A DNA stretch of 64,000 nucleotides from a virus. Taxonomy: Duplodnaviria; Caudoviricetes. The position numbers were made by a program, and so were the translations under genes. Of the stretch, positions 1 to 64,000 are shown piece by piece (positions within the stretch are counted from its first letter, which is position 1; each line of letters opens with the position of its first letter). Location: IMG/VR virus record IMGVR_UViG_3300032269_000703, positions 1 through 64,000 of that record. The stretch is one strand, 5' to 3'. The notes beneath the pieces are model-generated. The model searched no databases, had not been told where the DNA came from, and worked only from the letters and a program-made list of their open reading frames with translations.

Positions 1-1
1 G

Positions 2-556
2 CTATACGGAAGGTTTGTTTGTACCGCTTGTGACTTTTCCCTATTTGATCTAGGACCTATTGAATGTCCTGCATGTGGTAAGCCGACTATGGAGTATCGT
101 GAAGTAACTCTTGTGGATAATGATCTACGTATTGCTGGTCATACAGATGGTTGGATTAAAGGTATTGGAGACGATACTCTAATTGAGATTAAGTCTATTG
201 GTCCAGGCACTATTCGTTCAGAAGCACCACAGCTAATGTCAGAAGCAGATGGTGACTTTATGAAGGCATGGAACGCTATTCGTCGTCCATTCCCTAGCCA
301 TATTCTTCAGGGTCAGGTTTACCTGGAATTAATGAAGCGCATGGGTCATGAAGTAAACGAGATTGTATTTTTATATGAACTTAAGGCAGACCAGTCATAC
401 AAAGAGTTCAAGGTAAAGGCTGACTACGAAATTGTAGAGCACGTATTTGAAGGCGCTGAAAAGGTAGTAAAAGCTGTTGAAGCTGGTATTGTTCCAGATT
501 GTAACAACAACCCTGGCGGTACCTGCAAGCAATGCGACCCTTATAAGGAGGACTAA
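2..556 (+). CDS. Cas4-like / PD-(D/E)XK exonuclease, 5'-truncated by the window edge
   Basis: The frame is open from base 2 (LYGRFVCTAC...ECPACGKPTMEY). It has GHTDG...IEIKS nuclease motifs, a QxxxY motif (QGQVY) and a C-terminal Cys cluster (C...CKQC). Confidence 0.75.
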   Translation, partial: LYGRFVCTACDFSLFDLGPIECPACGKPTMEYREVTLVDNDLRIAGHTDGWIKGIGDDTLIEIKSIGPGTIRSEAPQLMSEADGDFMKAWNAIRRPFPSHILQGQVYLELMKRMGHEVNEIVFLYELKADQSYKEFKVKADYEIVEHVFEGAEKVVKAVEAGIVPDCNNNPGGTCKQCDPYKED

Positions 557-1002
557 TGTCTGCACTAGACAAGTTTAAAGACTGGAATCTTACATTTAAT
601 AAACCAGGTATTGATCAGGTTCACTTACCAGACGATATCACTGCAATTGACTCAGAAAATCTAGGTAAGCTGTTTACAGAACTAACTGCATGGACAGACT
701 ACATTGAGTCTCAAACTGCTATGGCAATTCTAGAAGAACGTGCTGCTTTAAAAGCTAAAGACTATCAAGAAAATCTTATGATGATCAAGCGCATGGGCAC
801 CACTGTAAAAGGTGAGCGCATTACTATTATTAAAGCTGAAATTGCGACACACCCGGACATTGTAGCACTTGACAATACGTACGAAGAGAAGTATGCTTAT
901 CGTAAGCTAGTTGAAATGCTACTGACAAACCACGAGCGTGACCTATCCCTGGTTAGCCGTGAAATTACACGTCGTACCAACGACTACAGGAGGAACATTT
1001 AA
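556..1002 (+). CDS. Helical protein, possibly UvsY-like recombination mediator
   Basis: 148 aa, coiled-coil character, coupled (TAATG) to the exonuclease. Resemblance to UvsY is weak. Confidence 0.35.
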   Translation: MSALDKFKDWNLTFNKPGIDQVHLPDDITAIDSENLGKLFTELTAWTDYIESQTAMAILEERAALKAKDYQENLMMIKRMGTTVKGERITIIKAEIATHPDIVALDNTYEEKYAYRKLVEMLLTNHERDLSLVSREITRRTNDYRRNI

Positions 1003-1394
1003 TGGGGTACATGAAGGAACTATACACAGAAATGCACACAGAAACAGAGGATAACATGCCAAAATTTGAAGATCTACCAGAACATCTAAAAGAAGAAATT
1101 CGTAAAAATGGTTTAAACACAGAGTTTCAAGAAGCTGTTCAGCAAAAATTCCAGCACGCTAAGCACGTACTTTTAAGCAAGCACAAGGACTATGGACCAA
1201 CCAACATTAGCCTAAGTCCAGGTGGACCACTAAATGGTTTGCGTGTACGTATGCACGATAAAATGGCTCGCATTAATCATCTGATTGATACAGGAGCTAC
1301 GCCAGAACATGAATCACTAAAAGACTCTTTCCTAGATTTGGCAAACTATGCTATTATTGCTATGCTCGTTCTAGATGACGAGTGGGATAAGTAA
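1002..1394 (+). CDS. DUF1599 / nucleotide-modification-associated domain protein
   Basis: KHKDYG...RMHDKMARI...ESLKDSFLDLANYAII pattern is typical of this dNTP pyrophosphatase-like helical family. Confidence 0.7.
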   Translation: MGYMKELYTEMHTETEDNMPKFEDLPEHLKEEIRKNGLNTEFQEAVQQKFQHAKHVLLSKHKDYGPTNISLSPGGPLNGLRVRMHDKMARINHLIDTGATPEHESLKDSFLDLANYAIIAMLVLDDEWDK

Positions 1395-1416
1395 GAAATA
1401 AACTAAGGAAGGTAAA

Positions 1417-1641
1417 ATGTCATTTGATTATGACCGTTGGTTAGAAAGCCCTTACACTGATGCAGGCGAGCCTTGTGAGCATGTCTGTCCAGAATGTGAA
1501 GGTGAAGGAACAGCTTGGGACGAAGAAAACCAAGTAGCAATAGAAGACGAGCCTTGTCCAGCCTGTAAAGGTGAAGGATCCTGTGATGGTGGATGTGAAC
1601 CAGATGAACCAGACTACAGTTGGGAACCAGAGGACTACTAA
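1417..1641 (+). CDS. Small acidic protein with DnaJ-type CxxCxGxG zinc finger
   Basis: CPECEGEG and CPACKGEG motifs; AGGAAGG RBS upstream. Confidence 0.55.
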   Translation: MSFDYDRWLESPYTDAGEPCEHVCPECEGEGTAWDEENQVAIEDEPCPACKGEGSCDGGCEPDEPDYSWEPEDY

Positions 1642-1737
1642 TGACTGAAGCACAAACAGAGCGTATTATACAGCTACTAGGGATTATTGCACGCGGATCA
1701 AATCCTGACTGGGGCAATATCATCAAAAAGATTGTAG

Positions 1738-1965
1738 ATGATCATGAGTAGTGAGCTAAAAATGGTGCTCATTACTTTTATAGCAATTACTGTAGGTATC
1801 TTGGCTTTTATTTGGGGTAACAACCTTCCTGAATGCCACGAAGTTAAGTACCAAGACTTGTCAGGAACACATAGCAAGACTGAATGTCATACAAAAGATT
1901 ACATAAACTGTTGGGATAACTACACAACAGAACACGAAGCAATAAAAGCCTGTGAAGGAAAATAG
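1738..1965 (+). CDS. Small membrane-anchored hypothetical protein
   Basis: N-terminal hydrophobic helix followed by four Cys. Confidence 0.45.
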   Translation: MIMSSELKMVLITFIAITVGILAFIWGNNLPECHEVKYQDLSGTHSKTECHTKDYINCWDNYTTEHEAIKACEGK

Positions 1966-2066
1966 ATGGAACAAATAGCATGGATACTAGGCGGATTTGC
2001 CATAGGGTACTTTATAATGAAAGCCGCCTCAGCATTTATTAACTGGGTAGAAAAACATGAAAAGAA

Positions 2067-2651
2067 ATGACCGAAAAAGTATTTGGCACTGAAATAAACG
2101 GATCGATGACTGTATCTATAGGAATAGACCAGTCATTGACCGGTTTTGCCGTAACTATTTTAGATGTAGATAACCCCACTAATTACCGAACTTGGGTGTA
2201 TAAATCCCCTTATCGAGGCGTGAAAAGACTTGTAGATATCTCCTCCTGGTTAGTTAAGAAACTAGAATTAGTTGAAGAGAGATATGTAGTAGATGTTGCC
2301 ATGGAAGGCACAGTCTTAGCTAGCCATTCTGCACTAGTTTTAGGTGAACTAGCAGCTGTGGTTAAAATTGTTTTCTGGTCATTTTTTGAAGACTGGGACC
2401 ACCAAGACCACCTAAGAGTCCCCCTGCAGATTCCGCCAATGACCCTAAAAAAGTATGCTGCTGGTAAAGGTAACGCTAAAAAGCAAGAGATGCTCATGCA
2501 GATATACAAGCGATATGGGGTAGAGTTCAACGACGACAATGCTGCTGATAGCTATGGATTGGCTAGAATGGCAGGAAAACTGCATATAAATGATGTAGAA
2601 GCTCAAATAATTGAACAAATAAAAGATCCTAAATACCGAGATTCTTTGTGA
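2067..2651 (+). CDS. ruvC: RuvC-like Holliday junction resolvase
   Basis: IGIDQSLTGFAV, AMEG, PMTLKKYAAGKGNAKKQEM and DDNAADSYGLA match the RuvC catalytic motifs. Confidence 0.85.
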   Translation: MTEKVFGTEINGSMTVSIGIDQSLTGFAVTILDVDNPTNYRTWVYKSPYRGVKRLVDISSWLVKKLELVEERYVVDVAMEGTVLASHSALVLGELAAVVKIVFWSFFEDWDHQDHLRVPLQIPPMTLKKYAAGKGNAKKQEMLMQIYKRYGVEFNDDNAADSYGLARMAGKLHINDVEAQIIEQIKDPKYRDSL

Positions 2652-2709
2652 GTTTTCTGTCATCCTATATAGGAGGATGGCGCACTATACCGAAAACTAA
2701 GGATCACAA

Positions 2710-3003
2710 ATGAGTGAAGAAATCGACATCCCATCCACAGAAGAACCTTTTCTTAGGGTTTCAAATGGATCTAATCCACAATCTGTAGCATCAGCAATCG
2801 CACACGCTATTTATGAAAATAGACAAGTAAAACTACGAGCAGTAGGTGCAGGTGCAGTAAACCAGGCAGTTAAAGCAATAGCAATTGCCAGAGGTTACGT
2901 AGCTCCACGCGGGTTTGACCTGACATGCAAGCCAGGATTTACTACTATTGAATCACGAGATGGCGAAATTTCCGCAATGACTTTTGCGGTAATGGCAAGT
3001 TAA
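2710..3003 (+). CDS. spoVS: SpoVS family (Alba-like fold) protein
   Basis: LRVSNGSNPQSVASAIAHAI...LRAVGAGAVNQAVKAIAIARGYVAPRGFDL.CKPGF is the SpoVS signature. Confidence 0.9.
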   Translation: MSEEIDIPSTEEPFLRVSNGSNPQSVASAIAHAIYENRQVKLRAVGAGAVNQAVKAIAIARGYVAPRGFDLTCKPGFTTIESRDGEISAMTFAVMAS

Positions 3004-3013
3004 GGAGCCACTA

Positions 3014-3463
3014 ATGGCAAGAGCAAGTAAGCTAGGTCACGCCATGCGTCGTCGTATGGGTGTTCCATCAAGTTATTCACAGACAGCAGGTAAAAACATG
3101 AGCAGAATGCACAAAACGTCAGATGAACACTATGCAGACCAGTCAGCTGCAGGTAGTGCAAGAATTCCAATGGGTTCAGACATTTACAATGTAGATGCAG
3201 TTGCCCCAGAAATGGGTACACTAATACCTAAGAAGAACGTGCAAGCTGGTGACCCTGTAAATCCAGGTAGTAAATCTGGTGGTCGTCCACAAGTATTAAA
3301 TGCTGGTGGAGAGCGTCTAGGTGCTGCATTTGTACCTAAAGCTACATACACAGTAATTGACCCAGCAGCTGGTCTAACCATGCGCAATGCAAGAGTTATC
3401 CCATCAGTTGCAGGTCGTGCAACCCCTAACTTTGGTATGGGAATTCAAACTTCTCAACAATAA
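3014..3463 (+). CDS. Hypothetical Gly/Pro-rich protein
   Basis: 149-aa ORF with AAGGAG RBS. Confidence 0.55.
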   Translation: MARASKLGHAMRRRMGVPSSYSQTAGKNMSRMHKTSDEHYADQSAAGSARIPMGSDIYNVDAVAPEMGTLIPKKNVQAGDPVNPGSKSGGRPQVLNAGGERLGAAFVPKATYTVIDPAAGLTMRNARVIPSVAGRATPNFGMGIQTSQQ

Positions 3464-3474
3464 AAAGGCAGTAA

Positions 3475-3741
3475 ATGCTAAAAGAGTTAAAAGAGATTAC
3501 TCCACCACCGGCAGCTGAAGGTATGCCTAACGTTGACGTACCCGATAACTTTGCGCAAGCAACAATCCACTCAGCCCAAACTAACACCACTCAAGGTCAA
3601 ACGACCTCATGGTTATCTAGAGCACAGCATGGAACCCCTAAAGGTCTGAGTAAGTTTAATAGAAAAACTTATATGGACTGGGGCGATGAAAATACTGCTC
3701 AAATGCCTCAATCTCTACGAGCACAACCGATGGGTATGTAA
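3475..3741 (+). CDS. Hypothetical protein
   Basis: 88-aa ORF in a tightly packed operon. Confidence 0.5.
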   Translation: MLKELKEITPPPAAEGMPNVDVPDNFAQATIHSAQTNTTQGQTTSWLSRAQHGTPKGLSKFNRKTYMDWGDENTAQMPQSLRAQPMGM

Positions 3742-4274
3742 TGGCTGGATCAGTTAATAACTATAGCCCAAGTCAAAACTGGCAATCGCTAGGTGCTAAT
3801 GGGTTAATGGGTTATAACAACCAAGGTGGTCAGGGTCTTCCTGTAGCTCGTGGTGAACTTGATGCTATCCGTATTGGTACAGGTAGAGTTCCTAGCGCAG
3901 AATACCCTGATGGTTATTTAGGAACGATCCGTTCTAGACGTGATGATCGCCTACTAGACTCAATCAAAAATCGTATTGGTCAAAAGGCATACCAGCGTGG
4001 TGTTCACAGAGGTGAGCGTGTCGAAGCATCTGCCTACTTCTGGGATAGAGAATTTAATGACCAGATGGGCATCAAGCGTCAGAGCCGTGCCAAGTATGTT
4101 AACAATAATGGTGCGATGATGTACATGACTCCTAAAGGTGCTCCAGACATCAGACTAACCCCTGCTCCACACCTAGTAAATGACGGTAAATCAAATATGC
4201 GCTCAGATCAACCAGGCGTGCTAAATGTCCAACGTGCACAAGCGTTGACCTACTTAAAACCAGTTTGGAAGTAA
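3741..4274 (+). CDS. Hypothetical protein (possible virion component)
   Basis: 177 aa, Gly/Asn/Arg-rich, TAATG-coupled. Confidence 0.55.
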   Translation: MAGSVNNYSPSQNWQSLGANGLMGYNNQGGQGLPVARGELDAIRIGTGRVPSAEYPDGYLGTIRSRRDDRLLDSIKNRIGQKAYQRGVHRGERVEASAYFWDREFNDQMGIKRQSRAKYVNNNGAMMYMTPKGAPDIRLTPAPHLVNDGKSNMRSDQPGVLNVQRAQALTYLKPVWK

Positions 4275-4275
4275 A

Positions 4276-4536
4276 ATGCCCCTTTTTAATCATAGAAACA
4301 AAGCAGGTACTGGTCAAGGTAAAGTTGTAAAACTACCTTCTAATAACTTGTTTGATTACGACAACCCAGCACATACAACAGCACCAGCAGCAAGCCCTGC
4401 CGTAAAAGCAGAAGCCGCAAAAATGTTAGCAATGACACCAGAACAAAGAAAAGCACATCTTGCTGCAAACCCAAGACCTGATAAGTCTAAGCCAGACGAA
4501 AGACTTGCAGAAATGAATAGACAGACGTTTTTTTAG
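4276..4536 (+). CDS. Hypothetical protein
   Basis: 86-aa ORF in operon. Confidence 0.5.
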   Translation: MPLFNHRNKAGTGQGKVVKLPSNNLFDYDNPAHTTAPAASPAVKAEAAKMLAMTPEQRKAHLAANPRPDKSKPDERLAEMNRQTFF

Positions 4537-4542
4537 AAAATA

Positions 4543-4938
4543 ATGCCATCACAAATAGCTGATAAAGGGTTTGGTTACGGTACCAATGAGGTAGACGGTC
4601 GTTATGACTACACCAAGCCATGGGTTACCAATACCCCAAGTGGTATGGGACCTAAATGGGGTTACCTAGGACCTTGGGCGTCAAATATGGAGCGCCTAAC
4701 TCAGCAAGCATTGATGGTAGCAACTATTCCTGGTGTACAAATTCAGGATATGGTAAGACCGCCTCTACCACAAATTCAACTTTTTCCAGATAGATATGGA
4801 TATGGAGACCGCACTCAACCTACAATTGAGGATGTAGTTTCTGTAGACCGTGTTTACATGGAGCCACGAGTATCCTGGTATTCTGGTAGCCCAGCTGGCT
4901 ATTCAGGTACTAGCCGAAACGCAACGGAGAGTAACTAA
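4543..4938 (+). CDS. Hypothetical Pro/Gly/Tyr-rich protein
   Basis: 131-aa ORF in operon. Confidence 0.5.
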   Translation: MPSQIADKGFGYGTNEVDGRYDYTKPWVTNTPSGMGPKWGYLGPWASNMERLTQQALMVATIPGVQIQDMVRPPLPQIQLFPDRYGYGDRTQPTIEDVVSVDRVYMEPRVSWYSGSPAGYSGTSRNATESN

Positions 4939-5192
4939 TGAGTAATGTACCAGATAGGTCTAATGACCCAAAAAGAAAAGTTCCATTTTCTGCAGAACAA
5001 GTTGCCCAAGCTAAACAAGATGCTCAACAGTTTGGCACTGCATGTAGTGGCACAAATGAGTCCCAATGTGATCCTAGTGTAGGAGTTATCTGTGATAAGC
5101 ATTGGAACGATGTTACTAAAAGCTATACCGCTCTTCTCAAATCAAAAGGTTTGAACAGAGCCGGTAACAGAAAAGGCAGAAAGAGACGCTAA
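4938..5192 (+). CDS. Hypothetical protein with VPDRxNxPxRK leader
   Basis: N-terminus MSNVPDRSNDPKRK is shared with the 5402 ORF; contains Cys/His cluster. Confidence 0.5.
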   Translation: MSNVPDRSNDPKRKVPFSAEQVAQAKQDAQQFGTACSGTNESQCDPSVGVICDKHWNDVTKSYTALLKSKGLNRAGNRKGRKRR

Positions 5193-5392
5193 TGGATGAT
5201 GGTGATGGCGCATACACGCTAGAATTACAGGCAGGTCAAATTGCCAGAAATGCAATGATTTATAAAGGATCAGCTCCTTGTCCACAATGTGGTGTAGTAG
5301 TAAACCCAGTAGAATACATGTACAATAATGGTCTATGTTCACCCTGCAAAGAACGCAGAATGCAGGCTAGAATTAAGAATAGAATGGTTTAA
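5192..5392 (+). CDS. Small zinc-ribbon protein
   Basis: CPQC...CSPC. Confidence 0.55.
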   Translation: MDDGDGAYTLELQAGQIARNAMIYKGSAPCPQCGVVVNPVEYMYNNGLCSPCKERRMQARIKNRMV

Positions 5393-5401
5393 GGAGCCAA
5401 G

Positions 5402-5824
5402 ATGTCAGTACCAGATCGCGGTAATCACCCAAACCGCAAAGCAACTTTCCAGTGCTTTGAATGCGGCAAAAATGCCCCTATCCATGAAGCTGGCGTAGAC
5501 GGCGTTTGTAATGCCTGTTTTGACGACCGTTATGCACTTGATGGTGGTTACTATGAGTGCACACACGTTAAAGCAGATGATAGTGGTATGTGTGACTACT
5601 GGGCTCAAGGCAACAACAAAGCTCAACGTCGCAATGACCTAGACCGTCACTTTGCCGAAGATCCAGAACACAATGAAGACCCTAACAGCAGGTATACTGA
5701 TGAGGATGAAGCGTCTAATTTCCATTCAAGTTTTGCGCCTTCTGATAGAGAAGAAGATGAGTTCCACGCAAACAAAGATCGCGATCGTGAAGAACCAAAA
5801 AGACCTTACGGAAAGAGTGAATAA
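5402..5824 (+). CDS. Zinc-finger protein with VPDRxNxPxRK leader and acidic tail
   Basis: MSVPDRGNHPNRK, CFEC...CNAC, a second C/C/H/H cluster; AAGGAG RBS. Confidence 0.55.
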   Translation: MSVPDRGNHPNRKATFQCFECGKNAPIHEAGVDGVCNACFDDRYALDGGYYECTHVKADDSGMCDYWAQGNNKAQRRNDLDRHFAEDPEHNEDPNSRYTDEDEASNFHSSFAPSDREEDEFHANKDRDREEPKRPYGKSE

Positions 5825-6036
5825 TGGCAGTTAACAGCAGTCGTTCAATGAACGCAAGCCTAGGCGAAGGATCAACTGACGGAAAATACCGTAAAATTCG
5901 CCCAGACACCGAAGTATCTGATATACTAGGTAATGAAAAGACTCTAGACAACAGACAGACCCTACACCCATTTTATGGGTATGGATTTGTTACCACTGAA
6001 TACCCAGACGCAGAGAAAGTAAATCCAGGTAAATAA
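5824..6036 (+). CDS. Hypothetical protein
   Basis: 70-aa coupled ORF. Confidence 0.5.
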   Translation: MAVNSSRSMNASLGEGSTDGKYRKIRPDTEVSDILGNEKTLDNRQTLHPFYGYGFVTTEYPDAEKVNPGK

Positions 6037-6038
6037 TT

Positions 6039-6317
6039 ATGCCAAAAGCAAAGCTAACTAAAGGTTTGGTTCGTAAAGCAACTAAACTAAACAAAGAAAT
6101 CTCAAAAAGCGAACTAAGAAAAGCAGGTGCTAACCAGGGTACCGTTAATGCAGGTCTTGGCGGTCGAAACGTTGCAAAAACAAAGCCTATTCGCGACAAG
6201 GTAGCATATGGAGTTGCAAAAGCAACTTCCGGAGCAACAGCAGCCGGAATTTCACCTAAAAAATCTGCAAAAATTGTTAAGTCAGCCTCTAACTACGCAT
6301 TTAAAAAATCCCAGTAA
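6039..6317 (+). CDS. Small Lys/Ala-rich basic protein
   Basis: Highly basic 92 aa, similar in composition to the 61288 and 62177 ORFs. Confidence 0.55.
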   Translation: MPKAKLTKGLVRKATKLNKEISKSELRKAGANQGTVNAGLGGRNVAKTKPIRDKVAYGVAKATSGATAAGISPKKSAKIVKSASNYAFKKSQ

Positions 6318-6356
6318 TATTACCAGATCTACTTAATCATTAATAAGGAATAATAA

Positions 6357-6920
6357 ATGGCAGAAGCACCACTAATTGGATCACGCGACTTACAACATAA
6401 AGGTCCTTTAATTCGCCTACTTCGTTGTATGGTGTGTAATAGCTGGGAAGAGCTACCAGACTGGGATGGCGCAGTAGAAGAAGATTTTCTACTAGAAGTC
6501 ACTATAGAAAAACACAAGTTCCCTTCAGGCGAACCACACAAAGGTAAGCTATTTAAGATTCCTATGTCATACTGGGCTGATCGTGAAAAGCGCAAAGCTG
6601 TACTAGACCAACTAGGTGGCGGTGGTTCACTAGGTCTAGACGCATTTGACCCAGATAAGTCATTCTACGACAGCAAGATGCAATTCTCAGAAGATGCAAT
6701 GACATGCTGGAAATCCAAGCTAAAGCCTACAGATGGTTGTGCCGAATATGGTTCAGCCGAAAAGCGTATTCTACCTAAGACAGCAGTAGAACGTAAAGAA
6801 CTAGGATTACCTAGCCCAGCAGATGCTCCAGGTCCAAAGATTTATATCTGTAATTTTTGCCCTATGCACTCAGTTATCACAACCAAGAATCGTCAGAAAC
6901 AAGGAATGTACGATAAGTAA
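6357..6920 (+). CDS. Hypothetical Cys/His-containing (zinc-binding) protein
   Basis: CMVC, H..H and CNFCPMH motifs; AAGGA RBS. Confidence 0.55.
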   Translation: MAEAPLIGSRDLQHKGPLIRLLRCMVCNSWEELPDWDGAVEEDFLLEVTIEKHKFPSGEPHKGKLFKIPMSYWADREKRKAVLDQLGGGGSLGLDAFDPDKSFYDSKMQFSEDAMTCWKSKLKPTDGCAEYGSAEKRILPKTAVERKELGLPSPADAPGPKIYICNFCPMHSVITTKNRQKQGMYDK

Positions 6921-7051
6921 TGGCAAAAGGCAAATCAGCACCAGCACCAGTTGTAAAAAGTGGTAGCGGTCGTAACAATGGTAAGGCGTCTAAAAAGCGC
7001 CCTAAAGTATTCGACGCAGTAAAGCGTCGTTTAGTAAACAAGGAGAAATAA
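6920..7051 (+). CDS. Small basic protein (43 aa, not in ORF track)
   Basis: MAKGKSAPAPVVKSGSGRNNGKASKKRPKVFDAVKRRLVNKEK fills the gap between coupled genes. Confidence 0.55.
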   Translation: MAKGKSAPAPVVKSGSGRNNGKASKKRPKVFDAVKRRLVNKEK

Positions 7052-7336
7052 ATGGATACCTATTTCGTAGTAACAATCAACTCAGATGGTACTTTTGAGA
7101 TGCACTCAGAACTACCAGAAAACCTAGAAAAAAGCCACGAGATCACTATTTCTGAGATCTACACTGTAGTCAAGCAGATTGTACAGAACGTAGAAGCACA
7201 GATGGTAGCAGATCGCGTTACAAATGCAGTTTTGTCCGCTCTAGCACCGCAGGTTGAGCAGACTGTACCCGACAAGGTAAAAGAAAAGCTAAAAGAACGC
7301 GGAATTAAGACCGATTCTAGCGAGGAGACAGCGTAG
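7052..7336 (+). CDS. Hypothetical protein
   Basis: 94 aa, AAGGAG RBS. Confidence 0.55.
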   Translation: MDTYFVVTINSDGTFEMHSELPENLEKSHEITISEIYTVVKQIVQNVEAQMVADRVTNAVLSALAPQVEQTVPDKVKEKLKERGIKTDSSEETA

Positions 7337-7345
7337 AATAGTCTT

Positions 7346-8233
7346 ATGACTATTAACGCTAGACCTACCTCGTATTTCAGCGTGCCCAGTCCTACCCTGG
7401 ATCCTAAACTATTTCAGGGTAGGACTTTGCATTCTGGCGTTAGATCAGAAATTACTGCTATTTTAGATAAGTATCTAAATACTAAGTACAACCATCCTGA
7501 AATCTGGTCACATGCATGGTTAGCAGGGTCAGGTGTTTCATTCCAATGGCAAGCCAATAGGCAGCCAGGTGATTTGGATTGTTTAGTAGGCGTAGACTTC
7601 CCACAGTTTAGACGTGCCAACCCATCATACCAAGGTCTGTCAGATTCAGAGATCAGTTCTGAAATCAATGAAGGATTTAAGTCAGAACTAGACCTACAGA
7701 CCAACAACTGGAATGGGTACGAGCTAACATTTTATGTTAACCCATCAGCTACAGATATTAAAACTATTCGTCCTTATGCAGCGTATGACCTAAAGTATGA
7801 CGAGTGGACAGTTACACCAGACCCACAAATGCAGCCGCCTCATAATCTGGAATGGGAGAAGGTAGTTGCCGAAGATTCAAATAAAGCCACCCAAATTCAT
7901 ACACGCGTTACAGCTGCAATTAACGAAATCCAGATGTCAACTAATCCAGCAGTAAAAAGAAATGCTGAGCTAAAGGCAGTTAGTGCAGGACAGCAAGGAT
8001 TAGCACTATTTAATGAGATCCACTCTAATCGTAGCCAAGCGTTTAGCCCAAGTGGTAAGGGGTATGCAGATTTCAATAATTACCGCTGGCAAGCAGGTAA
8101 ACGCGAAGGCACAGTACAAAAACTAAAAGGTATCAGCAAATACCTATCAGGACTATCATCAACAAGTTATGGTGTAGAGCTGCCAGATGCAGCCACCCTA
8201 ATTCGTAGATCCGCAGTATATAGGAGTCAATAA
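7346..8233 (+). CDS. Pol-beta superfamily nucleotidyltransferase-like protein
   Basis: LAGSGVS...GDLDCLVGVD (hG[GS]x9-13DhDh) with a later acidic residue in YELTFY. Confidence 0.65.
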   Translation: MTINARPTSYFSVPSPTLDPKLFQGRTLHSGVRSEITAILDKYLNTKYNHPEIWSHAWLAGSGVSFQWQANRQPGDLDCLVGVDFPQFRRANPSYQGLSDSEISSEINEGFKSELDLQTNNWNGYELTFYVNPSATDIKTIRPYAAYDLKYDEWTVTPDPQMQPPHNLEWEKVVAEDSNKATQIHTRVTAAINEIQMSTNPAVKRNAELKAVSAGQQGLALFNEIHSNRSQAFSPSGKGYADFNNYRWQAGKREGTVQKLKGISKYLSGLSSTSYGVELPDAATLIRRSAVYRSQ

Positions 8234-8664
8234 TGTCTGATGAAAACATTGGAAAACAATTTAAAGGAATTGCAGGAAACTTACTGCTTTCTGATGCGTC
8301 AGATAGCCTAGAACAAATGAAAAATATTGTAAGACCGTACTCTGACAAAGTATTTGCAGACAATATGATGTCAGACAAAGATCAACTTCGTCATCCAGCT
8401 ATTTATGCCCATAATGAGTTGTACTTTGCTGGACTGTCATTAGCATCAGCAACTAATCATCACAATTACAATGATTGGGTAGATGCAGTTCCTGAACTAA
8501 TGAAATCTAGTGCAAGAGTGATCAACGCAGCCACAGGTCTAATAGGAGATGCAGGCAAACTACCATTAGATAGCGATCATCAAGCAGAGTTTAAAAACCA
8601 TTTTGATAATTTCCACTCAAAATTAAATGATTACGTTAACTTATATGGAGATTTAGAAAGATAG
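8233..8664 (+). CDS. Helical His-rich hypothetical protein with NIGKQF leader
   Basis: N-terminus MSDENIGKQF. Confidence 0.55.
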   Translation: MSDENIGKQFKGIAGNLLLSDASDSLEQMKNIVRPYSDKVFADNMMSDKDQLRHPAIYAHNELYFAGLSLASATNHHNYNDWVDAVPELMKSSARVINAATGLIGDAGKLPLDSDHQAEFKNHFDNFHSKLNDYVNLYGDLER

Positions 8665-8763
8665 CCGTGTCATTAAAAGATACATGCCACAAATGTAGTC
8701 ATGAATTACTAGCAGGAATGTGCACAGAAGATTATTGTAAGTGTGATTGTTTAGGAGACGATT

Positions 8764-9267
8764 ATGAATAATAAACCAGAAGAACAACCAGAAGAAAACC
8801 CTAATATAGGCAAGCAGTTTGAGGAAATCATGGGTCAAAATATTTCTCCTAAAGAGGAACAAGACATGAAAATAAGAGCCCACGTAGATAATATATGGGA
8901 AATTCTAGGTGGTACAAATGATCCAGAAGAACAGCATGATCGGGACTACAAGCTACGTCGTCAAAGAATGGTAAACTTTCCCGACAATATGGTAAAAGAA
9001 GATGAAGATGGGCTACCACAAGTCGTTTACCACACCAAAGATAAATTAGGAAGAGAATGGAAGCATACCTGGAACGGATTTGCTTACATTGATCACCACC
9101 ATCCAAAGTATGGTCCAATTGAAGTAAGTAATTTGCATGACTATTCATTAAATTGGGGCGAGCAACCATACGAAAAAGGTCTATTTACTCCTCATGAGTT
9201 TTTACAGCACGTTAATTCGTTTACTGAAACAGCCCATGAAAATTATAAGGATGAAGATCTAAGATAA
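8764..9267 (+). CDS. Hypothetical protein with NIGKQF leader
   Basis: N-terminal ENPNIGKQF; AGGAG RBS. Confidence 0.55.
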   Translation: MNNKPEEQPEENPNIGKQFEEIMGQNISPKEEQDMKIRAHVDNIWEILGGTNDPEEQHDRDYKLRRQRMVNFPDNMVKEDEDGLPQVVYHTKDKLGREWKHTWNGFAYIDHHHPKYGPIEVSNLHDYSLNWGEQPYEKGLFTPHEFLQHVNSFTETAHENYKDEDLR

Positions 9268-9270
9268 CCA

Positions 9271-9756
9271 ATGAGAATATTAGTAGAAATAGATGGTGTA
9301 CTAAAAGATAGGAAAGACGGTGTTATTGCCACCGGATTTTTAATGTATGGACCATTAACAGCATATAATCAAGTTGTTTTAATGACAGAAATGACGCAAG
9401 CTGAAGCTGAGCGTTGGCTGAATGTAAATAAGATTGTAGACTATGATCTGCTAATTGACAAGTCAGTTCATCTAGAAACAGAAAATTTACAAGAACGTCA
9501 GATACAAGTAGCCCGTTCTCGTGGTAATATAGACTTATTCATAACTAGTAACCCTAAGTTATGGGTGTACGCATTTGATCAAGGTATTCCTAGCGTAATG
9601 TTTGGAGTACCTCAGTATTTACGTGCTGATTTTAGACCTGATGCACCAAAAAAGATTAGATCCTGGGATCAAATACAAGAAGCAGTAGAAAAACAGAACA
9701 TTTTAAAGACAAAAGACGCAAGATTACAACGGACTGAAGGACTAAACTTTGAGTAA
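9271..9756 (+). CDS. HAD-like fold protein, probably catalytically atypical
   Basis: MRILVEIDGVL resembles HAD motif I (DxDGxL) with the first Asp replaced by Glu. Confidence 0.5.
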   Translation: MRILVEIDGVLKDRKDGVIATGFLMYGPLTAYNQVVLMTEMTQAEAERWLNVNKIVDYDLLIDKSVHLETENLQERQIQVARSRGNIDLFITSNPKLWVYAFDQGIPSVMFGVPQYLRADFRPDAPKKIRSWDQIQEAVEKQNILKTKDARLQRTEGLNFE

Positions 9757-10096
9757 ATTACCTGTCACAATTAAAGTGGGTACTCAAGACTGGACTATTG
9801 TAGAGCACACGTCTAAAGAAGACGGTATGTTGTACGAAGATAACTATGGGTACACCCTAGAGCGCCGTAATATGATTGTCATAGATAAAGATGCGTCAGA
9901 TAGTCGTAAAAAGCAAGTCCTAATACACGAGATCTTGCACGCCATCAGGTTTACTTTTTTTACAGGTAATAAAATGGCACCAAAGCTAAGTTTTGAAGAC
10001 ACAGAACACTATTTCATTGGTATGTACGAAGAGACATTACTGATGGTTTTACAAGACAATCCACCACTCGTAGAATACTTATTGGATAAAAAATGA
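9749..10096 (+). CDS. HExxH zinc metallopeptidase-like protein
   Basis: YGYT...IVID...VLIHEILHAI...EHY. Confidence 0.65.
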   Translation: MSKLPVTIKVGTQDWTIVEHTSKEDGMLYEDNYGYTLERRNMIVIDKDASDSRKKQVLIHEILHAIRFTFFTGNKMAPKLSFEDTEHYFIGMYEETLLMVLQDNPPLVEYLLDKK

Positions 10097-11592
10097 TCAT
10101 ATTTGGTGGTGTAGAAATACCCTCAAATCGTACCCTTCTAGAACGTTCTGGTGTTACAAACGTAATGCTGAATTATTGGGGGCTACGCAAGCGTGGGCTA
10201 CCTAAAAACAAGACCTATTTAATAGGCGAGCATTTCCTACCTGAAACAAAAGTATGGGTAGATTCTGGAGCTGTCCAAGCAGATAAAGCCAATCTTTCAC
10301 GTCAAGAACTAGAGCAATACGCAGCTGATTATGAAGAGTTTATTGCTAACAACTATGATCGTATTGAAGGATTTACAGAATTTGACAGCCAAGTTCTGGG
10401 ATTGCCTACAATCATTAAGAATAGAGCCGTTTACCAAGGCGATCCTAAACTATGGGTAGTATGGCACGAAACCTATAAAACCTTTGTTTTAGAAGAATGG
10501 GCAAAAGAGCATTCTAACATAGCCATTCCTGGTACCGAAATCGAGGCTGTAACGTCGCTAGCCGCCATTACAAGAAGATTACAGCAAATGTATCAGGTTT
10601 CATTCCACGCCCTTGCTACGGTCAAACCAGACAATTTACGGCAGATACCATTTGTCACAGCTAGCACACTATCCTGGTTAACTCCAATGAGAAGAGGCGA
10701 GACAATCGTTTGGGATGGTAGTAAACTAGTTAGATATCCTAAAAATATGAAGAGCCAAGCCAGAATACGATACAAAAACGTCGTAGAAAAGGCAGGTTTA
10801 GATTTTAAAAAGTTTGTAGAAGATGACACATTAGAAGCCACCAAAGTCGCAATTTGGTCGTATTTACAGTTAGAGAAAACAATGGACAAAGAAAAACCCG
10901 ATCTAAAAGTTATTAAAGGTGGACAACAAGACCCGCTACTATCTGATAACAGTGATGATACTCTATACACCGGTTTGATGCAAATGGGTGGGTATGGTTC
11001 TAATAACAGTGATGAAATAGATCTCAAAAAAGAGCGTACTGAAGTGGTACAAAGAGACCCTTCTGAGGTAGTTTCTATGCCTGTTTTTGGGTATGAGTAC
11101 AAGACTGTAATAGAGACTGAAAACGGCATAGATGTACTAAAAGATGTGCCAGTTGTTAAGTCAAATAGTAGCAGTTTAAGACAGTGCAACACCTGTTTTG
11201 TTGCTGCAAATTGCCCTGCATTTAAGCCCGATAACACCTGTGCATTTAACCTGCCAGTAGAGGTAAAAACCAAGGATCAACTGAAATCATTACTTACCGC
11301 AGTTATTGAAATGCAGGGTCAGAGAGTAGCATTTATGCGGTTTGCAGAGGAATTAAACGGTGGTTATGCAGATCCAAACGTGTCACAAGAAGTAGACCGT
11401 TTAATGAAGTTGGTTAAGTCTATGAAGGAACTTGACGAGAATAAAGAGTTTGTCAGGATTACTGCTGAACGCTCCTCTAGTGGGGGTGTATTGTCAGCTA
11501 TTTTTGGTGACCGCGCACAGGCACTTAGAGAGATGTCAAACCCTCTAAATCCAGATCAAACTAACAAGATTATACGGGATTCAATAGAATAA
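10093..11592 (+). CDS. TGT/DpdA-like TIM-barrel domain fused to a C-terminal Cys-cluster/helical domain
   Basis: VWVDSGA motif, VVWH, FHAL and TLSWL elements as in phage TGT-like proteins; C-terminal CNTCFVAANCPAFKPDNTC. Confidence 0.5.
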   Translation: MIIFGGVEIPSNRTLLERSGVTNVMLNYWGLRKRGLPKNKTYLIGEHFLPETKVWVDSGAVQADKANLSRQELEQYAADYEEFIANNYDRIEGFTEFDSQVLGLPTIIKNRAVYQGDPKLWVVWHETYKTFVLEEWAKEHSNIAIPGTEIEAVTSLAAITRRLQQMYQVSFHALATVKPDNLRQIPFVTASTLSWLTPMRRGETIVWDGSKLVRYPKNMKSQARIRYKNVVEKAGLDFKKFVEDDTLEATKVAIWSYLQLEKTMDKEKPDLKVIKGGQQDPLLSDNSDDTLYTGLMQMGGYGSNNSDEIDLKKERTEVVQRDPSEVVSMPVFGYEYKTVIETENGIDVLKDVPVVKSNSSSLRQCNTCFVAANCPAFKPDNTCAFNLPVEVKTKDQLKSLLTAVIEMQGQRVAFMRFAEELNGGYADPNVSQEVDRLMKLVKSMKELDENKEFVRITAERSSSGGVLSAIFGDRAQALREMSNPLNPDQTNKIIRDSIE

Positions 11593-11609
11593 CTGTTATC
11601 TGATAACAG
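11593..11609. promoter_or_regulatory. Perfect inverted repeat CTGTTATC-T-GATAACAG, operator-like, upstream of RNR
   Basis: 8-bp arms with a 1-nt centre in the intergenic region. Confidence 0.35.
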
Positions 11610-11765
11610 GGGTTTATATACCCTGAAACAAGGTCCGCACTATTTTTAAGTTAATACGTGCAAAAAAATAGTTTTATGCGCGATTGGACAAAGCGTAGTT
11701 TATAGGGTAAAATCGTATTCTGCCTAAATCGCAAATACCCCCTTTTACATTAATGGAGAGTCTAT

Positions 11766-13781
11766 ATGACTAATTTTTCTTTTAAATTATCCGAAGAGTT
11801 TGTAGCAAGCTATAACAGCAAGAAAGCACCTTTTGGCTACGCAGATGTTGCAGGAAACTCAGTAGGTGAAATTACCTTCCTACGTACCTATTCACGCAAG
11901 AAGCCAGATGGTACCAAGGAAACCTGGGTTGAAGTATGTGAACGTGTAATTAACGGTATGTACTCACTACAGAAAGATCACGCTAAGCAAAACCGCCTAC
12001 CTTGGTCAGATGCCAAGGCTGCTGCTAGTGCCAAGGAAGCGTTTGATCGTCTATTCAACCTAAAGTGGACACCACCAGGTCGCGGACTATGGGTTATGGG
12101 AACTTCACTAGTAAATGAACAGCGTAACTCTGCTGCGCTACAGAACTGTGCCTTTGTATCTACTAACGAAATGACTAAGGCTAACCCTGCCAAGCCGTTT
12201 GCATTCCTTATGGAAGCGTCAATGCTGGGTGTGGGTGTTGGTTTTGATGACAAGGGCGCTGATAAAGGATTTGAAATCTATGAGCCTAAATCAGATCTAG
12301 AATATATGATTCCAGATACTCGTGAAGGCTGGGCAGACAGCGCAGTTGCACTTATCAACTCTTATTTAAAGCCAGACCAGCCAAATTGGGTATTTGAATA
12401 CAAAGAAATTCGTCCATATGGAGCTGCGATTGCTACTTTTGGAGGAACAGCCTCTGGTCCAGAGCCACTAATTAAACTACACGATCAGATTAGGGTATTA
12501 TTTGCAGGTCGTGCTGGGCAGATGTTGACTCGTAAAGATATTGCTGATATCGGTAATATGATCGGTGTTTGTGTAGTATCAGGAAACGTTCGTCGTTCTG
12601 CAGAGCTACTAATTGGTCAGATTGACGATCAGGAGTTCCTAAACCTAAAGAACCCTGAACTAAACCCTGAGCGTATGGCTAACTGGGGTTGGATGTCTAA
12701 CAACTCAGTAGAAGTATCTGTGGGTACAGACTTCACTCCAATCGTAGATGGTATTGCACGTAATGGTGAGCCAGGTGTTATCTGGATGGACACATCACGT
12801 AAGTATGGTCGTTTGGCAGACAAGCCTAACAACAAGGACTGGCGTATTTCTGGGTACAACCCTTGTGCAGAACAAAGCCTAGAAAGTTTTGAGATGTGTA
12901 CTTTGGTTGAGACTTACCTAAACCGCCACGATAGCCTAGAAGATTATAAGCGCACTCTTAAGTTTGCTTATCTCTATGCTAAGACCGTGACCCTACTTCC
13001 TACTCACTGGGAAGAAACTAACGCTATTATGCAACGTAATCGCCGTATTGGTACTTCAATGTCTGGTGTAGCTAACTTTGCAGATAACAAGGGTCTACCT
13101 GTACTACGTCAATGGATGGATGAAGGCTACCAGGTTGTAACTGAGTATGACAAGACTTACTCTGAGTGGCTGGGTATTCGTGAATCTATCAAAATGACTA
13201 CAATCAAGCCATCAGGTACTGTGTCTCTTCTTGCAGGCGAGTCTGCTGGTGTGCACTGGGACGTTGCTGGTCGCTACCAAATGCGCTTGATTACATTTGC
13301 AGATAACGATCCAATGTTGCCACTATTCAAGATGGCTAACTATCGTGTAGAAGAAAGCGTATACACTAAGGGGTCATCAGTAGTGTACTTCCCTATCAAA
13401 TCTAACTCTGTTCGTTCTGCTAAAGACGTGTCTATTTATGAAAAGATCGCTCTAGCTGCAACAGCACAGCGTTACTGGTCAGACAACTCTGTATCAGTCA
13501 CAGTTTCTTTTGATGCTGAAAAAGAATCAGAAGATGTCGGTCGTGTATTGCATATGTACGATGGACAATTAAAGACCGTATCTTTCTTGCCTAGTGGCAA
13601 TAAGGTCTACGATCAAATGCCTTACCAGGAAATCACAGAAGACGAGTATAACGGGTACGCTATGCAACTCTTCCCGATTGACTTTAAGGGTGTCTATGCT
13701 GGTATGGCATCAGATGCTATTGGTGAGGCTTACTGCACCACAGACGCTTGCGAGATCAAACTCGTCAAGGACAACCAATAA
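11766..13781 (+). CDS. nrdJ: Class II (adenosylcobalamin-dependent, RTPR-type) ribonucleotide reductase
   Basis: RTYSR, PPGRGLW, LQNCAF, GNVRRSAE, NPCAEQ, TTIKPSGTVS and a C-terminal YCTTDAC redox pair. Confidence 0.95.
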   Translation: MTNFSFKLSEEFVASYNSKKAPFGYADVAGNSVGEITFLRTYSRKKPDGTKETWVEVCERVINGMYSLQKDHAKQNRLPWSDAKAAASAKEAFDRLFNLKWTPPGRGLWVMGTSLVNEQRNSAALQNCAFVSTNEMTKANPAKPFAFLMEASMLGVGVGFDDKGADKGFEIYEPKSDLEYMIPDTREGWADSAVALINSYLKPDQPNWVFEYKEIRPYGAAIATFGGTASGPEPLIKLHDQIRVLFAGRAGQMLTRKDIADIGNMIGVCVVSGNVRRSAELLIGQIDDQEFLNLKNPELNPERMANWGWMSNNSVEVSVGTDFTPIVDGIARNGEPGVIWMDTSRKYGRLADKPNNKDWRISGYNPCAEQSLESFEMCTLVETYLNRHDSLEDYKRTLKFAYLYAKTVTLLPTHWEETNAIMQRNRRIGTSMSGVANFADNKGLPVLRQWMDEGYQVVTEYDKTYSEWLGIRESIKMTTIKPSGTVSLLAGESAGVHWDVAGRYQMRLITFADNDPMLPLFKMANYRVEESVYTKGSSVVYFPIKSNSVRSAKDVSIYEKIALAATAQRYWSDNSVSVTVSFDAEKESEDVGRVLHMYDGQLKTVSFLPSGNKVYDQMPYQEITEDEYNGYAMQLFPIDFKGVYAGMASDAIGEAYCTTDACEIKLVKDNQ

Positions 13782-13795
13782 AATAAGGAGAACAT

Positions 13796-13954
13796 ATGTT
13801 CGGAAAACTAAAGAAACTAATTGCTGATCTAGAAGTTGTGTACAACTTGATTCAATCACACGCTGCTGAACTAGAGCAGTTGAAGGCTGATGTTGAAGCT
13901 TTGAAGCCAAAGAAGAAGGTCACCAAGCCAGTTGTAAAGAAGACTACCAAGTAA
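13796..13954 (+). CDS. Small coiled-coil protein with basic tail (52 aa)
   Basis: AAGGAG RBS; MFGKLKKLIADLEVVYNLIQSHAAELEQLKADVEALKPKKKVTKPVVKKTTK. Confidence 0.6.
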   Translation: MFGKLKKLIADLEVVYNLIQSHAAELEQLKADVEALKPKKKVTKPVVKKTTK

Positions 13955-13963
13955 CCTAAATAG

Positions 13964-13999
13964 AAAAAGCCCCTGGTTTTTGCCAGGGGCTTTCTCTTT
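13964..13999. terminator. Bidirectional intrinsic terminator between convergent gene blocks
   Basis: AAAAAGCCCCTGG-TTTTTG-CCAGGGGCTTTCTCTTT. Confidence 0.85.
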
Positions 14000-14005
14000 A
14001 TCTTG

Positions 14006-14548
14006 CTATATTGTAGGGATAACCCTTATAAACCTTATTTGACCAGATGAGTAATCTGTCAAAGGTTGGATTATCGTAGATTGTGCTCCACGATGCGCGT
14101 TGATTATCTTGCCATTACCAATATAAATAGCAGAATGGTAGAAGCTGGTAGATCCTTTATAAGCAAATACTACAATGTCTCCTAGTTTAGGTGTGTGAAC
14201 ACGCTTACCTATGTGACCTTGCTTGTTTGCGGAGTGTGGTAATTCCATACCAAATTTTTGGTATGTCCAGCGGACTAATCCTGAGCAATCCCATCCACGA
14301 GGACTTGCTCCAGAAAACACATAAGTAGTTCTTCCTACCCTGGTTTTCAAATAGTTTATTACTTTTTTCATTTGAGCAGTATTACGCTGTAGTTTTGCAA
14401 ATCTTATTAAATCTGCTTTTACATCATTTGTTGATACTACTTGTTCTTTTGCTACAGCATTAGGAATACCAAAAGCTGTTGCAGTTGAAGCAGAACATCC
14501 AGCAAGACTTAGAATTATGCCGGCTATTACTATCTTCTTGTTCATCAT
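14006..14548 (-). CDS. NlpC/P60 (C40) cell-wall peptidase with signal peptide
   Basis: YVFSGASPRGWDCSGLVRW, GDIVVF, HSAIYIGNGKIINAH; N-terminal signal with LAGC lipobox-like motif; GGAGG RBS. Confidence 0.9.
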   Translation of the reverse strand: MMNKKIVIAGIILSLAGCSASTATAFGIPNAVAKEQVVSTNDVKADLIRFAKLQRNTAQMKKVINYLKTRVGRTTYVFSGASPRGWDCSGLVRWTYQKFGMELPHSANKQGHIGKRVHTPKLGDIVVFAYKGSTSFYHSAIYIGNGKIINAHRGAQSTIIQPLTDYSSGQIRFIRVIPTI

Positions 14549-14637
14549 AGAACCTCCTATCCAAGACTACTTACACAGAAAGGGTATCTGCACAGCCAGC
14601 CTTTAATTTGTCAATGGTGTGGTTTTTTGATGCTCTT

Positions 14638-14868
14638 CTAGTTTAAACGATCTTTGCGCCTAGGGTTCTTTTTAACTAGAACTAATCCATAACGGCGTAG
14701 ATCACTCTGTATGTTGGCAAAAGCACGCTTATCTGATGGTGTAGCTGACGTAATGACCATCTTGCCATTAGGTGAGAGCCACTTGTAATGCCCCCCATTA
14801 GACTTTTCTACACGCCATCCCTGATCTTCTGCTACTTTGATCAGTTCTTGTATTTCTTTTGATTTCAT
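14638..14868 (-). CDS. HicA-like (dsRBD fold) protein, no adjacent HicB
   Basis: LIKVAEDQGWRVEKSNGGHYKWLSPNGKMVITSATPSD. Confidence 0.7.
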   Translation of the reverse strand: MKSKEIQELIKVAEDQGWRVEKSNGGHYKWLSPNGKMVITSATPSDKRAFANIQSDLRRYGLVLVKKNPRRKDRLN

Positions 14869-14869
14869 T

Positions 14870-15004
14870 TTAGTTTTCCTTGTTATTGTCGTTGCATTTA
14901 CTACATAAGTAAATAGTAGTTGCTGTTCCTAATAATTCAAAATCGTATTCTAGGACATCATCACCTACTGCTTCACATACATCACAGGGTTCATTCACGG
15001 GCAT
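14870..15004 (-). CDS. Small zinc-ribbon protein (44 aa)
   Basis: MPVNEPCDVCEAVG...YLCSKCND. Confidence 0.45.
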   Translation of the reverse strand: MPVNEPCDVCEAVGDDVLEYDFELLGTATTIYLCSKCNDNNKEN

Positions 15005-15170
15005 AACCCACCTCGTTTAACCATTCATCTAACTTATTTATCGCATTTTCTAAATCCTTAGTTGAACCATAATCATCAAGCCCATTAGGGTTATTCTTTA
15101 AATCAATCAAATTGTCTATTAAAATGCTCATTACTAACGTTGCTTCTTCTTCTGTAAGTACTGCGTGCAT
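14991..15170 (-). CDS. Small hypothetical protein (59 aa)
   Basis: MHAVLTEEEATLVMSILIDNL...; TAATG-coupled, GGAAGGA RBS. Confidence 0.5.
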   Translation of the reverse strand: MHAVLTEEEATLVMSILIDNLIDLKNNPNGLDDYGSTKDLENAINKLDEWLNEVGYARE

Positions 15171-15559
15171 TAGTTCCTTCCAAATCCAAGATCGTCAAAG
15201 CAATCTTCACATAAATAAGTTGATTCTATGTTGTTCCACCCATAACTAATGTGGTTAACAACTTGTCCTAAGCCACATTTCTCGCAAGGATCGTAGTCTT
15301 CATCCATAGGATCTAATGGACTTTCACTAATAATTTTAATAGCTAATACTTGGTTAAAATCAATACCATCATCGTAAAGTGGTTCATCCCAAATATCATT
15401 ATCTTCATCTTCTTCAATAGTGTCTATTGCCAGTAATGTTAACTTATGAGCGTCCTGTGGTAAAGACATACCTGGTTTTGCAATTACAGATATAAAAACA
15501 GAGTCATCCAATTCTGCCAATACTACTTCAACTTCATACTTTGTTAGGTTTAGTTCCAT
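15170..15559 (-). CDS. Acidic protein with C-terminal zinc ribbon
   Basis: CEKC...LCEDC; AAGGAG RBS. Confidence 0.55.
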   Translation of the reverse strand: MELNLTKYEVEVVLAELDDSVFISVIAKPGMSLPQDAHKLTLLAIDTIEEDEDNDIWDEPLYDDGIDFNQVLAIKIISESPLDPMDEDYDPCEKCGLGQVVNHISYGWNNIESTYLCEDCFDDLGFGRN

Positions 15560-15714
15560 TAGTTGTCTCCTTCAAATTCAACGTTGTAGAATGTTCCTTC
15601 TTCTTTACAAGCGCTACAGATGTATACCATAGTGCCGTCAATACCATTTGCTCCGTAGTCTGCATCCATTTCAAAGCAGTTGTCGCATAGGTAAATATCT
15701 TTTGGTGTTATCAT
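15559..15714 (-). CDS. Small zinc-ribbon protein (51 aa)
   Basis: MITPKDIYLCDNC...YICSACKE; coupled. Confidence 0.5.
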   Translation of the reverse strand: MITPKDIYLCDNCFEMDADYGANGIDGTMVYICSACKEEGTFYNVEFEGDN

Positions 15715-15869
15715 TAGTTATCCTTATCCTTTGGCATAGACCAAACTTTCTTTATTTCATTTAGCCTGCCCCTAAGAACGGCTAAAGCTGTTTCTTGTGC
15801 GCCTTCTGCATAACCGATGTCCTGTTTAAGATCAGCGATTACTAACTCATACGCTTTTGTTAGTTCCAT
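15714..15869 (-). CDS. Small hypothetical protein (51 aa)
   Basis: MELTKAYELVIADLKQDIG...; coupled. Confidence 0.5.
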   Translation of the reverse strand: MELTKAYELVIADLKQDIGYAEGAQETALAVLRGRLNEIKKVWSMPKDKDN

Positions 15870-16363
15870 TAGTTATTTTCCTTATTTTCGATTACCCATA
15901 AGTATTCATAGGTAGGTGGTTGTGAGCCTGTATCTTCTGCCCATTGAAACTGACTATACCATTCATAGTATTTTGATAGTAATGCTGTCCGGTGTGTCGT
16001 AGCAACTTCTTCAACAATACAAGGTGGATAGACAAGTTTATTCGAGACCCTGCCTTTCATTACTGCTGTTGTAAAAGTAGTGCGAGCTTTGTCGTCAATA
16101 GTCGTGTTGTAGCCCCTGGAACGCCATTCATCACACATAGCAATAATGTAATGAAGTAGTGCTGTTTCATAGCCACGCCACATCTTTACCGCAGGATGGT
16201 TTGCCCAGCCTTTAGGAATGCGATCATTGCCCAAAGGATCTAGTTCGGTAAGCGTCATAAGGATCTGCCACCCTTCTAACGCTTGTTTGTTTAGGCGCTT
16301 GTTGTCTAGCGTTTTAGCGATCTCACTAAAGTTAGTTGTCGCTATTGGTATAAATGTCTGCAT
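15869..16363 (-). CDS. Pyrimidine-dimer DNA glycosylase / MSMEG_6728 family
   Basis: MQTFIP...LDNKRLNKQALEGWQIL...WANHPAVKMWRGYE...HRTALLSK...YLW. Confidence 0.8.
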   Translation of the reverse strand: MQTFIPIATTNFSEIAKTLDNKRLNKQALEGWQILMTLTELDPLGNDRIPKGWANHPAVKMWRGYETALLHYIIAMCDEWRSRGYNTTIDDKARTTFTTAVMKGRVSNKLVYPPCIVEEVATTHRTALLSKYYEWYSQFQWAEDTGSQPPTYEYLWVIENKENN

Positions 16364-16500
16364 TAGTTTTCCACTATCCAAGAGTCTATCTCAATAAACT
16401 CAACATCAGGAGAGTTTGATTCTAATTTGAACATTGCTTCATCTTCATTTGAAGCTTCAACAACAAACTTTTCTCCAACTAGAATTGTGTATTTTGGCAT
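16363..16500 (-). CDS. Small acidic protein (45 aa)
   Basis: MPKYTILVGEKFVVEASNEDEA...; coupled. Confidence 0.5.
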   Translation of the reverse strand: MPKYTILVGEKFVVEASNEDEAMFKLESNSPDVEFIEIDSWIVEN

Positions 16501-16736
16501 CAGTTATCCCCATTCTCGTCAATAAAGTCGATCAAAGCGTTCCTAGTGCTGTGTGTAAAATCATCTGCAATAGCGTTGTGTGATGACTGCTCGTAATACT
16601 CAACAAAGTCGTTCCAAGTTTCATAGGTAAAATCTTCTTGGTCGCCCAAATCATTAGCGCTTACTATCTGCCAAATCAATTGCTCACCATCAGCATAATT
16701 ATCTTCAATAAACTCGATTAGTTCTTGCTTGGTCAT
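16500..16736 (-). CDS. Small acidic hypothetical protein
   Basis: 78 aa, coupled. Confidence 0.55.
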   Translation of the reverse strand: MTKQELIEFIEDNYADGEQLIWQIVSANDLGDQEDFTYETWNDFVEYYEQSSHNAIADDFTHSTRNALIDFIDENGDN

Positions 16737-16951
16737 TAGTTATCTTCCTTTGTGGTATCCTTTGTGGTCTTGCTTGTGGTCTTGCTTGCTATTTCTGCTA
16801 AGACTTCGTGTAGTGCTTTTGCTACTGCCATTTCGTCTTTTACTACTGCTTCGTTGAACTTTTCTGTGATCATAATAAAGATCTCGCCACGCTCAATGGC
16901 TTTGCCCATTTCGCTTGACTTGTCTATTAGATTTTCTATTTCTTTCTGCAT
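16736..16951 (-). CDS. Hypothetical protein
   Basis: 71 aa, coupled. Confidence 0.5.
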   Translation of the reverse strand: MQKEIENLIDKSSEMGKAIERGEIFIMITEKFNEAVVKDEMAVAKALHEVLAEIASKTTSKTTKDTTKEDN

Positions 16952-16952
16952 T

Positions 16953-17150
16953 TTATTTCTTTCTCTTTATTGGTTTGGCTTCTGCTTGTGCTTCGGCTTC
17001 TGGTCTTGCTTCTGGTATTGCTTCTGCTTTGGCTTCTGCTTTGGCTTCTGCTTTACACTCACATTCACAAATCGCTATGGTTTGTCCTGTGTTGATTTTT
17101 ATCCTACACCCTTCGTGGTGTCTTGTGATACACCAGCCACATTTCAACAT
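16953..17150 (-). CDS. Small Cys/His protein with AEAK-repeat tail
   Basis: CGWC...HHEGC...CECEC; AAGGA RBS. Confidence 0.5.
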   Translation of the reverse strand: MLKCGWCITRHHEGCRIKINTGQTIAICECECKAEAKAEAKAEAIPEARPEAEAQAEAKPIKRKK

Positions 17151-17172
17151 AAGTGTTATCCTTTTGTTATCT

Positions 17173-17316
17173 TTCTGGTATTGCTTTGGCTTTTGGTCTT
17201 GCTTCTGGTATTGCTTCTGGTTTGGCTTCTGGTATTGCTTTGGCTTTTGGTCTTGCTTCTGGTATTGCTTCTGGTTTGGCTTCTGGTATTGCTTTGGCTT
17301 TTGGTCTTGCTTCTGG
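17173..17316. repeat. 54-bp tandem repeat, about 2.7 copies
   Basis: Unit TTCTGGTATTGCTTTGGCTTTTGGTCTTGCTTCTGGTATTGCTTCTGGTTTGGC starts at 17173, 17227 and 17281. Confidence 0.9.
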
Positions 17317-17409
17317 CTTTGCTTTGCTTTTTTATCTTCGCTTTGGCTTTGGCTTTTGTTTCCTCGCTAAAAATCATTTCTTTTTCCTCGCTAAAACTGA
17401 TGGCTTTTG

Positions 17410-17664
17410 CTATGGCTTTGCTTTAGCTTTGTCCTGGCTTTGCGCTTCTAGGATCTGTATTGCTTTGCTGATGTCTTGTAGAGCGCTAGTGATTACGGCT
17501 TTGCTGGCAGCGTCAATACTAACTTCAACGGGTTTGCCGTCATCTCCTTTGGCTATGCCTGTCTTTAGTAGTAGCAACTTGCCTAGTGCTGTTTTTAGCA
17601 TTTGGCGTGTCTGCTCACTTTGGATCTGTTTGTTCTGCTTCTGTGTGCCGGTGGATCTGCTCAT
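17410..17664 (-). CDS. Hypothetical protein
   Basis: 84-aa ORF. Confidence 0.45.
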   Translation of the reverse strand: MSRSTGTQKQNKQIQSEQTRQMLKTALGKLLLLKTGIAKGDDGKPVEVSIDAASKAVITSALQDISKAIQILEAQSQDKAKAKP

Positions 17665-17752
17665 TTATGTTCCCGATTATTTTTGCCGATAATAATTATT
17701 ATGTAAAGTTGATTTCAAGTAAAAAAAATAATTAGATCTGGGGGTAGCCGGT

Positions 17753-18103
17753 TTAGGCTACTCCCTGATCTAACTGCTGCCTGGTTTCTTGATCTAGCTC
17801 TTGTGCGATCCTGGCATACTTAGCAACGCTTAGTAAATACTCTGCCAATTCTCGATCATTATTTACTAACTGGATTAGATCCAAAATAGGTCTGCTTCTG
17901 CGCTGGTTTCGCCTAACATACACTCTTACTGGCAGATCTGGGTCTGTTCCACGCTTCTTTCTTTGAGCAACTAGAACTCTTGCCTTTACGCACTCCCGAC
18001 ATCTGCTCGTTCCACCTATAAAATACCTAGAATTAGGCAAGGTTAGATCGTGTCCCCTTTTACATTCTTTCAAGCGTGGCTTATTCATTAGTGGCAACTC
18101 CAT
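17753..18103 (-). CDS. Zinc-finger protein (CKRGH...CREC module seen beside phage HNH domains)
   Basis: ECKRGHDLT...SRCREC; the true start may be 18088 (MNKP). Confidence 0.55.
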   Translation of the reverse strand: MELPLMNKPRLKECKRGHDLTLPNSRYFIGGTSRCRECVKARVLVAQRKKRGTDPDLPVRVYVRRNQRRSRPILDLIQLVNNDRELAEYLLSVAKYARIAQELDQETRQQLDQGVA

Positions 18104-18413
18104 CTCGAAGCAAGGTGAGAATGGCTAGATAACGCTCATTATCGGTATCTCGCAACTTGATTATTGCTTCTGCCATTCGCCGAGCTGTCCTGACCTTGTG
18201 GATCGTTCTCTTGGTTTCTGGGTTGGTTTTCTTGCCTAGCCAAACTCTTACATCTTTGGTTTTATAGACATACCTGCTGCCTATTTTTACTGGATCACTA
18301 GGCGTTGAGATTTTGAGCCAGGAATAGATCGTTGGCAAGGTCTTATCTGCCATTATTGCGATCTGCTTAGGCGTGAGTAGTTGCTCGTCTGTGAAGTTCG
18401 GTTTAGTTTCCAT
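18081..18413 (-). CDS. MerR/excisionase-like HTH DNA-binding protein
   Basis: LLTPKQIAIMADKTLPTIYSWL...PVKIGSRYVYKTKDVRVWL. Confidence 0.7.
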   Translation of the reverse strand: METKPNFTDEQLLTPKQIAIMADKTLPTIYSWLKISTPSDPVKIGSRYVYKTKDVRVWLGKKTNPETKRTIHKVRTARRMAEAIIKLRDTDNERYLAILTLLRDGVATNE

Positions 18414-19155
18414 TGTTCCTTTTCTCTCGATCTAACTCTACTGCGAGAGCTTTATTTTCTGCCTGTAATGCGAACATACTCTCCATAAGGGTTTCAAGTA
18501 GATCTATGCCTACTTGTGCTGATCCTGAAACCTTGACTTCATAAACATTTGGATCATCATTGAAACTAAACCCACTTGCCACGAAGTCCGGATAGTCTAT
18601 TTTGCCAAACTCGACACGAATGTTGGTTGAAATAGTGAGAGCGTCTGGTTCTCCACCACCATACCAATTTGGTCTGCTGTCGTTTCCTTTCCACTCTGCG
18701 AACTTAGCCATAAAGTCCTGTATTGCTTTTTCCTTAGTTTTTAGATTTAGCTGGTGAGTGGTTTCCTGTGTGCGCCTGATCTTGTCTATCTTGCTCTGTA
18801 ATAGGTGGATCTCTTTTTCTATAAGTGCTTGCTTACCCCAAACCTTTTGATAGTCGCTATAAAGCCCTTTGATCCACCTGGTAGGAACTATGGCGTAATG
18901 CTCGTTAGAGCCGTCTAGGTCGGTTATTTTGGCTAATAGCCCTGATCCTGATCCAGCGCCTAGATTTGTTTGTTGTTTTGCTAACGATACTGGATCTAGC
19001 GCATTACCAAACCACCTAATCGGCTGGTATCGGTTGGTATCAACTAGAACTGCTTTCTTTGCCCAGCGTGGATTTGGATCTCCACTATAACTAGCCATAA
19101 CGAACTCGGCTGTTGGATCTGCCGTTGCTGCTTTTTTGATTTTGTTGTATTCCAT
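18403..19155 (-). CDS. Hypothetical protein
   Basis: 250 aa, AAGGA RBS. Confidence 0.6.
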   Translation of the reverse strand: MEYNKIKKAATADPTAEFVMASYSGDPNPRWAKKAVLVDTNRYQPIRWFGNALDPVSLAKQQTNLGAGSGSGLLAKITDLDGSNEHYAIVPTRWIKGLYSDYQKVWGKQALIEKEIHLLQSKIDKIRRTQETTHQLNLKTKEKAIQDFMAKFAEWKGNDSRPNWYGGGEPDALTISTNIRVEFGKIDYPDFVASGFSFNDDPNVYEVKVSGSAQVGIDLLETLMESMFALQAENKALAVELDREKRNNGN

Positions 19156-19166
19156 AGCTCTTTTCC

Positions 19167-21113
19167 TTACTTTGTTAGGTGTTTGGCGATAGCCATTTTG
19201 ACGATAGATTTTGCTAACCCGATCAAGTGGTCGGGGTGCTGAATGTGTGCCGAGATCATACTTTCGTGGCTTGTTTTTGGATCAAGATCATTACCGATAA
19301 GCGCTAGTGCTGTGATAACTCCTGAACTGCCTAATGTCGAAATGATTTGATCTGCGTTATCACTCTCTATTCCCCATTCGCCGTCTGTAATGGTGAATAG
19401 GATTTTTACATTCCTGCGTGAGTTGGCGAATACGCTCTGCGAATAGAGCAACGCTTCTACTGGATCAGTTCCCCCGTCTGCGCCAGCATCTCGAAGCTCA
19501 CTCTTTACCCTGTCTTGTGGTTCGTAAAGCATTTCGGCATAAGTGTTGTAAGTGATAACGGAACAATTAGCGCCGATAGCCTGTAAGCCCTGCTTGATCG
19601 CAAACATAGACTTATAGGCGCTTACTGCCTTAGATCCAGACATAGACCCGGAGTTGTCTAACAAGATTACGGCTTCGAGATCCGTTGCTTCATCTTGTCC
19701 GTCATACCATTCGTCAAATGTGGTTTCTATGTCCTTTTCGGTTAGGTATCTGCTGGCGTTGATTTTTCCACTATCTAGGCGTGTTCGCCAGTTAGGTTCG
19801 AGATCAGTTCTAATGCGTTCTAGTTCAATTCCAAACTGCTTACCTGCCGCAAGTGTTCGGGTATCTACTTGCCTAGTGGTGTATCTAGCTCGTTTTGGTC
19901 TATCAACCTTTATGTCCTGTAAAGATAGATCATTCTTGAAGTCCCGAATGTCCTTAGTGATTTCGGTTTTTACTTTTTCGAGATCTTTCTGCCATTGGTC
20001 AAGAATGGTGTCTTTCAACATTGGATCTAAATACTTTGGATCGTGTTTTGAAGCGCCATTTGTATCATCTTTATTTGGATCTGGATCTCCCTTGTCCTGA
20101 TCCTTTTTGTTGCTCTTTTGTGAGTTTGGGGTTTGTCCCTGTTTCTGTCCCTGCCCTTGTTCCTGCTCTGGTGTAGGTGTAGGCGAAGTTGGCATAGGGA
20201 ACTTACAACCTGTTTGGTTTTGTGGTTCTGGTTCTGGCTGATCGCCTGGCTTCGGTGGTGCGCTCTGGTTAGTTCCCTTAGTGTTTGTTTCATTACGCTT
20301 GGTTGCGCCGTTTTTAGCGTGTTCCTGATCCTTTATTGGTAGTGGTCGGCTGGCACTAGGTTCTAGTTCATCACTAGGTCTAGTTTCGTGTCCGTTAGGT
20401 GTTGGGATTTTGCCGCAACCTGTTCCAGTTTTCATTTCGCCTAATAGCTCTTGAAGTCTGCGAAGTATGTCTAATGCTCGAAGTATGGTTTGATCGTCAT
20501 TCCATACCATTACTCGGTATTCGTCTAGTAGTGCCTGGATCTCGTCTATGTGTTGTGGTTGAGCATAAACATCTTGAAGCGCCTGTCTAACTGCTACTGG
20601 TAGATACTTGCGACCTGCGACCACCGGAAATTGTGTTGATAGATCGAGATCAGGTGTGAGCAAGTGTCTAAACACGCTGGCATTGAGCCACGCTGTAATG
20701 TTTGTGCCGAACCTGCCGATCAGTAGTGTTTCAATTCGGCTATCTTCTGCTATCGAATACGCTTCCGTAAGGTTTTCTTTGTTGATAATTCTCTTGAATG
20801 ATGATCCATTCCTAGCGCTAAATAGAATGTGGCAGATTTCGTGAAGTGTAAGTCCTTTGAGCGCCATAGCTTTTTTAGGATCAGTAATGTCTGTTAGGTG
20901 ATTAGCTGAATACACGATAGTTCTGCTTGTTGCGACTACTGGGGCAACGCCGAATGGCACGACTAGGCAATTTACGCTTCTAAGCGTGATTACGCTGGCG
21001 TATTTGCTGAATACCTGACTAACTCTCTCTATGCGATCTAACGCTTTCTGCTGTTCTGTTCTGGCGTGGATAGTCCATTTCACGCTGTCTTGATCATCTG
21101 GCAATAACATCAT
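19167..21113 (-). CDS. CobT-like protein: HExxH domain, low-complexity linker, C-terminal vWA domain
   Basis: LHEICH and AEDSRIE; MIDAS motif LLDNSGSM...GGT...ITDGE. Confidence 0.85.
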   Translation of the reverse strand: MMLLPDDQDSVKWTIHARTEQQKALDRIERVSQVFSKYASVITLRSVNCLVVPFGVAPVVATSRTIVYSANHLTDITDPKKAMALKGLTLHEICHILFSARNGSSFKRIINKENLTEAYSIAEDSRIETLLIGRFGTNITAWLNASVFRHLLTPDLDLSTQFPVVAGRKYLPVAVRQALQDVYAQPQHIDEIQALLDEYRVMVWNDDQTILRALDILRRLQELLGEMKTGTGCGKIPTPNGHETRPSDELEPSASRPLPIKDQEHAKNGATKRNETNTKGTNQSAPPKPGDQPEPEPQNQTGCKFPMPTSPTPTPEQEQGQGQKQGQTPNSQKSNKKDQDKGDPDPNKDDTNGASKHDPKYLDPMLKDTILDQWQKDLEKVKTEITKDIRDFKNDLSLQDIKVDRPKRARYTTRQVDTRTLAAGKQFGIELERIRTDLEPNWRTRLDSGKINASRYLTEKDIETTFDEWYDGQDEATDLEAVILLDNSGSMSGSKAVSAYKSMFAIKQGLQAIGANCSVITYNTYAEMLYEPQDRVKSELRDAGADGGTDPVEALLYSQSVFANSRRNVKILFTITDGEWGIESDNADQIISTLGSSGVITALALIGNDLDPKTSHESMISAHIQHPDHLIGLAKSIVKMAIAKHLTK

Positions 21114-21171
21114 TTTTGTTTTCCTGTTCTATGACTTGTTTTGGTTGTAAATAAATTGGATCAGGGCAAGT

Positions 21172-21197
21172 AAAGGGGAATGTTGCCATTCCCCTTT
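21172..21197 (-). terminator. Hairpin / putative terminator between AAA and vWA genes
   Basis: AAAGGGGAATG-TTGC-CATTCCCCTTT. Confidence 0.55.
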
Positions 21198-21228
21198 TCC
21201 TGCTCTCTCTGCTCGGTGTTGGGCAGAA

Positions 21229-22119
21229 TTAGACTTCGTAATCGCCTAGTTCGATTTCTAGTTCATCACTAATGCGCTGTGAGTAAGTCGCAAGCAACAT
21301 AGATACGCTCTGGCGTTCATCTGTCGGGAAGTTTTGAACGAAGTTATAGACGGCGAACCTGAAACTTAGTCCCTTAGCCGTCTGGACAAACTCCTTGATC
21401 AAGCGTGTTGAAATTGGTGTGCTGAACTTGTTTTCGTTGCGAGCAAGCTCTCTCATAGCCTTAGCCAGTTCAAGCAAACTATCACTTGGAATAAAGTTGC
21501 GCTCTAAGATCTCGTCATACTCGAACTCGACCTTTATTGCGTATCTGTCCATAAACGCTTGATCAGGCTTGATTACGCCACGATAATCAAGGTTGGCATC
21601 AGCAATAATCAGGCAGTTTTTATGAACCTTGATTTTCTCGTTTAGGTGTGTGTCCAGCGTGAGTTCTCTCTCTTGGAGAATACGCAGGAATAGAGCATTA
21701 GCCTTAGCGCTCATTCGGGTTGCTTCGTTCAATAGAACTACGCTCTCCTGACCTAGTGCTGTTGCGAGTTCGCTGTTGTGCCAGGCTAGTTGATCACCTT
21801 GTCCAGTTGGCACGAAACCACCTTGAACAATACGAGAGTTCATCTCGGCATTACATTCGACAATAGCTAGTGGTAGTCCCCTAGTTGCTGAATACCACTC
21901 TGCCGTGCTGCTTTTTCCTGTTCCTGCTTCACCAGTAATCATTACGGCTTTTTGATTAGCCCTTGCGTAATCAAGAATGACCCCGATCTGCTGACCTTCG
22001 ATTTCTCTTGGAAAATGTCCTGCCACTTCCGGATCTGTCGGCTGTGGTCGGCGTAGAGTTGCCCATTCCTTACCTGTAAAGGTCGGTGTAAGTGGCTCTA
22101 ACTGGATTTGAATTGCCAT
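21229..22119 (-). CDS. MoxR/CobS/NorQ-type AAA+ ATPase
   Basis: Walker A GEAGTGKS, Walker B VLLNE, and DQAFMDRY and ISTR motifs; partner of the vWA gene. Confidence 0.85.
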   Translation of the reverse strand: MAIQIQLEPLTPTFTGKEWATLRRPQPTDPEVAGHFPREIEGQQIGVILDYARANQKAVMITGEAGTGKSSTAEWYSATRGLPLAIVECNAEMNSRIVQGGFVPTGQGDQLAWHNSELATALGQESVVLLNEATRMSAKANALFLRILQERELTLDTHLNEKIKVHKNCLIIADANLDYRGVIKPDQAFMDRYAIKVEFEYDEILERNFIPSDSLLELAKAMRELARNENKFSTPISTRLIKEFVQTAKGLSFRFAVYNFVQNFPTDERQSVSMLLATYSQRISDELEIELGDYEV

Positions 22120-22163
22120 TGGCGTTATTCCTTAGTTCTAATTGGATAACTAACTTTTGTTAG

Positions 22164-22213
22164 TCGTGAGTAGTCGGGAATTGAACCCGAATAACTGCCC
22201 CCAGGCACTACCC
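22164..22213 (-). ncRNA. Miniature tRNA-like RNA (acceptor stem plus T-arm, no anticodon arm)
   Basis: GGGTAGT/ACTACTC acceptor stem; TCGGG-TTCAATT-CCCGA T-arm; small GCC-TGGG-GGC hairpin; 3' ACGA. Confidence 0.6.
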
Positions 22214-22223
22214 TTTTTTGGAT

Positions 22224-22952
22224 CTAGCAACACTCACATTCGGCGCAAGTGTCGCAATAGGCGTGTGGTGGATAGCTACATTCATCAGGATCATCACAAG
22301 GTTCATCAAGATCATCTAAATCGTAATGAACATAATTACATTGGCAACTATCACCACAACAAGCCGAGCAACTATCGCAAACACATTCGAGCTGATCTCT
22401 AAACGAATTGGCAAGCGATTTGATCTGCTGGCTATCTCTCATTAGGTCGGCGAGAAATTGTTGCTGTTCGTTTAGTGCCGATCTGTCGAACTGCCGCATT
22501 TGAACCCACTCCAACGCCTTTACTGGAACATAGTGAGCGCAAGAAAACACTTTGGCATAGAGTTCTGGCAATTGGATCAGGTAGCGCACAAAATTATTGA
22601 AACCCCACGCCCACTTCTCTACCACTTCAAGTTCGATCAGGCTGTTTCGATTAGCACTTGGCGCATAAGTAATAATTGCGCCTATCTGGTCGTAGTGTTC
22701 CTTGATCCCAACTAACGCAAATGCGAAATACCTATTACTCAATAAATAGGTATTCTCTGGCGCTTCACTTTTAGCTAACTGGATCAGGTATTCGGTCTGG
22801 CTCTGTAAGTGATCTAATGTTCTCGCAGTTAGAGAATTGACCATTTCAGCGCCATTCGATAACCCTGCCTGATAGAAATACTTGCTCTGTTGTTCAGTAA
22901 GAAGTTCGGTGTTTTCTCGAACATACGCTAGATCATCATCAGCCATACCCAT
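22224..22952 (-). CDS. Hypothetical protein with Cys-rich, acidic C-terminus
   Basis: About 14 Cys in the last 55 aa; GGGAG RBS. Confidence 0.55.
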   Translation of the reverse strand: MGMADDDLAYVRENTELLTEQQSKYFYQAGLSNGAEMVNSLTARTLDHLQSQTEYLIQLAKSEAPENTYLLSNRYFAFALVGIKEHYDQIGAIITYAPSANRNSLIELEVVEKWAWGFNNFVRYLIQLPELYAKVFSCAHYVPVKALEWVQMRQFDRSALNEQQQFLADLMRDSQQIKSLANSFRDQLECVCDSCSACCGDSCQCNYVHYDLDDLDEPCDDPDECSYPPHAYCDTCAECECC

Positions 22953-22971
22953 TTTTTACTCCCTGCTGCTT

Positions 22972-23364
22972 TTAGTGGTCGTGATCGCAGTTATCATCAT
23001 CATCATCATCACAAGATCCGTCTTGTTTGGCTAGATCGTGAAGTTCGCCGAGCTTAGATTTGATCCCTAACAGAACATCTTGTTTCTGCTTCCAATCTTT
23101 CAACTCGTTTGGATCTTTCTCCATTAGTAATGCCATAGCGCACATCTGGAATAACATTCGATTTGCCGAATTGAGAGCGTGAAGTTCCTCGTGAGATAGC
23201 GACATAGGGAACTCTCTAAGGTTGCCAGCGCCGTCTTTTTCCATACCTGCTTCTCTCGCTTCTTTTTCCTGTCGTTCCTGTTCCTGTTGGATCAGTTTGG
23301 CAAGTTCAGCGTTTAGGAATTGTAGATCGCCGTCTGTCTGCTTCTGTTCTGGTTGCTCGTTCAT
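22972..23364 (-). CDS. Hypothetical acidic protein
   Basis: Likely start MNEQP at 23364, coupled to the upstream stop. Confidence 0.5.
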   Translation of the reverse strand: MNEQPEQKQTDGDLQFLNAELAKLIQQEQERQEKEAREAGMEKDGAGNLREFPMSLSHEELHALNSANRMLFQMCAMALLMEKDPNELKDWKQKQDVLLGIKSKLGELHDLAKQDGSCDDDDDDNCDHDH

Positions 23365-23870
23365 TACTCCCACTCCCCAGCCCACTCGTCATTACGGATC
23401 ATTTGCTCGTTGATCTGTGTTGGCATAGGCATTGAACCGGAGATAGCCCAGTTCTCGTTCAGTTGGTCGTAATCGTGATCAGCAAGGTTATCCAGATCAG
23501 CAAGGGGACAGAACTCACTCTCGCACTCGTGATCTAACGCTTGGTTTCTGTGGCGCTCAATAGCTCGAAACTCCACAACTACCCTTGCCAGGATCATCTC
23601 TGCTGTCTTGCGAATGGTGTCTGTGCCTAGCTCTGCCAGAATGTCGTTGCCAGCAAGGTTTTCCATTCGATCCAGAATGTCGGCGATCCTGTAAGCGGCT
23701 AATTCTTGAACTTCTCTTGCTTCGTGGCAGGTTGGTTCGCCGAACTCTGCTGTTTGCTCATTCAGGTAATCAGTTTTTAGATCGCACATTAGCAATAAGT
23801 TCCCTGAACTGGTCGGGTATTCATTATCCAAATACTCGGTTATTGTTTCGTAGCCCTGTCGGTCTATCAT
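23364..23870 (-). CDS. Hypothetical acidic protein
   Basis: 168 aa, AGGAG RBS. Confidence 0.55.
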   Translation of the reverse strand: MIDRQGYETITEYLDNEYPTSSGNLLLMCDLKTDYLNEQTAEFGEPTCHEAREVQELAAYRIADILDRMENLAGNDILAELGTDTIRKTAEMILARVVVEFRAIERHRNQALDHECESEFCPLADLDNLADHDYDQLNENWAISGSMPMPTQINEQMIRNDEWAGEWE

Positions 23871-24086
23871 TTTCTATCACTCCTAATCGGGTTGAGTTCT
23901 CGGCAGGTTTGCCGATTAGTAAGACACTAAAACACGCTAGGGACATTTAGGCAGGGTTTCTCTGGATCTGGCAGGTGTTTATTTATAGTTTCTATCTCTG
24001 CGCTTCTACAAGCCAATAAATAGCGTTTTAGCCCTGATCTGGATCTAAGTGCTGCGAAGCTCTGGCAGATCACCAACTCCGGGTAT

Positions 24087-24132
24087 AAAAAAGCCCCTTG
24101 CCTACTAATTAGGGGAATAGGCAAGGGGACTT
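24087..24132 (-). terminator. Intrinsic terminator (minus strand)
   Basis: CCCCTTGCCTA/TAGGCAAGGGG stem with an A6 run on the left (U-tract on the minus strand). Confidence 0.75.
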
Positions 24133-24206
24133 CAAGTAGTAGTCGAATGTGTCGTTATCTGCTCATAGGCACTCGTTTCTGTTGATGGACAAGGATCAGT
24201 ATAGGA

Positions 24207-24554
24207 CTAACTGCCGAGATCAGGAATAAGGTCGAGATCCTGCTCGTCTAGCAAATGGACAAAATGATCTAGCCAGCGTATAGCGTGGATCGGGTTATCG
24301 GCGAACACTACTAACGCTTTACCTAGTAGATCCAACTCCAAATACCCTAAGTTCTCTGGTGGAACATAGTCATAAGGTAGAAGCCCTTGTTGATCGTGAT
24401 AGTTGATCAGGTAGATAAAGCCGTGTAATGGACTAGCGCTGTTCGGCGTAGCTGTGTGGTGTTCGTATAGGCGAGCAAGTGGCGCAAGCGCTAGTGGCGT
24501 TTCAGTTAGGAAATCATCTAAATCGTCAAATTGAGCAAACATCTTTATTTCCAC
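24207..24554 (-). CDS. Hypothetical protein
   Basis: 115 aa. Confidence 0.5.
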   Translation of the reverse strand: MEIKMFAQFDDLDDFLTETPLALAPLARLYEHHTATPNSASPLHGFIYLINYHDQQGLLPYDYVPPENLGYLELDLLGKALVVFADNPIHAIRWLDHFVHLLDEQDLDLIPDLGS

Positions 24555-24769
24555 TTCTTACCGAGAGCAACCAACATAACATTCGGCGAAACTCGCAAAA
24601 TACGGCATAGATCAGCAAGCGTGTCTGCTGGTATCTCTCGTTGCTGGTGGAAATACCTAGACAAACTCGACTTCTGGAAGCCTGTGTATAGGCAGAACTG
24701 ATTTAGGGACTTGAAGCCCTGTTTCTGGTAGCGATCTACGAACCAAGCGTAAGTTTGATCAGGTTTCAT
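24545..24769 (-). CDS. XRE-family HTH protein
   Basis: SLNQFCLYTGFQKSSLSRYF...EIPADTLADLCRILRVSP; probable start MKPDQ. Confidence 0.7.
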   Translation of the reverse strand: MKPDQTYAWFVDRYQKQGFKSLNQFCLYTGFQKSSLSRYFHQQREIPADTLADLCRILRVSPNVMLVALGKKWK

Positions 24770-25116
24770 CTCTGGCAACCACACTCTCGGCTCTTGAAGG
24801 TATCGAGAAGCGCCCATTCGTTCAGGCGAAGCGTGAATAGGAACTGGCGATCAGTATCTAGGTTTCGCACCTGGAAGCAACTCCAAATGAGCTGTTCGCC
24901 TTGCTGGAATGACCAGACAACACTCACGATCTCTAATGTTGCGCCGTTCTTCATTACGCTATCGCCAACAACTAGGTTGTGCGCTTGTCTTGCTATGTAT
25001 CGGGAATGAGCGTGATCCCCGACATTTGGATCTAATAGTTTCACTTGAAACTCCTTGATTAGTTGGAATACCTGCCAAGTGGCAAGTGGATAAATACTAA
25101 CTCCAAATAGGCACAA
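24766..25116 (-). CDS. Hypothetical protein (start uncertain)
   Basis: ORF; AAGGAG before VKLLDP suggests an internal GTG start. Confidence 0.4.
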   Translation of the reverse strand: MCLFGVSIYPLATWQVFQLIKEFQVKLLDPNVGDHAHSRYIARQAHNLVVGDSVMKNGATLEIVSVVWSFQQGEQLIWSCFQVRNLDTDRQFLFTLRLNEWALLDTFKSRECGCQR

Positions 25117-25203
25117 AACACCACAATTCGCAGCAACACTCCAAGCTCACACCAGCAACAGAATAAAAATAAAACGCCAAGTATGAAGTCCCCTAGACAT
25201 AGA

Positions 25204-25733
25204 GATCCAGATAGAGAGAGAGAGATAACACTCAATAGATCCAGATCCAGATCTAAACCAAACTCCGGGCATTAGATCACACCAACACCGGAGATCCTGG
25301 CACTAAACCTGATCCAACTGAGAGCTGATCTAAATAGCCTGGAACACCGGAGATCGGCAGCAATAGTTCGAGATCCACTCGCCCAGGCACTAGCTATGGA
25401 TCTAATACCTGATAACGGCAACCCTGATCTAACGCTGACCTGATCACACTAGCCGTCAAGCCCTAGTGATCATTCGGCAGTAGCCTAAACGGCTCGTAGA
25501 AGCCCTTATTTGCCTAACCCTAACTATCTATCCATTCCCCTATTCAAGCCCTACACGACCCCGTAGAAGCCGTATTTGACCATAGAGCAGATAAACGGCG
25601 TGTCTAACCCCTAAATAGCCGTAGATCCGTATAATCCACGATCTCGGCGTGTCGCAATTTGACTATTTAGATCCATAGAGCTAAACTACGCCATCACCAG
25701 ATCTAAGCGTTATCAAATAGTTATGTAGAGATC
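25204..25733. repeat. Noncoding block with a dense GATC cluster
   Basis: 19 GATC counted in about 530 bp (14 within 25204-25471); AACACCGGAGATC occurs twice. Confidence 0.8.
25645..25687 (+). promoter_or_regulatory. Sigma70/SigA-type promoter 1 with upstream CGGCGTGTCG box
   Basis: TTGACT (25659) - 17 bp - TAAACT (25682). Confidence 0.6.
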
Positions 25734-25773
25734 GGCGTGTCGATTTGACTAATGCCACCGGTTATGGTAAGGT
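25733..25773 (+). promoter_or_regulatory. Sigma70/SigA-type promoter 2 with upstream CGGCGTGTCG box
   Basis: TTGACT (25745) - 17 bp - TAAGGT (25768), with a TGn extended -10. Confidence 0.6.
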
Positions 25774-25845
25774 GCGAGCAGGTCTGCCCAGGAGAAATCC
25801 ACGCTTGGTACCCATAAAGTTAGGCAGTAGCCTATAATGAGCTTT

Positions 25846-26349
25846 ATGAGCAAAAATGCAAATTTTAAACATGGGTCGCAAACGCTTGTTACACCTACAG
25901 AGCTAAAAAAGCTCGCTAAGTCGTTGCTAGATCCTGAGCACGAAGAGTTTGGTGAGCCAGGCAGTAAGTATCAGGACAGTAACCACCTATACTGGCAGAA
26001 TAGCACTAGGTGGGGTGCTGCCGGTGAGTGTGAGAACACCTCTAGATGGATACACCCGTATCTACCACAGGGCTCTCAGATAGTCAATATGGACAACTCT
26101 AAAGAAGATTCTTGGGTTGATGAGGACGGACAGAGAAGAACTGCCTCAATAGGCAACCACTACGTAACTGTTGTTCCTACTACAGAAGGTCCACACGTAG
26201 TAGACTTTACTCATAGACAGTTTCATAGCACCGCAGAATTTCCTATAGTACAACATATTAACGATTTTATGAAGAGAGCGTCTATGAAAGGCTACATTTT
26301 AGACCAAGAGCAGCTTTCTCCTACACTTAAAGAGAACTTAGGCGAATAA
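25846..26349 (+). CDS. Papain/transglutaminase-like Cys-His-Asp enzyme
   Basis: AAGECENTS...GNHYVTVV...VVDFTHRQF; leader MSKNANF. Confidence 0.6.
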   Translation: MSKNANFKHGSQTLVTPTELKKLAKSLLDPEHEEFGEPGSKYQDSNHLYWQNSTRWGAAGECENTSRWIHPYLPQGSQIVNMDNSKEDSWVDEDGQRRTASIGNHYVTVVPTTEGPHVVDFTHRQFHSTAEFPIVQHINDFMKRASMKGYILDQEQLSPTLKENLGE

Positions 26350-26759
26350 TGGATATACCTAGACAGTTTCAACACCTATTTTTTCATGTAAGCCCTAGAA
26401 GTAACCGCGAAAGCATAGAATCTAAGGGTCTACAGGCTAATGACGCCTATAATGACCAAACAGATACTTCTAATGGTATTGGCGTGTTTGTTTCTCATGA
26501 ACCTGATACATCTTTTGGCGATGACATTTATGGCATTGAAAACCCTCCTACAGGTAGAAAAGCCACAATTTCATTCATGGGAAGAACTCGTGAGTATGAT
26601 GAAGGCAAACATGACCTAGAAGATGCTCTTGATACTGAGGGTGTGTTTATACCCCATGATGTTCCTACCAGTGATTTTAAGCGAATAGGTCACGTATTCA
26701 TGAATAATGGACACCCAGAGATCCACTGGCATAAAGAAGAAGAGTGTCCTAATGGGTAG
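26349..26759 (+). CDS. ADP-ribosyltransferase-like protein (His-type)
   Basis: FFHVSPRSNRESIESKGL...GVFVS...FGDDIY; leader MDIPRQF. Confidence 0.6.
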   Translation: MDIPRQFQHLFFHVSPRSNRESIESKGLQANDAYNDQTDTSNGIGVFVSHEPDTSFGDDIYGIENPPTGRKATISFMGRTREYDEGKHDLEDALDTEGVFIPHDVPTSDFKRIGHVFMNNGHPEIHWHKEEECPNG

Positions 26760-27159
26760 AACTAATGGAGAGTTTCAAAATGGAACTGGAAAAGTCATGG
26801 TTGGATACCATGTGTCGTCTAATAGTAATAGAGATAGTATAGAAAAAACCGGATTGGTATCTAGCTGGGTAGGCAATGATCGTAGGGCTAAAGCTACTAA
26901 AGGTGTATTTTTTAGTACAGATAAAGAGTACTTGGATGATTTTGGCGGGGTTAAAAGTGACATTTGGAAAGTAACAGTTCCTATTGCCGGAATAGAAGAA
27001 GATTCTCATAAAGAAAATGCCTTTTACTCTAAAGATGATATACCACGTAGAAATGTTGAACGGGTAGGTCATTTTACAAAAGCTCCTGAATCAGACAATA
27101 AATTTGCTCCTTATTTAGAAATACATTGGCATAAAGAGGAGGACTGCCCTAATGAGTAA
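26752..27159 (+). CDS. ADP-ribosyltransferase-like protein, paralog of 26349
   Basis: GYHVSSNSNRDSIEKTGL...GVFFS...DIWKV; shared C-terminus GH...EIHWHKEE.CPN; leader MGRTNGEF. Confidence 0.6.
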   Translation: MGRTNGEFQNGTGKVMVGYHVSSNSNRDSIEKTGLVSSWVGNDRRAKATKGVFFSTDKEYLDDFGGVKSDIWKVTVPIAGIEEDSHKENAFYSKDDIPRRNVERVGHFTKAPESDNKFAPYLEIHWHKEEDCPNE

Positions 27160-27616
27160 TGAAGAAGACGAGTTTGACTATAGTTCAGCTATTACAAACC
27201 CTGAATACTATAAGCATGAAGATGATGGACCACAGGTACCAATGACAGGTCGTGTGGCTAGATTGCATAACATAACCTATGTACCTATGTCTGACGATGA
27301 GATTATAAATCATGAAAATGAAAATTTTAGTGAGCTAGACCCTGAAACCTGGGAATATCCTAATGAAAAAGAAAAGTTATTAGATAGAAATACGCCTTTG
27401 TTTAGCAAACAATCACATTTTGGCACACAGGGCATTAGGCACTATATAGACAATCCGGATGTACTTGCTGATCGTTACACTGATTATCCTACACCAGTAG
27501 TGTACACAGGTAAAGATGGTAAGATGTGGATACACAATGGGCATCACAGGATTATATCTTCTCGCCTACGTGGAGAACAATCTATCAAAGTAATTGACCG
27601 TGGAGTAAGAGCCTAA
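27152..27616 (+). CDS. ParB/Sulfiredoxin-like domain protein
   Basis: PVVYTGKDGKMWIHNGHHRIISSRLRGEQSIKV. Confidence 0.7.
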   Translation: MSNEEDEFDYSSAITNPEYYKHEDDGPQVPMTGRVARLHNITYVPMSDDEIINHENENFSELDPETWEYPNEKEKLLDRNTPLFSKQSHFGTQGIRHYIDNPDVLADRYTDYPTPVVYTGKDGKMWIHNGHHRIISSRLRGEQSIKVIDRGVRA

Positions 27617-28335
27617 TGGAGCTAGGTAGACAATTTAAACAACCACACCAGATGTCGCCTGATGAGTTTGCGGCACATCCTGCTGCTATCTTTCACGGCA
27701 CTTATTTGCCTGATGAAGATGTTATGGACGTGACTAATAGGCGTGGGTACCCTTCTTCTGGAGATAATTACTATGAGAACGGCAAGCCTATAGATGTAGT
27801 GCCAAAAATGCATTTAGGTACTTTTCAAGCTGCATTAGATGCTGTAATTCAAAATAGGAATAGTTATAGCGATAAAGCGACTATTCACACATATTGGCAA
27901 ACTCCTAAAGTGTCAGGTGCTACAGGTAATCTGCGTCTATCTAACTTTTTTAATGTAGATAAAGGTCCTTCTGAAGAAGACGTCAATAACCCAGAGAATG
28001 TGGCGCACTTTGTTCCAGGTGCACATTACTACGAGAATCAAAATGAAGGCGAAATAGGTGATCCTTCTTTTGCAACTGACACTCCTCACAAGTATTTGAC
28101 ATCACAAGCAGATTATGTTAAAGCAGCCTTAGATCGTGGTGTACCTGAATCTGAGATACACCCAAGAACATTAAAGCTATATAAAGCGGGTACTCTAGGA
28201 AAAATGACTATGCCAGCAAGAGTAGCTGACTACATGACTAAATATCACAATAAGCTAGGACCTTACACTAATGCAGGTCCTACATGGGATTACCTAAACT
28301 CTGAAGAAGAAGCGCCTAAAAGATCTGAAGAATAG
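27616..28335 (+). CDS. ADP-ribosyltransferase-like protein (polyvalent-protein type)
   Basis: IFHGT...MHLGTFQAA...YENQNEG; leader MELGRQF. Confidence 0.55.
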   Translation: MELGRQFKQPHQMSPDEFAAHPAAIFHGTYLPDEDVMDVTNRRGYPSSGDNYYENGKPIDVVPKMHLGTFQAALDAVIQNRNSYSDKATIHTYWQTPKVSGATGNLRLSNFFNVDKGPSEEDVNNPENVAHFVPGAHYYENQNEGEIGDPSFATDTPHKYLTSQADYVKAALDRGVPESEIHPRTLKLYKAGTLGKMTMPARVADYMTKYHNKLGPYTNAGPTWDYLNSEEEAPKRSEE

Positions 28336-28388
28336 ACATAAAACGCCAACGTAGGTAAGTATACTAGTACTTAGACGTAAGGATGTAC

Positions 28389-28895
28389 ATGACAGAATTA
28401 GGCGGGCAATTTAACTGCCCAGATTGTGGAAAGCCACAATATTCAGAAAATGGTTTTGAACCACACGACCACAGTGATACTTGCCCTACTTGTGGCGACT
28501 CTAAGGCAGATGGTCATTGGCACACCGGAATGAAGATTACTCTAGATCCTAGCGACCTTGATTTTTACAAAAAAGTAAATGAGATGGGTAAACTCCAGGG
28601 TCAACTAGATAATATCGATGCCACTAGAGAAGTAGACCTAACTAACAAAGCAGACCTTATAGACCACTTAGGATCTGACAATGGGCACGGTTTTTCTCCT
28701 TACGCAGACTGGTGCCACACATATGATGGCGAAGGTCTACGTACTACTTCTAAATGTAACGAAGAGATGGATCATGAGATGACCCTTACTCAGCTACAGA
28801 GTGTTCACCAGGAGCTTCATGAAAAGTATGGTGAAGATTATCCACACGAAAACACTGGTGACTGGCGTTCCGGCACTCACAGGCACTTGGAGTAA
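28389..28895 (+). CDS. Zinc-ribbon / His-rich protein
   Basis: Leader MTELGGQF then CPDC...H..CPTC...H. Confidence 0.55.
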   Translation: MTELGGQFNCPDCGKPQYSENGFEPHDHSDTCPTCGDSKADGHWHTGMKITLDPSDLDFYKKVNEMGKLQGQLDNIDATREVDLTNKADLIDHLGSDNGHGFSPYADWCHTYDGEGLRTTSKCNEEMDHEMTLTQLQSVHQELHEKYGEDYPHENTGDWRSGTHRHLE

Positions 28896-28898
28896 CCA

Positions 28899-29261
28899 AT
28901 GGGAAGAAGTAAAGCAAGCTTTAACGCTGCTGTTCCTTTGCATGATTTGACACAAGGATTTGGTCCAGATGTGTACGATAATCTAGATAAGCACGTTGTA
29001 AGTTCTGTTCTTAAAGATATTATTATTAGATCTAGAAATAAGCCGTCTAAACTTTCAAGGCTGCATATACTCGTCCCAACTGGTAGCCGCGGGGTGAACC
29101 AAGGAGACATAGGATTTTTAGATCGTGAAGATGCTGCACGAGAAGGAAGAGCTACTATGCCAGATGGTTTTAGACTAACAACTAGGAACCTACCTGCTAA
29201 ATATCTGTTTACGACTGGCGATCTTAGCAGATGGACTTGGAACCCAGGAAAGACTGAATAA
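28899..29261 (+). CDS. Degenerate ART-like domain protein
   Basis: LVP...GVNQGDI...LPAKYLFTTGDLSRW resembles an ART-fold module of polyvalent proteins; leader MGRSKASF. Confidence 0.4.
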   Translation: MGRSKASFNAAVPLHDLTQGFGPDVYDNLDKHVVSSVLKDIIIRSRNKPSKLSRLHILVPTGSRGVNQGDIGFLDREDAAREGRATMPDGFRLTTRNLPAKYLFTTGDLSRWTWNPGKTE

Positions 29262-29716
29262 TGACTGAACAAGGATCCCAATTTACATGTCCACAATGTG
29301 GTACGCCGCAGTTTACTGCAGAGTTTGGTTTTGAACGCCATTATCATGAACCTAATGATGTAAAAGACCCATGTGTTTTTTGTGGTGAAAGTACTGCACC
29401 TGCTAAAGGAGCTAATTTAGGTAATTTAGACCTAGGTGAACTTTTTAAAACAAATTCCTTAATAAATTCTAAGTTTGTAAATAGACTTCCGGGAACTTGG
29501 CAAGATCCAAATGACCCAAAGAAAACAATAGAAGGTTATGCGTGTGCTGACTGTATGAGTTCTGATTGTAAAACATGTGGTAAGCCAGTTCGTTTAGATG
29601 AAGAAGTTGTAGATAAAAATGGAGAGTGGCACCACCATGGATGTTTAAACCCAAAAGACGCAGATGAATATTATCAAGACTGTGAATGCGATGATTGTGA
29701 AAAGTGGCGTAAATGA
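29261..29716 (+). CDS. Multi-zinc-finger protein, N-terminus paralogous to 28389
   Basis: Leader MTEQGSQF then CPQC, CVFC, CADC, CKTC...HHGC. Confidence 0.55.
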   Translation: MTEQGSQFTCPQCGTPQFTAEFGFERHYHEPNDVKDPCVFCGESTAPAKGANLGNLDLGELFKTNSLINSKFVNRLPGTWQDPNDPKKTIEGYACADCMSSDCKTCGKPVRLDEEVVDKNGEWHHHGCLNPKDADEYYQDCECDDCEKWRK

Positions 29717-30327
29717 CAAGCTTAAGCCCAATGTTTGATGATGATTATTTAAAGAATCCAGATGACTACGTAACACTCTACCGTGGTCGTGAGCACTATT
29801 GGAGCTGGGAGCTGCCTAAGACACAAGAAGACCTAAAAGGTCTAGGAATGCATTGGACAACAGACCCACGTATTGCTGCTCATTTTGGTTCTGGTTGGAA
29901 CGATATGGATAACGATGAGCCTAACTCTAAAGGAAAAACAACAAGAACTGCTGGTGGTCACGTTGTTACAGCTAGAGTACACAAAAGCGGCATTATTGAG
30001 CGCGGAACTCCTGAATGGAATTCTTTTGCCAAACGTCACGCTATTGCAGGATTTGGAGATGAAGACCCTACAACTGAATCAAGTAATTTTGAAAAAGAAG
30101 TAACTATACGTCCAGGAACTCCACTTTATGTAACTAATGTTGTGCCTGTTAGAGAACTTGGATTAGAAGCTTCTCCTGCTTTAAGACAAGTAACTGGAGC
30201 AAAACGCAATACGCCTGTGTATGGTATTAAAGGTAAACTTAAAGGTAAAAAATGGGGACCAACATTAGTAGACAAGGCAGCTGTGGATAAAGGCGGATAT
30301 GTCAAAAAAGGTAAGGGAACTGCATAA
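29713..30327 (+). CDS. ADP-ribosyltransferase (R-S/T-ExE type, Alt/Mod-like chemistry)
   Basis: VTLYRG...LGMHWTTDPRIAAHF...FEKEVTI; leader MTSLSPMF. Confidence 0.65.
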   Translation: MTSLSPMFDDDYLKNPDDYVTLYRGREHYWSWELPKTQEDLKGLGMHWTTDPRIAAHFGSGWNDMDNDEPNSKGKTTRTAGGHVVTARVHKSGIIERGTPEWNSFAKRHAIAGFGDEDPTTESSNFEKEVTIRPGTPLYVTNVVPVRELGLEASPALRQVTGAKRNTPVYGIKGKLKGKKWGPTLVDKAAVDKGGYVKKGKGTA

Positions 30328-30405
30328 TGCCAAAATTAGGCGCAATTAGCAGCCGAAAACGATATTAGATAGATATAATAACCTTATTAAACAAAAGGAT
30401 TGACT

Positions 30406-30627
30406 ATGAAGAATAAACCTGGAAATGGAAAGCAAGTACTTAAAACTGCTTTAACAGGAATGGGCACAGGTGCTATCATTGGAAGCACTATACACCCAGA
30501 CAATCTTCTCTATGTAGCAGGTAGCTCTCTTCTTGGCGGTATGGCTGCTACTGGTGTTGCAGGTCTAAAAGGCGAAGGTAAGCGTAATAAGAGTTTCAAT
30601 GAAGGCAAAGACAACTCTAGACGATAA
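30406..30627 (+). CDS. Small glycine-zipper membrane protein
   Basis: GxxxG-rich hydrophobic helices; C-terminal KRNKSF. Confidence 0.45.
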   Translation: MKNKPGNGKQVLKTALTGMGTGAIIGSTIHPDNLLYVAGSSLLGGMAATGVAGLKGEGKRNKSFNEGKDNSRR

Positions 30628-31151
30628 TGAGCCTACACCACATTGAAGCATTAGCTACTTTAGCTAATATGCACTATATTGCTAGCCAAATACACGCGCG
30701 CACGCCTGTGAACGACGAAACAGGTAAAAGCATTGTTGATTACATGGATGATGCCACTAAGCACCTTAATCAGTCTCTACTTCATTCAAACACCGGTAAT
30801 GCACAGAGTTCTTTATTTTCTTTAAGACAAACATACCAGCACACACAGGGTGTTATGAATATGCTTTTGGAAGCAGGAGAGCACCAGATCAACGAAGCTG
30901 AAAACGGCAGAATGCTTGGAAGCGATCTTATTAAGAATATGACTGATATGAACGCATTTGTTGACCACCATGCCGCATTTTTAGACAAAGGCAAAGCGAT
31001 TGTTGCTGATCAGCAAGAAAAAGGTTTAGCCCAAAAAGATTTACAAAACAACGCTAAAGATGTCATTGAGGGTATTGCAGATGACAACAACCTTTTTCTT
31101 CCAGGCAGCTGGGTAAACCGTGGCAATAACAAAGCCCCGAATGGAGAGTAA
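30627..31151 (+). CDS. Helical His-rich hypothetical protein
   Basis: 174 aa, coupled. Confidence 0.5.
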   Translation: MSLHHIEALATLANMHYIASQIHARTPVNDETGKSIVDYMDDATKHLNQSLLHSNTGNAQSSLFSLRQTYQHTQGVMNMLLEAGEHQINEAENGRMLGSDLIKNMTDMNAFVDHHAAFLDKGKAIVADQQEKGLAQKDLQNNAKDVIEGIADDNNLFLPGSWVNRGNNKAPNGE

Positions 31152-31588
31152 TGTCACACAGTGATAATCCTTATGGCTGGGAGTCTAATGATGACTATAG
31201 CCAGCCACAGAATATAGAGCCTGTATATCAGCAACTTTTGGGTCATCTAGCTAATGCACATAAAATTGCTGTTCAATATCCTAAATGGAGATCGCTTGGT
31301 AGACATATTCCTCGTATTGAAGCAGCTAGAGAACTTGTTAAAGAAGCGGCTATACACTCCGCATCTTTTTTGACAGGTAGAGCCGTAGGATCTTTACATG
31401 AAGCTATGGATGCAGTAACCCCTGTAATTAGCGATTCTTATAAAGATACAATGCCTCATGACTATGACGGTGCTGTAGATCCTAGAGACCCTGCTATTAA
31501 ATTCCATAATCACATGTCTGATTTCTTTTTTAAAGCACACAAAGAAACTGGTGGTTCATTACCTGGAGAAGAAGGTTGGGATAACTAA
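31151..31588 (+). CDS. Helical His-rich hypothetical protein
   Basis: 145 aa, coupled. Confidence 0.5.
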   Translation: MSHSDNPYGWESNDDYSQPQNIEPVYQQLLGHLANAHKIAVQYPKWRSLGRHIPRIEAARELVKEAAIHSASFLTGRAVGSLHEAMDAVTPVISDSYKDTMPHDYDGAVDPRDPAIKFHNHMSDFFFKAHKETGGSLPGEEGWDN

Positions 31589-32301
31589 TGGCTTTTAAAC
31601 CTATTAAGATTTGGGCTGGTAGAAACAGCGTTCCTATGAGAGAAGATCTAGAAGCTTCTAATAGTGATGCCGTAGAAGCTATACGTTCCGATATTAAACA
31701 AAAGTATGGCGAAACATCTCTAAATTGGGGTTTAAAGATTCCTGAAGCTGATGCAGAGTTTCGTGCTCGTTATAATGAGCTTCCAAGTACTTATGACGCC
31801 GCTAACTTTAAACTGTTTCATAATTCTGAGCACAAGTTTGAGCCTGGTGATATTGTAAAGCCAACTATGTCAATATACCATGCTGCTGGTGAACAAGGTA
31901 TGGATGATGAAGAACGCAAAGGTATGAGCAAAAAATACCATGCTTGGGCTGCAGCAACTCCTGATTACCAAAAAACACGTGGTAGATACACTTATGAGGT
32001 AGAGCCTATTACAAAACACAGTTGGGTTCAAGAAGATCCAGTAGGTTTTGAAAATGGCGAATTTGCTGCTCCAGAGGGTTACAGGGTCAAACAAGTAGTT
32101 TGGGATAAAGAAAAAGATTCTTGCCCTACTTGTGAAGGTAATGGAGTGCATCTTAGGGTATACCAAAACGCGTATCCATATCATCCAGAATGCACTGATT
32201 GTTTTGGAACAGGGTTGTCTACATCAAAAATTGTTGGATTACAAAAAGCCGGTCATAAGCTAGATGAAATAAAAGCATTTAAAGCTCCGATAGATTATTA
32301 A
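31588..32301 (+). CDS. Arr-like ADP-ribosyltransferase with DnaJ-type zinc finger
   Basis: LFHNSEHKFEPGDIVKP...AWAAA...YTYEVEP...DP...EF; CPTCEGNG and CTDCFGTG. Confidence 0.55.
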   Translation: MAFKPIKIWAGRNSVPMREDLEASNSDAVEAIRSDIKQKYGETSLNWGLKIPEADAEFRARYNELPSTYDAANFKLFHNSEHKFEPGDIVKPTMSIYHAAGEQGMDDEERKGMSKKYHAWAAATPDYQKTRGRYTYEVEPITKHSWVQEDPVGFENGEFAAPEGYRVKQVVWDKEKDSCPTCEGNGVHLRVYQNAYPYHPECTDCFGTGLSTSKIVGLQKAGHKLDEIKAFKAPIDY

Positions 32302-32304
32302 ATT

Positions 32305-32604
32305 ATGGGTAAAAGAAAAAAGCCAGTACAAAGTGAAGCAGCTGAATTAGCTGAACTACAAGAAGCTGCTAGCCAAGAGCACAATAGAAGATGTTCAGAT
32401 ATCTTTAATGAGTACCCTGAAGATGAACACGATACTCTTCGCAATGATTTAATGGATCAAGCTGCTCATGATATTAATGAAGAATTTATTAAGCAGTATC
32501 CTGTATGGGCTAAAGCTTATGGACCTAAACCTCCTAAATCAATACAGTTTAAAAAAATCCAAGGAAATATTGGATTAGATATTGGAGCTAAAAAGTATGA
32601 CTAA
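32305..32604 (+). CDS. Hypothetical protein
   Basis: 99 aa. Confidence 0.5.
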   Translation: MGKRKKPVQSEAAELAELQEAASQEHNRRCSDIFNEYPEDEHDTLRNDLMDQAAHDINEEFIKQYPVWAKAYGPKPPKSIQFKKIQGNIGLDIGAKKYD

Positions 32605-32947
32605 TCCAGAAGAATTTGATTTTAGTCATATTAATGAGACTAACGCTCCTAGAACAATGGGAGAGCTACACGAATTAACTGAAGGTAGACCTCTTAGTAG
32701 AGCACAATGGAATAACATTATGGAGTTAGGTCTTAAACGCACCGCTAATGAAGAAGCAAATCCACCTAAGCCTGTTCCTGAAGGAATGGCTAATCCTAAT
32801 CTAGGTGATCTAGAGTCTGAAGTTGGTGCTCAAAAAGTTGGCTGCAATAACTGTGGCGAACTAATGTCTCGTGATCAGCATAAAGAAGAAGGCGGATTAT
32901 GCTTTGATTGCTGGAAAACTCAACAGGAAGAGGATAGACATGAGTAA
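32597..32947 (+). CDS. Hypothetical protein with C-terminal zinc ribbon
   Basis: Start MTNPEEFDFS; CNNC...CFDC. Confidence 0.5.
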   Translation: MTNPEEFDFSHINETNAPRTMGELHELTEGRPLSRAQWNNIMELGLKRTANEEANPPKPVPEGMANPNLGDLESEVGAQKVGCNNCGELMSRDQHKEEGGLCFDCWKTQQEEDRHE

Positions 32948-33245
32948 ATCACCTGCATGGCAAAGAGCAGAAGGAAAGAACCCTAAAGGCGGTCTTAATG
33001 CCAAGGGTAGAGCTTCTGCTAAAAAAGAGGGGCATAACCTCAAAGCACCTGTAAAAAAGGGCGACAATCCTCGTAGAGCCTCTTTCTTGGCTAGAATGGC
33101 TGGCAACCCAGGTCCAGAGCGTAAACCCAATGGTGAGCCTACTAGACTGCTTTTAAGCCTAGAAGCATGGGGTGCCTCATCTAAAGCTGACGCTAGACAA
33201 AAAGCTGCTGCTATTCGTAAGCGTAATGAAGGAAAGAAGAAGTAA
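32940..33245 (+). CDS. Conserved basic phage protein (DUF6321-like)
   Basis: MSKSPAWQRAEGKNPKGGLNAKGRAS...RRASFLARM. Confidence 0.65.
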   Translation: MSKSPAWQRAEGKNPKGGLNAKGRASAKKEGHNLKAPVKKGDNPRRASFLARMAGNPGPERKPNGEPTRLLLSLEAWGASSKADARQKAAAIRKRNEGKKK

Positions 33246-33406
33246 TGGCTACTAAAAAAGTTTGGGAAAAACCAGATCCTACTAAAAAAGACAAGCCTCT
33301 AAGCAAAAAGCAAAAATCATCGGCTAAAGCTCGTGCCAAAGCTGCTGGTCGTCCATACCCTAACCTAGTAGATAACATGGCGGCTTCTAGAAAGAAAAAG
33401 AAGTAA
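33245..33406 (+). CDS. Small basic protein (53 aa)
   Basis: MATKKVWEKP...AKARAKAAGRPYPNLVDNM; coupled at both ends. Confidence 0.6.
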   Translation: MATKKVWEKPDPTKKDKPLSKKQKSSAKARAKAAGRPYPNLVDNMAASRKKKK

Positions 33407-33762
33407 TGGATGAACAAAATCTAAACGATCAGCAGTTTGGTCCTTGGAAAATGACTCCTACCATGAAGGCTGTTCATGAGTATATGAAAACTAGACATGT
33501 TGGTGTAGAAAACAGAGGCGGTATGTGGGACATTGCAGCAGCTACTGTTACAAACCATAAAAAACAGTATTTAACTAATGCTAAACATGAAGCCCACTTT
33601 GAGGCATTAAATCGTCTAATTGATAATGGAATTGTAAAAAAGAACTCTGGAGACTACCATAATGGAGATGATATCGATACTGCGTGGATTCCTGTAGAAG
33701 GTGAAAAAACTGTAAAAGAACTGTACATGGAAGAACTTGAACATAAATTTGGCAGTCAGTAA
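33406..33762 (+). CDS. Possible winged-helix protein
   Basis: MWDIAAA...EALNRLIDNGIVKK; leader NLNDQQF. Confidence 0.45.
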   Translation: MDEQNLNDQQFGPWKMTPTMKAVHEYMKTRHVGVENRGGMWDIAAATVTNHKKQYLTNAKHEAHFEALNRLIDNGIVKKNSGDYHNGDDIDTAWIPVEGEKTVKELYMEELEHKFGSQ

Positions 33763-34172
33763 TGGGTAGAAATACTGCAGCATTTCAAGGTGGTCAAGGA
33801 CTATCTATTGTTCATGATAAAGGACAAAAAGTATCTTTACACAAAGTTGGAGAAGGTGAGGTATCTAGTATAGATTACCATTTACCAGAACCAAATAGGG
33901 TATACATTTCTATGATGAATACTCCATGGGAGTATGAAGGTAATGGGTATTCTTCTTACCTAGTAAACCATCTGTATAACTATTACCCAAACCACACAAT
34001 AGATTTTGGCGATATTGTCCACCCAGCGGCAGAACACATTATGGAAAAGATGATGTCACAACATGGCAGAACAGTATACAGCACTTCGTCTAAAGACTGG
34101 ACTTGCAAAGAGTGCGGAGAAGAAAATTTTTCTAGAGATATGTTACGTGAGCATGAAGAAGAGAATCACTAA
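33762..34172 (+). CDS. GNAT-fold acetyltransferase-like protein with C2H2 finger
   Basis: ISMMNTPWEYEGNGYSSYLV (motif A-like); CKEC...H...H; leader MGRNTAAF. Confidence 0.6.
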   Translation: MGRNTAAFQGGQGLSIVHDKGQKVSLHKVGEGEVSSIDYHLPEPNRVYISMMNTPWEYEGNGYSSYLVNHLYNYYPNHTIDFGDIVHPAAEHIMEKMMSQHGRTVYSTSSKDWTCKECGEENFSRDMLREHEEENH

Positions 34173-34531
34173 TGGGTAGAAATAATGCAGACTTCCATGG
34201 TTACACTCTAGAGTTTGAGCACGCTGATACTTCTCCTGTAGAAGACTGTGATCACCACAGAGTAGATGCTTTTGATAAAGATGATGAGCATGTAGGCAGT
34301 TTAATATGGTTCACGCATGACGCGGGCGCGCGTACCCCAGGCGCAATAGACGTAGATGTAGACCCTGAACACCAGCGTAAAGGTATAGCTACTGCTATGT
34401 ACAAGTTTGCTTTACAAAAAGCTGCTGAACATAACATTATTAAGCCAGATCTACTTAGGTCTTCGTATGGACCTGAAGGGTATAGATGGGCTAGATCTTT
34501 AGGATTACCTAAGAAGTTTGGTGAAAGATAG
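34172..34531 (+). CDS. GNAT acetyltransferase
   Basis: VDVDPEHQRKGIATAMY acetyl-CoA binding motif; leader MGRNNADF. Confidence 0.8.
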   Translation: MGRNNADFHGYTLEFEHADTSPVEDCDHHRVDAFDKDDEHVGSLIWFTHDAGARTPGAIDVDVDPEHQRKGIATAMYKFALQKAAEHNIIKPDLLRSSYGPEGYRWARSLGLPKKFGER

Positions 34532-34540
34532 CATAATCTG

Positions 34541-34645
34541 TGCTATAATCTATGTAGGCACGCCAATTGGGTGCCATAAACAATAGTCTGCCTTATGGGG
34601 ACTTTGCCGTATGGCAGACGCTTATCTACGTCTAAGGAGTAGAAA
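34541..34645 (+). promoter_or_regulatory. Extended -10 promoter and structured 5' UTR of hsp20
   Basis: TGcTATAAT; hairpins GGCACgCC/GGGTGCC and GTCTGCC/GGCAGAC; AAGGAG flanked by TCTAC/GTAGA. Confidence 0.55.
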
Positions 34646-35167
34646 ATGCACATTAACGTACCAGATCCATGGGATAAACACAAAAACCCATATATTAACC
34701 CACATGATCCGTGGGATAAGAAAAAAGAGTGGGAAAAACCTGCTCCACCAAAGATTATTACAATTAATGATCTATTTCCTCGTTTAGACCGCCTTTCTAT
34801 TGGTTGGTCTCCACTTCTTGATCAACTCAAGGAGATTACTAACAACAAGCCAAGTTACCCTCCATATGACATTGTTCAGATGGATGAAGAGACAAACCTA
34901 CTCAACGTAGCTGTTGCTGGGTTTACTAAGAAGGAAGTTACTGTTACTGTAAAAGATTCAGCAATTACCATCGAAGGTAAGCAGAAAGAAAAGCAACGTG
35001 GCGAAGTTGTTTACCAGGGCATTGCTACACGGGACTTTAAGTTGTCGCTAGCAATTGCTGAATACTGGGAAGTTACTAATGCTCTAATGGAAAACGGTAT
35101 GTTGACTATTCAATTCAACAAGATCCTTCCTGAAGAGCTGAAGCCAAAGGTAATTGACATTAACTAG
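34646..35167 (+). CDS. Small heat-shock protein (Hsp20/IbpA family)
   Basis: SYPPYDIV...VAVAGF...YQGIATRDF...MENGMLTI...PEELKPKVIDI. Confidence 0.93.
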   Translation: MHINVPDPWDKHKNPYINPHDPWDKKKEWEKPAPPKIITINDLFPRLDRLSIGWSPLLDQLKEITNNKPSYPPYDIVQMDEETNLLNVAVAGFTKKEVTVTVKDSAITIEGKQKEKQRGEVVYQGIATRDFKLSLAIAEYWEVTNALMENGMLTIQFNKILPEELKPKVIDIN

Positions 35168-35182
35168 TTTTTAATGTAGACT
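35154..35182 (+). promoter_or_regulatory. Sigma70/SigA promoter driving the ncRNA cluster
   Basis: TTGACA (35154) - 17 bp - TAGACT (35177). Confidence 0.7.
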
Positions 35183-35189
35183 AGGTATA

Positions 35190-35219
35190 CCACCTGAGCA
35201 CGTGGACGTAAAACTGCTC
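35190..35219 (+). ncRNA. Compact H-type pseudoknot at the predicted transcript 5' end
   Basis: CCAC/GTGG stem; loop GAGCA pairs with downstream TGCTC across an AAAA linker. Confidence 0.45.
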
Positions 35220-35222
35220 TTA

Positions 35223-35305
35223 GGGCTAGAAATGGTGTCGATTGCAGAACAAAGCCGCATGTCGGAGTCTGTAAGACCGCAGTTCAATTCTGCGCTGGTC
35301 CACGC
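35223..35305 (+). ncRNA. tmRNA tRNA-like domain only (mini-tmRNA, no mRNA-like domain)
   Basis: Acceptor GGGCTAG/CTGGTCC with G3.U wobble and discriminator A; unpaired D-loop AAATGGTGTCGA; stem TTGCAGA/TCTGTAA; GAC linker; T-arm CGCAG-TTCAATT-CTGCG. Confidence 0.7.
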
Positions 35306-35361
35306 TTGTAGACAAAGGAGCGTTTTAGCGGTCTACCCGTCCTAGGCAACGGAATCTCCAA

Positions 35362-35435
35362 GGACTGGCGTAGCCATGGGCTACGAGTCGATTCGGTAGG
35401 TAGTAGTCGGTAGTGCAAATCTACACAGTCCACGC
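35362..35435 (+). ncRNA. Atypical tRNA-like RNA
   Basis: GGACTG/CAGTCC acceptor; CGTAGCC/GGCTACG arm; CGATT/AGTCG arm with 11-nt loop; GTAG-TGCAAAT-CTAC T-arm; 3' ACGC. Confidence 0.5.
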
Positions 35436-35448
35436 ATGGAAGGAAAAT

Positions 35449-35622
35449 ATGCCAACGTATCAATACACGTGTAAAGAGTGTGACTCTACAATTAGTCACC
35501 TCATACCTATTAATGAACCATTAATAACTCCTAAATGCCTGTCCTGTCAACAGGAAATGGAAAGGATATTTGCCGTTCCTAGTATTACATTTCGTGGTGG
35601 TGGTTGGGGCAGTAGCCGTTGA
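35449..35622 (+). CDS. FmdB-family zinc-ribbon protein
   Basis: MPTYQYTCKEC...CLSC..EMERIF..PSITFRGGGW. Confidence 0.85.
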   Translation: MPTYQYTCKECDSTISHLIPINEPLITPKCLSCQQEMERIFAVPSITFRGGGWGSSR

Positions 35623-36062
35623 AGACATGCACTTTATGCGGTATTGAGAAATCTTACGATCAATACACTAAAAAAAGCCGTAATAGGGATGGGTACATGG
35701 CTATGTGCCGTGAATGCTCTCTACCTAGGCGTCGTAAACAATATGAAGAAAATCCGGACTATCAAAGGAACGCAGTGAAGGTTCGTAAAGAAAATAATCG
35801 TGATCGCATAACACAGTACAAGATAGATAACCCTTGTGCTGATTGTGGTAAATTTTATCCTTCTTATGTGATGGATCTAGATCACGTACGTGGAGATAAG
35901 TTTAAAGGAGTATCTCAGCTAGTTTCACATAGCTGGGACGTAATAGAAACAGAAATTGCTAAGTGTGACTTAGTATGCGCTAATTGCCATCGTGAACGTA
36001 CTTTTAAACGTTTAGGCACAACACAACTCGACTACTACCATGAGGACTACCAACTTGATTAA
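35619..36062 (+). CDS. HNH endonuclease
   Basis: CTLC...CREC; CADCG...DLDHV...EIAKCDLVCANCHRERT. Confidence 0.85.
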   Translation: MKTCTLCGIEKSYDQYTKKSRNRDGYMAMCRECSLPRRRKQYEENPDYQRNAVKVRKENNRDRITQYKIDNPCADCGKFYPSYVMDLDHVRGDKFKGVSQLVSHSWDVIETEIAKCDLVCANCHRERTFKRLGTTQLDYYHEDYQLD

Positions 36063-36576
36063 GAACCCTATTGAAGTAACCCTAACTGAAGAAGAAGTAG
36101 CTGAAGGACTAGACTTTGTCCGTAAAGTACGTGAGAACAAAGAAAAGCATGGCGTACGTGACATGATGTTTGATCTTAAAAACACTTCTGAAGGAATCAA
36201 CATTATTGGTCATTTAGGAGAAGTAGCTGCTTCTAACTACCTTGGATTAAAAGTAAACCGTGATATTTACGTACATGGCGATGGTGGGCTAGATTTAGAG
36301 CTAGATGGCACCACAATCCAGGTAAAAACAAGTAAACTACCTAAGATGATATTTAACCATCATCTAGGGTTTTCTACTGATATCGCAGTACTAGCCCAGT
36401 ATATTGGTGAAGATAACCGTCATGCTGAAAAAGATCCTAGGTTCCTTATTTGGGGTTGGATCAATAAAGAGCAGTTTATGGAAAAGTACTACCCTTATGA
36501 TTTTGGCTACGGAACACGTCTTGTAGTTGAGTCTATTCAATTAAACCCTATGGATAAGTTGGTCAAAGTAAAATGA
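36040..36576 (+). CDS. PD-(D/E)XK nuclease-like protein
   Basis: GHLGEVA...GDGGLDL...IQVKTS...WGWI. Confidence 0.55.
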   Translation: MRTTNLIKNPIEVTLTEEEVAEGLDFVRKVRENKEKHGVRDMMFDLKNTSEGINIIGHLGEVAASNYLGLKVNRDIYVHGDGGLDLELDGTTIQVKTSKLPKMIFNHHLGFSTDIAVLAQYIGEDNRHAEKDPRFLIWGWINKEQFMEKYYPYDFGYGTRLVVESIQLNPMDKLVKVK

Positions 36577-36709
36577 TGTTTTTATGGTTAATACTGTCTG
36601 GAATAGGCATTACAAGTATTATTATTATAGGTTTGTTCTCTTTAATTATTTTTATTGAGGCACTTGCAAACCATTCTGATTTAGATTCGGATTTTTGGAA
36701 AGAGTAGCT

Positions 36710-36895
36710 ATGGGTTACATTAATGAGCTTCGTACTGGACTTGCTGGCGGTCGTGGCAATCTAAGCCTAAAAATCTCTACTCGCTATGATGGTCTTGGCA
36801 TTAACGCGCAAAAGTTTGGCGGAAAGCAGTTTACTGTAGGTGAAACAAACTACGCTAGCAGTAACAAAGGAATTGCTAAACCAGGCAGCTTTTAA
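36710..36895 (+). CDS. Small Gly-rich hypothetical protein
   Basis: Start MGYINELR; coupled to the next gene. Confidence 0.45.
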   Translation: MGYINELRTGLAGGRGNLSLKISTRYDGLGINAQKFGGKQFTVGETNYASSNKGIAKPGSF

Positions 36896-37029
36896 TGCTT
36901 AGCACACAGTTTTCTAGAGCTACCGGCATGTATGGCGGTCCTAGAGGTACTTACGGTACTTATCTTGTAGGTCAAAATGTAGATCTAGCAAGTTTTAAAA
37001 CCGATAGAGAAAGACAGTCAGGCGAATGA
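36895..37029 (+). CDS. Small protein with LSxQF leader (44 aa, not in ORF track)
   Basis: MLSTQFSRATGMYGGPRG...; TAATG-coupled. Confidence 0.5.
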   Translation: MLSTQFSRATGMYGGPRGTYGTYLVGQNVDLASFKTDRERQSGE

Positions 37030-37105
37030 TCCCAGAAGAAGAAGAATTTGATTTTGACTTTGTTATTTTTGATGAAGACGAAGAGGATGAGGATGAGGAT
37101 GAACA

Positions 37106-37360
37106 ATGAGTTCCTCTACTCTAGGTGTTCAATTTCAGGGCATTAGTGGTCTTTCTAATTACTGGACTAATATTCCATCTATGATTATGGGCATTAATGG
37201 CGGTGCTGCATTAAGCACTACAACTGGAGTTCCACTTGGCACACCTTCTGAAGAAATTTTTGCTAAAGTAGGTGGAGGAGTTAAGAAAGCTGATGATGTC
37301 AGTGATCAACTACCAGCATCTACATCAGGTATGTTACAGGGCGGCACAGCCGCTAGTTAG
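37106..37360 (+). CDS. Small protein with LGxQF leader
   Basis: MSSSTLGVQFQG. Confidence 0.5.
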   Translation: MSSSTLGVQFQGISGLSNYWTNIPSMIMGINGGAALSTTTGVPLGTPSEEIFAKVGGGVKKADDVSDQLPASTSGMLQGGTAAS

Positions 37361-37368
37361 GAAACACT

Positions 37369-37563
37369 ATGTTTGCAGCGTTACTTCCACTAGTTGCACG
37401 AGTTGGTGCAGGACTTGGTGCTAGAGCAGCAGTAGGTATGGGTGCCGCTGAAGGCGGTATTGGTGCTCGTGTTGGAGCAAACCTAGGTGAACGAGCCGCA
37501 GTATCTGCTGCTAGACACCTTAGCGGTCAATTTAACAATGAACGCAATAATCAATATAATTAA
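37369..37563 (+). CDS. Small Gly/Ala-rich protein with C-terminal LSGQF
   Basis: 64 aa, AGGA RBS. Confidence 0.5.
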   Translation: MFAALLPLVARVGAGLGARAAVGMGAAEGGIGARVGANLGERAAVSAARHLSGQFNNERNNQYN

Positions 37564-37624
37564 TTTTTATAATTCCGCACTTATCTAGACCACAATATGT
37601 ACCCTTTTTTAGATAAGGTAAATA

Positions 37625-37891
37625 ATGAAACTTTTTGGAAATGTCCTTCTTAGAATTTTGGCGACATTCGTTGCGTCCGCTCTTGGCGTTATTGGTGCTG
37701 GGTCCCTTGGCGGTGTTGCTCCTGCTACTGCCGCCTTTGTTGGTGGTATCCTGGCTGTTGCAAAAGTTATAGAACGCCTATCTCTTGCCTTCCTAGAAGA
37801 TGGCAAGTTGTCTAATGCTGAGATTAACGCAGCGTTCCAGCAGTCTGTTCAACTAAAGAATGTCAAAGAACCAAAGGCTCCTAAGAACTAA
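37625..37891 (+). CDS. Holin-like membrane protein
   Basis: Two hydrophobic helices and a charged C-terminus; lies near the M23 peptidase. Confidence 0.55.
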   Translation: MKLFGNVLLRILATFVASALGVIGAGSLGGVAPATAAFVGGILAVAKVIERLSLAFLEDGKLSNAEINAAFQQSVQLKNVKEPKAPKN

Positions 37892-39441
37892 TGAGATTGT
37901 TGCGTAAACTCGCAACGCTACTCGTCACACTACCTCTTGCTCTTACACCTTTACTACTTCCAGCAATAGCGTCTGCAGACACAGTATCCGGATTGAATGT
38001 CGAAGTTTATACTTATGACCCCTCAAGCACGCCTGACCGTAAACCTTATCAACTTTGTGAAGGTGCTTGGACTCACGCTGACAACATTGACTCTGATTTT
38101 GATGCTTTAGGTTCTGTTGCGGGATGTAGACCTGATTGGGTTTTAGTCCATTACACAGGCTTTGTAACTTTTCCAAAGTCTGGTACTTTTGCGTTTATGG
38201 CTCCTGCTGATGATGGGTTCTGGCTATCTCTTGATGGAACTTCAATCATTACTAATGACTGGGTTCTTAAAGGTCGATGGGGGCAAGTTTATCCTGACGT
38301 GCAGATTGAGGGCGGGCATACTTACGCTCTAGATGCTTGGTTCTACGAGTATGGTGGCGGTGCTAGTGCTACTTTAATGTACTCTCCTGATAATGGAAAT
38401 AACTGGAATGTTGTACCTTCTGAATACTATACAACTGATGGTTCTGCACCGGTAATTGTTGCCCCGCCTTCTTTGAGCCAGCCAGTTGGTTTGAACGGCA
38501 CTGCTGATGGAACTAACGTTGATCTAGTTTGGGGAGCAGTAGTCGAAGACACTCCTATTGAGCATTATGCAGTTATGTGGACTTATGCTGGAGCAGATGG
38601 CTGGGGCATAAGCGCTGCTGACCAAAGCATTACTATTGGCGGTTTGCCGGAAGATACAGACGTGACATTCTGGGTCCGTTCTGATAATGACACACTTCAC
38701 GTTTACTCCCAGTATTCTGACCCAATTATTGTACATACTGGCTTTGACCCAATAGTTATTCCTGTACCACAGCCTACAGAGCCACCTGTTGTAGTACCTC
38801 CTGTAATTCCAGAGCCGCCAGTTGACCCTAAGCCACCAGTTATTCCAGACCCACCTGTAGTGCCTGATCCTCCTATAGTTGTGCCTCCAGTTATTCCTGA
38901 TCCACCAGTGGTTGTTCCGCCTGTGGTAGTCCCAGAACCTCCAGTTGTAGTGCCAGACCCACCAGTTGTTCCAGAGCCTAAGCCAGAACCACAGCCAAAG
39001 CCACAAGGTTCTCCAGAGATTCCTGCCGTTATTGAAAACCTAATGCAGGTAGACCTACAGGCAGTAGACCCAACTGAACTTACTCCAGAACAAGCTACCC
39101 AACTTGTAGAAGCGGCTTTGGTGGTATTTGAAACAGCCACAGAAGGCTCTCCAGAATACCAGCAAGCGTTGGACGCGCTTTACTTGGCAGCCGAGCAAGA
39201 TGACATTGTGGTTGACCCAGGCATTGCTAATATTCCTGGTGTTGGTCAAGCCGCTGTTGCTATTGCTAATGTATTGAATGCCATTGGTAACGTAGGTGCG
39301 GACATCTCACCTAAAGCCCGTAAAAAGGCTCAGACGCTTGTTGTAACCACTCTTGTTGTTGGGCAAATTGCTCAGACAGCAGCCCTAGCTACCGCATCTT
39401 CAGGCGGTTCATCTAACCGAACACTTAGGAGAAAACAATGA
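37891..39441 (+). CDS. Secreted/membrane protein: PA14 domain, FN3 domain, Pro-Val repeat linker
   Basis: Signal peptide; ADDGFWLSLDG...WFYEYGGGA (PA14); P..L...VDLVW...ITIGGLPEDT..FWVRS (FN3); (P[DE]PPVVV)n. Confidence 0.75.
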   Translation: MRLLRKLATLLVTLPLALTPLLLPAIASADTVSGLNVEVYTYDPSSTPDRKPYQLCEGAWTHADNIDSDFDALGSVAGCRPDWVLVHYTGFVTFPKSGTFAFMAPADDGFWLSLDGTSIITNDWVLKGRWGQVYPDVQIEGGHTYALDAWFYEYGGGASATLMYSPDNGNNWNVVPSEYYTTDGSAPVIVAPPSLSQPVGLNGTADGTNVDLVWGAVVEDTPIEHYAVMWTYAGADGWGISAADQSITIGGLPEDTDVTFWVRSDNDTLHVYSQYSDPIIVHTGFDPIVIPVPQPTEPPVVVPPVIPEPPVDPKPPVIPDPPVVPDPPIVVPPVIPDPPVVVPPVVVPEPPVVVPDPPVVPEPKPEPQPKPQGSPEIPAVIENLMQVDLQAVDPTELTPEQATQLVEAALVVFETATEGSPEYQQALDALYLAAEQDDIVVDPGIANIPGVGQAAVAIANVLNAIGNVGADISPKARKKAQTLVVTTLVVGQIAQTAALATASSGGSSNRTLRRKQ

Positions 39442-39626
39442 AGAAAGTAAAGAAATTCCTAGTAGCCTTACTTAGAGACCTACTTGACCAGGCTTGGACC
39501 CTTTTAGGTCTTGCTCTTGGTTGGGTTCTGCTTGAAGGATCTGCTAGAGATATTGTAGGTAAGTTGATTGGTGTTACCCTACTTATTTGGATTCTTACGT
39601 TTCCACTGCGTAATCGTGACGAATAG
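39438..39626 (+). CDS. Small two-TM membrane protein
   Basis: Two hydrophobic segments. Confidence 0.55.
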   Translation: MKKVKKFLVALLRDLLDQAWTLLGLALGWVLLEGSARDIVGKLIGVTLLIWILTFPLRNRDE

Positions 39627-39660
39627 TAGATAATAGTAATATCAACCCGAAAGGACAATA

Positions 39661-40119
39661 ATGTCTGAAATTGTATACCATGAACCATTTGATAAAAAGC
39701 TTAGAGGCGATGAGCTTGGTAATCTAGCTCCATACCGTAATGGTCGACCACACCGTGGACAAGACTGGCACCCAAAGGAAAAGTCACCAATTCACGCTAT
39801 TTGTGATGGAACTGTTGGTCTAGTTGCTTGGACTGATGTTTTAGGACACATTATTGTTCACTCTTCAAAAGATGCTAAGCACTGGGTTCTTTACGCTCAC
39901 CTTGCTGAAAAACCTACCCTTAAAAAAGGCGACAAGGTTGAAGGTGGAAAGACTGTTCTAGGACTAGTTGGTGGCGGTAAGAACACACCATCAGGGTCTG
40001 CATCTACTGGTGCTCACCTACACATGACCGTTGCTACTATGGGCAAAGACTTCTCAGGTGTAGAAGCACACATGCTTCCATTTGAGCGTCTAGTTGACCC
40101 ACTAACTCTATTTAAGTAA
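39661..40119 (+). CDS. M23 family peptidase (endolysin candidate)
   Basis: HRGQDW (HxxxD), YAHL and STGAHLH (HxH). Confidence 0.88.
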   Translation: MSEIVYHEPFDKKLRGDELGNLAPYRNGRPHRGQDWHPKEKSPIHAICDGTVGLVAWTDVLGHIIVHSSKDAKHWVLYAHLAEKPTLKKGDKVEGGKTVLGLVGGGKNTPSGSASTGAHLHMTVATMGKDFSGVEAHMLPFERLVDPLTLFK

Positions 40120-40313
40120 ATGATACAGAGAAAAGCCCTAACTGTTAATAACGGTGCTGCTCTTAAGCGCACTAAGCTATTTAACCAGTCTAGGGCTTTA
40201 TCTGTACCTAAGCAACAAAAACAAGAGACATCTGTGTTCGTACACGCGCGCGCAGGAAGACAAAACTCAGAGGGTTTTGGTGGCGGAAATAGAGTAGGAA
40301 AAAGGTAGTATAC

Positions 40314-40658
40314 ATGGATCAAGTTGTACTATATTGGGCTGCTGGTATAATTACAGTAGGAACTGCACTTAGTATGTTAGCTGTGGCTCTAAAACGCCTC
40401 TACAAGCGCGTACAGGGCTTTATGGAGAATTGGGATCAATTTCACAGAGATTGGTCTGGAGAGCCTGCAATGCCCGGTAGAAGTGCTGTACCTGGTGTTA
40501 TGGAGCGACTCAACCGGATTGATGGGGAATTAAAGCGTAATGGTGGTTCTTCTATGAAAGATGCAATAAATAGAGTTGAAAAGAAATTAGAGCAAATCGA
40601 TGCTAGACTTGATCAAGGTAACCAACGATTTGACGAAATCGAAATGAGAATTAAATGA
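40314..40658 (+). CDS. Membrane protein with coiled coil (lysis-associated, actinophage type)
   Basis: N-terminal TM; ELKRNGGSSMKDAINR motif. Confidence 0.6.
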   Translation: MDQVVLYWAAGIITVGTALSMLAVALKRLYKRVQGFMENWDQFHRDWSGEPAMPGRSAVPGVMERLNRIDGELKRNGGSSMKDAINRVEKKLEQIDARLDQGNQRFDEIEMRIK

Positions 40659-41164
40659 CTATTATGCCAAATAAAAAAGGCGGTAGAGTACCACAGCCGG
40701 GTGTAAATAACCCTATTGGTAGTGCAGGTGACTTTAAAATTGCTGTAAATAGCGGTGCTACTGGTTCTATTTTAGGTGCACTAGGTACTAGACTAAATGC
40801 ACGAGGAATGAGCTGGAATGCTGCTCGTGCTGCATTAGAGGTTGCTAAAGTTGAAGCTCAAAGAGATATGACTGTAAGATCTATGGAGCTACAGGCAGCA
40901 GCTGAGGCTCAGCAAAGAAAACATGAAGCAGACATTAAAACTACTCGTATGAACAATACACACGAGCTTAAAAAGATTACTCTTACAGCAGAACAAGCGC
41001 GTCTAAACCAGCTACAGTCTACAAATAATGTTCATGGTGTTCTAGACAGACTAAGAGATGACTTCCCTGGTGCCAACCTTGAGTTTGAAACTGAACGTGG
41101 TGAAAGGGTTAACATAACTCGTCCAAAGGGGGCGTCCTCTGAAGATTCAGAGGATGGGAGTTAA
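40655..41164 (+). CDS. Hypothetical coiled-coil protein
   Basis: 169 aa. Confidence 0.5.
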   Translation: MTIMPNKKGGRVPQPGVNNPIGSAGDFKIAVNSGATGSILGALGTRLNARGMSWNAARAALEVAKVEAQRDMTVRSMELQAAAEAQQRKHEADIKTTRMNNTHELKKITLTAEQARLNQLQSTNNVHGVLDRLRDDFPGANLEFETERGERVNITRPKGASSEDSEDGS

Positions 41165-42101
41165 ACCTAAATCTAGTAGAAATGCTGCGTTTAGTCAGGG
41201 TTCTGGTGGTGGAAGAACTACACGCGTAGTTGAAGCACCAAGTTATGATGAGCCTGAAGAAGATGCTGATGAGTATGAAGATGAAGATGAACATGAAGAT
41301 GAACAAGAGTCATCAACACCTCAAACATCAACACCTACTGTAACTACTACACCTGCTACTACAGCTATCCCTACTTCTACTCGTACTGCAACACCTGTGT
41401 CTTCTGTAGAAAAGTCTGAGAAAGAAGCAAAGGAAGCTAAAGATCGAGATGACAGAGTAGCTCAATCTATTATTGAAAATGAACCAGATAAACTAGACTT
41501 CTTTAAAAATAGAATTGGAAGTTCTTGTAAATCTTGTGGAGAAAAAATCCAAAGTTTACATGACAGTTATAGAAAACATGATATTGAGTCTAATGGTCTT
41601 TGTAGCCATGCTTTTGATGCAATTGAAGCGTGGGATGGTAGTGACGTCTCTTCTATTACTAAAAAAACACTAGGCATTTCTTTTGATAAAAATAGTGGTG
41701 GCAATGAACAAAACGTGAGTGCTGATGACCCTACTACATGGACGCCTGAAATGAAAAAGGCTCACAAAGCCCATTACGAAGAGTTTGCACCACATTTTAA
41801 AGATTTAGATACAGAAAGAAACATTACTCATGGGTTTGCACCTAAAGACATAGAGAATTGGTCTTCTGCTGAAACTAAATGGGGGCAAGCTGAATTTAAA
41901 GGGGCTCCTCCTGGTGCTGATAAACTAAGGTATGCTAATACAGAAAAAGAAGTAAAGTATTCTTTAAATAGAGTTGGCAAACCATGCTCCTTCTGTGGAG
42001 AGGACATTCCTTCAGTAGAAGAGTTGGATGAACATCTAATAAATAAAAATGGTTGGTGTGGCACCGCAAGCTCAGCTATGAGATTTGCAAGTGATAATTA
42101 G
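41154..42101 (+). CDS. Hypothetical protein with acidic/Thr-rich linker and duplicated zinc module
   Basis: RNAAF near the N-terminus; two NRxG..CxxCGE.I...H...NG.C modules. Confidence 0.55.
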   Translation: MGVKPKSSRNAAFSQGSGGGRTTRVVEAPSYDEPEEDADEYEDEDEHEDEQESSTPQTSTPTVTTTPATTAIPTSTRTATPVSSVEKSEKEAKEAKDRDDRVAQSIIENEPDKLDFFKNRIGSSCKSCGEKIQSLHDSYRKHDIESNGLCSHAFDAIEAWDGSDVSSITKKTLGISFDKNSGGNEQNVSADDPTTWTPEMKKAHKAHYEEFAPHFKDLDTERNITHGFAPKDIENWSSAETKWGQAEFKGAPPGADKLRYANTEKEVKYSLNRVGKPCSFCGEDIPSVEELDEHLINKNGWCGTASSAMRFASDN

Positions 42102-42116
42102 TATTGTAGGTAAGTG

Positions 42117-44261
42117 ATGGCATCCTCTAAAAATAAACCTTCTCCTAGAGAAGAACAATTACAACGAGTAGCGGCAAGATTAAAGTTAAGCCGTTTTATG
42201 GATTCTAATAAGCCCGTAACTTGGAGCGATGAAGTTGTAGCTGGGCATTCTAAAGCTGTAAAAGAACTAAGAGATGCTATCCCAGAAGACTCAAGCATAC
42301 TCAATGAGTTTACTCCAGAAGCTGTACAGAAAATAAGACAGGAAAAACAGGCTATTCCAGTTAGTCTTAAAACTGTTGGGGTAAAACCAGTAGAAAATCC
42401 AGAAAGACTGGTATCTTCTGAAATAACTTCTTCTAATCCTGGTATTGATCCTTCTAAATACTTAGAAACAAATGAAGATGCTATTAGATCTAGATTTGTT
42501 TTATCTACGGATGCTAGAGGATTTACAACTGCATCCTATCAAGATCCAAACCCTATTTCTACAGCACAAGTATCTATTGGTCCTCGTATTGAATATAAAG
42601 AGGATGGTGTACCAGTATATCTGGGTCATAAAGGAACCTTTTCAGTAAAAACTAATAACAGCAGTAGAACCGATATGAACCAAAGCCTGAATGGATGCGG
42701 TCCTAATTGTGATCAGACATACGAGTATAGAGTTGCTAATAGCACTGACTGGGGTCCCTCTCTTGTAGCTCATCAAGACCAAGAAGCCCACCTTTCTAGA
42801 GTTATAGACGATGCTGTTAAGCATATTGCTCTTTATCACAGAGGACTACTTGGAGAAAAGAACACCTATGGGTTTGATTCTGGCGAGTACTATAGAGGAA
42901 GAGCTAAAAAAGCTCAAGAACAGCAAGCTAGCTCTGGAGCTACTGCAGAGTTTACTACTTTTCAAGATAAATATGAAAAAACAGTTGCTGGAATAGACTC
43001 ATCTGGTAAACCTAATGGTATTGAAGATGAAGATTGGAAATCTTTAGATGCTAATCAAAAAGCAATTGTAGCTAAGTTTGCACAACATCACGATGATTAC
43101 GTGGGTTCTACAGTAGATGATGCTGGTTTGGTACATTTAACTCACGCTCAGTATGAGCTTAGTAATAAAATGGGTGAAAGACTCCATAAGCTTGAGCACT
43201 CATTTGGTTGGCAGGATAGTGGGTATGAATGGCACCATGACGACCTAGAACCAAACGATCATGATACTAACCCTTATCATAGAGTTGTTTTGAAACAGAA
43301 TTTGCCTATTATTAATAGAATGTCTACTTTATTAAAAAATTATAAGTTTGCAGATCTATTAAGTAAAGATAATTACAATCCTTCTTTAGAAAGCTCTCAA
43401 TTACGAGAAGGAACTCCTTTATCTTTACCTAGTTCTTCTGAACAACCTCAATCTGCTCTTACTGTACAAGAACAAAATCAAGCAGAAACTGAAGCCGGAA
43501 CTAACGTATCTGCTCAAATGACTGAAGCTGGGGTTGCTCCTGCATTACCTTCTCAACCAACAGCAACTTATCAAAGTGGTGGAAGTTTAAGTTGGAAAGA
43601 TTCTCTTGATAAGTTTAACGAATGGCGTGCAGCTAAAAAAGTAACGTATAAAGACAACGGTCCTGCTATACGAAAAATAGCAAAAGAAATTCGTGCAAAA
43701 TCTCCAGGGGTTGTAGGGCACTTACTTGATCTTGATGATAAATTTTCTTCATTAACTAACAATCAAAGACTATCTGAAGATGACCCTAGAAAAGAACTTG
43801 TTAATAGTTTAAGATCAGCTGCGCAGTCTATCCACAGCCATATATCAGACAAAGCATCAAACAGCCCTGATGAACTTGCCACTGAACTACCACAAAGCCT
43901 TAGAGCAGATCATTTATTAAATGAAACTCCTACTATTGCTAAAGAAGCTGATGTTGGTCAGCCAGATAAAATAGACCCTAATTTATGGGTAACATTATCT
44001 CCAGATCAAAAAAATCATGTTAAAAACTATGTACGACTTCATGATAAAGTTCAAAGTTTTCAGCTTCCTAATGGTCAAATTGCTGGTTCAGACGAAAGTT
44101 TAAGTGCCTATAATGAAATGCACAATTATAGAAGGAAACTAGAAACCTCATTTGGGGCTACTGGAGCTTCAAAAGTAGGTAACGAAAAGTATGACGTTGC
44201 GTCTAAAAAAGTGTTTGATTTACTAAAAGAGTACCCCCTTGGTATTGCACGGGTTTTTTAA
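42117..44261 (+). CDS. Large hypothetical protein with internal repeat
   Basis: About 714 aa; G.P..I....W..L...QK..V..[FY]...HD occurs twice. Confidence 0.6.
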   Translation: MASSKNKPSPREEQLQRVAARLKLSRFMDSNKPVTWSDEVVAGHSKAVKELRDAIPEDSSILNEFTPEAVQKIRQEKQAIPVSLKTVGVKPVENPERLVSSEITSSNPGIDPSKYLETNEDAIRSRFVLSTDARGFTTASYQDPNPISTAQVSIGPRIEYKEDGVPVYLGHKGTFSVKTNNSSRTDMNQSLNGCGPNCDQTYEYRVANSTDWGPSLVAHQDQEAHLSRVIDDAVKHIALYHRGLLGEKNTYGFDSGEYYRGRAKKAQEQQASSGATAEFTTFQDKYEKTVAGIDSSGKPNGIEDEDWKSLDANQKAIVAKFAQHHDDYVGSTVDDAGLVHLTHAQYELSNKMGERLHKLEHSFGWQDSGYEWHHDDLEPNDHDTNPYHRVVLKQNLPIINRMSTLLKNYKFADLLSKDNYNPSLESSQLREGTPLSLPSSSEQPQSALTVQEQNQAETEAGTNVSAQMTEAGVAPALPSQPTATYQSGGSLSWKDSLDKFNEWRAAKKVTYKDNGPAIRKIAKEIRAKSPGVVGHLLDLDDKFSSLTNNQRLSEDDPRKELVNSLRSAAQSIHSHISDKASNSPDELATELPQSLRADHLLNETPTIAKEADVGQPDKIDPNLWVTLSPDQKNHVKNYVRLHDKVQSFQLPNGQIAGSDESLSAYNEMHNYRRKLETSFGATGASKVGNEKYDVASKKVFDLLKEYPLGIARVF

Positions 44262-44326
44262 ATAAACCACTTTAAACAGTACAAACCTACTAAAATATGT
44301 AATCCTTATATTATTAAGGAGTAATC

Positions 44327-44578
44327 ATGGCTACTTGCGCTAACTGTTCTAATGACGCTTTTTTTGTTTATCAGGTAACTGATTCATATGGAATTGACTT
44401 TTGTTCTTCACACGTGCCTAATTTTCTGCGTCGTGAAAAATACGCATCAAGCCTTATTACACTAGATTTACCTGTTGTTGAAGAAACAGCTACGGCATCT
44501 AAGAAAAAGAAGTCTGTTGAAGAAGTAGTTGAGGAAACTCCTGCTGAAGATCCAGAATCAGAAGATGCCTCTAATTAG
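44327..44578 (+). CDS. Small zinc-binding protein
   Basis: CANC...FCSSH; AAGGAG RBS. Confidence 0.55.
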   Translation: MATCANCSNDAFFVYQVTDSYGIDFCSSHVPNFLRREKYASSLITLDLPVVEETATASKKKKSVEEVVEETPAEDPESEDASN

Positions 44579-44801
44579 AAAATTTGCCATTCAAGGTCAC
44601 CCTGTACCTAATGGCTACACTAGACCTCGTGGACCATTTCCACCAGAAGTCCTAGCGCAGGCTGGGGTGGTTCATGAAGAATACGACACGGACTCTTTAC
44701 ACGAAGCCCTAGACAACGTTCGCATGTTCCGATGCAAGGAATGCGAAGATATACTCTACGAGGACGAACTTATCAATCATGATTGCGAAAGCGAGTATTA
44801 A
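44565..44801 (+). CDS. Small zinc-finger protein
   Basis: Start MPLIRKF; CKEC...HDC. Confidence 0.5.
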   Translation: MPLIRKFAIQGHPVPNGYTRPRGPFPPEVLAQAGVVHEEYDTDSLHEALDNVRMFRCKECEDILYEDELINHDCESEY

Positions 44802-44803
44802 AA

Positions 44804-45544
44804 ATGGCAACAAATAATAATGGAAACCTGCTAGATTCAGCAGGTAACATCGTCGTTGACTTTGTATGGGGTAACTTCCCTCTACAGCCAAACGATGTAC
44901 GTCCAGACACCGCAACAGGTCGCCTAGACTTTGCTCTAGACAACCACGTAATTGCACAGGTTGGCTGGAATGGCTACCCTCTTTATGTACCAAACACGGA
45001 CGGTTCAGCCGTAGACAGCGACAGCCCAGCAGATGGTATTCAAGCAGATGAAATTTTCTTGAATATTGCCTTAAACTCCGCTGTAAGTGGAACTGTAGCA
45101 CTAGTTGTTGGTCAGACAACTGCTTTAGCTGTTGACTCCCTAAAGGATAACGGCTTCCTAGCAGCAAATATTACAACCGCATCTGGAGCAGCCAACGCTG
45201 CTAAGAGCATTACCCGTGTTAACGTAACTTCTACTACTGCAGCCAACGTATACACCACCACTGCAAGCACTGCTTATCCAGTTGGAACTAAGGTAGTTAT
45301 TGCTGCTGGAACCGGTATCCCTGCAGGTGTTGTAGGTACTTGGACCGTAACTAACGCTACTAGCACTTACATCACCATTGCTGGTACTGGATTTACTGTA
45401 GCGGATTCAGGTACAATTTCTCCTGCCGCTACATTAACGGGTCTTGCTGGAACAGTGAAGTCTATTGCGTTTGGTTCAGGTACAATTGCCAACCAGACAA
45501 CTGCTTCAACTGTAACTGTAACCCCGTTTGCTACTGCTAGCTAA
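44804..45544 (+). CDS. Probable virion structural protein (Thr/Ala/Gly-rich, PASTA-like elements)
   Basis: MATNNNGNLLDSAGN; VVGQTTALAVDSLKDNGF...TVKS. Confidence 0.55.
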   Translation: MATNNNGNLLDSAGNIVVDFVWGNFPLQPNDVRPDTATGRLDFALDNHVIAQVGWNGYPLYVPNTDGSAVDSDSPADGIQADEIFLNIALNSAVSGTVALVVGQTTALAVDSLKDNGFLAANITTASGAANAAKSITRVNVTSTTAANVYTTTASTAYPVGTKVVIAAGTGIPAGVVGTWTVTNATSTYITIAGTGFTVADSGTISPAATLTGLAGTVKSIAFGSGTIANQTTASTVTVTPFATAS

Positions 45545-45559
45545 AACTAAATAACTAAT

Positions 45560-46435
45560 ATGGCTCGGTCCTGGGATCCTTCTAATCAACCTGATCAGCA
45601 ACTTCGTTTAGAAGCTGCTCAAAGGTTGGATCCTAGGGCTGAGCTTTATCAAATAGACCCTGACGTTGCTGTTGAGCTTTTAAGACTCCAGCAAGGAACT
45701 GGTGGAAATTACACCAGCATTGAAAGTGCTTTTCAAGCATTGCCCACTGCATCATCTGTTGGTGAATTTGCTAAAACAGGTCAATTTGCAGAAGCTAGAT
45801 CTCTTTATTTTGATGATGCCGTTCGTGCATCGCAACTTGGGTATGACATAACTACAGGAAAGTACTACACCACCAGTACTGCTTATGATTCTAATACAAA
45901 AAGTAGGTTTACACGAGGCGGTATTGAATACGAAAACTTGTCCTCAGATGCAAGAGATTACGAAGATGCTCCAGCACCTATTACCGTAAAACCTACTTCT
46001 ACAATAAACCCTAGAAAGCCTAGAACTGTTGCTGCTGGTTATAGAGCAGGAACAAATGAAGATGGGTCTGCTGGTACTCTTACCGTAATTTTTAGAGACG
46101 GCAGTTACTACAACTACTATGAAGTAGAGCCTTATCTATGGCAACAGTTTAAACAAGTAAAATCTAAAGGTAGATTTATTGCTAAATATTTAGATCAAAA
46201 GCCTAGAGGATACGCTAGCGTTGCGTACATCACTGCAATAGCTCAAAAAACAGAATACTATATTTCTCGTACTAACCAGGTTATGTCTAGAGGTAAGCAA
46301 GGACTGCGCTCCAAGAGACAGCCTAACTTGGAAAGAAGATTGCTGCAAGCCGAGCGCGCAACAAGAAGAGCTGCTAGAATTGCTAAAGCAGCAGGAACAA
46401 ATCCTGCTAAAGGTAGAGGAAAAAGGCGCGCATAG
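45560..46435 (+). CDS. KTSC domain-containing protein
   Basis: GY...TLTVIFRDGSYYNYYEVEPYLWQQFKQVKSKGRFI. Confidence 0.75.
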   Translation: MARSWDPSNQPDQQLRLEAAQRLDPRAELYQIDPDVAVELLRLQQGTGGNYTSIESAFQALPTASSVGEFAKTGQFAEARSLYFDDAVRASQLGYDITTGKYYTTSTAYDSNTKSRFTRGGIEYENLSSDARDYEDAPAPITVKPTSTINPRKPRTVAAGYRAGTNEDGSAGTLTVIFRDGSYYNYYEVEPYLWQQFKQVKSKGRFIAKYLDQKPRGYASVAYITAIAQKTEYYISRTNQVMSRGKQGLRSKRQPNLERRLLQAERATRRAARIAKAAGTNPAKGRGKRRA

Positions 46436-46439
46436 ATTA

Positions 46440-46757
46440 ATGCCAAAAATACACAATATCGGAAAACAACACTTTGTACAGTTTTTTAGGTTTCCTGTTA
46501 AATGGGGTGCTAGAATAGCTGTAATAGGTCATACACAAGAGATCGAGCCACCTTACAGAACCTCTAAACCTCTTATGATTAGGCTGCCATTTTACCATGT
46601 TTTAGTCATTGGTAAATGGAGTGGAGAACTAGAAGAAGAAACAGCGCTAACAACTGCGCTAGAAATGCGAGTACTAACTGATGAAGATTTTCAAGAAGGA
46701 TGGACCCCAGCAGCCTACGAAGTTGGAGAAGAGGGTAGCCTCTATATCGACTCCTGA
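46440..46757 (+). CDS. Hypothetical protein
   Basis: Start MPKIHNIG. Confidence 0.5.
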   Translation: MPKIHNIGKQHFVQFFRFPVKWGARIAVIGHTQEIEPPYRTSKPLMIRLPFYHVLVIGKWSGELEEETALTTALEMRVLTDEDFQEGWTPAAYEVGEEGSLYIDS

Positions 46758-46917
46758 GCTAGTAACTTGGGTAGAAACTCACCTTTACATTATTGGTAAA
46801 GAGACCACTGCTTGGTTAAAAACAAAAGAAGCCTTTTTTTTAGAAGACGCTGAATCAGCAGCTGAGGTGTTAGTTGTTATCATGAAAGAGCTAAAAAAGA
46901 GGTCAAATGAGCTTTGA
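46681..46917 (+). CDS. Hypothetical protein upstream of TerL
   Basis: 78 aa, overlaps its neighbours. Confidence 0.45.
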   Translation: MKIFKKDGPQQPTKLEKRVASISTPELVTWVETHLYIIGKETTAWLKTKEAFFLEDAESAAEVLVVIMKELKKRSNEL

Positions 46918-48487
46918 GGAAGAAAAATTTGAGGAAATAAATCCCGATTTTTATAAAGAAGACCATGAGGCTGTAGAAGAAGATTTTGAAGAGCCAGAAG
47001 ATGAACTATCTAAAGACTTTGTTAATAAACTTATAGACAAAATTATGGAGTTTATGGGTGTCCTTGTTGGGCATCAACTTCACCCCTATCAACAGCCGTT
47101 AGCTAAAAGAATTATTGAGTCAGTAATTATTGGTGATGGTGAAGAGATTACCGCCCTTGCTGCTCGTCAGTCAGGTAAGTCCGAAACTATTGCAAATACT
47201 GTGTCTACGCTTATGCTATTGATGCCTAGACTTGCAAAGATCTATCCTGATCTTCTTGGCAAATTTAAGGACGGCATTTGGGTCGGTCTATTCGCTCCTA
47301 CTGAATCTCAGGCAGAAACTTTGTTTAGCCGAACTGTAACTCGATTAAGCTCTGAGCGTGCGCAAGAAATTCTTAGTGACCCTGAAATTGACGATGTAGC
47401 TGCTAAAGCTGGTGGTGTTACTAAAATGATTCGACTTAAGAAGTCTGGATCTACCTTAACAATGATGACTGCTAACCCTCGTGCAAAGATTGAATCTAAG
47501 TCGTTCCACCTTGTTGTTATTGATGAGTGTCAAGAAGCTGATGACTTTATTGTTACTAAGTCTATTTCTCCTATGATGGCGTATTATGCGGGTACTATGG
47601 TTAAGACCGGAACACCTACTACTCATAAAAACAATTTCTATAAGTCTATCCAATTAAACAGACGTAGACAAACTGGTAGAAATGCTAGACAAAACCATTT
47701 TCAATGGGACTACAGGGATGTAGCAAAGATTAACCCAGATTATAATAAGTTTATAAAGAAAGAAATTATTCGTATTGGAGAGGAGTCAGATGAATTTCAG
47801 ATGTCGTACAACTGCAAGTGGCTACTTGAACGCGGAATGTTTGTCTCTTCTACCCTCTTGGATGAGCTTGGTGACACTAGCCAAAAAATCGTCAAAACCT
47901 GGCATCAGACACCCGTTGTTGTCGGAGTCGATCCTGCTAGAAAAATGGACTCAACCGTTGTTACTGTTGTCTGGGTCGACTGGGATAGACCTGATGAGTT
48001 TGGGTATTACGATCATAGAATCCTCAACTGGTTGGAAATACAAGGCGATGACTGGGAAGAACAGTACTTCCAAATAGTAAACTTTTTAAGCAACTATGAT
48101 GTATTGGCAATTGGTATCGATGCTAACGGTGTTGGTGACGCGGTAGCACAGCGTCTAAAAATTCTTATGCCTAGAGCTGAGGTCGTAGCCCTCACATCTA
48201 GCCAATCGGAGCAATCTAAACGGTTTAAACACTTACAGGAGCTTCTACAAAGAAGATCTTTAGCTTACCCTTCTCATGCAGAATCTAGGCGTCTTCGTAT
48301 ATGGAAACGTTTTTACCAGCAGATGACAGATGTAGAAATTAAGTATAAAGGTCCTAACTTTACAGTAGCAGCGCCTGATGAGACATACGCGCACGATGAC
48401 TATGTGGATAGTTTAGCTATGGCTTGCTCTCTTACCAGAGAATTAGTAATGCCAGAGGTAAATGTGTCTTCTAGTCCTTTTTTCTAA
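46907..48487 (+). CDS. terL: Terminase large subunit
   Basis: Walker A ARQSGKS, Walker B VVIDECQ, GTP coupling motif, nuclease VGVDPA...IDANGVG...HDDYVDS. Confidence 0.93.
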   Translation: MSFEEEKFEEINPDFYKEDHEAVEEDFEEPEDELSKDFVNKLIDKIMEFMGVLVGHQLHPYQQPLAKRIIESVIIGDGEEITALAARQSGKSETIANTVSTLMLLMPRLAKIYPDLLGKFKDGIWVGLFAPTESQAETLFSRTVTRLSSERAQEILSDPEIDDVAAKAGGVTKMIRLKKSGSTLTMMTANPRAKIESKSFHLVVIDECQEADDFIVTKSISPMMAYYAGTMVKTGTPTTHKNNFYKSIQLNRRRQTGRNARQNHFQWDYRDVAKINPDYNKFIKKEIIRIGEESDEFQMSYNCKWLLERGMFVSSTLLDELGDTSQKIVKTWHQTPVVVGVDPARKMDSTVVTVVWVDWDRPDEFGYYDHRILNWLEIQGDDWEEQYFQIVNFLSNYDVLAIGIDANGVGDAVAQRLKILMPRAEVVALTSSQSEQSKRFKHLQELLQRRSLAYPSHAESRRLRIWKRFYQQMTDVEIKYKGPNFTVAAPDETYAHDDYVDSLAMACSLTRELVMPEVNVSSSPFF

Positions 48488-48578
48488 AAATTATTAATTA
48501 AGCCTTTATTTATGTTGATTATAAGTCAAACTAAGTATTGGAATACTGCAGTTCCATTTCTAACTAAAAGGAGTTTCC

Positions 48579-48974
48579 ATGGGCATTTCTCCAAATCCTA
48601 TGTTTCCAGAGCGTGCGCCGCAGGCGTACGAACTAAAAGCCGCAGGTAACGTCGAGCGTAGAGGTCCACTTCGTTTTGAAGAGGGTGTTGCTACTGACAC
48701 TGACGTTCCTAACGACTTCCAGAAGGGTATCATGAGCGGCTTTGCTGCAGCTCCTGGTCGCCCAAACCGCAACGCACCAGTATGGCAGAAGCCAGCTGCT
48801 GAGACCCTAGCAGAACGTTCACACGTAGGTTCTGCTGCATGGATCGAAGCACCTACTTTCCTAGGTGAGTTTGCACACGGTTCATTCACTAACTATGCTG
48901 AGCAGACTGTTGAGACCAAGTTGGTTTCTGGTGGTAAAACAGCACGTTTGAACCCAACAGTAGTTCAAGACTAA
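48579..48974 (+). CDS. Hypothetical (probably virion) protein
   Basis: 131 aa, AAGGAG RBS, between TerL and portal. Confidence 0.6.
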   Translation: MGISPNPMFPERAPQAYELKAAGNVERRGPLRFEEGVATDTDVPNDFQKGIMSGFAAAPGRPNRNAPVWQKPAAETLAERSHVGSAAWIEAPTFLGEFAHGSFTNYAEQTVETKLVSGGKTARLNPTVVQD

Positions 48975-48984
48975 TAACAAACAC

Positions 48985-49032
48985 CTTACTCTTGCCCCCG
49001 CCCCTTATAAGGGGGCGTGGGGGCGAGGTAAG
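48985..49032 (+). other. Long GC-rich hairpin
   Basis: CTTACTCTTGCCCCCGCCCCTT-AT-AAGGGGGCGTGGGGGCGAGGTAAG; no clear U-tract. Confidence 0.55.
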
Positions 49033-49056
49033 CTCTACGTTTGAGGAGACGGCATA

Positions 49057-49338
49057 ATGGCACAAGTACCTGCCAATGAAAAGCTTTGGACTTTGATTGT
49101 TACACAAGCAAAAGCCAAGTACACTAACTACCCTAACCCAGGCGCTAGCCACTGGGTTCATCAGCAGTACCTGAAGCACGGTGGTCGGTTTATTGAGACT
49201 AGCGAAGAGACTCGTCGCAAGAAGATCGCACAAAAGATGCTAGAAGAAAAGTTGCGTAAGAAGGCTGCTCACAAAGGTCTTAAAAAAGACGAAAAGAATT
49301 CAAAGCCTGTTCCAAAGAAAAAGTCTAAGGATAAATAA
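49057..49338 (+). CDS. Small basic protein
   Basis: 93 aa, Lys-rich C-terminus; GAGGAG RBS. Confidence 0.55.
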   Translation: MAQVPANEKLWTLIVTQAKAKYTNYPNPGASHWVHQQYLKHGGRFIETSEETRRKKIAQKMLEEKLRKKAAHKGLKKDEKNSKPVPKKKSKDK

Positions 49339-49342
49339 ATAA

Positions 49343-51073
49343 ATGTCTTTTGCGGACTTTTCACCACCCAGTTATAGGGCGGCTTCTTCTGACCTAACAA
49401 TCTCTATTTCTCCATTAGGTCTTGTAGAACTTGCTGACGAAGAGTTTGAGGTCCACGGTCCTCGTCTAAACCGTTACAGCCTTAACTGGGCTATGTACCT
49501 TGGTCACCACTGGGGCTATCGCCGTGAACAAGGCGAAATGCAAATTTCGATTAATTATTACCGTGCTTTTCTAGATTACATTTCTAGATTTACTTTTGGT
49601 AAGGGTGTCCACTTTAAATCCCCTAAAGCTACTGAGGCTATTATTCCTCAGCTTCTTGAGCGTGTATGGGAAGTAGACAACAACAAGATGCAGATCTTGT
49701 TTGAAATGGCTCAAACTGGTGCTGTATCAGGTGACTGTTTTGTTAAGATTGCTTATGAAGAAGCATGGGAAGATAGCGTAGGTCGCTTTCACCCAGGACG
49801 TGTTCGTATTCTTCCTCTAAACCCTGCGTTTTGTTTTCCAGAGTTCCACCCACACGATAGAACTCGTTTACTTAGATTTAAGCAGAAGTACCGTTTCTGG
49901 GGCACAAGCCTAGAAGGTACTCGTCAGGTATTTACTTACACTGAAATCCTTACCGATGACATTATCGAAGAATACATCAATGACGAGTTGATTGACTCAA
50001 GACCAAACCCACTAGGTCAGATCCCAGTTGTTCACATTCCTAATATTCCGGTTTCTGGTTCTCCATGGGGTCTAGCAGACGCTCATGACATCATCACTAT
50101 TAACCGTTCATATAACGAAATCTCTACAGATATTGCAGACATCATCAACTACCACGCTGCGCCTGTAACAGTTATTGTTGGTGCTAAAGCTTCTAACCTT
50201 GAAAAGGGTGCAAAGAAAGTTTGGGGTGGTCTTCCTAAAGACTCTCAGGTATTTAATCTTGAAGGTGGAGGCGCTGGTCTTGCTGGTGCAATGGAGTACC
50301 TGTCTTCACTAAAGACTGCTATGCACGAAATGATGAACGTACCAGAGACTGCTCTTGGTCAAGTTCAACCTATTTCAAACACCTCTGGTGTTGCTCTGTC
50401 TATTCAGTACCAGCCTTTGATGAACCGCTGGGCACAAAAGACCGCTCAATACGGTAAGGGTCTTGAACGTATTAACGAGATTGTTATTTTAAATCTTGTT
50501 GTTAAAGAACCACAGGTTCTTACCTATGACCCAAGCACTAATGCGCCATTAAAAGAAGGTCAGTTAGATGTCTTAGACCCTAATGATCCTCTTACTTATA
50601 GATCATTTGCACATTTTCCTCAACCTCTTCCTTTAGACAAGCTAATCTTGATGAGCGAACTTCAGCAAAAGATGGCACTAGGACTAGAGTCTAAAGAAGG
50701 TGCTTTGCGTGCTCTTGGTGAAGAATTCCCAGATGAGAAGCTTGAAGAAATTCGTAAGGAAATGATTGAAGATGCTAAGGCTGATGGTGCCTTGACACTC
50801 ATTAAGGTACAGATCCAGAAAGAAATTATGGATATGACCGGTATGATGCCAGGACCTGAAGGTAGCTCCGCAACTCCTATTGACCCTATGATGATGGGTG
50901 ATGGAGATGTTATGGGTGATGGTATTGAAGGTCCACCTGAAGAGGGTGCTGACAATCCTGAGCTAAACTCTAACATGGAAGAAGAGCAGGGCGAAGCTAG
51001 CATGAGAGAAACTTTGGTACAACAGGCATACGGTGCCAACATACCAACAAGAGATCCTATAGATAGACAATAA
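49343..51073 (+). CDS. Portal protein (SPP1 gp6-like)
   Basis: 576 aa between TerL and scaffold; NPLGQIPVVHIPN, SGVALSIQYQPL, acidic tail. Confidence 0.88.
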   Translation: MSFADFSPPSYRAASSDLTISISPLGLVELADEEFEVHGPRLNRYSLNWAMYLGHHWGYRREQGEMQISINYYRAFLDYISRFTFGKGVHFKSPKATEAIIPQLLERVWEVDNNKMQILFEMAQTGAVSGDCFVKIAYEEAWEDSVGRFHPGRVRILPLNPAFCFPEFHPHDRTRLLRFKQKYRFWGTSLEGTRQVFTYTEILTDDIIEEYINDELIDSRPNPLGQIPVVHIPNIPVSGSPWGLADAHDIITINRSYNEISTDIADIINYHAAPVTVIVGAKASNLEKGAKKVWGGLPKDSQVFNLEGGGAGLAGAMEYLSSLKTAMHEMMNVPETALGQVQPISNTSGVALSIQYQPLMNRWAQKTAQYGKGLERINEIVILNLVVKEPQVLTYDPSTNAPLKEGQLDVLDPNDPLTYRSFAHFPQPLPLDKLILMSELQQKMALGLESKEGALRALGEEFPDEKLEEIRKEMIEDAKADGALTLIKVQIQKEIMDMTGMMPGPEGSSATPIDPMMMGDGDVMGDGIEGPPEEGADNPELNSNMEEEQGEASMRETLVQQAYGANIPTRDPIDRQ

Positions 51074-51192
51074 ATAATTTTAGTTTGCTAAGAAACTAAT
51101 TACTAATTTCCTTATTCTTATAGTATACCCACTGACAAGGTCACGTGCTCACACATCGGAAAACGACCCACGAGAATGAAAAGAGATAAATA

Positions 51193-51954
51193 ATGGATGA
51201 AAACCTAGAGGTAGAAAGTACTACCGAACAAGTTGCACCTGAAGCTGTTGTTGAGGAGACACTCTTGCCAAACACTGACAAGGTTGCTGAAGCAATTCAG
51301 AAAGCCCGTGCTCAGGAAAAGGCAAAGCTTTACCCTCAAGTAGAAAAGCTACAGGAAGAACTAGCTATGCTTCGTAAGGAGCGTGAAGAGCGTCAAGCTC
51401 TAGAGGCTGAGCGTGCAGCAAAGCGTCAGGCTCGTGAGTCTGAGCGTCAAGCTGAACGTAAGAAGCAGGAAGAATCAGAACTTGAGGTTCGCGATCTTCT
51501 TGCTAAAAAAGAACAGGAATGGGCAAGTAAATTTGAAGCTGAGCGTGTAGAACGCGAAAAAGCTTTTGCTCTTCTTGATCGGGAGCGTGAATTCCAGGAG
51601 CTGCAGCAATATCGTTCGCAGCGTCTAGAACAAGAGCGCGAAAACATTATTCCAGAACTAGTAGACCTAATTTCTGGAAATTCTAAGGATGAAATTGAGC
51701 AGAGCATCCTTGGTCTTAAAGAACGTTCTGCAAAAATCTTCGATTCTGTTACGCAAGTCGCACAGCAGAGCCGCAAGGAGATGACTGGTACACGCATCAC
51801 CGTACCAGCAAACGGACCCCTCGACAATGATTCGGACTCAGCTACGTTAACCCCCGACAGTATTTCAAATATGTCAATGGCAGAATATGCAAAGAATCGC
51901 TCAAAGCTTTTGGGCGGTAATAACAACCGTGGACAGGGATTGTTCGGTAATTAA
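51193..51954 (+). CDS. Capsid scaffolding protein
   Basis: Glu/Arg/Lys coiled coil directly upstream of MCP; C-terminal MSMAEYAKNR. Confidence 0.8.
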   Translation: MDENLEVESTTEQVAPEAVVEETLLPNTDKVAEAIQKARAQEKAKLYPQVEKLQEELAMLRKEREERQALEAERAAKRQARESERQAERKKQEESELEVRDLLAKKEQEWASKFEAERVEREKAFALLDREREFQELQQYRSQRLEQERENIIPELVDLISGNSKDEIEQSILGLKERSAKIFDSVTQVAQQSRKEMTGTRITVPANGPLDNDSDSATLTPDSISNMSMAEYAKNRSKLLGGNNNRGQGLFGN

Positions 51955-51990
51955 CCACCTAACTAACAACCGCTTCTGAAAGGAGCAAAA

Positions 51991-53121
51991 ATGGCAGGTT
52001 CTGCTATTACAGGTTCGTCCCAGCTCGCTGGTGCACCTACCGCTTATTCAGGCTCAAACTCACAGTTGAGCCAATCTATCCAAACCATTTGGTCGAAGGA
52101 AATCCTATTCCAGGCTATGCCAATTCTACGCTTTGAGCAGTTCGCTGTTAAGAAGACTGAACTAGGTGTTGCTCCTGGTCTACGTGTTAACTTCCTACGT
52201 TACAAGAACTTCGCAGTGGACCCAACTCCACTATCAGAAGGTGTACGTATGACCACCAACGCTCTAACCGCAGAGCAGATTGCTATCACCGTTGCCGAGC
52301 ACGGATACGCAGTTGCAGTCTCAGAGCTGTTGCTAAACGCATCTTTCGACGACATCATGGCTTCTGCTTCACGTTTGCTTGGTCGCCACATGGCTCAGTA
52401 CCTAGACGTACAGGCTCGTAACACTCTATCAGCAGCTACTTCAGCTGTTTATGGTTACGACCGTTCAGGTTTCTCATCTTCAACTACTTTCAACACATAT
52501 GCTGAAGGTACCGTTGGAACTAAGCTATCTGATCTAACTGGTAACTTCAAGCTAACAACCGGTGCTATCAAGGACGCTGCGCTAACTCTTGCGTCTAAGA
52601 ACATCCCAAGGCTTGGAGAGACCTACGTACAGTTCATTCACCCTAAGCAGTCTCGTGACCTTCGCTCAAACCCAGAGTTTATCGAAGTAACCAAGTACGC
52701 TGCTCCAGGTAACTTCATGCTAGGTGAAATCGGTCGTCTATACGACGTCGTATTCATCGAGACCACCCAGATTAAGCTTCTTGCTTCTGGTACTGCAGTT
52801 GACTACACTTCACTTGTTGGCGCACCTGCTGACCAGGTTGTAGTTCCTGTAAAGGCTAACACTAACCCAGGTTCTGGTGGTAACCCTAACGGTTCTACTT
52901 CACCAAACCCTGCTGGTGGTGCAGATGGTACTCCAGGTGCTTCTGTTTACGAATCAGTAATGATTGGTGACAATGCATTTGGTCACGCTATCTCTCTTCC
53001 AGTTGAGCTTCGTGATGGTGGTGTTCTAGACTTCGGTCGTGAGCACGCACTAGCATGGTACGCTATCTGGGGTCTAGGTGTTATTACTGACCAGGCTATC
53101 GTTAAGGTTTACACCAACTAA
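51991..53121 (+). CDS. Major capsid protein (N4-gp56 family, HK97 fold)
   Basis: PLSEGV, EHGYAVAVS, FIHPKQSRDL, GEIGRLYDVVFIET; strong RBS and highly biased codons. Confidence 0.92.
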   Translation: MAGSAITGSSQLAGAPTAYSGSNSQLSQSIQTIWSKEILFQAMPILRFEQFAVKKTELGVAPGLRVNFLRYKNFAVDPTPLSEGVRMTTNALTAEQIAITVAEHGYAVAVSELLLNASFDDIMASASRLLGRHMAQYLDVQARNTLSAATSAVYGYDRSGFSSSTTFNTYAEGTVGTKLSDLTGNFKLTTGAIKDAALTLASKNIPRLGETYVQFIHPKQSRDLRSNPEFIEVTKYAAPGNFMLGEIGRLYDVVFIETTQIKLLASGTAVDYTSLVGAPADQVVVPVKANTNPGSGGNPNGSTSPNPAGGADGTPGASVYESVMIGDNAFGHAISLPVELRDGGVLDFGREHALAWYAIWGLGVITDQAIVKVYTN

Positions 53122-53145
53122 TAGCCAAACCCTCTCGTGAGGTAC

Positions 53146-53174
53146 GGGGGGCTGGTTCGCCAGCCCCCCACTTT
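53146..53174 (+). terminator. Hairpin/terminator after MCP
   Basis: GGGGGGCTGG-TTCG-CCAGCCCCCC-ACTTT. Confidence 0.75.
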
Positions 53175-53206
53175 AAATAAACAAACAAACATAGGAGAAA
53201 AATATC

Positions 53207-53578
53207 GTGGCAAACACACCAACAAGTCCATTGGACGCAACCGGCAAAGCTGCTGAAGACGCCGCAAAAAAGAACGCAGCAGAAATTAAGAAGCGCCAAG
53301 AAGAGATTGCTATCTCTCGTGCTGCTGAGGAAGAGCTACTAGAAACCGCTGTCTTTGATCCAAAGAAGCCAGACGCTCCAATCCTAATTGATGAAATCGA
53401 AGAAGTTGGTGTATCGATTAACAACGAAAAGGTTGTTATCCGTACTATCACTGATATCGAAGACATGACTTACGGAGTAGGAAACAGTTACACTTTTAAG
53501 CAGGGTGTTAGGTATTCAGTGCCAAAGGATTTGGCAGATTACCTTGAAAGCCTTGGCTACATTTGGCGTGCTAACTAA
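53207..53578 (+). CDS. Capsid-associated hypothetical protein
   Basis: GTG start with AGGAG RBS, directly after MCP. Confidence 0.6.
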   Translation: MANTPTSPLDATGKAAEDAAKKNAAEIKKRQEEIAISRAAEEELLETAVFDPKKPDAPILIDEIEEVGVSINNEKVVIRTITDIEDMTYGVGNSYTFKQGVRYSVPKDLADYLESLGYIWRAN

Positions 53579-53594
53579 GCACGTCTAATAAGCT

Positions 53595-53640
53595 GCCCAC
53601 CCTGTTAGTACCGCCTTCCTCCTAACAGGGTGGGCTTTTT
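53595..53640 (+). terminator. Intrinsic terminator
   Basis: 14-bp stem GCCCACCCTGTTAG/CTAACAGGGTGGGC followed by TTTTT. Confidence 0.85.
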
Positions 53641-53703
53641 ATGTTTGGGCAGATTTTATTACCAAAATGCGAGAACATAAGTATATAGACTTACGGAGGA
53701 TCT

Positions 53704-55002
53704 GTGGCAACACTATCTAATCTTGCTGAAAGAGTTCGTGTAGAACTTGGTGACCTTGGCAAATCTTTTGTAACTAACTTTGTTGCTGATGGTACTACCA
53801 ACCGATTTAGACTTCACTACGCCCCACTAGACGGAAATGGCGTAAAAGTCTTTAAAAATGGGGTAGACATCTCGAATTTAGCATCTGTTGAAGAACAAAC
53901 AGGCGTTCTAGTTACTGACACTGTTCCTGCTGATGGCGACGAACTGCTCGTCAGTGGTACCTATTATCGTTATTTTACTGCTACTGAAGTTAACCACATT
54001 GTTGAAGAAGCCCTACTAACTCACACCCATGGACACACTGATGTTGTTGGGCGACAAATTACTATGGATAATTTGCCTCTTATTGAAGAGTATCCTGTAA
54101 TCATTCACGCTGTTACTCTAGCTTTATACACTTTAGCTACAGATGCATCTTTTGATATTGACATTCAAGCACCAGATGGTGTAAGTATCCCTAGATCTGA
54201 ACGATACCGTCAGTTGATGGATATGGTTCAGGCAAGACAGAGTCAGTACCGTGAACTTTGTACTTTACTTGGTGTTGGTCTATACAAGATTGATGTATTT
54301 AATCTTAATAGGATTTCTAAGTCTACAGGAAGACTTGTCCCTATGTACTTGCCGCAAGAAGTTGACGATCGTTCATACCCAGAAAGAACACACATTGCTA
54401 CACCTACTTTGGGTGCAATTGCTCAACCTTGGGAAACTGAAGCTGGCGAAATAACCGCTTACCAGGGTCGTTCATTCAGCACTTCACTTGATGTTACAGC
54501 TAACCTTGCTGGAAAGTCATTTACTGTAAAAATTCTTAACCAACGTAATTCTCCACTTGCCGTACGAAACTTTGCTCTTTCTGTAGATGCTCCTGGTATT
54601 GATACTATTACTGGGGTTTCTAGAACTTCAGGAAGTACAACTATTACAATTACTACTAGTGCTGCTCATGGATTAAGCACAGGAAACTCTGTAGTTATTA
54701 CAAATGTTAATAGTACTGTAAATGGTGTTTACACAATTTTGAGTGGTAACCCATCAAACACGACCTTTACAGTTACTGGTACAGCTACTGCTGCTTTATC
54801 TCTTACAGGGTTATCTGGTCAAGTTGAGACTAATGTTTCCAAAGATTACACCTTTACATTCTCATTAACTAAAGAAGAGACACAAATGCTAGCTGAAAGA
54901 ACTTACTGGTCACTTTCTGCTATTGATGATTTTACTGGTGATATTACAGAGATTAAGGGCGGCAAGTTCTTTACTGTTAGAGGAACTACGATCGTAATAT
55001 GA
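53704..55002 (+). CDS. Head-tail adaptor / neck protein with beta-rich C-terminal domain
   Basis: MATLSNLAERVRVELGD N-terminus typical of head-completion proteins; position after MCP. Confidence 0.6.
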   Translation: MATLSNLAERVRVELGDLGKSFVTNFVADGTTNRFRLHYAPLDGNGVKVFKNGVDISNLASVEEQTGVLVTDTVPADGDELLVSGTYYRYFTATEVNHIVEEALLTHTHGHTDVVGRQITMDNLPLIEEYPVIIHAVTLALYTLATDASFDIDIQAPDGVSIPRSERYRQLMDMVQARQSQYRELCTLLGVGLYKIDVFNLNRISKSTGRLVPMYLPQEVDDRSYPERTHIATPTLGAIAQPWETEAGEITAYQGRSFSTSLDVTANLAGKSFTVKILNQRNSPLAVRNFALSVDAPGIDTITGVSRTSGSTTITITTSAAHGLSTGNSVVITNVNSTVNGVYTILSGNPSNTTFTVTGTATAALSLTGLSGQVETNVSKDYTFTFSLTKEETQMLAERTYWSLSAIDDFTGDITEIKGGKFFTVRGTTIVI

Positions 55003-55424
55003 GTCCTATAAACCCAAACGCACCAATTTTTCCAGAGCAAGATGTTGCTCTAATTCCGGTATATGATGAACCATACAACCCAAATGACTATCCAACTGCT
55101 GGTACCCCACCACAAGAAGTAGATTCTGATATTGACTGGCAAGAAGTTGATATCAATCTTCTTCCTGGTGTTCCAGCACAACGTGGGGCTACTGGTCCAC
55201 AAGGACCTGCTGGACCTCAAGGTGCTTCAGGCGGCTTTTTAACTTTTACGCAAAATGCGGTTTCTACTACATGGACTATAACTCACGCTCTTGGGTATTA
55301 CCCATCAATTACAACAACCGATTCAGCAGGAACAGTAATAGAAGGAACAATCTCTTACCCATCCATCACTTCGGTAGTAGTTACTTTTGGAATTGCTACC
55401 AGCGGATTTGCTTATCTATCTTAG
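54999..55424 (+). CDS. Short collagen-like virion protein
   Basis: (GXY)n GATGPQGPAGPQGASG; WTITHALGYYP. Confidence 0.65.
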   Translation: MSPINPNAPIFPEQDVALIPVYDEPYNPNDYPTAGTPPQEVDSDIDWQEVDINLLPGVPAQRGATGPQGPAGPQGASGGFLTFTQNAVSTTWTITHALGYYPSITTTDSAGTVIEGTISYPSITSVVVTFGIATSGFAYLS

Positions 55425-55432
55425 GAAAATAA

Positions 55433-56851
55433 ATGGCTAGAAAATTTTTAACCCCAATTGATCTCAATAAACTTGAGCTTCAAAATGTGGCTTTGCAAAA
55501 CCTTAGCTCAGACCCAGGTACGCCAGCTACTGGTCAAATCTACTTTAACACCGGTGGAACCGTTAAGGTATACAACGGCAGCGCTTGGCTATCTCTTAGC
55601 ACTACAAGCGGAACTGTAACCTCTGTAACGGGTACTTCTCCAGTTGTTTCTAGCGGTGGAACTACTCCAGCTATTTCTTTAGCTTCTGGCTACGGTGATA
55701 CCCTAAACCCATATGCCACTAAAACTAATAACTATGTTTTGGCTGGTGCCGCTTCTGGTGGCTCAACTGCGCCTACATTCCGTGCGTTAGATAAAGCCGA
55801 TATCCCTAGCACTCTTAATGCCACTACTTTTGGTGGAAATATCTCTTTGGGAAGCACTACCGGAAGCAACGGTTATAACATTACTGGGCTTAATAACCCA
55901 ATCAACGCTTATGATGCGGTAAATAAATCTTATGTAGACCAAGTTGCTACCGGTATCAATGCTCACGAAGCAGTGGCTTACGCATCAACTACTAATATTT
56001 CTGGAACTTACAACAACGGCACCGCCGGTGTAGGAGCAACTCTTACAGGTACTGGCTCAATCGTAATTGACGGATATACCGTTGTTTCGGGTGATGCCGG
56101 TACAAACGTTTCTATAAGCAACTCTACTGGATTACGCCTTCTGTTGAAGGACCAGACTCTTACTGATCAAAACGGTATTTATGCTGTAACTGCTTGCGTA
56201 TCTGGAACTAGCTGGACACTTACCCGTGCGTATGACTATGACGCTTTGGGAGAGGTAGCTGCTGGTGACTTTACTTATATCCTTAATGGAAATGCTAACG
56301 GTAAGTTTACTTGGATTCAAGTTAGTAAGCCTGCTGCTATTAGCGGTGTTGGTACTTTAGCTAACGCTATTAGCTTCTCAATTCTTTCTAACGGTAACAT
56401 TAGCGGTACTGTAGCAGTTAACCAAGGTGGTACTGGAGCAACAACTCTTACTGGGGTTCTTAAAGGTAATGGTACTTCTGCATTTACTGCGGCTGTTGCT
56501 GGAACTGACTATATTGCTCCATACGGCAGCACTACTGCAAATACTTTCCTTGCTGCTCCAAATGGTACGGCTGGAACACCTACATTCCGTGCGGTTGTTT
56601 ATGCTGACCTACCTACTAACGTAGGCGTTGTTGCACGTAAAGTATCTCTTGTGGGTACCGGTACAGGACAGACTATCGCTTTGACTCACGGTCTTGGAAC
56701 TAACCTAGTTACTGCTCAGGTTTACGATACTTCAACATCAACTGCTACTTTAGTAGATACAGACATCACTGTAACTAGCACAGTCGCTACTGCTACTTTT
56801 GCATCTGCCTCAACTACACTAAGCAACTATACACTCGTTGTAATTGGATAA
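55433..56851 (+). CDS. Fibre/whisker-type virion protein
   Basis: DAVNKSYVD, LLKDQT...QNGIY...LTRA, V..GGTGATTLTG and PTFRA motifs. Confidence 0.7.
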   Translation: MARKFLTPIDLNKLELQNVALQNLSSDPGTPATGQIYFNTGGTVKVYNGSAWLSLSTTSGTVTSVTGTSPVVSSGGTTPAISLASGYGDTLNPYATKTNNYVLAGAASGGSTAPTFRALDKADIPSTLNATTFGGNISLGSTTGSNGYNITGLNNPINAYDAVNKSYVDQVATGINAHEAVAYASTTNISGTYNNGTAGVGATLTGTGSIVIDGYTVVSGDAGTNVSISNSTGLRLLLKDQTLTDQNGIYAVTACVSGTSWTLTRAYDYDALGEVAAGDFTYILNGNANGKFTWIQVSKPAAISGVGTLANAISFSILSNGNISGTVAVNQGGTGATTLTGVLKGNGTSAFTAAVAGTDYIAPYGSTTANTFLAAPNGTAGTPTFRAVVYADLPTNVGVVARKVSLVGTGTGQTIALTHGLGTNLVTAQVYDTSTSTATLVDTDITVTSTVATATFASASTTLSNYTLVVIG

Positions 56852-56854
56852 TAA

Positions 56855-58642
56855 ATGACTAAAAAAATATTAACTGACCTAGATGCTACTGGTCGTACAA
56901 TAACTGCTGGTATTTTTTCTGGAGTTGCTAATAATGACACAATAAATACTATTACCGGTGCAACATCAACAGCATCATTTTGGTCAGATGTTACTACTGG
57001 AACAATCGGCGTTGGAACAGGCGTAACTACTGGAACAATTAGCATTGGAACTGGGCTTACAACTGGAAGAGTAGACATTGCAGTAGGTTCTGGTTCTACG
57101 CCAACTAGCACTGTAAATATTAATACTGGTAAATCTGGTAGTCAAAATGTAATTACAAATATTGGCAGTGGTACTTTGGGTGGGACAATAAATCTTTATA
57201 CAGGTGCTTCTGGAGTTATTTTAAATGGAACCGCCTTAATTAAAACCCCAACTGCTATTACTTCTGGTTCCTCAATAGGGTTATCTATTACAACTGGTTC
57301 AGGTGCTTTAGGTGCTAACAGCGGGTCTGTAACTATTGACGCTGGTCAGATACCAACAGGTGCTGGAACTGCTGGAACTGTTCTTATTGGGAATAACTAT
57401 GCAACAAGTTTAACAATTGGTAGAAGTAATATTACTACTACAATAAATGGAACATTGGCAACTACTAGCCCATCAATTACTACTTCTTTAACAACCCCCT
57501 CAACCTCGTTTGATTTATTAAATACTACTGCAACGACAATAAACGCTTTTGGTGCCGCAACAACACTTACTATTGGTGCAGCAACCGCAAGTACTGTATC
57601 AATAGGTTCAGCGGCTACCTCTGTTACTTTAGGGCAAGGTTCAAGTAACTTAAATGCTAATAAATCTGTAAATATTGCTGGGTCAACAGGATCAAACGCA
57701 GTATCAACAGGAGTTACTTCAAGTCTTACTTTAAACAATTATTATTCAATTATTGGTACTTCTACTACGTATATTGGTGGAGGGTATTCACTCACTGGAA
57801 CATCAACAATTAACATTGGTACTTTTTCTGGTTCTGTTAGTGGTACAAACAATATTACTATTGGGTCTTCACCAGGAACTACTACAATAAATGGAACTCT
57901 TGTAGCGTCTGCTCCTGCTGGTTCTCTCACAGGTACGTCTTTACCCGCTGCAATTACGTCTGCTTCTGGGTTAGCAACCGTTGGAACTATTACTTCGGGT
58001 ACTTGGAATGGTACTGCTATTACCTCTCAATATGGAGGTACTGGTCAATCTGGCTCAAGCCCATTTACGCAGTATGGTGTTACTTACGCTTCTACTGCAA
58101 CCGCTTTAGCACAAACTGCTGCTGGTACTGCTGGTCAAGTATTAACTTCTAACGCTACTTCTGCACCTACTTGGTCAGACAAAGGGTATACCCTAATTTC
58201 AGCTGTTGCATTTTCTGGTTCTGCACCATCTTTTACATCGATACCGCAAACATATAAAAAACTTGTAGTACAAATTAAATTTGATTCAATAGGTACTTTT
58301 TCTGCAAGTTGTTATCTTACTGTAAATAATAATGCAGTTATTTATGCCACACTTTATTCAGTAGGTTCAACAACAGCAACTACCTCTGCCACTGGTACCG
58401 ATACAGTTATTAGGTTAACTGCTCAATCTGTAACACCAATTGCAGGTGATTTAATGACAGTTGAAATACCAAATTATACAGGGTCAAGACCAACTATATG
58501 GATATCTGGTGGATATAGTGCTTCTTCACAAACAAGATGGGGTGTTGCTTCTACCGCAGCAGCAATTACTCAAGTTAGTTTTGGAGCATCTGCTTCTTGG
58601 GGTACTGGTGCTGGAACTGCTTATTTATACGGGGTGAACTAA
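56855..58642 (+). CDS. Tail fibre / receptor-binding protein
   Basis: Thr/Gly/Ser-rich beta repeats (TINIG); C-terminal SIPQTYKKL...AITQV...LYGV. Confidence 0.7.
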   Translation: MTKKILTDLDATGRTITAGIFSGVANNDTINTITGATSTASFWSDVTTGTIGVGTGVTTGTISIGTGLTTGRVDIAVGSGSTPTSTVNINTGKSGSQNVITNIGSGTLGGTINLYTGASGVILNGTALIKTPTAITSGSSIGLSITTGSGALGANSGSVTIDAGQIPTGAGTAGTVLIGNNYATSLTIGRSNITTTINGTLATTSPSITTSLTTPSTSFDLLNTTATTINAFGAATTLTIGAATASTVSIGSAATSVTLGQGSSNLNANKSVNIAGSTGSNAVSTGVTSSLTLNNYYSIIGTSTTYIGGGYSLTGTSTINIGTFSGSVSGTNNITIGSSPGTTTINGTLVASAPAGSLTGTSLPAAITSASGLATVGTITSGTWNGTAITSQYGGTGQSGSSPFTQYGVTYASTATALAQTAAGTAGQVLTSNATSAPTWSDKGYTLISAVAFSGSAPSFTSIPQTYKKLVVQIKFDSIGTFSASCYLTVNNNAVIYATLYSVGSTTATTSATGTDTVIRLTAQSVTPIAGDLMTVEIPNYTGSRPTIWISGGYSASSQTRWGVASTAAAITQVSFGASASWGTGAGTAYLYGVN

Positions 58643-58833
58643 TGAATAAAGTTATAGAAGTAAATTGCGAAACTGGAGAAGTAACGGAAAGAGATGAAAC
58701 TCCAGAAGAAATTGCGGCAAGAGAGCAAGCCGCTCAACAAGAAGCAAAGGCATTAGCCACTAAAGAGTCTGCTCTAGCAAAACTTCAAGCCCTAGGACTA
58801 ACAGAAGAAGAAGTTAAGGTTCTACTGGGCTAA
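58642..58833 (+). CDS. Small fibre-associated (chaperone-like) protein
   Basis: MNKVIEVNCETGEVTERDETPEE...KLQALGLTEEEV. Confidence 0.65.
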   Translation: MNKVIEVNCETGEVTERDETPEEIAAREQAAQQEAKALATKESALAKLQALGLTEEEVKVLLG

Positions 58834-58873
58834 ATAAACCTTTACAATAAAAAAGAATACTTTAGGAGAAGCA

Positions 58874-59476
58874 ATGAGAAGCTCAGACATTCAAGGTCGA
58901 TTTAGTATGGACTATGAAGCTAAGTCTTTATATGAAGGTATTGCCGAAGATCTTGGCGGCACTGTAGGTACTGAAGTAAGCTGGTATAGATGGCAAGACT
59001 ACTACCTAGAAGAAAACTACAACGACATTGTGGATGACATCTATGATGTTTCTAGCTCTGTTCCTACTAAAGGTCGTAGATGGATGCTTCCTTTTAATTT
59101 TCCGGTAGTTATGGCTCAGCTCATTAGATCAACTAACGTAATGAATGAGCGCGGTTTCTATGTTACTGATACCCTTAGACTAGTCATAAATGTGGGAGAT
59201 GTACAAAGACTATTGCCTAGTATTTTAAGCAGCCCTAGCACCCACATTAAAGATAGAATTATATATAGAGACGAAGTTTTTACTCCTTCTCGTGTATTGC
59301 CTAGAGGTGCTTTTGGTTCTCGCTATTCTGTAGTGACTATTGATTGTAACCAGGTAAACAGCGAAGAGCTAGTAAACGACCCACAGTTTCAAAAGTATGC
59401 GTCTGCTACTAAAGCAGATCTTCGAACAATTGGCTATGGTAGCGGTAACTATGGCTCTGATCCTTATGGAGAGTAA
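58874..59476 (+). CDS. Probable head-closure / neck protein
   Basis: 200 aa in the morphogenesis block; [10 protein letters not shown]. Confidence 0.5.
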
Positions 59477-59478
59477 AT

Positions 59479-60495
59479 ATGCCACTAGTTAAACCTACAA
59501 TTGGACAAACGTCCTGGGGTACTACCCTAAACGCTGCCCTAGATTACCTAGACACTAAAAACCAGTCAGGTTTCTACGGCTTTGATTATGAAATTCACGT
59601 TAGCCAAGTAGACGGAAATGACACTACGGGTAATGGTGACATTCTAAACCCAGTTGCTTCTATTACTAAAGCGTTGACTTTAGTAGGTTCACAACGTAAA
59701 ACAATTATTGTTCATCCAGGAACTTACGCTGAAAACCCATCAATAACAGTTCAGTACACAACCATAACTGGTCCTGGGCTTATTGGTGGAAACATCGTAA
59801 TCTCTGGAACTGTAAGCACAAACAAGGGTTGCACTATTGCAGGTATAAAGATGACCAACCTGACTGTGACCGCACCTAGCGGGACAGGAAATGTAAACAT
59901 CCTTAACTGTGAAGTTTCTGGAACTTTTACAAAAAGTAACAATGCTGACTACACCGTTCTTCGTTTGTGTGACCTTGCTGCCGCAAGCATCACTGGGTCT
60001 GGTCTAGTTGCCATCTTTGGTGGTAATCCAAACTTCATAACCGTCAACAACGCTAGTGCCAATGTAATTGTAAAAAGTGCTGTCACCGTTGCCCCTGTTC
60101 TAACTGCTGGAACTCTAAGCCTTGTAGATTCTGTAGTCGTTGCTGCTGTGACCAATGCCGTGACATCTGCTACCTCAAGCATTATCACATTAGCGAACTG
60201 TCAGTTTTTGACGTCAGCACTAAATGGTGTTGCCCCAGTTGTACTAAATGGTTTTTACTCAATATTTAACTGCGTGTTCGATAAGCCAAACTCAACTCTA
60301 GTAGCACTATCAGGAACTGGTGGTTCTACAGGGTCTGTTGACTACTTCCAATATGTAAACGCAGATAGACTTCTCATGCAAAATGGAACAGCACCTTCTG
60401 CCAACCTAACAGGCGGAGGCATTTTGTATGTAGAGGCTGGTGCTCTCAAGTACAGAGGCTCATCTGGAACTGTAACCACGCTAGGAGTGGCATAA
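59479..60495 (+). CDS. Beta-helix (pectate-lyase-like) virion protein
   Basis: [25 protein letters not shown]...IIVHPGTY. Confidence 0.65.
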
Positions 60496-62392
60496 TGAAT
60501 AAAGTAAAAACTCATAAAGTAAAAAAGACCGTGAATGGTAAAGGAAGTAAGCCAGTCAAAGATTACCACAAAGGCACTCTTTCTAAAGGCGAGCACGATG
60601 TAGCTTCTAAAAACGTTCACAAAAAGTACGGCATTACTGGTGATGGTCCTAAAAAACAGACAAGAGTCAGAGTAAAACACTAATGCCTTTTAAGTCTAAA
60701 GCTCAGCGTAGGTGGATGTATGCTAACGATCCTAAGATGGCTCAGGAATGGTCCAAAGAGACGCCAGGAGGCTCAAGGCTGCCCGAAAAGGTTAAGAGCC
60801 ATAAAAAGACCCATAGGAAGAAGAAGTAGCTTCTATGCCCCATTTAACAAAGATTAACCCTAGATTGCCAGAGTTCCTAGAAACTGGTGGAGGAGTACAA
60901 AAGATTATGAGTCATCTAGACGAATTACACGGAAAAGAAATAGCTGCAATGGCAGCCAGGCATGAGTATGAACTGCACTCTTTAAAGAAAAAGCACGCTG
61001 ATCAAAAGTCTGCTTCAATGGCTAAGCTTGCAAAACCTACCAAAGCTAAAGTAAGGACTAGTAAAAGTGCGCGTTAGAACTAAAGATGGCGAAGGTCATG
61101 TTATTACTAAGAAAAAGTCTGATAAAGGTATTGGTAAAAAAGGCGATGTTATAGTTGACCATACTGCTAAGAAAACAGGCAAGTATGATAAAATGAACCT
61201 AACTAAAGTTGCTGGATCTAAAACTGTAAAAGAGGGTGCCAAAGCAACTCGTAAATGGCATAAAGAAAACCCTAGAAAGAAGAAGTAATGGCATCTGGAA
61301 ATGAAAAACTAGAAGCGTTTTTTGCTGCTACTGAGGCAAAAAGTAATGCTGCTCGTGATAAGAGTGTAGCAAGACACCAGAAGAAACTAGACAGAAAGTT
61401 TGCTGGAAGAATCAGAAGAACTGCTCTTCCTGTGGCTGCAGGTACTGAAGGTATTGCTAAAGGAGCTGCTAAGGTATTTGAAGGCACTAGAAAAGAAGCA
61501 GTTATCCACAAGAGCCAGGGTGATGCAGCTAAGGCTGCCATTAATACTAAGTCAGTACAGGCTAAGTCTGCTAATGGTCCTGTAGGTCGTATGCTTGCTA
61601 GAAGAGTTGTTAAAAAGAACGTTAAGCGTGGAATGAAAGAAGGCGGTGAAGTTGCAAGACAAATGCTTGGAGCTGCCGCTAAGGATAATGCAAGGAGAAA
61701 TAGATAATGCCAGAATGTAAGTGCGAAAACTGTAAGTGTGGAAAGAAAGACGAAAATGGCGAGTAAGAAGCCTGCCCCAAAAAAGTCAACTAAAAAGGTA
61801 TCAGATCCAACACCGATCTATACCCAGGTAGTTAAAGCTAGGGGATTTGATCCTCTAAAAAACAAGCCGGAAAATACGGCTATGAAATCAATCCCCGCAA
61901 ATATGACGCGTAAATCAAACGCATCTAGACAGAAAAAAGGTAAGTAATGGCAACAACAAAGAAGTGCAGCTGTGGCAAGTGTGCTAGTTGTAAGAAGTCT
62001 TGGACAGACTCAAAGGCTGACAAGAAGCAAGACAAGAAGCTCGAAAAGGGCATGACAGCTGCTCAGAAGAAGAAGTTTGAAGCTGCTGACAAGAAGATGG
62101 ACGCTAAAAAGCCTTCTAAAAAGGCAGATGAGCGTATGGACAAGGCTTTAGCCAAGAAGATTAAAGGTAAGAAGTAATGGCAAATAGAGCAGGTAAAAAG
62201 CTAATTAAAAACGTTGCTAAGACAATGTCTACTCAGGCAACTTCAAAAGGTACTTATACTGGAGATCAGCTAAAAAGTGTTGTAAAGACTGGAACTAGCA
62301 TGGGTGTCTCTAAGAAGTCTATGCAAAAAGCAGTCACAAAAGGCTCTAAGCAAAGCATCAAGGATTTCAATAAAAAAATAAAATCCAAGTAA
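60495..62392 (+). other. Cluster of about nine small Lys-rich ORFs (starts 60495, 60683, 60835, 61067, 61288, 61707, 61756, 61947, 62177)
   Basis: Short, mostly TAATG-coupled, very basic ORFs, e.g. MPFKSKAQRRWMYANDPKMAQEW at 60683-60829. Confidence 0.65.
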
Positions 62393-62410
62393 CAAACACA
62401 AATAAAGTTT

Positions 62411-62437
62411 AGCCTGCCAAGTGCAGGCTTTTCTTTT
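62411..62437 (+). terminator. Intrinsic terminator after the basic-protein cluster
   Basis: AGCCTGC-CAAGT-GCAGGCT-TTTCTTTT. Confidence 0.75.
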
Positions 62438-62512
62438 ATCCTTAAATAGTAGTAATTCGTGCGAACTACTACCTATTAATTTAGAGCCTGCGCCTCGATT
62501 GGGGATTTGCAA

Positions 62513-62707
62513 ATGTCTGCGAAAAACGTTAAACCTTGGTGGGATAGAGTCAATGACTACTACCTATTTGATGAGCGTAAACAGTTCATCCGAGGTGCTG
62601 TTGGGTTTAAACCTAACAACCGTCAAGATGCTATGATGGCTCAAATAATTGCCGGGTACGTTAATTCAGAGTTTGCACAACCTAAATCGCTAGGCAAAAA
62701 GAGATGA
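62513..62707 (+). CDS. Hypothetical protein
   Basis: Start MSAKNVKPWW. Confidence 0.45.
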   Translation: MSAKNVKPWWDRVNDYYLFDERKQFIRGAVGFKPNNRQDAMMAQIIAGYVNSEFAQPKSLGKKR

Positions 62708-63015
62708 AGCACGTTCTAAAACACTTCCCACAGGCTGCAGCAGAGGCTGCTCGCTCTATGACGTATGATCTACGTAATAGCGCTATTGAGCACGGCTGGC
62801 ACCCTGATATTGCTAATAGCATTCACATTACTCACAATGGGTCTGAGTTTAAAGTACACGTTCCTAAAAAGCACAAACAAACTGTCCATGAATTAGAATA
62901 TGGTACAGAAACCCAAAGACCAACTGCAGTTTTGCGAAAGTTCAATAATAGACCTGAGTACATGGAAAAGGCTTTTTTAAAAAGCCTATCTAGGTTAACG
63001 AAAGGTAAACTATGA
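62704..63015 (+). CDS. Neck / tail-completion protein (HK97 gp10-like)
   Basis: VHELEYGTETQRP...LR motif. Confidence 0.6.
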   Translation: MKHVLKHFPQAAAEAARSMTYDLRNSAIEHGWHPDIANSIHITHNGSEFKVHVPKKHKQTVHELEYGTETQRPTAVLRKFNNRPEYMEKAFLKSLSRLTKGKL

Positions 63016-63716
63016 CTTTTTTACTTTCTGAAGATAAAGCACTTAGAGAATTGCTACAAGGAATTGTTGTTCATGACCAAAAAGCAGATGGTGCTGATAC
63101 ACCTCGTCAAGTAGGTGTTTGGTTTGGACAACCAGACCAGGAATTACGTTCACAGGTTTATCCTTACATCACTATTGATATGATTGACGTTGTTAGAGAA
63201 ACAGATCGTGAACAACGTGGATTATCTTCTCCAGAATACCTAACACCTGTTGGATTTGATGAAGAGACTATGAGCTATGTAATCCCTAAACCTATTCCGG
63301 TAAGCATCGATTACCAGATAACTACTTATGCTCGTCATCCTCGTCATGACAGAGAACTTATGACTCAACTTTTGTTTAGTAAATTACCACTTAGATTTGG
63401 CTGGCTAGAAATCACAGAGAAGACAGAAACTGTTGGAGATGTAACTACCAACACCAACACTCTGAGACGTCTAGACGTCATTAACGTTTCTAAAAGAGAC
63501 GTGACCGAACAAGCAAAACGCTTGTTTGTAAATGCAATAACTGTGCGTGTTTCAAGTGAAATCGCTCAGGAAACCGCTTCCACACTGTATAAAGTTAACT
63601 CAGGAGTTAACGTCTATGGTCCTACCACAACTACTGGTAGATCTGATAATCCTGATTACCTGTCATTTGGCTCGATCACCATTACGCCCCCAAACAATAT
63701 CACAAATAACAATTAA
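63012..63716 (+). CDS. Tail terminator / sheath-stabiliser-like protein
   Basis: YPYITIDMID...PVSIDYQITTY; directly upstream of the sheath gene. Confidence 0.65.
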   Translation: MTFLLSEDKALRELLQGIVVHDQKADGADTPRQVGVWFGQPDQELRSQVYPYITIDMIDVVRETDREQRGLSSPEYLTPVGFDEETMSYVIPKPIPVSIDYQITTYARHPRHDRELMTQLLFSKLPLRFGWLEITEKTETVGDVTTNTNTLRRLDVINVSKRDVTEQAKRLFVNAITVRVSSEIAQETASTLYKVNSGVNVYGPTTTTGRSDNPDYLSFGSITITPPNNITNNN

Positions 63717-63732
63717 TCTATAGGAGATAATT

Positions 63733-64000
63733 ATGGCGTTTTCACGTCCTGGCGTTTACGTAAGTGAGCGCGATCTACCAACACCAGTAACCAGTGTTGG
63801 AACCGCAAATGCTGCGGGTGCATGTATTGGCTACTTTTCAAAGGGTCCAGAGCTTATTACTAGAGTTGCATCATACTATGAGTTTGCTAGTATTTTTGGA
63901 GATCTTAATCCTCTTTATCCAGCTACTTATGGTGTAAGTCAGTTTTTCCAAAATGGTGGAGGCGAACTCTATGTTCGTCGTGTAACTAATGGTGCTGCTC
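63733..64000 (+). CDS. Contractile tail sheath protein (N-terminal part, truncated by the window)
   Basis: AGGAG RBS; MAFSRPGVYVSERD...IGYFSKGP...YEFASIFG...QFFQNGGGELYVRRV. Confidence 0.9.
   Translation, partial: MAFSRPGVYVSERDLPTPVTSVGTANAAGACIGYFSKGPELITRVASYYEFASIFGDLNPLYPATYGVSQFFQNGGGELYVRRVTNGAA

Follow-up and report, generated by a model that had tools for sequence, protein, structure and literature searches.

The window analysed in this study, a stretch of 64,000 nucleotides from an uncultured 93-kb phage, contains a hypervariable cassette array in which separate ADP-ribosyltransferase (ART), GNAT, and ParB-like proteins may form a toolkit for host takeover or counter-defence, a reading to which we give a probability of about 60%. 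The array consists of about 20 small back-to-back genes on the plus strand (20 by ORF count), located at 25846-34531 and named here by their start positions (Table 1). At least three of them (27616, 29713, and 31588), and probably five with 26349 and 26752, are ART-fold genes, and these fall into four unrelated families. The occurrence of several ART families in one array, together with a shared N-terminal leader, is new here.

The gene array itself, as originally predicted, is real: the 20 plus-strand ORFs overlap at 15 of 19 junctions (ten 1-nt TAATG overlaps, four of 8 nt, and one of 4 nt), and they have syntenic orthologues in related phages. Shine-Dalgarno sequences are absent at most of the junctions. 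The tight TAATG coupling is no peculiarity of the array, since it is present elsewhere in the same genome too. The array starts at a divergent intergenic region (25.4-25.8 kb), from which it would be transcribed rightward, and ribosomes may translate it as a single chain, terminating and reinitiating at the overlapping stop/start sites. It lies on the same strand as the genes for terminase, portal, and capsid, and upstream of them. The phage belongs to a family of uncultured phages of about 90-95 kb with an SPP1-type portal, and its terminase shares 52% identity with the one from Streptomyces phage BRock; however, the actinobacterial host that had been assumed was not upheld, as the G+C content of the genome is 41% and the closest relatives of its DUF6321 protein are pelagiphage and cyanophage genes.

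Table 1. Genes of the array and its conserved flanks, with positions in the window.
Position	Strand	Feature	Basis
19167..22119	-	VWA and AAA_5 (MoxR-like) genes, conserved left flank	Pfam
25846..26349	+	First array gene, 167 aa from ATG 25846; candidate Cys-His-Asp enzyme	Language-model lead
26349..26759	+	Paralogue 1 of small His-motif family A5	Family alignment
26752..27159	+	Paralogue 2 of family A5, MGRTNGEF leader	Homology to 26349
27152..27616	+	Protein with C-terminal ParB/Srx-like domain, NGHHR motif	hhalign
27616..28335	+	Putative member of divergent ART-fold family	Motifs and AF2 fold matches
28389..28895	+	Zinc-ribbon-like protein, N-terminal CxxC...CxxC	Weak zinc-finger Pfam matches
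28899..29261	+	120-aa protein, family F1	Orthologues
29261..29716	+	Cys-rich zinc-ribbon protein	Weak zinc-finger Pfam matches
29713..30327	+	R-S-E-type ART-like protein	YRG, HWTT, and E-K-E motifs; fold matches
30406..30627	+	Small Gly/Ala-rich, probably membrane protein	Sequence only
30627..31151	+	Conserved protein, family F3	Orthologues in L004, L005, L222, L223
31151..31588	+	Protein, family F18	37% identical to L004_7753
31588..32301	+	Arr-like ART domain, then DnaJ-type CxxCxGxG zinc finger	hhalign; motif
32305..32604	+	Protein, family F6	90% identical to L004_8759
32597..32947	+	C-terminal CxxC...CxxC protein, family F11	phrog_25582 at 1e-3
32940..33245	+	DUF6321 protein	PF19846 at 1.1e-20
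33245..33406	+	Small basic protein	phrog_34011 at 7.8e-20
33406..33762	+	Protein, family F19	71% identical to L004_4726
33762..34172	+	MGRN-leader protein with C-terminal C2H2-type zinc finger	phmmer
34172..34531	+	GNAT acetyltransferase, last array gene	PF00583
34646..35167	+	Small heat-shock protein HSP20, conserved right flank	Homology to L004_11696

Array orthologues are found in the same order in the related phages L004, L005, L006, L222, and L223, with 37-100% amino-acid identity. In L004, L222, and L223 the arrays are flanked alike, by the minus-strand VWA and AAA_5 genes on one side and hsp20 on the other (the HSP20 of this phage shares 87% identity with L004_11696, a protein with PF00011). 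Between these flanks the content differs by gene gain, loss, replacement, and relocation, which agrees with the earlier expectation of variable content between conserved flanks. Blocks of DNA similarity between related arrays stop at gene boundaries; 34172 and L004_10751 share 100% amino-acid and 97% DNA identity, and the adjacent genes share 71-86% DNA identity. Recombination at gene boundaries drives the turnover of the repertoire. Since genes are reshuffled one by one among related phages, the array looks like an exchangeable host-modification toolkit.

None of the ART, ParB, and papain-like domains of the original prediction was detected by Pfam at E <= 1, and the Pfam ART families Arr-ms, ART-PolyVal, and RES gave no match in any frame of the genome. 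For 27616, nevertheless, both the FHGT and HLGT motifs that had been pointed out are present, as F-H-[SGT]-[ST] and H-x-G-[TS] in the family, together with Y-x-N-x-x-E, and the predicted fold is ART-like. All of the top 50 VIA structural matches of its AF2 model (pLDDT 91, pTM 0.88) belong to the ART superfamily, the best of them being MbcT (Z 6.1, rmsd 3.7, 133 aligned), where 6.1 is the highest Z among the array models and, by the caveat of the tool, Z < 8 can mean a common arrangement. Other matches in this range are diphtheria toxin (Z 5.8), ParT (5.5), VPA0770 (5.4), and RES-Xre (5.2), and the list also includes RES toxins, PARPs, Tpt1, Arr, and DarT; the same ART families dominate the Foldseek list, which is headed by a RES toxin (E 0.037). 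The family has 51 representatives at E <= 1e-3. Pfam matches are absent from all 48 members, and a PDB sequence search with the family gave zero matches. Within it, G68, Y139, N141, E144, and S151 are each conserved in 48/48 sequences, H66 in 47/48, and H27 in 46/48. On the evidence of the model, 27616 is predicted to be a member of a new, very divergent ART-fold family. Its nearest structural neighbours are the RES NADases, the NAD+ phosphorylase MbcT, and the diphtheria-toxin/PARP-type ARTs, but the identity to them is 3-11%, the RES HMM does not match, the motifs of the family are its own, and no antitoxin-like partner is evident.

The R-T-ExE type of ART suggested for 29713 was likewise recovered from its motifs and fold matches, the latter from a poor model (pLDDT 47). 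ARTs make up about 45 of its 50 best VIA matches (best Z 5.9, again below 8) and most of its Foldseek matches. There are seven homologues, in which T49, T50, E127, and E129 are invariant and R24 is found in five of six. The protein resembles the N-terminal domain of the 772-aa gp89 of phage Dandelion (Bxz1-type), with motifs common to both; the blastp E was 1.9e-5 when a small database was searched and 0.5 with the phage database. 29713 is modelled as an ART-fold protein.

Profile-profile comparison supports the Arr-like assignment of 31588. Its family (A6) aligned with the Arr references plus L223_13369 at 94% in hhalign (P 1.3e-7, 74-107 columns). L223_13369, a gene of the homologous array in a sister phage, passes the Pfam Arr-ms threshold (38.8 bits) and bridges 31588 to Arr; A6 aligned with this gene alone at 78% (P 1.8e-5) and with the Arr references alone at 41% (P 2.8e-4). 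The alignment extends across the whole Arr domain (PF12120), with the motifs F-H-x-S...PGD and Y-x-V-E-P in common, and H78, S80, Y136, and E139 are invariant in the family. The protein differs from Arr by a 45-residue insert ahead of the domain and by the added C-terminal zinc finger, and the Arr-ms HMM matches neither 31588 nor any other part of this genome. At the profile level, 31588 is a predicted Arr-like ART. Arr-family ARTs are present in actinophages (PMC5512222, PMC9503650).

With regard to the His-type ARTs claimed at 26349 and 26752, the paralogy holds (34% identity, E 1e-13), while the link to the histidine motif of Tpt1 is weak. In their family (A5), H13, R20, D59, R112, H115, H126, H128, E131, and C133 show no variation among 47 sequences, and an invariant H-x-H...C knuckle follows the putative minimal ART-like domain. 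None of 48 homologues of 26349 carries a Pfam domain; 26752 is 72% identical to L222_10001. The only PDB sequence match of 26349 is to Tpt1, at the His motif (E 0.75), and hhalign of A5 with Tpt1 references (P 1.9e-4, 47%) was confined to 29 columns at this motif. Genuine ART families compared with each other in the identical set-up gave worse values (P 0.003-0.4). The two proteins are probably minimal ART-like domain proteins, judging from the conserved residues and these alignments.

The ParB/Srx domain proposed at 27152 is borne out by its motif and by a match to the ParB-like domain of a MuF protein. A direct Pfam search with 27152 gave no match; its family (5 members) aligned with the C-terminal residues 364-424 of gp002 from Stenotrophomonas phage DLP_3 at 92% (hhalign P 5e-7), compared with P 0.22-0.25 for chromosomal ParB_N. 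The sub-threshold Pfam matches of gp002 are to ParBc_2, in this part of the protein, and to MuF. In gp002, a MuF-effector fusion encoded beside the portal, the C-terminal ParB-like domain is homologous to the last 70 residues of 27152, whereas 27152 has no MuF part and the portal gene is 20 kb away. Two GNATs had been expected, and the one at 34172 is well founded (PF00583, 5.4e-8; 33.5 bits, above the cut-off of 20.7). The other, at 33762, is not supported, since Acetyltransf_CG reached 15.6 bits, short of its cut-off of 30, and hhalign to the 34172 family aligned leader residues 1-10 only; the protein does have a C2H2-type finger (phmmer against PDB zinc fingers, 3.8e-6). The zinc ribbons were found again as zinc-ribbon-like CxxC pairs in 28389, 29261, and 32597, with weak Pfam or PHROG matches. 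The N-terminal 40 residues of 28389, which is 90% identical to L004_4217, are paralogous to 29261; a full-length orthologue of 29261 was not found in L004, and 32597 is 84% identical to L004_9051. For 25846, an Atlas language-model feature gave a lead to the SseI/Tox-PLDMTX papain-like family (0.89); there was no match in Pfam, PHROG, PDB, or phage tblastn, and no orthologue was found in L004, L222, or L223.

Overall, the array would produce about 20 separate small proteins, including ARTs, a GNAT, a ParB/Srx-like protein, and several zinc-finger proteins, and each enzyme may use NAD+ or acetyl-CoA on a host or nucleic-acid target in takeover or counter-defence. Such a role would parallel those of Alt, ModA, and ModB of T4 and of the ART, GNAT, and ParB domains in polyvalent and MuF-fused virion proteins. 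Alt, ModA, and ModB are several ARTs in one phage, one of which is packaged in the head. The array likewise has several stand-alone ART genes per genome with presumed host targets, and virion delivery is possible; it differs from T4 in that it has no sequence match to Alt or Mod, in that its four unrelated ART-fold families include a His-type, and in that its ART genes sit together in a single shuffled array and have a leader in common. The original interpretation of an exchangeable effector arsenal is thus partly supported: the gene exchange and the enrichment of macromolecule-modifying folds were found; enzymatic activity, host targets, early expression, and anti-defence action are only inferred.

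The array had also been described as a polyvalent protein split into genes, which stands as an analogy only; Iyer et al. 2017 (PMC5512222) argue for the opposite direction, with polyvalent proteins assembled from solo versions, and solo forms are common. Among the modifying domains of polyvalent proteins, ARTs are the most frequent, and solo versions exist (PMC5512222, PMC9503650). ART, GNAT, ParB/Srx, zinc ribbons, and possibly a papain-like peptidase are the kinds of domain in common with the array (PMC5512222). Homologues of two array proteins are found as parts of longer phage proteins, that of 27152 in gp002 and that of 29713 in gp89, where it corresponds to the first domain of an ART-ParB-type mycobacteriophage protein. 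However, each array domain is a gene with its own stop and start, and therefore the defining polyvalent fusion is absent; moreover, no processing peptidase (MPTase or similar) was recognised and the ART-PolyVal HMM had no match. By analogy, the array may resemble in function a polyvalent protein written as separate genes, but it is not one.

Most array proteins begin with the consensus M-G-R-N-x-x-x-F or M-x-x-L/P-G/R-x-Q-F, and Phe is at residue 7 or 8 in 12/20 array genes as compared with 8/132 other genes (Fisher P 5e-8). In T4, a capsid-targeting sequence directs internal proteins to the procapsid. The enriched Phe leader could mean that the array proteins are virion cargo, targeted to the procapsid and injected with the DNA to act before phage gene expression, a rather unlikely possibility that would refine rather than oppose the toolkit reading. 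It would agree with the presence of leaders on unrelated families and their recurrence in sister phages and throughout the 47-member A5, with the location of the array relative to the head genes, and with the ParB and ART homologues contained in a MuF head protein and in a polyvalent-type protein; however, neither a prohead protease nor a MuF gene was recognised within the window, and beginning at a divergent intergenic region, as the array does, is a trait seen more typically in early operons. Both AF2 models, of 27616 and 29713, weakly match a cyanophage A4 pre-ejectosome chain (Z 3.7 in one case and 4.1 in the other, both below 8), and head-packaged ARTs may be widespread (PMC9503650). Alternatively, the leader could serve translation re-initiation, or it could be a recombination linker, as a 42-nt DNA repeat links two junctions.

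It is unlikely that the ART-fold genes serve repair or host benefit, with the Tpt1-like pair removing 2'-phosphates when tRNAs cleaved by host anticodon nucleases are repaired, and the Arr-like protein inactivating a rifamycin-type small molecule to the protection of the infected cell. The Tpt1 His-motif match of the pair, as well as the PNKP-type HAD phosphatase gene (PF25109, 7.9e-22) in the sister array of L004, would be consistent with repair, but the A5 proteins (about 130 aa) have no counterpart of the RNA-binding N-terminal half of Tpt1, and their alignment is restricted to positions 91-161 of its profile. RNA ligase, 2H phosphoesterase, and Macro domain were not found in the 93-kb genome, which is weak evidence because the phage proteins are so divergent. 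Besides failing the Arr-ms HMM, 31588 has Trp at the aromatic position, where Arr has Tyr. Actinophage Arr-family ARTs have been interpreted as antibiotic-resistance functions (PMC9503650). Four distinct ART families with fast turnover, however, suit conflict better than housekeeping.

It is highly improbable that most array proteins are non-enzymatic, i.e. small binders or pseudo-enzymes (sponges for NAD+ or ADP-ribose signals, decoys, or defence inhibitors) on an ART- or ParB-like scaffold: many phage anti-defence proteins are small binders, and the extreme divergence from all curated families, the small protein size, and the one 29713 homologue without R24 would fit, but the His, Arg, Asp, and Glu residues kept invariant across 47-48 diverse sequences of families 26349 and 27616, together with the E-x-E in all 29713 homologues, argue for catalysis.

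No function could be assigned to more than half of the array genes; therefore, the expression 'enzyme arsenal' fits a minority of them. 28899 belongs to the family (F1) that occurs in more of the compared arrays than any other, with orthologues in L004, L005, L006, L223, and L224. It had been called a degenerate ART, which is not supported, since Pfam and PDB searches gave nothing for ART and its sole PHROG match is ParB-type (phrog_2579 'ParB C-terminal domain', weak, 6.5e-4); a tblastn match to Gordonia phages is antisense to a primase gene and hence spurious. Together with the GNAT at 33762, this makes two of ten domain calls that failed, so that the original observation held for the array and in part for its domains. 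A 78-nt gap with AAGGA precedes 30406, an orthologue of which is absent from the compared relatives, and 30627 had no match in Pfam and PHROG searches. The L004 orthologue of 33406 (L004_4726) occupies another position. The DUF6321 protein (32940) is 76% identical to the product of a pelagiphage gene and matched 489 phage records, and its PHROG matches sit at the C-terminal ends of profiles that are 99-928 positions long.

The array at 25846-34531 is made of separate, tightly coupled small genes. Three to five of these have ART-like (ADP-ribosyltransferase-like) folds or profiles, one encodes a GNAT and one a ParB-like domain, and the array turns over cassette by cassette. It contains 20 ORFs, all on the plus strand, joined by ten TAATG junctions (1-nt overlap), four overlaps of 8 nt and one of 4 nt; a Shine-Dalgarno-like sequence is found only in two gaps, of 53 and 78 nt. 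Since junctions of this style also occur elsewhere in the genome, they are a habit of the phage and not a mark of the array. A scan for promoters and terminators gave sites no more frequently than in shuffled sequence. The genes are real, because orthologues with 37-100% amino-acid identity follow in the same order in a 14.8-kb ENA contig (L004), in two short contigs (L005 and L006) and in two sister phages of about 90 kb (L222 and L223).

The record, of which the window covers the first 64 kb, is a complete genome of 93,035 bp with direct terminal repeats and 41% G+C, encoding an SPP1-type portal, a class II ribonucleotide reductase and a T4-type large terminase, which has 52% identity to the terminase of Streptomyces phage BRock and related phages. 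The DUF6321 protein of the array is nearest to pelagiphage and cyanophage genes, which points to an aquatic origin of the phage. The host is possibly an aquatic actinobacterium.

Features of the array and of related loci. Single numbers are gene starts in the window; L004 and L005 are related contigs, L222 and L223 sister phages, and L007 is the Mycobacterium phage Dandelion sequence.
Location	Feature	Remark
25846	Candidate Cys-His-Asp enzyme	In only some arrays
26349; 26752	Paralogues, suggestive ART kinship	Core family
26736-26777; 34155-34197	42-nt DNA repeat, 84% identity	Two different junctions
27152	ParB-like domain (family F2)	Core family
27616	Apparent ART-fold lineage (model)	
28899	Family F1	Core family
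29261		In only some arrays
29713	Probable R-S-E-type ART (model)	
30406		In only some arrays
30627	Family F3	Core family
31588	Arr-like ART domain (profile comparison)	
32940-33245	DUF6321	76% identity to a Pelagibacter phage gene; found in 489 GenBank phage records, chiefly of cyanophages
33245	phrog_34011	Small basic protein
33406		Other position in L004 (4726-5085)
33762-34172	C-terminal zinc finger	In only some arrays
34172	GNAT	
L004:7280-7753	PNKP-type HAD phosphatase	Inside sister array; PF25109, 7.9e-22
L004:10086-10751; L005:3257-3922; L222:13924-14592	221-aa family	Absent from window; no Pfam match
L007:2168-4483	Dandelion gp89	No Pfam match at E <= 0.01
L223:13369-13947	Arr-ms gene	MGRSNEEF leader, C-terminal zinc ribbon

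Pfam and PHROGs searches with all 20 ORFs recovered only the GNAT at 34172, DUF6321, phrog_34011 and weak zinc-finger matches. Because these libraries are nearly blind to the array, the ART claims were tested one by one. Across the whole genome, neither the ART-PolyVal (PF18760) nor the RES (PF08808) HMM gave a match at E <= 10, searches for Macro, RNA ligase and 2H domains were likewise without a match, and megablast of the array against GenBank phages found nothing.

For 31588, an Arr-like enzyme had been proposed. No frame of the genome matches the Arr-ms HMM (PF12120, cut-off 25 bits) at E <= 10, hmmscan of 31588 gives no Arr-ms match at E <= 1, and in a search of PDB sequences its profile matches only the zinc finger. 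When aligned by hhalign to 15 true Arr sequences from actinobacterial genomes alone, the 31588 family reaches 41% (P 2.8e-4) at the His motif. The array of one sister phage holds a gene of 192 aa (L223_13369) that scores 38.8 bits with PF12120, above the Pfam threshold, and aligns to the Arr references at 97%. With this gene added to the 15 references, the alignment of the 31588 family rises to 94% (P 1.3e-7) and covers the whole Arr domain. Therefore, through this bridge and by profile comparison, 31588 has an Arr-like ART domain, which bears an insert and is followed by a C-terminal zinc finger of the DnaJ type; the proposal holds at the level of whole-domain homology, with PF12120 itself unmatched.

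The FHGT/HLGT-type ART proposed at 27616 is supported at the level of the fold. An exhaustive HMMER search of 1.84 billion representatives returned 51 relatives. A Pfam domain is present in none of the 48 aligned members, and neither the profile search of PDB sequences nor tblastn against GenBank phages gave a match. An AlphaFold2 model built from the family alignment is of high confidence (pLDDT 91, pTM 0.88), and in VIA comparisons with 48,161 chains, in two runs, its best 50 matches all belong to the ART superfamily. The best is MbcT (Z 6.1, rmsd 3.7 Å over 133 aligned residues), with further matches to diphtheria toxin (5.8), ParT (5.5) and RES toxins (5.4); since all Z scores lie below 8, this is an assignment to a fold and not to a family. 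Foldseek is led by RES toxins, Tpt1, cholera and pertussis toxins, tankyrases and MbcT, with no match at E <= 0.001. H27, H66, G68, Y139, N141, E144 and S151 are kept in 46-48 of the 48 sequences, a pattern that an active enzyme would show. It appears from the model that the 27616 family is an undescribed ART-fold lineage. Despite Atlas leads to DUF4433 and DUF3990, hhalign of this family to the Arr, Tpt1, DUF3990 and DarT references gave no significant score, and it detected no relationship among the three His-type families (those of 26349/26752, 31588 and 27616).

The genes 26349 and 26752 had been read as His-type ART paralogues. Their paralogy is confirmed (E 1e-13), and the link to ARTs is a motif match of 29 columns. 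The family has 48 members and nine invariant residues, with a C-terminal H-x-H...C knuckle made up of the last four. The only PDB sequences matched by its profile are Tpt1 RNA 2'-phosphotransferases, at E 0.75, and the match sits exactly at the motif that opens the Tpt1 ART domain. Against 14 Tpt1 references, hhalign gives 47% (P 1.9e-4) over those 29 columns at the His motif, and a relaxed alignment is collinear across the next two strands; in the same set-up, the Arr, Tpt1, DUF3990 and DarT references reach only P 0.003-0.4 against one another. While Tpt1/KptA combines an N-terminal RNA-binding domain with a C-terminal ART domain, 26349 and 26752 (135-136 aa) align to the ART half only, at positions 91-161. 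The Tpt1/KptA HMM (PF01885) matches neither protein, a member-by-member Pfam scan of 47 sequences of the family found nothing meaningful, and tblastn of 26349 against GenBank phages had no match. Overall, ART kinship of this pair is suggestive, not proven.

For 29713, proposed as an R-T-ExE-type ART, the motifs are in place: T49, T50, E127 and E129 are present in six of six sequences and R24 in five of six. None of its seven relatives has a Pfam domain, and a search for related loci in IMG/VR gave one weak locus. The fold matches are nearly all ARTs, but they come from a poor AF2 model (pLDDT 47), of whose best 50 VIA matches about 45 are ARTs, with a best Z of 5.9. Named by VIA and Foldseek with this model are IcmQ (5.9), PARP16 (5.5), TreTu, TreX, Tpt1 and PARPs, as well as diphtheria, pertussis and cholix toxins and Arr. 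By tblastn, only gp89 of Bxz1/Dandelion-type mycobacteriophages was found, a 772-aa protein whose annotation reads ParB-like nuclease domain protein (E 0.5 against the phage database, 1.9e-5 against a small local one). The N-terminal domain of gp89 and 29713 have in common YRG, HWTTD-RIA and E-x-E-V-T-x-x-P-G-T-P-L. Based on these motifs and the model, 29713 is probably an R-S-E-type ART. A match of its profile to RadA, the only one among PDB sequences, was judged to be noise.

In Dandelion gp89, an R-S-E ART-like domain homologous to 29713 lies at the N terminus, and the region of its C-terminal Y-H-A-T motif weakly resembles the 31588 family. The models of 27616 and 29713 also weakly match 9k3a_B, chain B of the cyanophage A4 pre-ejectosome (Z 4.1 and 3.7), which suggests that this solved ejection protein may include an ART-like module.

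The remaining enzyme predictions fared unevenly. 34172 is a GNAT, with PF00583 at 33.5 bits against a curated cut-off of 20.7 (E 5.4e-8). The second GNAT, predicted at 33762, was not borne out: its best score is 15.6 bits with Acetyltransf_CG against a cut-off of 30, and hhalign to the 34172 family aligns the leader only. The last 30 residues of 33762 are a C2H2-type zinc finger (3.8e-6 by phmmer against PDB), an unusual feature for a phage protein. There is no support for a degenerate ART at 28899, the profile of which has no match among PDB sequences; a tblastn match to a Gordonia phage 'primase' is spurious, because it lies on the strand opposite to the annotated primase gene.

In 27152, an NGHHR motif lies within the C-terminal 70 residues, and hhalign aligns these residues with the C-terminal domain of gp002 of Stenotrophomonas phage DLP_3 (92%, P 5e-7), a protein of 445 aa encoded between the portal and the head protease. 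In gp002, MuF and ParBc_2 are both sub-threshold (ParBc_2 21.3 bits, cut-off 23.6). 27152 itself has no direct Pfam match, and against chromosomal ParB_N (loci from G759, G767 and G776 left out of the reference set) hhalign gives P 0.22. A beta-propeller match of the profile to PDB sequences was judged to be a repeat artefact. 25846 has C, H and D in order in its sequence and a language-model lead of 0.89 to SseI/Tox-PLDMTX, with no HMM, PDB or phage (tblastn) match; it may be regarded as a candidate Cys-His-Asp enzyme.

As predicted, the content of the array varies between conserved flanks. In L004, L222 and L223 the array has the same neighbours, VWA and AAA_5 genes of the minus strand on one side and hsp20 on the other, and the arrays differ in their genes. 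Clustering of all array proteins separates core families from those found in only some arrays; the latter include, outside this genome, a PNKP-type phosphatase and two families of 206 aa and 221 aa, the second with a W-Y-H-A-G motif. The blastn blocks between 26347-34530 and L004, L222 and L223 have both ends within a few bases of gene boundaries, and the identity of adjacent genes swings from 71% to 97%. These comparisons indicate that the array turns over by cassette-wise recombination. The sister phages, with flanks kept and cassettes swapped, are a natural comparative series, which points to core genes (F1 and F3) as against exchangeable ones. The PNKP-type gene hints at nucleic-acid end processing among the cassettes. 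The 221-aa family starts with W-Y-H-A-G...L-x-x-G, resembling another His-type ART-like opening.

Iyer et al. (2017, PMC5512222) described polyvalent proteins with 2-15 effector domains per polypeptide and argued that these were assembled from solo domains. In the array, by contrast, every domain has its own ORF with its own stop and start; to call it a polyvalent protein split into genes, as in the original prediction, is an analogy from which the defining fusion is absent. The observation behind that prediction is partly confirmed and its interpretation partly supported: the locus is one of phage stand-alone effector enzymes, and both stand-alone phage ARTs and polyvalent effectors are already known. 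T4 Alt/Mod and the ART, GNAT and ParB domains found in polyvalent and MuF-fused virion proteins (PMC5512222, PMC9503650) are the analogues from which it is inferred that the enzymes would modify host targets, with NAD+ or acetyl-CoA, during takeover or counter-defence. What stands out is that a single small operon holds four unrelated ART-fold families. Of these, two are sizeable, at about 50 members each; they lack a Pfam model and any solved relative detectable by sequence, and have no member among 50,697 GenBank phage genomes. Also of note are the clean shuffling of the cassettes and a leader that array genes share. If active, the array enzymes would be new NAD+-dependent modifiers, and such enzymes have yielded anti-defence and host-takeover mechanisms.

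Most array genes share an N-terminal leader. Phe stands at residue 7 or 8 in 12 of the 20 array genes and, outside the array, in 8 of 132 genes (Fisher P 5e-8). There are two classes of leader, M-G-R-[NST]-x-x-x-F and M-x-x-[LP]-[GR]-x-Q-F. The leaders are attached to unrelated folds (GNAT, ART families and zinc-ribbon proteins), and recur in the sister phages and throughout the 47-member 26349 family. One attractive reading, to which we give a rough probability of one in five, is that the leader might be an addressing tag. It would direct separate small enzymes, whose set can change, to a common destination, most plausibly the procapsid, from which they would be injected along with the DNA. 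The result would be of the polyvalent type with one tag per gene, so that single effectors could be swapped by recombination at conserved junctions. No protease or MuF gene is recognised in the window, which argues against a packaging signal. It is just as plausible that the leader serves re-initiation or acts as a recombination linker: the 42-nt DNA repeat shared by two different junctions runs from the end of one gene into the MGR leader of the following one and is a possible recombination linker. If the leader is indeed a packaging tag, it would offer a simple means of loading foreign proteins into capsids. Outside the array, leaders are also seen in the genes at 8233, 8764, 37106 and 41154.

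Follow-up and report, generated by a model that had tools for sequence, protein, structure and literature searches.

Unrelated small proteins of uncultured freshwater phages begin with one and the same peptide, M-[G/T/A]-R-N-N-A-D-F-[H/Q/N]-G, which occupies residues 1-10 and begins at the start methionine (consensus of related viral and metagenomic contigs). Judged by sequence comparison, this tag is a portable N-terminal linear motif that is conserved as a peptide. We studied it in a stretch of 64,000 nucleotides (the window) from the complete 93-kb genome of a WhiB-encoding, myovirus-like phage with a probably actinobacterial host, i.e. an actinophage. A second class of leader peptides had been proposed for this window, and all peptides listed in that original prediction were found at their positions. 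The explanation that we favour by analogy, with a probability of roughly one in three, is that the tag is an address label by which accessory enzymes would dock in the head and be loaded for co-injection.

We built a position matrix from 24 tags, all of them from other phages, and used the best score per shuffled proteome as the control (median 5.9 bits, 95th percentile 11.1 bits). The proteins encoded at 26752, 33762 and 34172 scored significantly. The peptides of 28899 and 41154 and the C-terminal motif of 30400-30627 (30406 in the original prediction), which had been assigned to the same class, were not significant on this external matrix (see the table). The start DNA that three genes had been said to share, AATGGGTAGAA, exists in exactly three copies (26751, 33761 and 34171), compared to 0.03 expected occurrences. 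In 2.9 million viral contigs, 19 of the 27 matches to NNADFHG lie exactly at codons 4-10 after M-x-x, and so do about 28 of the 46 matches in metagenomes. Only small residues (G, T, A, S or P) occur at position 2 of the tag, several tags have Ala instead of Arg3, and the Phe is never replaced. Shorter variants, with the Phe one residue earlier, are present in other phages (MSKNNEF, MGRNNEF, MSRNEEF). A search of cellular genomes from 185,579 species revealed no gene with the tag at its start: the 15 matches were all internal or due to chance, and no host or prophage copy was among them. Nothing thus suggests that the tag is copied from a host signal. A function as Sec or Tat signal peptide was rejected by inspection: the 24 training tags are polar (R-N-N-A-D-F-H-G), have no hydrophobic stretch and contain a single Arg.

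Two observations argue for selection on the peptide and not only on the RNA of the start site. First, the tag is nearly invariant on divergent bodies. The 16 members of the 34172 family have a mean identity of 39% (body identities of 27-43%), but M1, N4, A6, F8 and G10, five of the ten tag positions, are invariant, and all six homologues of 34172 that were retrieved without using the tag carry it. Second, synonymous codons vary: Phe8 is encoded by TTC in 18 and by TTT in 19 cases, Gly10 by all four codons, and Arg3 by AGA, AGG, CGC or CGT. A conservation explained by the context of translational coupling alone had been named as one ground for giving up the proposal, and this codon variation speaks against it. 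Some codons are nevertheless over-used in the tags relative to the genome, namely AGA (79% vs 29%), AAT at codon 4 (85% vs 51%), GCA (84% vs 33%) and GAC (79% vs 38%). In one phage (L005), three of three tags read MGANN, specified by three different Ala codons, which argues for one genome-specific reader.

The genes of the window that carry the tag or a tag-like peptide are listed in the table, together with one paralogue that has the other leader class.

Tagged and tag-like genes in the window, with scores on the tag matrix in bits (for 26752, 33762 and 34172, match from residue 2)
Position	Strand	Product	Tag or tag-like peptide	Score	Basis or remark
25846..26349	+	first gene of the array; no family found	MSKNANFKHG, shorter variant with Phe at residue 7		sequence
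26349..26759	+	paralogue of 26752	N-terminus MDIPRQFQH (other leader class)		BLASTP E 2e-15
26752..27159	+	ART-fold protein, closest to Tpt1/KptA	MGRTNGEFQNG	15.9	AF2 model and Foldseek
27152..27616	+	protein with tag-like start	MSNEEDEFDY		DNA homology to relatives starts inside the gene
28899..29261	+	protein of unknown function	MGRSKASFNAA, loose tag	-2.4 (not significant)	orthologues in L002 and L016 retain MGRSKASF
29713..30327	+	body with canonical tags in relatives	MTSLSPMFDD, degenerate tag		BLASTP
30400..30627	+	small glycine-rich ORF	KRNKSFNEGKDNS, C-terminal, tag-like	2.0 (not significant)	
33762..34172	+	divergent GNAT-fold protein with C-terminal zinc ribbon	MGRNTAAFQGG	21.2	Atlas search
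34172..34531	+	GNAT acetyltransferase	MGRNNADFHGY, canonical tag (34172-34204)	36.9	PF00583
41154..42101	+	315-residue acidic zinc-finger-like protein	SSRNAAFSQG, displaced to residues 8-17	-3.1 (not significant)	weak candidate

The acetyltransferase at 34172-34531 matches PF00583 with 33.5 bits (cut-off 20.7; E 5.4e-8). Its neighbour 33762 had likewise been labelled a GNAT, and the Atlas search backs this label by assigning the protein to GNAT clusters on the basis of its features (0.95) and of its structure (TM 0.65), with GNATs fused to the polyvalent-protein domain LPD11 among its neighbours, although hhalign aligns it to the 34172 family only over residues 1-20, i.e. the tag. For 26752, which has no Pfam or PHROG match, the ART label has support at the level of the fold only: all top Foldseek matches belong to the ART superfamily (Tpt1/KptA, Rhs ART toxins, pertussis toxin S1), with E values of at least 1.6e-3 and TM scores of 0.4-0.5. 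The AF2 model of this protein (mean pLDDT 79.7) is confident over the body and falls below pLDDT 50 for residues 1-12, and the tag is therefore predicted to be disordered. The gene starts within its paralogue 26349-26759, with an overlap of 8 nt with the stop (ATGGGTAG). As proposed, the two paralogues carry different leaders on the same domain, and their alignment begins only past the differing N-termini, at residue 12 of 26349 and residue 19 of 26752.

The remaining genes deviate from the consensus. The orthologue of 25846 in L002 reads M-TNSGNFKHG, and that of 41154 contains RRRTGAFSQGS. For 27152, the blastn blocks start about ten codons inside the gene, at 27185 against L002 and at 27180 against L001, and the L002 orthologue is untagged and starts with MSELLGDD. 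The product of 28899 has a weak PHROG match to 'ParB C-terminal domain' (E 6.5e-4). The body of 29713 aligns with L006:4893-5330, which starts with MGRNNEFQAG (BLASTP E 9e-8, alignment beginning past the tags), and in L059 the tag MTRNNADFQGG is followed by a body start similar to that of 29713. The C-terminal motif of 30400-30627 resembles the N-terminus of L024:7557 (MARKEDFDKGKDNS); it may be what is left of a tag that became joined to the reading frame upstream.

That leaders are swappable modules had been suggested from the two ART paralogues, and the related phages bear this out. After removal of residues 1-12, 45 tagged ORFs fell into at least 20 BLASTP clusters of unrelated bodies, including PF00583 GNATs, ART-fold proteins, PNKP-type phosphatases, zinc-ribbon proteins and proteins of unknown function. 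Among the tagged bodies, one matched HAD_PNKP (E 6e-22) and one an Arr-like ART (Arr-ms, E 8e-5), whereas Pfam and PHROG gave no match for most. Conversely, one and the same body is found with differing, degenerate or no tags. Relatives of the 26349 body, for example, start with MGTPRQLRE, MGANNEDL or MARNNVDFN. These comparisons show that the tag is exchanged or lost between orthologous bodies. Cassettes were replaced and reordered between the 93-kb phage and L001 and L002, and between related phages, DNA homology breaks off at start codons or immediately past the tag (26780, 27185, 33409, 34171). The tags of one genome have codons in common, e.g. ACT AGA AAT AAT GCA in L006. The conserved 12-25 nt at the 5' ends of cassettes, together with the overlapping stop and start codons, could as a side effect offer short homology for cassette exchange. 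This part of the original prediction, a microhomology for recombination, agrees with the block boundaries and the codon over-use, but similarity between tags that is maintained by selection gives the same picture.

All sources of the tag come from a single phage lineage, an abundant and widespread group of uncultured lake phages of about 90 kb that are probably actinophages. The tagged genes form arrays of 3-9 adjacent members; each is an ORF of its own, 60-240 residues long, with a separate start and stop. The array shares its strand with the lysis and head genes, which lie 2-12 kb further downstream. A divergent intergenic region precedes the array and holds only a weak sigma-70-like site; the array might therefore be an early operon, which would speak against loading into the head. 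A promoter and terminator scan of the region 24.8-42.2 kb gave counts at chance level, and a 9-mer search of the upstream regions found no shared promoter motif. Streptomyces phage LuckySocke is a relative with a 61% identical capsid protein; neither tags of this class nor an Hsp20 gene were found within the 91 of its 114 kb that were examined. In a phage collection, the array matched nothing at the DNA level, and tblastn with the tagged GNAT was equally negative.

According to the explanation we favour, one common partner would read all tags of a genome and thereby dock the proteins in the assembling head, at the scaffold, the coat or the portal. The docked proteins would be injected together with the DNA and could act on the host at once. 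The head of the 93-kb phage is of the HK97 type with a separate scaffold. The gene that lies between those for portal and capsid protein matched no family, and its counterpart in LuckySocke is annotated as scaffolding protein. None of the recognisable structural proteins carries the tag, which speaks against this explanation. In the complete genome, no prohead protease (S78, S77, ClpP-like) was matched at E values up to 0.1, although the S77 model missed all control genomes too, so that its negative result counts for little; no MuF protein was detectable. Without a recognisable head protease in this phage, the tag would act uncleaved. The C-terminal tail of the scaffold, NRGQGLFG, is invariant; that the tag mimics this tail is no more than speculation, since the likeness is loose and the tail does not score on the tag matrix. 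We consider it possible, but rather doubtful, that the tag serves this protease-less HK97-type lake lineage as an uncleaved ten-residue general cargo-loading signal for swappable ART, GNAT and phosphatase effectors to be co-injected, perhaps by docking at the scaffold-tail site.

Phage T4 packages an ART, Alt, in its head. The capsid targeting sequence (CTS) of T4, MKTYQEFIAE, is an N-terminal tag of about ten residues on diverse internal proteins (PMC8442874, PMC3012670). As in our phages, it precedes otherwise unrelated small proteins, the cargo includes host-modifying enzymes, and the tagged genes lie in a locus that varies between close relatives. Both peptides have an early basic residue and, near position 7-8, an acidic residue directly before a Phe (PMC8442874, PMC3012670); by inspection, there is no real sequence similarity beyond this acidic residue and Phe (T4 sequence from PMC8442874). 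The differences are substantial: T4 cleaves its CTS with the gp21 head protease, and the lack of a detectable head protease means that this defining step of the T4 system is missing here. The T4 cargo is very basic, whereas the tagged proteins are not (median pI 6.1). T4 also belongs to a different lineage than this phage with its HK97-type head, separate scaffold and probable actinobacterial host, and packaging, which for our tag is a prediction, is proven for T4.

In phage P1, the N-terminal 30 residues of DarB direct packaging (PMC9024508). As proposed for the tag, an N-terminal segment thus guides an enzyme, or a reporter, into the head, from where it is delivered along with the DNA (PMC9024508), but the signal is about 30 residues long, acts on one very large protein and depends on other Dar proteins, unlike a motif on many small genes. 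Polyvalent proteins of phages and conjugative elements combine ART, RimI-like GNAT and ParB-like domains; their activity is predicted for the time of invasion, and those of phages are predicted to travel inside the capsid (Iyer et al. 2017; PMC5512222). The array has this repertoire, with the ParB-like part weakly so (PHROG E 6.5e-4, ddrB-ParB E 0.022), and the GNAT-LPD11 fusions among the Atlas neighbours of 33762 are a further likeness. In contrast to one long fused polypeptide, each domain is here a small tagged gene of its own, and no processing peptidase domain was found. The cargo-loading peptides of encapsulins are short, flexible and terminal and dock unrelated enzymes inside an HK97-fold shell. 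They may thus be analogous to the proposed tag, but are usually C-terminal and have other motifs.

Other explanations have to be weighed against loading into the head. One that we regard as somewhat unlikely is docking to a partner outside the virion, either a host hub (ribosome, RNA polymerase, protease or chaperone) or a chaperone or holdase of the phage, e.g. the adjacent Hsp20. A short disordered linear motif on macromolecule-modifying enzymes would be in agreement with such a role, and the genome-specific MGANN variant also points to a single reader. The Hsp20 gene (34646-35167; PF00011, E 5e-15) is the most consistent untagged neighbour, present in 13 of the 15 sources, and Hsp20 is absent from the examined part of the tag-less LuckySocke. 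But all sources are one lineage, so this co-occurrence may only reflect synteny, and small heat-shock proteins are known to bind I-x-I/V motifs, which are unlike the tag. Against a host hub speaks that no gene in the cellular genomes searched starts with the tag and no copied host signal was seen.

It is unlikely that the tag is an expression or stability module at the start of genes without a specific protein partner, in which an A-rich initiation region and the nascent peptide would help ribosomes to re-initiate past the overlapping stop, speed early elongation, allow Met removal or set the half-life. Most tagged genes indeed start at TAATG or ATGGGTAG stop overlaps without a clear Shine-Dalgarno sequence, the over-used codons named above are consistent with such a module, and the small residue 2 permits excision of Met. 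However, conservation extends to codons 8 and 10 while the Phe, Gly and Arg codons vary, the catalytic bodies are much less conserved than the tag, and many neighbours in the same coupled array are untagged or carry the other leader class.

Even less probable is a recognition or modification site for an enzyme of the array, for example one that is acetylated at the N-terminus by the tagged RimI-like GNAT or ADP-ribosylated at Arg by one of the ARTs, comparable to the shared leaders of peptide-maturation systems. The GNAT is the commonest tagged family (12 of 15 sources), and the loss of Met leaves G, T, A or S in first place, typical substrates of N-terminal acetylation. But one genome, G003 (89% complete), has a tagged gene and no GNAT body, which weakens the case for the tagged GNAT as reader; Arg3 is Ala in several tags, and a writer that is itself tagged fits better to a role as cargo. 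Finally, a historical by-product with little function of its own, inherited by cassettes that recombine at the conserved 5' sequence, would account for the block boundaries and the codons shared within L006, but is very improbable, since a neutral hitch-hiker would decay, yet half of the tag is invariant on bodies of 27-43% identity and the synonymous variation indicates long-term purifying selection on the peptide.

Whatever its destination, the tag is a handle for finding its reader by pull-down. If it is an address label, ten residues would suffice to send any small protein to one destination, and sequence alone would mark a jointly deployed set of ART-fold enzymes, GNATs, an RNA-repair-type phosphatase and many proteins of unknown function. 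The question of injected effectors could then be tested in phages other than the models T4 and P1. If loading into the capsid is true, these lake phages would possess a natural, minimal and programmable protein delivery that is distinct from the load-and-cut system of T4, and, if the peptide indeed works uncleaved, it would be a very small packaging tag for engineering.

All leader peptides listed in the original prediction are present at the positions assigned to them, and the 11-mer AATGGGTAGAA stands at three gene starts (three occurrences against 0.03 expected); no further gene of this genome begins with it. All ORFs of the genome were scanned with a position matrix trained on 24 tags from other phages, a tag being the N-terminal peptide of residues 1-10 with the consensus M-[GTA]-R-N-N-A-D-F-[HQN]-G. 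Compared with shuffled proteomes (best matrix score: median 5.9, 95th percentile 11.1), three genes, named here by their start positions, scored above background: the GNAT gene 34172 (36.9 bits), the divergent GNAT-fold gene 33762 (21.2) and the predicted ART-fold gene 26752 (15.9), each at residue 2. MGRSKASF (28899), SSRNAAFSQG, which lies displaced from the start of its protein (41154), and KRNKSFNEG at the C-terminus of a small glycine-rich ORF did not reach significance on the 24-tag matrix. MSKNANF (25846) belongs to a one-residue-shorter variant, of which MSKNNEF, MGRNNEF and MSRNEEF are instances from elsewhere. The C-terminus of the glycine-rich ORF, KRNKSFNEGKDNS, is similar to the N-terminus MARKEDFDKGKDNS of a tagged gene in another phage (L024:7557-7772). 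Here, a tag and the first residues may have become fused in frame to an upstream ORF once the body was lost.

DNA encoding NNADFHG was matched 27 times in 2.9 million viral contigs. Nineteen of these matches lie exactly at codons 4-10 after M-[GTAP]-[RA], and in most of them a stop codon in the same frame precedes the start by a few codons. With a stricter pattern, about 28 of 46 matches in metagenomes were true N-terminal cases, and only internal, chance-like matches were obtained in 185,579 cellular genomes. Five larger viral records each contained one to three coding-strand matches and none to a reversed control pattern. In related loci, arrays of three to nine tagged genes lie side by side.

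Among 16 members of the GNAT family (mean identity 39%), M1, N4, A6, F8 and G10 are invariant, and all six homologues retrieved with a tag-excluded query carry the tag. Codon counts over 38 distinct tag DNAs gave TTC (18) and TTT (19) for Phe8, AAC (14) and AAT (15) for Asn5, the codons AGA, AGG, CGC and CGT for Arg3, and all four Gly codons at Gly10. Upstream DNA is not conserved past the stop/start overlap TAATG or ATGGGTAG. Because of this synonymous variation, the unconserved upstream DNA and the retention of the tag in GNAT homologues, a translational-coupling context alone, which the original prediction had named as refuting, can be rejected as the source of the conservation. Judged by these patterns, selection acts on the peptide. 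Relative to the genome, AGA, AAT at codon 4, GCA and GAC are over-used in the tags, and there may be an extra DNA- or RNA-level component or a recent common descent of the tags. In the related phage L005 (L005:255-1404), MGANN opens each of the three tags; Ala takes the place of Arg at residue 3 and is encoded by three different codons (GCA, GCC, GCT). This uniformity is best explained by one reader common to all tags within a genome.

After removal of residues 1-12, 45 tagged ORFs fell into at least 20 BLASTP clusters, and when 33762 was compared with the 34172 family by profile, the tag was the only part to align. By these comparisons, the tag is a module and not a domain. The expectation that the same body would occur with alternative leaders was borne out. 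The alignment of the paralogues 26349 and 26752 begins at residues 12 and 19, respectively, and relatives of their bodies begin with MGTPRQLRE, MGANNEDL, MARNNVDFN or MTRNNADFQGG. Gene 29713 carries a decayed tag and its relative in locus L006 has MGRNNEFQAG, while the tag-like start of the 27152 protein is absent from its orthologue in locus L002. Another leader class recurs in this genome and in related loci, and the two classes interchange on orthologous bodies. A third N-terminal motif is shared by two nearby genes.

Bodies, leader motifs and neighbouring genes, with positions in the window
Feature	Position	Strand	Basis or sequence
GNAT body	34172		PF00583
GNAT body	33762		Atlas search
PNKP-type HAD phosphatase	tagged ORF		E 6e-22
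Arr-like ART	tagged ORF		E 8e-5
Predicted ART fold, closest to Tpt1/KptA	26752		model pLDDT 79.7, Foldseek
Other leader class, (L/I)G-x-Q-F	8233-8664, 8764-9267, 27616, 28383, 29261, 37106	+	e.g. MTEIGPQFEGV, MELNENQFEGV, MPLGKQFKN
Third N-terminal motif	4938-5192, 5402-5824	+	MSNVPDRSNDPKRKVPF and MSVPDRGNHPNRKATF
Small glycine-rich ORF	30400-30627	+	
Hsp20/alpha-crystallin gene	34646-35167	+	PF00011, E 5e-15
715-residue protein	42114-44261	+	
Scaffold	51193-51954	+	

The leaders had also been proposed to serve as recombination microhomology. Blocks of DNA similarity between this phage and the related loci L001 or L002 have their edges at gene boundaries. Segment 33409-34171 is replaced by a different tagged gene in L001; the block with the 3' end of 26349 also takes in the tag of the following gene and ends at 26780, with different bodies downstream; and the 27152 block begins just past its tag. 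The 8-nt overlap ATGGGTAG (26752-26759), in which an ART-like gene ends (…PNG*) and the tagged gene after it begins (MGR…), is kept at L002:5656-5663, though the downstream gene differs. The block edges would fit tag-mediated exchange, but selection for intact genes combined with selected tag similarity would predict them equally.

The motif is a genuine N-terminal tag, portable between bodies and selected at the peptide level, and its function is assigned by analogy only. We give a capsid-loading signal a probability of about one in three. The T4 CTS (PMC8442874, PMC3012670) and the P1 DarB signal (PMC9024508) are close formal parallels, and the tagged bodies match the cargo repertoire of polyvalent proteins, for which packaging is predicted (PMC5512222). 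Further points for capsid loading are that the cargo is small (median 119 residues), that the tag is disordered in the ART-fold model and that the array lies 5' of the lysis and head genes and on their strand. Against it count that neither a head protease nor a MuF protein was found in the genome, that no structural protein carries the tag and that the cargo is not basic. The scaffold ends in ...NNRGQGLFGN, which is near-invariant in 120 homologues (SNRGLFG in Streptomyces phage LuckySocke) and is probably a coat-binding tail. In its order of Arg, four residues, Phe and Gly, the NRGQGLFG of this tail is loosely similar to the tag, but since it gave no score on the 24-tag matrix, mimicry of this tail by the tag is only a hypothesis.

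Docking to a partner other than the capsid is somewhat less probable. Hsp20 would be a candidate reader, its gene being the untagged neighbour that accompanies tag arrays most consistently, in 13 of 15 related sources, but this link is possibly mere synteny. The Hsp20 gene lies directly 3' of the last tagged gene, and its product carries an unusual N-terminal extension that is rich in proline and tryptophan and contains repeated DPWDK. Lower than both readings we place recognition by an enzyme, for example the tagged GNAT as 'writer', which is weakened by one genome with the tag and without a GNAT, as well as an expression or stability module and a hitch-hiker tag.

The 93,035-bp viral record, of which the window covers the first 64 kb, has direct terminal repeats and a G+C content of 41%. 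Among its genes are those for a large terminase, a portal (49343-51073) and an HK97-type capsid protein (51991-53121). The capsid protein shares about 60% identity with those of the Streptomyces phages LuckySocke, Alone3 and BRock, and 41% with its counterpart in Bacillus phage BCD7. Past the window end, a 666-residue ORF occupies the place of the tail sheath gene in LuckySocke. For the 715-residue protein encoded just 5' of the packaging genes, neither Pfam nor PHROG gave a family; two of its internal segments look alike by eye (…W..L…QK..V..…HD…SFG). The host is probably an actinobacterium, judged by a WhiB gene (E 1.3e-20), the host marker used for freshwater actinophages (PMC6802176). Neither the motif nor the phage lineage has been described before, and no tag-carrying cultured member was found in the phage collection by DNA match to the array or by tblastn with the tagged GNAT. 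The scaffold protein has 1,543 metagenome homologues, some named 'uncultured Caudovirales phage UFOVP', and by this count the lineage is common in the environment.

What the first reader, a model, noticed from the sequence alone, without database searches (positions are those of the whole stretch)
35223..35305. Mini-tmRNA: a complete tRNA-like domain with the mRNA-like domain deleted
Seen: 83 nt with tmRNA tRNA-like-domain hallmarks. These are a 7-bp acceptor stem with G3.U wobble and discriminator A (alanine identity), a stemless D-loop ending in TCGA, a P2a-like helix TTGCAGA/TCTGTAA, a GAC linker and a canonical T-arm. The helix is capped by only 19 nt (ACAAAGCCGCATGTCGGAG) instead of pseudoknots and a tag ORF. 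The 3' end is ACGC, so CCA must be added after trimming. Established: the tRNA-like domain binds SmpB and is alanylated. Inference: it could be an SmpB decoy that blocks trans-translation, or a tag-free ribosome-rescue RNA that protects phage proteins when host defences cleave tRNA or mRNA.
Basis: partly seen in the sequence, partly recalled or inferred. Interest (0 to 1): 0.85.

Follow-up and report, generated by a model that had tools for sequence, protein, structure and literature searches.

The report
Phage tag-less mini-tmRNA gene
This 93-kb phage carries a real 80-base RNA gene that is only the alanine-accepting, tRNA-like end of the bacterial ribosome-rescue RNA (tmRNA); one such RNA was already known from mycobacteriophage DS6A, so this is a further member of that kind, which turns out to be common and unannotated in phages.

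Summary
The gene proper is 35223-35302, and CGC follows the discriminator A.

**Detection.** ARAGORN and Rfam do not call it.

**Family.**
- Two sequence patterns retrieved 118 phage loci of 77-81 nt with the same architecture.
- 116 of 118 have G3·U70 and 118 of 118 have A73.
- All four helices show compensatory changes: covariation score 0.597, against 0.174 when shuffled.
- Rfam's tmRNA model passes its own threshold on 10 of 29 members tested. It aligns both ends and skips about 300 interior positions.
- A model built only from those 10 members scores this element at 83 bits and the published DS6A 'TLD only' tmRNA at 67 bits.

**Context.** Members often sit inside phage tRNA arrays. Close relatives have tRNA-Trp just downstream.

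**This genome.** It has one copy and no true tRNA. I found no SmpB, CCA-adding enzyme or integrase.

**Identity and function.** It is a CDS-less tmRNA, with near certainty. Function is inferred. It is probably made and charged like a tRNA and competes with host tmRNA for SmpB, as an engineered TLD-only RNA does in E. coli (Mao 2009, as cited). The rival reading is tag-free ribosome rescue.

**Novelty.** New member of a known kind. This scan has found the same family before on other DNA.

The parts
35154..35182 (+). Candidate sigma-70-type promoter (TTGACA-17-TAGACT), about 40 nt upstream of the RNA gene
   Evidence: Consensus scan, 10 of 12 matches. The region-wide count is not above shuffles (4 found, 3.2 expected). 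The -10-like TAGACT/TAAACT is kept in relatives. Weak evidence, a candidate only.
35223..35302 (+). Mini-tmRNA gene (TLD-only), 80 nt from G1 to discriminator A73
   Evidence: Scores 90.7 bits with family model R1. Scores 83.2 bits, E=6e-20, with model R2, which was built without it. It is the only copy in the whole genome. It is identical outside the cap in four related contigs.
35223..35229 (+). Acceptor stem, 5' strand GGGCTAG (G3 of the G3·U70 pair at 35225)
   Evidence: Pairs 7/7 with 35295-35301. In alignment A2, G3·U70 is GU in 48 of 50 sequences, and pairs 4-7 covary.
35230..35241 (+). Stemless D-loop AAATGGTGTCGA. The final GA is placed opposite GA of the GAC linker (tandem G·A), as in tmRNA
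   Evidence: Sequence. The Rfam tmRNA alignment of family member L077 places the equivalent bases on GGaUUCGAC of the model. Members found with a pattern that left the D-loop free have GGUUUCGAC-type loops.
35242..35248 (+). Helix P2a (H2), 5' strand TTGCAGA
   Evidence: Pairs with 35268-35274. All 7 pairs show compensatory changes across the family.
35249..35267 (+). 19-nt cap that replaces the pseudoknots and tag ORF: ACAAAG, CCG stem, CATGT loop, CGG stem, AG
   Evidence: CCG/CGG changes to CCT/AGG in L003 and L005, a compensatory change. The AAAGCC...GGAR motif is conserved even in members with different D-loops, including Streptomyces phages BRock and LuckySocke.
35268..35274 (+). Helix P2a, 3' strand TCTGTAA
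35275..35277 (+). GAC linker between P2a and the T-arm
   Evidence: Aligns with GGAC of the Rfam tmRNA consensus in family members. It is near-invariant, but both search patterns partly fixed it.
35278..35294 (+). T-arm CGCAG-TTCAATT-CTGCG
   Evidence: 100% paired across the family, and 4 of 5 pairs show compensatory changes.
35295..35302 (+). Acceptor stem 3' strand CTGGTCC plus discriminator A73 (35302)
   Evidence: A73 is present in 118 of 118 family loci.
35303..35305 (+). 3' trailer CGC. No CCA is encoded, so trimming and CCA addition by host enzymes would be needed
   Evidence: Sequence. 24 of 118 family loci encode CCA at this place, and most others begin with C. No CCA-adding enzyme gene is found in the phage.

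Best explanation
**Identity (about 0.95).** 35223-35302 is a functional gene for a CDS-less 'TLD-only' tmRNA. It keeps the acceptor stem, stemless D-loop, T-arm and the first helix (P2a) of tmRNA. The roughly 300 nt of pseudoknots and tag reading frame are replaced by a conserved 19-nt capped hairpin.

**Mechanism (inferred, about 0.55).**
1. It is transcribed with, or like, the phage's tRNA genes.
2. Host tRNA-processing enzymes cut it out, and the host CCA-adding enzyme gives it CCA.
3. Host AlaRS charges it with alanine through G3·U70 and A73.
4. The host's SmpB binds it at the D/T-loop elbow.

Because it has no resume codon, tag or stop codon, it cannot complete trans-translation. It therefore competes with host tmRNA for SmpB, and probably also for AlaRS, EF-Tu and stalled ribosomes. 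The expected result during infection is less SsrA tagging, less proteolysis of truncated proteins and less SmpB-tmRNA-dependent RNase R decay.

**What is shown and what is inferred.** Sequence, structure, family membership and selection on the alanine identity pair are shown. Expression, processing, charging, SmpB binding and the effect on the host are inferred.
For: **Structure**
- All reader-described features are present, and the minimum-free-energy fold equals the proposed fold.
- In 50 distinct family sequences, 94.7% of cells are paired against 71.1% when shuffled. The covariation score is 0.597 against 0.174 (0 of 500 shuffles reach it) and 0.05-0.12 when partners are slid. 17 of 22 pairs have double changes.
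- RNAalifold independently recovers the acceptor stem, T stem and P2a.

**tmRNA identity**
- RF00023 matches family members over model positions 1-374 at 47-64 bits (gathering score 47), E 1e-15 to 1e-22, with the interior skipped. This holds for 10 of 29 members tested.
- Model R2, built only from those 10, scores the window element at 83.2 bits (E 6e-20) and DS6A at 67.1 bits.

**Precedent**
- The DS6A element at JN698994 28478-28557 has the same 80-nt layout.
- The tmRNA Website authors list it as 'TLD only'. They report that a similar molecule strongly inhibits tmRNA in E. coli, perhaps by titrating SmpB (PMC4131195; PMC11915505).

**tRNA-like biogenesis**
- 10 of 63 members lie within 10 nt of a same-strand tRNA, and 21 of 63 within 300 nt.
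- Relatives L002 and L003 have tRNA-Trp 61-62 nt downstream.
- 24 of 118 loci encode CCA right after A73.

**Selection for alanine identity**
- G3·U70 is present in 116 of 118 loci and is never G-C. A73 is present in 118 of 118. Pairs 4-7 vary freely.
- In the second pattern the acceptor stem and D-loop were left unconstrained.
- G3·U70 plus A73 are the AlaRS determinants, and SmpB binds the TLD elbow (PMC3968760).

**Purifying selection in this lineage**
- Across five contigs the 80 nt differ only in the cap, with a compensatory change, while the leader upstream differs heavily.
- The element is retained although this genome has lost every true tRNA.

**Dependence on the host**
- The phage encodes no SmpB and no CCA-adding enzyme.
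Against:
- The element itself fails Rfam's tmRNA gathering score, and ARAGORN misses it. DS6A fails the Rfam score too.
- CCA is not encoded.
- According to PMC4131195, the engineered TLD-only RNA inhibited tmRNA whether or not it could be charged. Pure SmpB titration therefore does not explain why G3·U70 and A73 are so strictly kept. That conservation suggests charging, and probably ribosome entry, matters, which also fits the tag-free-rescue rival.
- The conserved cap motif AAAGCC...GGAR has no role in the decoy model.
- The host is unknown, so mimicry of the host's own tmRNA could not be checked.
- I could not read Mao et al. 2009 directly; its result is taken from two papers that cite it.
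Confidence: 0.55

Rival explanations
1. Tag-free ribosome rescue. Ala-charged mini-tmRNA, with host SmpB and EF-Tu, enters stalled non-stop ribosomes and accepts the nascent chain, adding one alanine. The ribosome is then freed without a degradation tag, by drop-off and peptidyl-tRNA hydrolase or by a host release-type factor. Phage proteins made from damaged mRNAs would escape proteolysis and ribosomes would be recycled.
For: - The AlaRS identity set is strictly conserved: G3·U70 in 116 of 118 loci and A73 in 118 of 118. This argues that charging matters, which a pure SmpB sponge would not need (PMC4131195).
- CDS-less tmRNAs are kept together with SmpB in jakobid and other mitochondria, and are thought to help with incomplete mRNAs (PMC11915505).
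- The short P2a plus cap is kept at a nearly constant length of 77-81 nt.
Against: - Without a resume codon and stop codon there is no known way to terminate.
- The phage encodes no ArfB/RF-1-type hydrolase domain.
- The only experiment reported for a similar RNA showed inhibition of tmRNA, not rescue.
- Nothing was tested here.
Confidence: 0.25
2. A tRNA-like RNA with a role outside trans-translation. Examples are a processing 'punctuation' element for the early transcript, a decoy for host enzymes or defence nucleases that recognise the tRNA acceptor/T-arm half, or an alanine donor for a non-ribosomal transferase.
For: - It sits in tRNA arrays and between protein genes on the coding strand.
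- The conserved cap motif is unexplained by the tmRNA models.
- Two members have A3-U70 instead of G·U (L046 and L065).
Against: - A punctuation element or generic decoy would not need the tmRNA-specific stemless D-loop, the tandem G·A, the GAC linker and P2a, all of which align to RF00023.
- It would not need near-universal G3·U70 either.
- I noted no recurrent neighbouring gene in the loci examined, but no systematic neighbourhood comparison was made. In this window the flanks are Hsp20 and a zinc-ribbon protein.
Confidence: 0.12
3. Micro-tag tmRNA. The cap and the 3' strand of P2a would be a six-codon reading frame, GCC GCA UGU CGG AGU CUG UAA (35254-35274, A-A-C-R-S-L-stop), used as an ultra-short tag template.
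For: - 34 of 50 family sequences have an in-frame stop before the T-arm in this frame, against 10 and 14 in the other two frames. An A-rich run precedes the GCC.
- tmRNAs with 2-residue tags exist (PMC11915505).
Against: - 17 of 50 start with ACC, not an alanine codon.
- DS6A has no stop in this frame, and by my reading of their sequences neither do BRock and LuckySocke.
- The UAA is simply the U-A-A that pairs with U-U-G at the base of P2a. The codons change in ways that preserve the helices rather than a peptide.
- The frame is buried in two helices only 19 nt from the TLD. That is too short to reach the decoding centre as the normal tmRNA loop does (inference).
Confidence: 0.03
4. Non-functional remnant or chance. 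The possibilities are a decayed tmRNA or tRNA-Ala pseudogene, a phage attP copy of the host ssrA 3' end, or the acceptor piece of a two-piece tmRNA.
For: - ARAGORN and Rfam do not call it.
- The best Rfam partial hits are to permuted-tmRNA models.
- A degenerate tRNA-like element lies next to it.
Against: - Compensatory changes in all helices and 118 loci with intact stems.
- The 5' half is present, which an attP copy would lack.
- No integrase or resolvase in a complete genome with direct terminal repeats.
- No coding piece anywhere in the genome.
- In relatives the downstream element is tRNA-Trp or nothing.
Confidence: 0.02

Closest known systems
'TLD only' (CDS-less) tmRNA of mycobacteriophage DS6A (tmRNA Website tmID 11587 / Phage__Mycobacterium.9; Mao et al. 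2009 as cited in PMC4131195 and PMC11915505)
   Same: - 80 nt from G1 to A73.
- 7-bp acceptor stem with G3·U70 and A73.
- D-loop (C)AAUGGUG(G)UCGA.
- 6-7-bp P2a helix, small capped CCG/CGG hairpin, NAC linker, T-arm UUCRAUU, and no encoded CCA.
- Both score strongly with model R2, built from other members: 67 and 83 bits.
- Both fail Rfam's tmRNA gathering score.
   Different: - DS6A is a 60.6-kb temperate actinophage with about 70% GC in the element, a tyrosine integrase and an RtcB ligase.
- This phage is 93 kb, about 41% GC, and has no integrase or RtcB.
- The linker is CAC in DS6A and GAC here. Helix sequences are unrelated.
- The DS6A element is not next to a tRNA.
Canonical bacterial tmRNA (SsrA; Rfam RF00023)
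   Same: The tRNA-like domain: acceptor stem with G3·U70 and A73, stemless D-loop, tandem G·A plus GAC at the base of helix 2, and a T-arm. Family members align to both ends of RF00023. These defining TLD features are as described in PMC3968760.
   Different: The whole interior is absent and replaced by 19 nt: about 300 model positions comprising pseudoknots, resume codon, tag ORF and stop. CCA is not encoded in this member. RF00023 does not report this member.
CDS-less tmRNAs of organelles: jakobid and other mitochondrial tmRNA (RF02544; Jacob et al. 2004) and about 65-bp plastid tmRNAs of Mallomonadaceae (PMC11915505)
   Same: Natural tmRNAs reduced to little more than the TLD, with no tag reading frame.
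   Different: The organellar genes are usually permuted (two-piece), are vertically inherited and co-occur with the organism's own SmpB. Here the gene is one piece, phage-borne and would act on a host SmpB. No RF02544 match was reported.
Unannotated homologues in cultured Streptomyces phages BRock (KX925554.1, 97143-97220, minus strand) and LuckySocke (OR725497.1, 17977-18054, plus strand)
   Same: - These are the closest cultured relatives by capsid (about 60% amino-acid identity) and terminase (about 50%).
- They carry a 78-nt element in the tRNA array with G3·U70, A73 and the same cap AAAGCCGCACGCGGAR. Scores are 54-60 bits with R1.
   Different: Their D-loops are of the canonical tmRNA type (GGUUUCGAC, GGUUUUGAC) rather than UGGUGUCGA. 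The base of P2a is C-G with a GGAC linker. They lie among many true tRNAs, whereas this genome has none. Neither is annotated in GenBank.

Membership tests
tmRNA tRNA-like domain (TLD) | 5' and 3' ends form a 7-bp acceptor stem | tested here: met
   GGGCTAG/CTGGTCC pairs 7/7. The helix is 98.3% paired across 50 sequences, and 4 pairs show compensatory changes.
tmRNA tRNA-like domain (TLD) | G3·U70 wobble pair and discriminator A73 (AlaRS identity, PMC3968760) | tested here: met
   Present in the window element. G·U in 116 of 118 family loci and A73 in 118 of 118.
tmRNA tRNA-like domain (TLD) | tRNA-like T stem-loop | tested here: met
   CGCAG-TTCAATT-CTGCG. The helix is 100% paired and 4 of 5 pairs covary.
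tmRNA tRNA-like domain (TLD) | Reduced D-loop without a stem, followed by helix 2 (P2a) in place of an anticodon arm | tested here: met
   The 12-nt loop has no stem. All 7 P2a pairs covary. The layout aligns to RF00023 in family members.
tmRNA (Rfam RF00023) | Score at or above the curated gathering threshold (47 bits) | tested here: not met
   No RF00023 match is reported for the window element, even at E up to 10 on 100-400 nt. 10 of 29 other family members do pass at 47-64 bits, and a model built from those 10 scores this element at 83.2 bits. DS6A also fails.
tmRNA (complete, functional in trans-translation) | mRNA-like domain with resume codon, tag ORF, stop codon and pseudoknots | tested here: not met
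   Only 19 nt lie between the two strands of P2a. The apparent 6-codon frame is not conserved as coding. This absence is what defines the 'TLD-only' form.
tmRNA / tRNA | 3'-terminal CCA | tested here: not met
   The genome reads A-CGC, so CCA would have to be added after transcription, which cannot be tested here. 24 of 118 family loci do encode CCA.
tmRNA TLD | Alanylation by AlaRS and binding of SmpB | not testable with these tools
   This needs biochemistry. The phage has no SmpB of its own.
TLD-only (CDS-less) phage tmRNA, DS6A type | Same architecture and detectable homology to the DS6A element | tested here: met
   I located the DS6A element at JN698994 28478-28557. Both are full-length matches to R1 and R2.
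Canonical tRNA (RF00005 / ARAGORN) | D-stem and anticodon arm with a 7-nt loop; detection by tRNA models | tested here: not met
   ARAGORN finds 0 genes, also with introns allowed. No RF00005 match at E up to 10. The distal loop is 5 nt on a 3-bp stem.
Two-piece (permuted) tmRNA (RF01849, RF01850, RF01851, RF04321) | A separate coding piece with 5' acceptor strand, tag ORF and pseudoknots | tested here: not met
   - Only partial matches of 7.8-11.5 bits over the T-arm and 3' end.
- The 5' acceptor strand lies directly upstream in one piece.
- Nothing else in the genome matches.
- Relatives have tRNA-Trp or the next protein gene downstream.

The most novel reading that the evidence does not exclude
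The mini-tmRNA is not merely an SmpB sponge but an active, alanine-charged ribosome ligand. Two observations point that way. The AlaRS identity set is strictly kept (G3·U70 in 116 of 118 loci, A73 in 118 of 118). A cap motif, AAAGCC-loop-GGAR, is conserved and is not found in the tmRNA models. On this reading it enters stalled ribosomes and either rescues them without a degradation tag or locks them, and the cap is a new functional module. That would make phage mini-tmRNAs a distinct class of translation-control RNA rather than a broken tmRNA.
Probability: 0.25. Interest if true: 0.7.

Novelty: new member of a known kind. Interest (0 to 1): 0.4.

Why it matters
Trans-translation is the main bacterial system for rescuing stalled ribosomes and destroying their products. 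A phage RNA that blocks or redirects it is a compact host-takeover tool.

The literature I could reach names a single phage example, DS6A. Here the same architecture appears in at least 118 uncultivated phage loci, and also unannotated in the cultured Streptomyces phages BRock and LuckySocke. ARAGORN called none of the members it was run on correctly, and Rfam's tmRNA model missed about two thirds of those tested.

For this window the practical results are:
- a correct annotation of an otherwise blank intergenic region;
- the observation that the phage kept this RNA while losing all true tRNAs;
- a tractable, non-pathogenic laboratory system in related Streptomyces phages, in which to test whether these RNAs inhibit tagging or provide tag-free rescue.

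Tried and rejected
- **ARAGORN at lowered thresholds.** It gave a 'permuted tmRNA' call at 35209-35738 among 59 (ps80) to over 400 (ps60) obvious false positives. Not usable.
- **BLASTN of the region against the phage collection.** No match.
- **Exact 28-mer of the T-arm and acceptor in viral contigs.** It found only the four near-identical relatives, so degenerate patterns were needed.
- **The first pattern in 596 Gb of prokaryote genomes.** 9 hits, about the number I estimate by chance. Model R1 confirms only three at 83-86 bits (L089, L090, L093), all on contigs of 4-7 kb in metagenome bins, probably phage fragments. The family is essentially viral.
- **More distant Hsp20-bearing relatives L006-L019.** No element near the Hsp20 gene. 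These loci carry ordinary tRNAs or none.
- **Two-piece tmRNA reading,** suggested by the beta_tmRNA alignment. Rejected; see the membership test.
- **Micro-tag ORF.** Rejected as coding.
- **attP reading.** No integrase or resolvase.
- **Phage-encoded partners.** SmpB, CCA-adding enzyme, RF-1/ArfB domain and RtcB are all absent.
- **Mao et al. 2009.** Not held in the library.
- **Host identification.** Not achieved.

Full report
**Observation.**
- The acceptor stem GGGCTAG/CTGGTCC has 7 pairs, including G3·U70, and is followed by discriminator A35302 and then CGC.
- The 12-nt D-loop AAATGGTGTCGA has no stem.
- A 7-bp helix TTGCAGA/TCTGTAA is closed by 19 nt that contain a CCG/CGG mini-stem.
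- A GAC linker and a T-arm CGCAG-TTCAATT-CTGCG follow.

RNAfold returns this three-way junction as the minimum-free-energy and centroid structure. The energy is not unusual for the composition (z = -0.94), so thermodynamics alone proves nothing. ARAGORN finds no tRNA or tmRNA in the window or in the full genome. Rfam at gathering thresholds finds nothing. Permissive Rfam scans give only partial matches of 7.8-11.5 bits to permuted-tmRNA models over the T-arm and 3' acceptor strand.

**Setting.**
- The window is the first 64 kb of a complete 93,035-bp phage record with direct terminal repeats.
- The element lies on the coding strand between an Hsp20 gene (34646-35167) and a zinc-ribbon gene (35449-35622).
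- The phage has a terminase, portal, major head protein, ribonucleotide reductase and a DpdA-like transglycosylase.
- Its closest cultured relatives, by capsid (about 60%) and terminase (about 50%), are the Streptomyces phages BRock and LuckySocke.

**Close relatives.** Hsp20-based retrieval gave 18 related viral loci. Four carry the element. It is identical except in the cap, where CCG/CGG becomes CCT/AGG, a compensatory change. The leader just upstream differs heavily. In two of these contigs a bona fide tRNA-Trp(CCA) follows 61-62 nt downstream. In a third, the element is followed directly by the zinc-ribbon gene. The element therefore stands on its own in a tRNA-gene neighbourhood and is not half of a two-piece gene.

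**Literature.**
- The tmRNA Website authors list mycobacteriophage DS6A as having a 'TLD only' ssrA. [quoted passage not shown] 2009) (PMC4131195).
- Their 2025 update repeats this and adds about 65-bp CDS-less plastid tmRNAs and the tag-less mitochondrial forms (PMC11915505).
- I located the DS6A element, which is unannotated in GenBank, at JN698994 28478-28557. It is GGGGCCG-CAATGGTGGTCGA-CCGCCG...CGGCGG-CAC-GCGAG-TTCGATT-CTCGC-CGGCTCC-A. This is 80 nt, the same length and layout as the window element.

**A large family.** A pattern taken from what the two share (D-loop, AC linker and T-loop, with all helices left free) has 0 matches in 100 shuffles of the window. It found 64 stretches in the viral collection.
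- 63 of 65 hits have 7/7 (one 6/7) acceptor pairs and 5/5 T-stem pairs. They are 77-81 nt long. 61 have G3·U70, 2 have A3-U70, and all 63 have A73.
- On a MAFFT alignment of the 50 distinct sequences, 94.7% of cells pair, against 71.1% when shuffled. The covariation score is 0.597 against 0.174 (0 of 500 shuffles reach it) and at most 0.12 for slid partners. 17 of 22 pairs have double changes, spread over all four helices.
- RNAalifold independently recovers the acceptor stem, T stem and P2a.

A second pattern fixed only the cap motif, the linker and the T-loop. It gave 74 stretches, 55 of them new. All 55 had intact stems, G3·U70 and A73, none of which the pattern constrained. Their D-loops were of the canonical tmRNA type, GGUUUCGAC and variants. 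In 596 Gb of prokaryote genomes the first pattern gave 9 hits. Only three are real, and all three are on small contigs in metagenome bins.

**Is it tmRNA?** Rfam's RF00023 matches family members from model position 1 to 374, with about 300 interior positions skipped. It aligns the acceptor stem, D-loop, the tandem G·A with the GAC linker, P2a and the T-arm. Scores are 47-64 bits (threshold 47) for 10 of 29 members tested. None was called tRNA at threshold.

The window element and DS6A do not pass. As a transitive test, I built a covariance model only from the 10 members that pass. That model scores the window element at 83.2 bits (E 6e-20) and DS6A at 67.1 bits, and finds no second copy in the 93-kb genome. 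The element is therefore a CDS-less tmRNA of the DS6A type. It fails one formal criterion, Rfam's score for this particular sequence, and by definition lacks the mRNA-like domain.

**How it probably works.** The steps below are inferred.

*Biogenesis like a tRNA.*
- 10 of 63 members lie within 10 nt of a same-strand tRNA, and 21 of 63 within 300 nt.
- 24 of 118 encode CCA directly after A73.
- This member reads CGC and the phage has no CCA-adding enzyme, so host enzymes must finish it.

*Charging.* G3·U70 and A73 are the AlaRS determinants (PMC3968760). They are kept in 116 of 118 and 118 of 118 loci, while the neighbouring pairs vary freely. That is selection, not inertia.

*SmpB.* SmpB binds the D/T-loop elbow of the TLD. 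The phage has no SmpB, so the partner would be the host's.

*Outcome.* With no resume codon, tag or stop, the RNA cannot complete trans-translation. The published result for a similar RNA is inhibition of tmRNA.

My best reading (0.55) is competitive interference with host trans-translation. The strict conservation of the alanine identity set is not needed for a pure SmpB sponge. It is the main argument for the rival reading, in which the charged RNA enters stalled ribosomes (tag-free rescue, 0.25). The conserved cap motif AAAGCC-loop-GGAR is shared even with BRock and LuckySocke and remains unexplained by either model.

**Rejected readings.**
- *Ordinary tRNA.* There is no anticodon arm and no model match.
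- *Two-piece tmRNA.* There is no coding piece.
- *attP remnant.* The 5' half is present, and the complete genome has no integrase or resolvase.
- *Micro-tag.* In this element GCC GCA UGU CGG AGU CUG UAA is in frame, and 34 of 50 members have such a stop. However, 17 start with ACC. DS6A lacks the stop, and by my reading so do BRock and LuckySocke. The UAA is simply the base of P2a, and the variation preserves helices rather than a peptide.

**Novelty.** The kind is known (DS6A; Mao 2009; Hudson et al. 2014). This is a new member, in a different phage lineage. In the papers I could search, the width of the family is not described. This scan, however, has met the family many times on other DNA, with the same conclusion that I had reached independently beforehand. 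Specific to this window:
- the phage retains the mini-tmRNA while having no true tRNA at all;
- its cultured relatives BRock and LuckySocke carry unannotated homologues, which offer a safe experimental system.

**Limits.**
- No expression data could be obtained.
- The host is unknown.
- I could not read Mao et al. 2009 itself.
- Both search patterns fix parts of the loops, so loop conservation is only partly independent.

Noticed in passing
window 35362-35432 (+): A second tRNA-sized element (GGACTGG...CAGTCCA, with a TAGC/GCTA D-like stem and T-loop TGCAAAT) sits exactly where relatives L002, L003, L073 and L078 have tRNA-Trp(CCA). Its 3' part still aligns with the tRNA-Trp T-arm. ARAGORN, Rfam and models R1 and R2 do not call it. 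It is probably a decayed or replaced tRNA gene. It is shared with L004, with 2 substitutions.
   Followed up: partly
window 35298-35305 and 35428-35435: The same 8-mer GTCCACGC ends both the mini-tmRNA and the degenerate tRNA-like element. Relative L005 lacks the 130 nt between the two copies and goes straight from GGTCCAC to the zinc-ribbon gene leader. This looks like a deletion, or an insertion, between short direct repeats.
   Followed up: partly
window 35306-35361 (+): The spacer after the mini-tmRNA holds a hairpin GTAGAC...GTCTAC (about 35309-35338). It is conserved in L002-L004, with a G·U-compatible change in L003. Another first-stage note calls the whole 35154-35435 stretch a four-module ncRNA operon. 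I did not test the pseudoknot claims.
   Followed up: no
OR725497.1 17977-18054 (+) = L105 1178-1255; KX925554.1 97143-97220 (-) = L106 944-1021: The cultured Streptomyces phages LuckySocke and BRock carry a 78-nt mini-tmRNA in an unannotated gap of their tRNA arrays. Scores with R1 are 60 and 54 bits. Both have G3·U70, A73 and the cap AAAGCCGCACGCGGAR.
   Followed up: yes
L046 424-502 (-), L065 1039-1117 (+): Two family members have A3-U70 (GGACTTG/CGAGTCC) instead of G3·U70 and an AU-rich cap. They are the only two exceptions among the 118 loci found here, and presumably cannot be charged with alanine.
   Followed up: no
L072 10275-10670 (-): ARAGORN calls a 396-nt 'tmRNA*' with tag VEKLDIGLGFGIMYA that overlaps the 79-nt mini-tmRNA (10578-10656) in this viral contig. 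Its ends do not coincide with the mini-tmRNA. It is probably an artefact seeded by the TLD-like sequence, but I did not examine it.
   Followed up: no
whole genome G000 (window plus L095, L096): The phage has no detectable true tRNA gene, while its relatives carry tRNA-Trp, Asn, Thr and others beside the mini-tmRNA. The mini-tmRNA has outlasted the tRNAs in this lineage.
   Followed up: partly
window 10093-11592 (+) and 11766-13781 (+): A DpdA-like queuine tRNA-ribosyltransferase homologue (PHROG 887, E 1e-63) lies next to a ribonucleotide reductase. This suggests 7-deazaguanine modification of the phage DNA.
   Followed up: no
window 34172-34531 (+) and 33762-34172 (+): A small GNAT acetyltransferase (119 aa, Acetyltransf_1 E 5e-8) lies two genes upstream of the mini-tmRNA. 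The adjacent 136-aa ORF has no Pfam match. Some GNAT toxins acetylate aminoacyl-tRNA, but no link to the RNA was tested.
   Followed up: no
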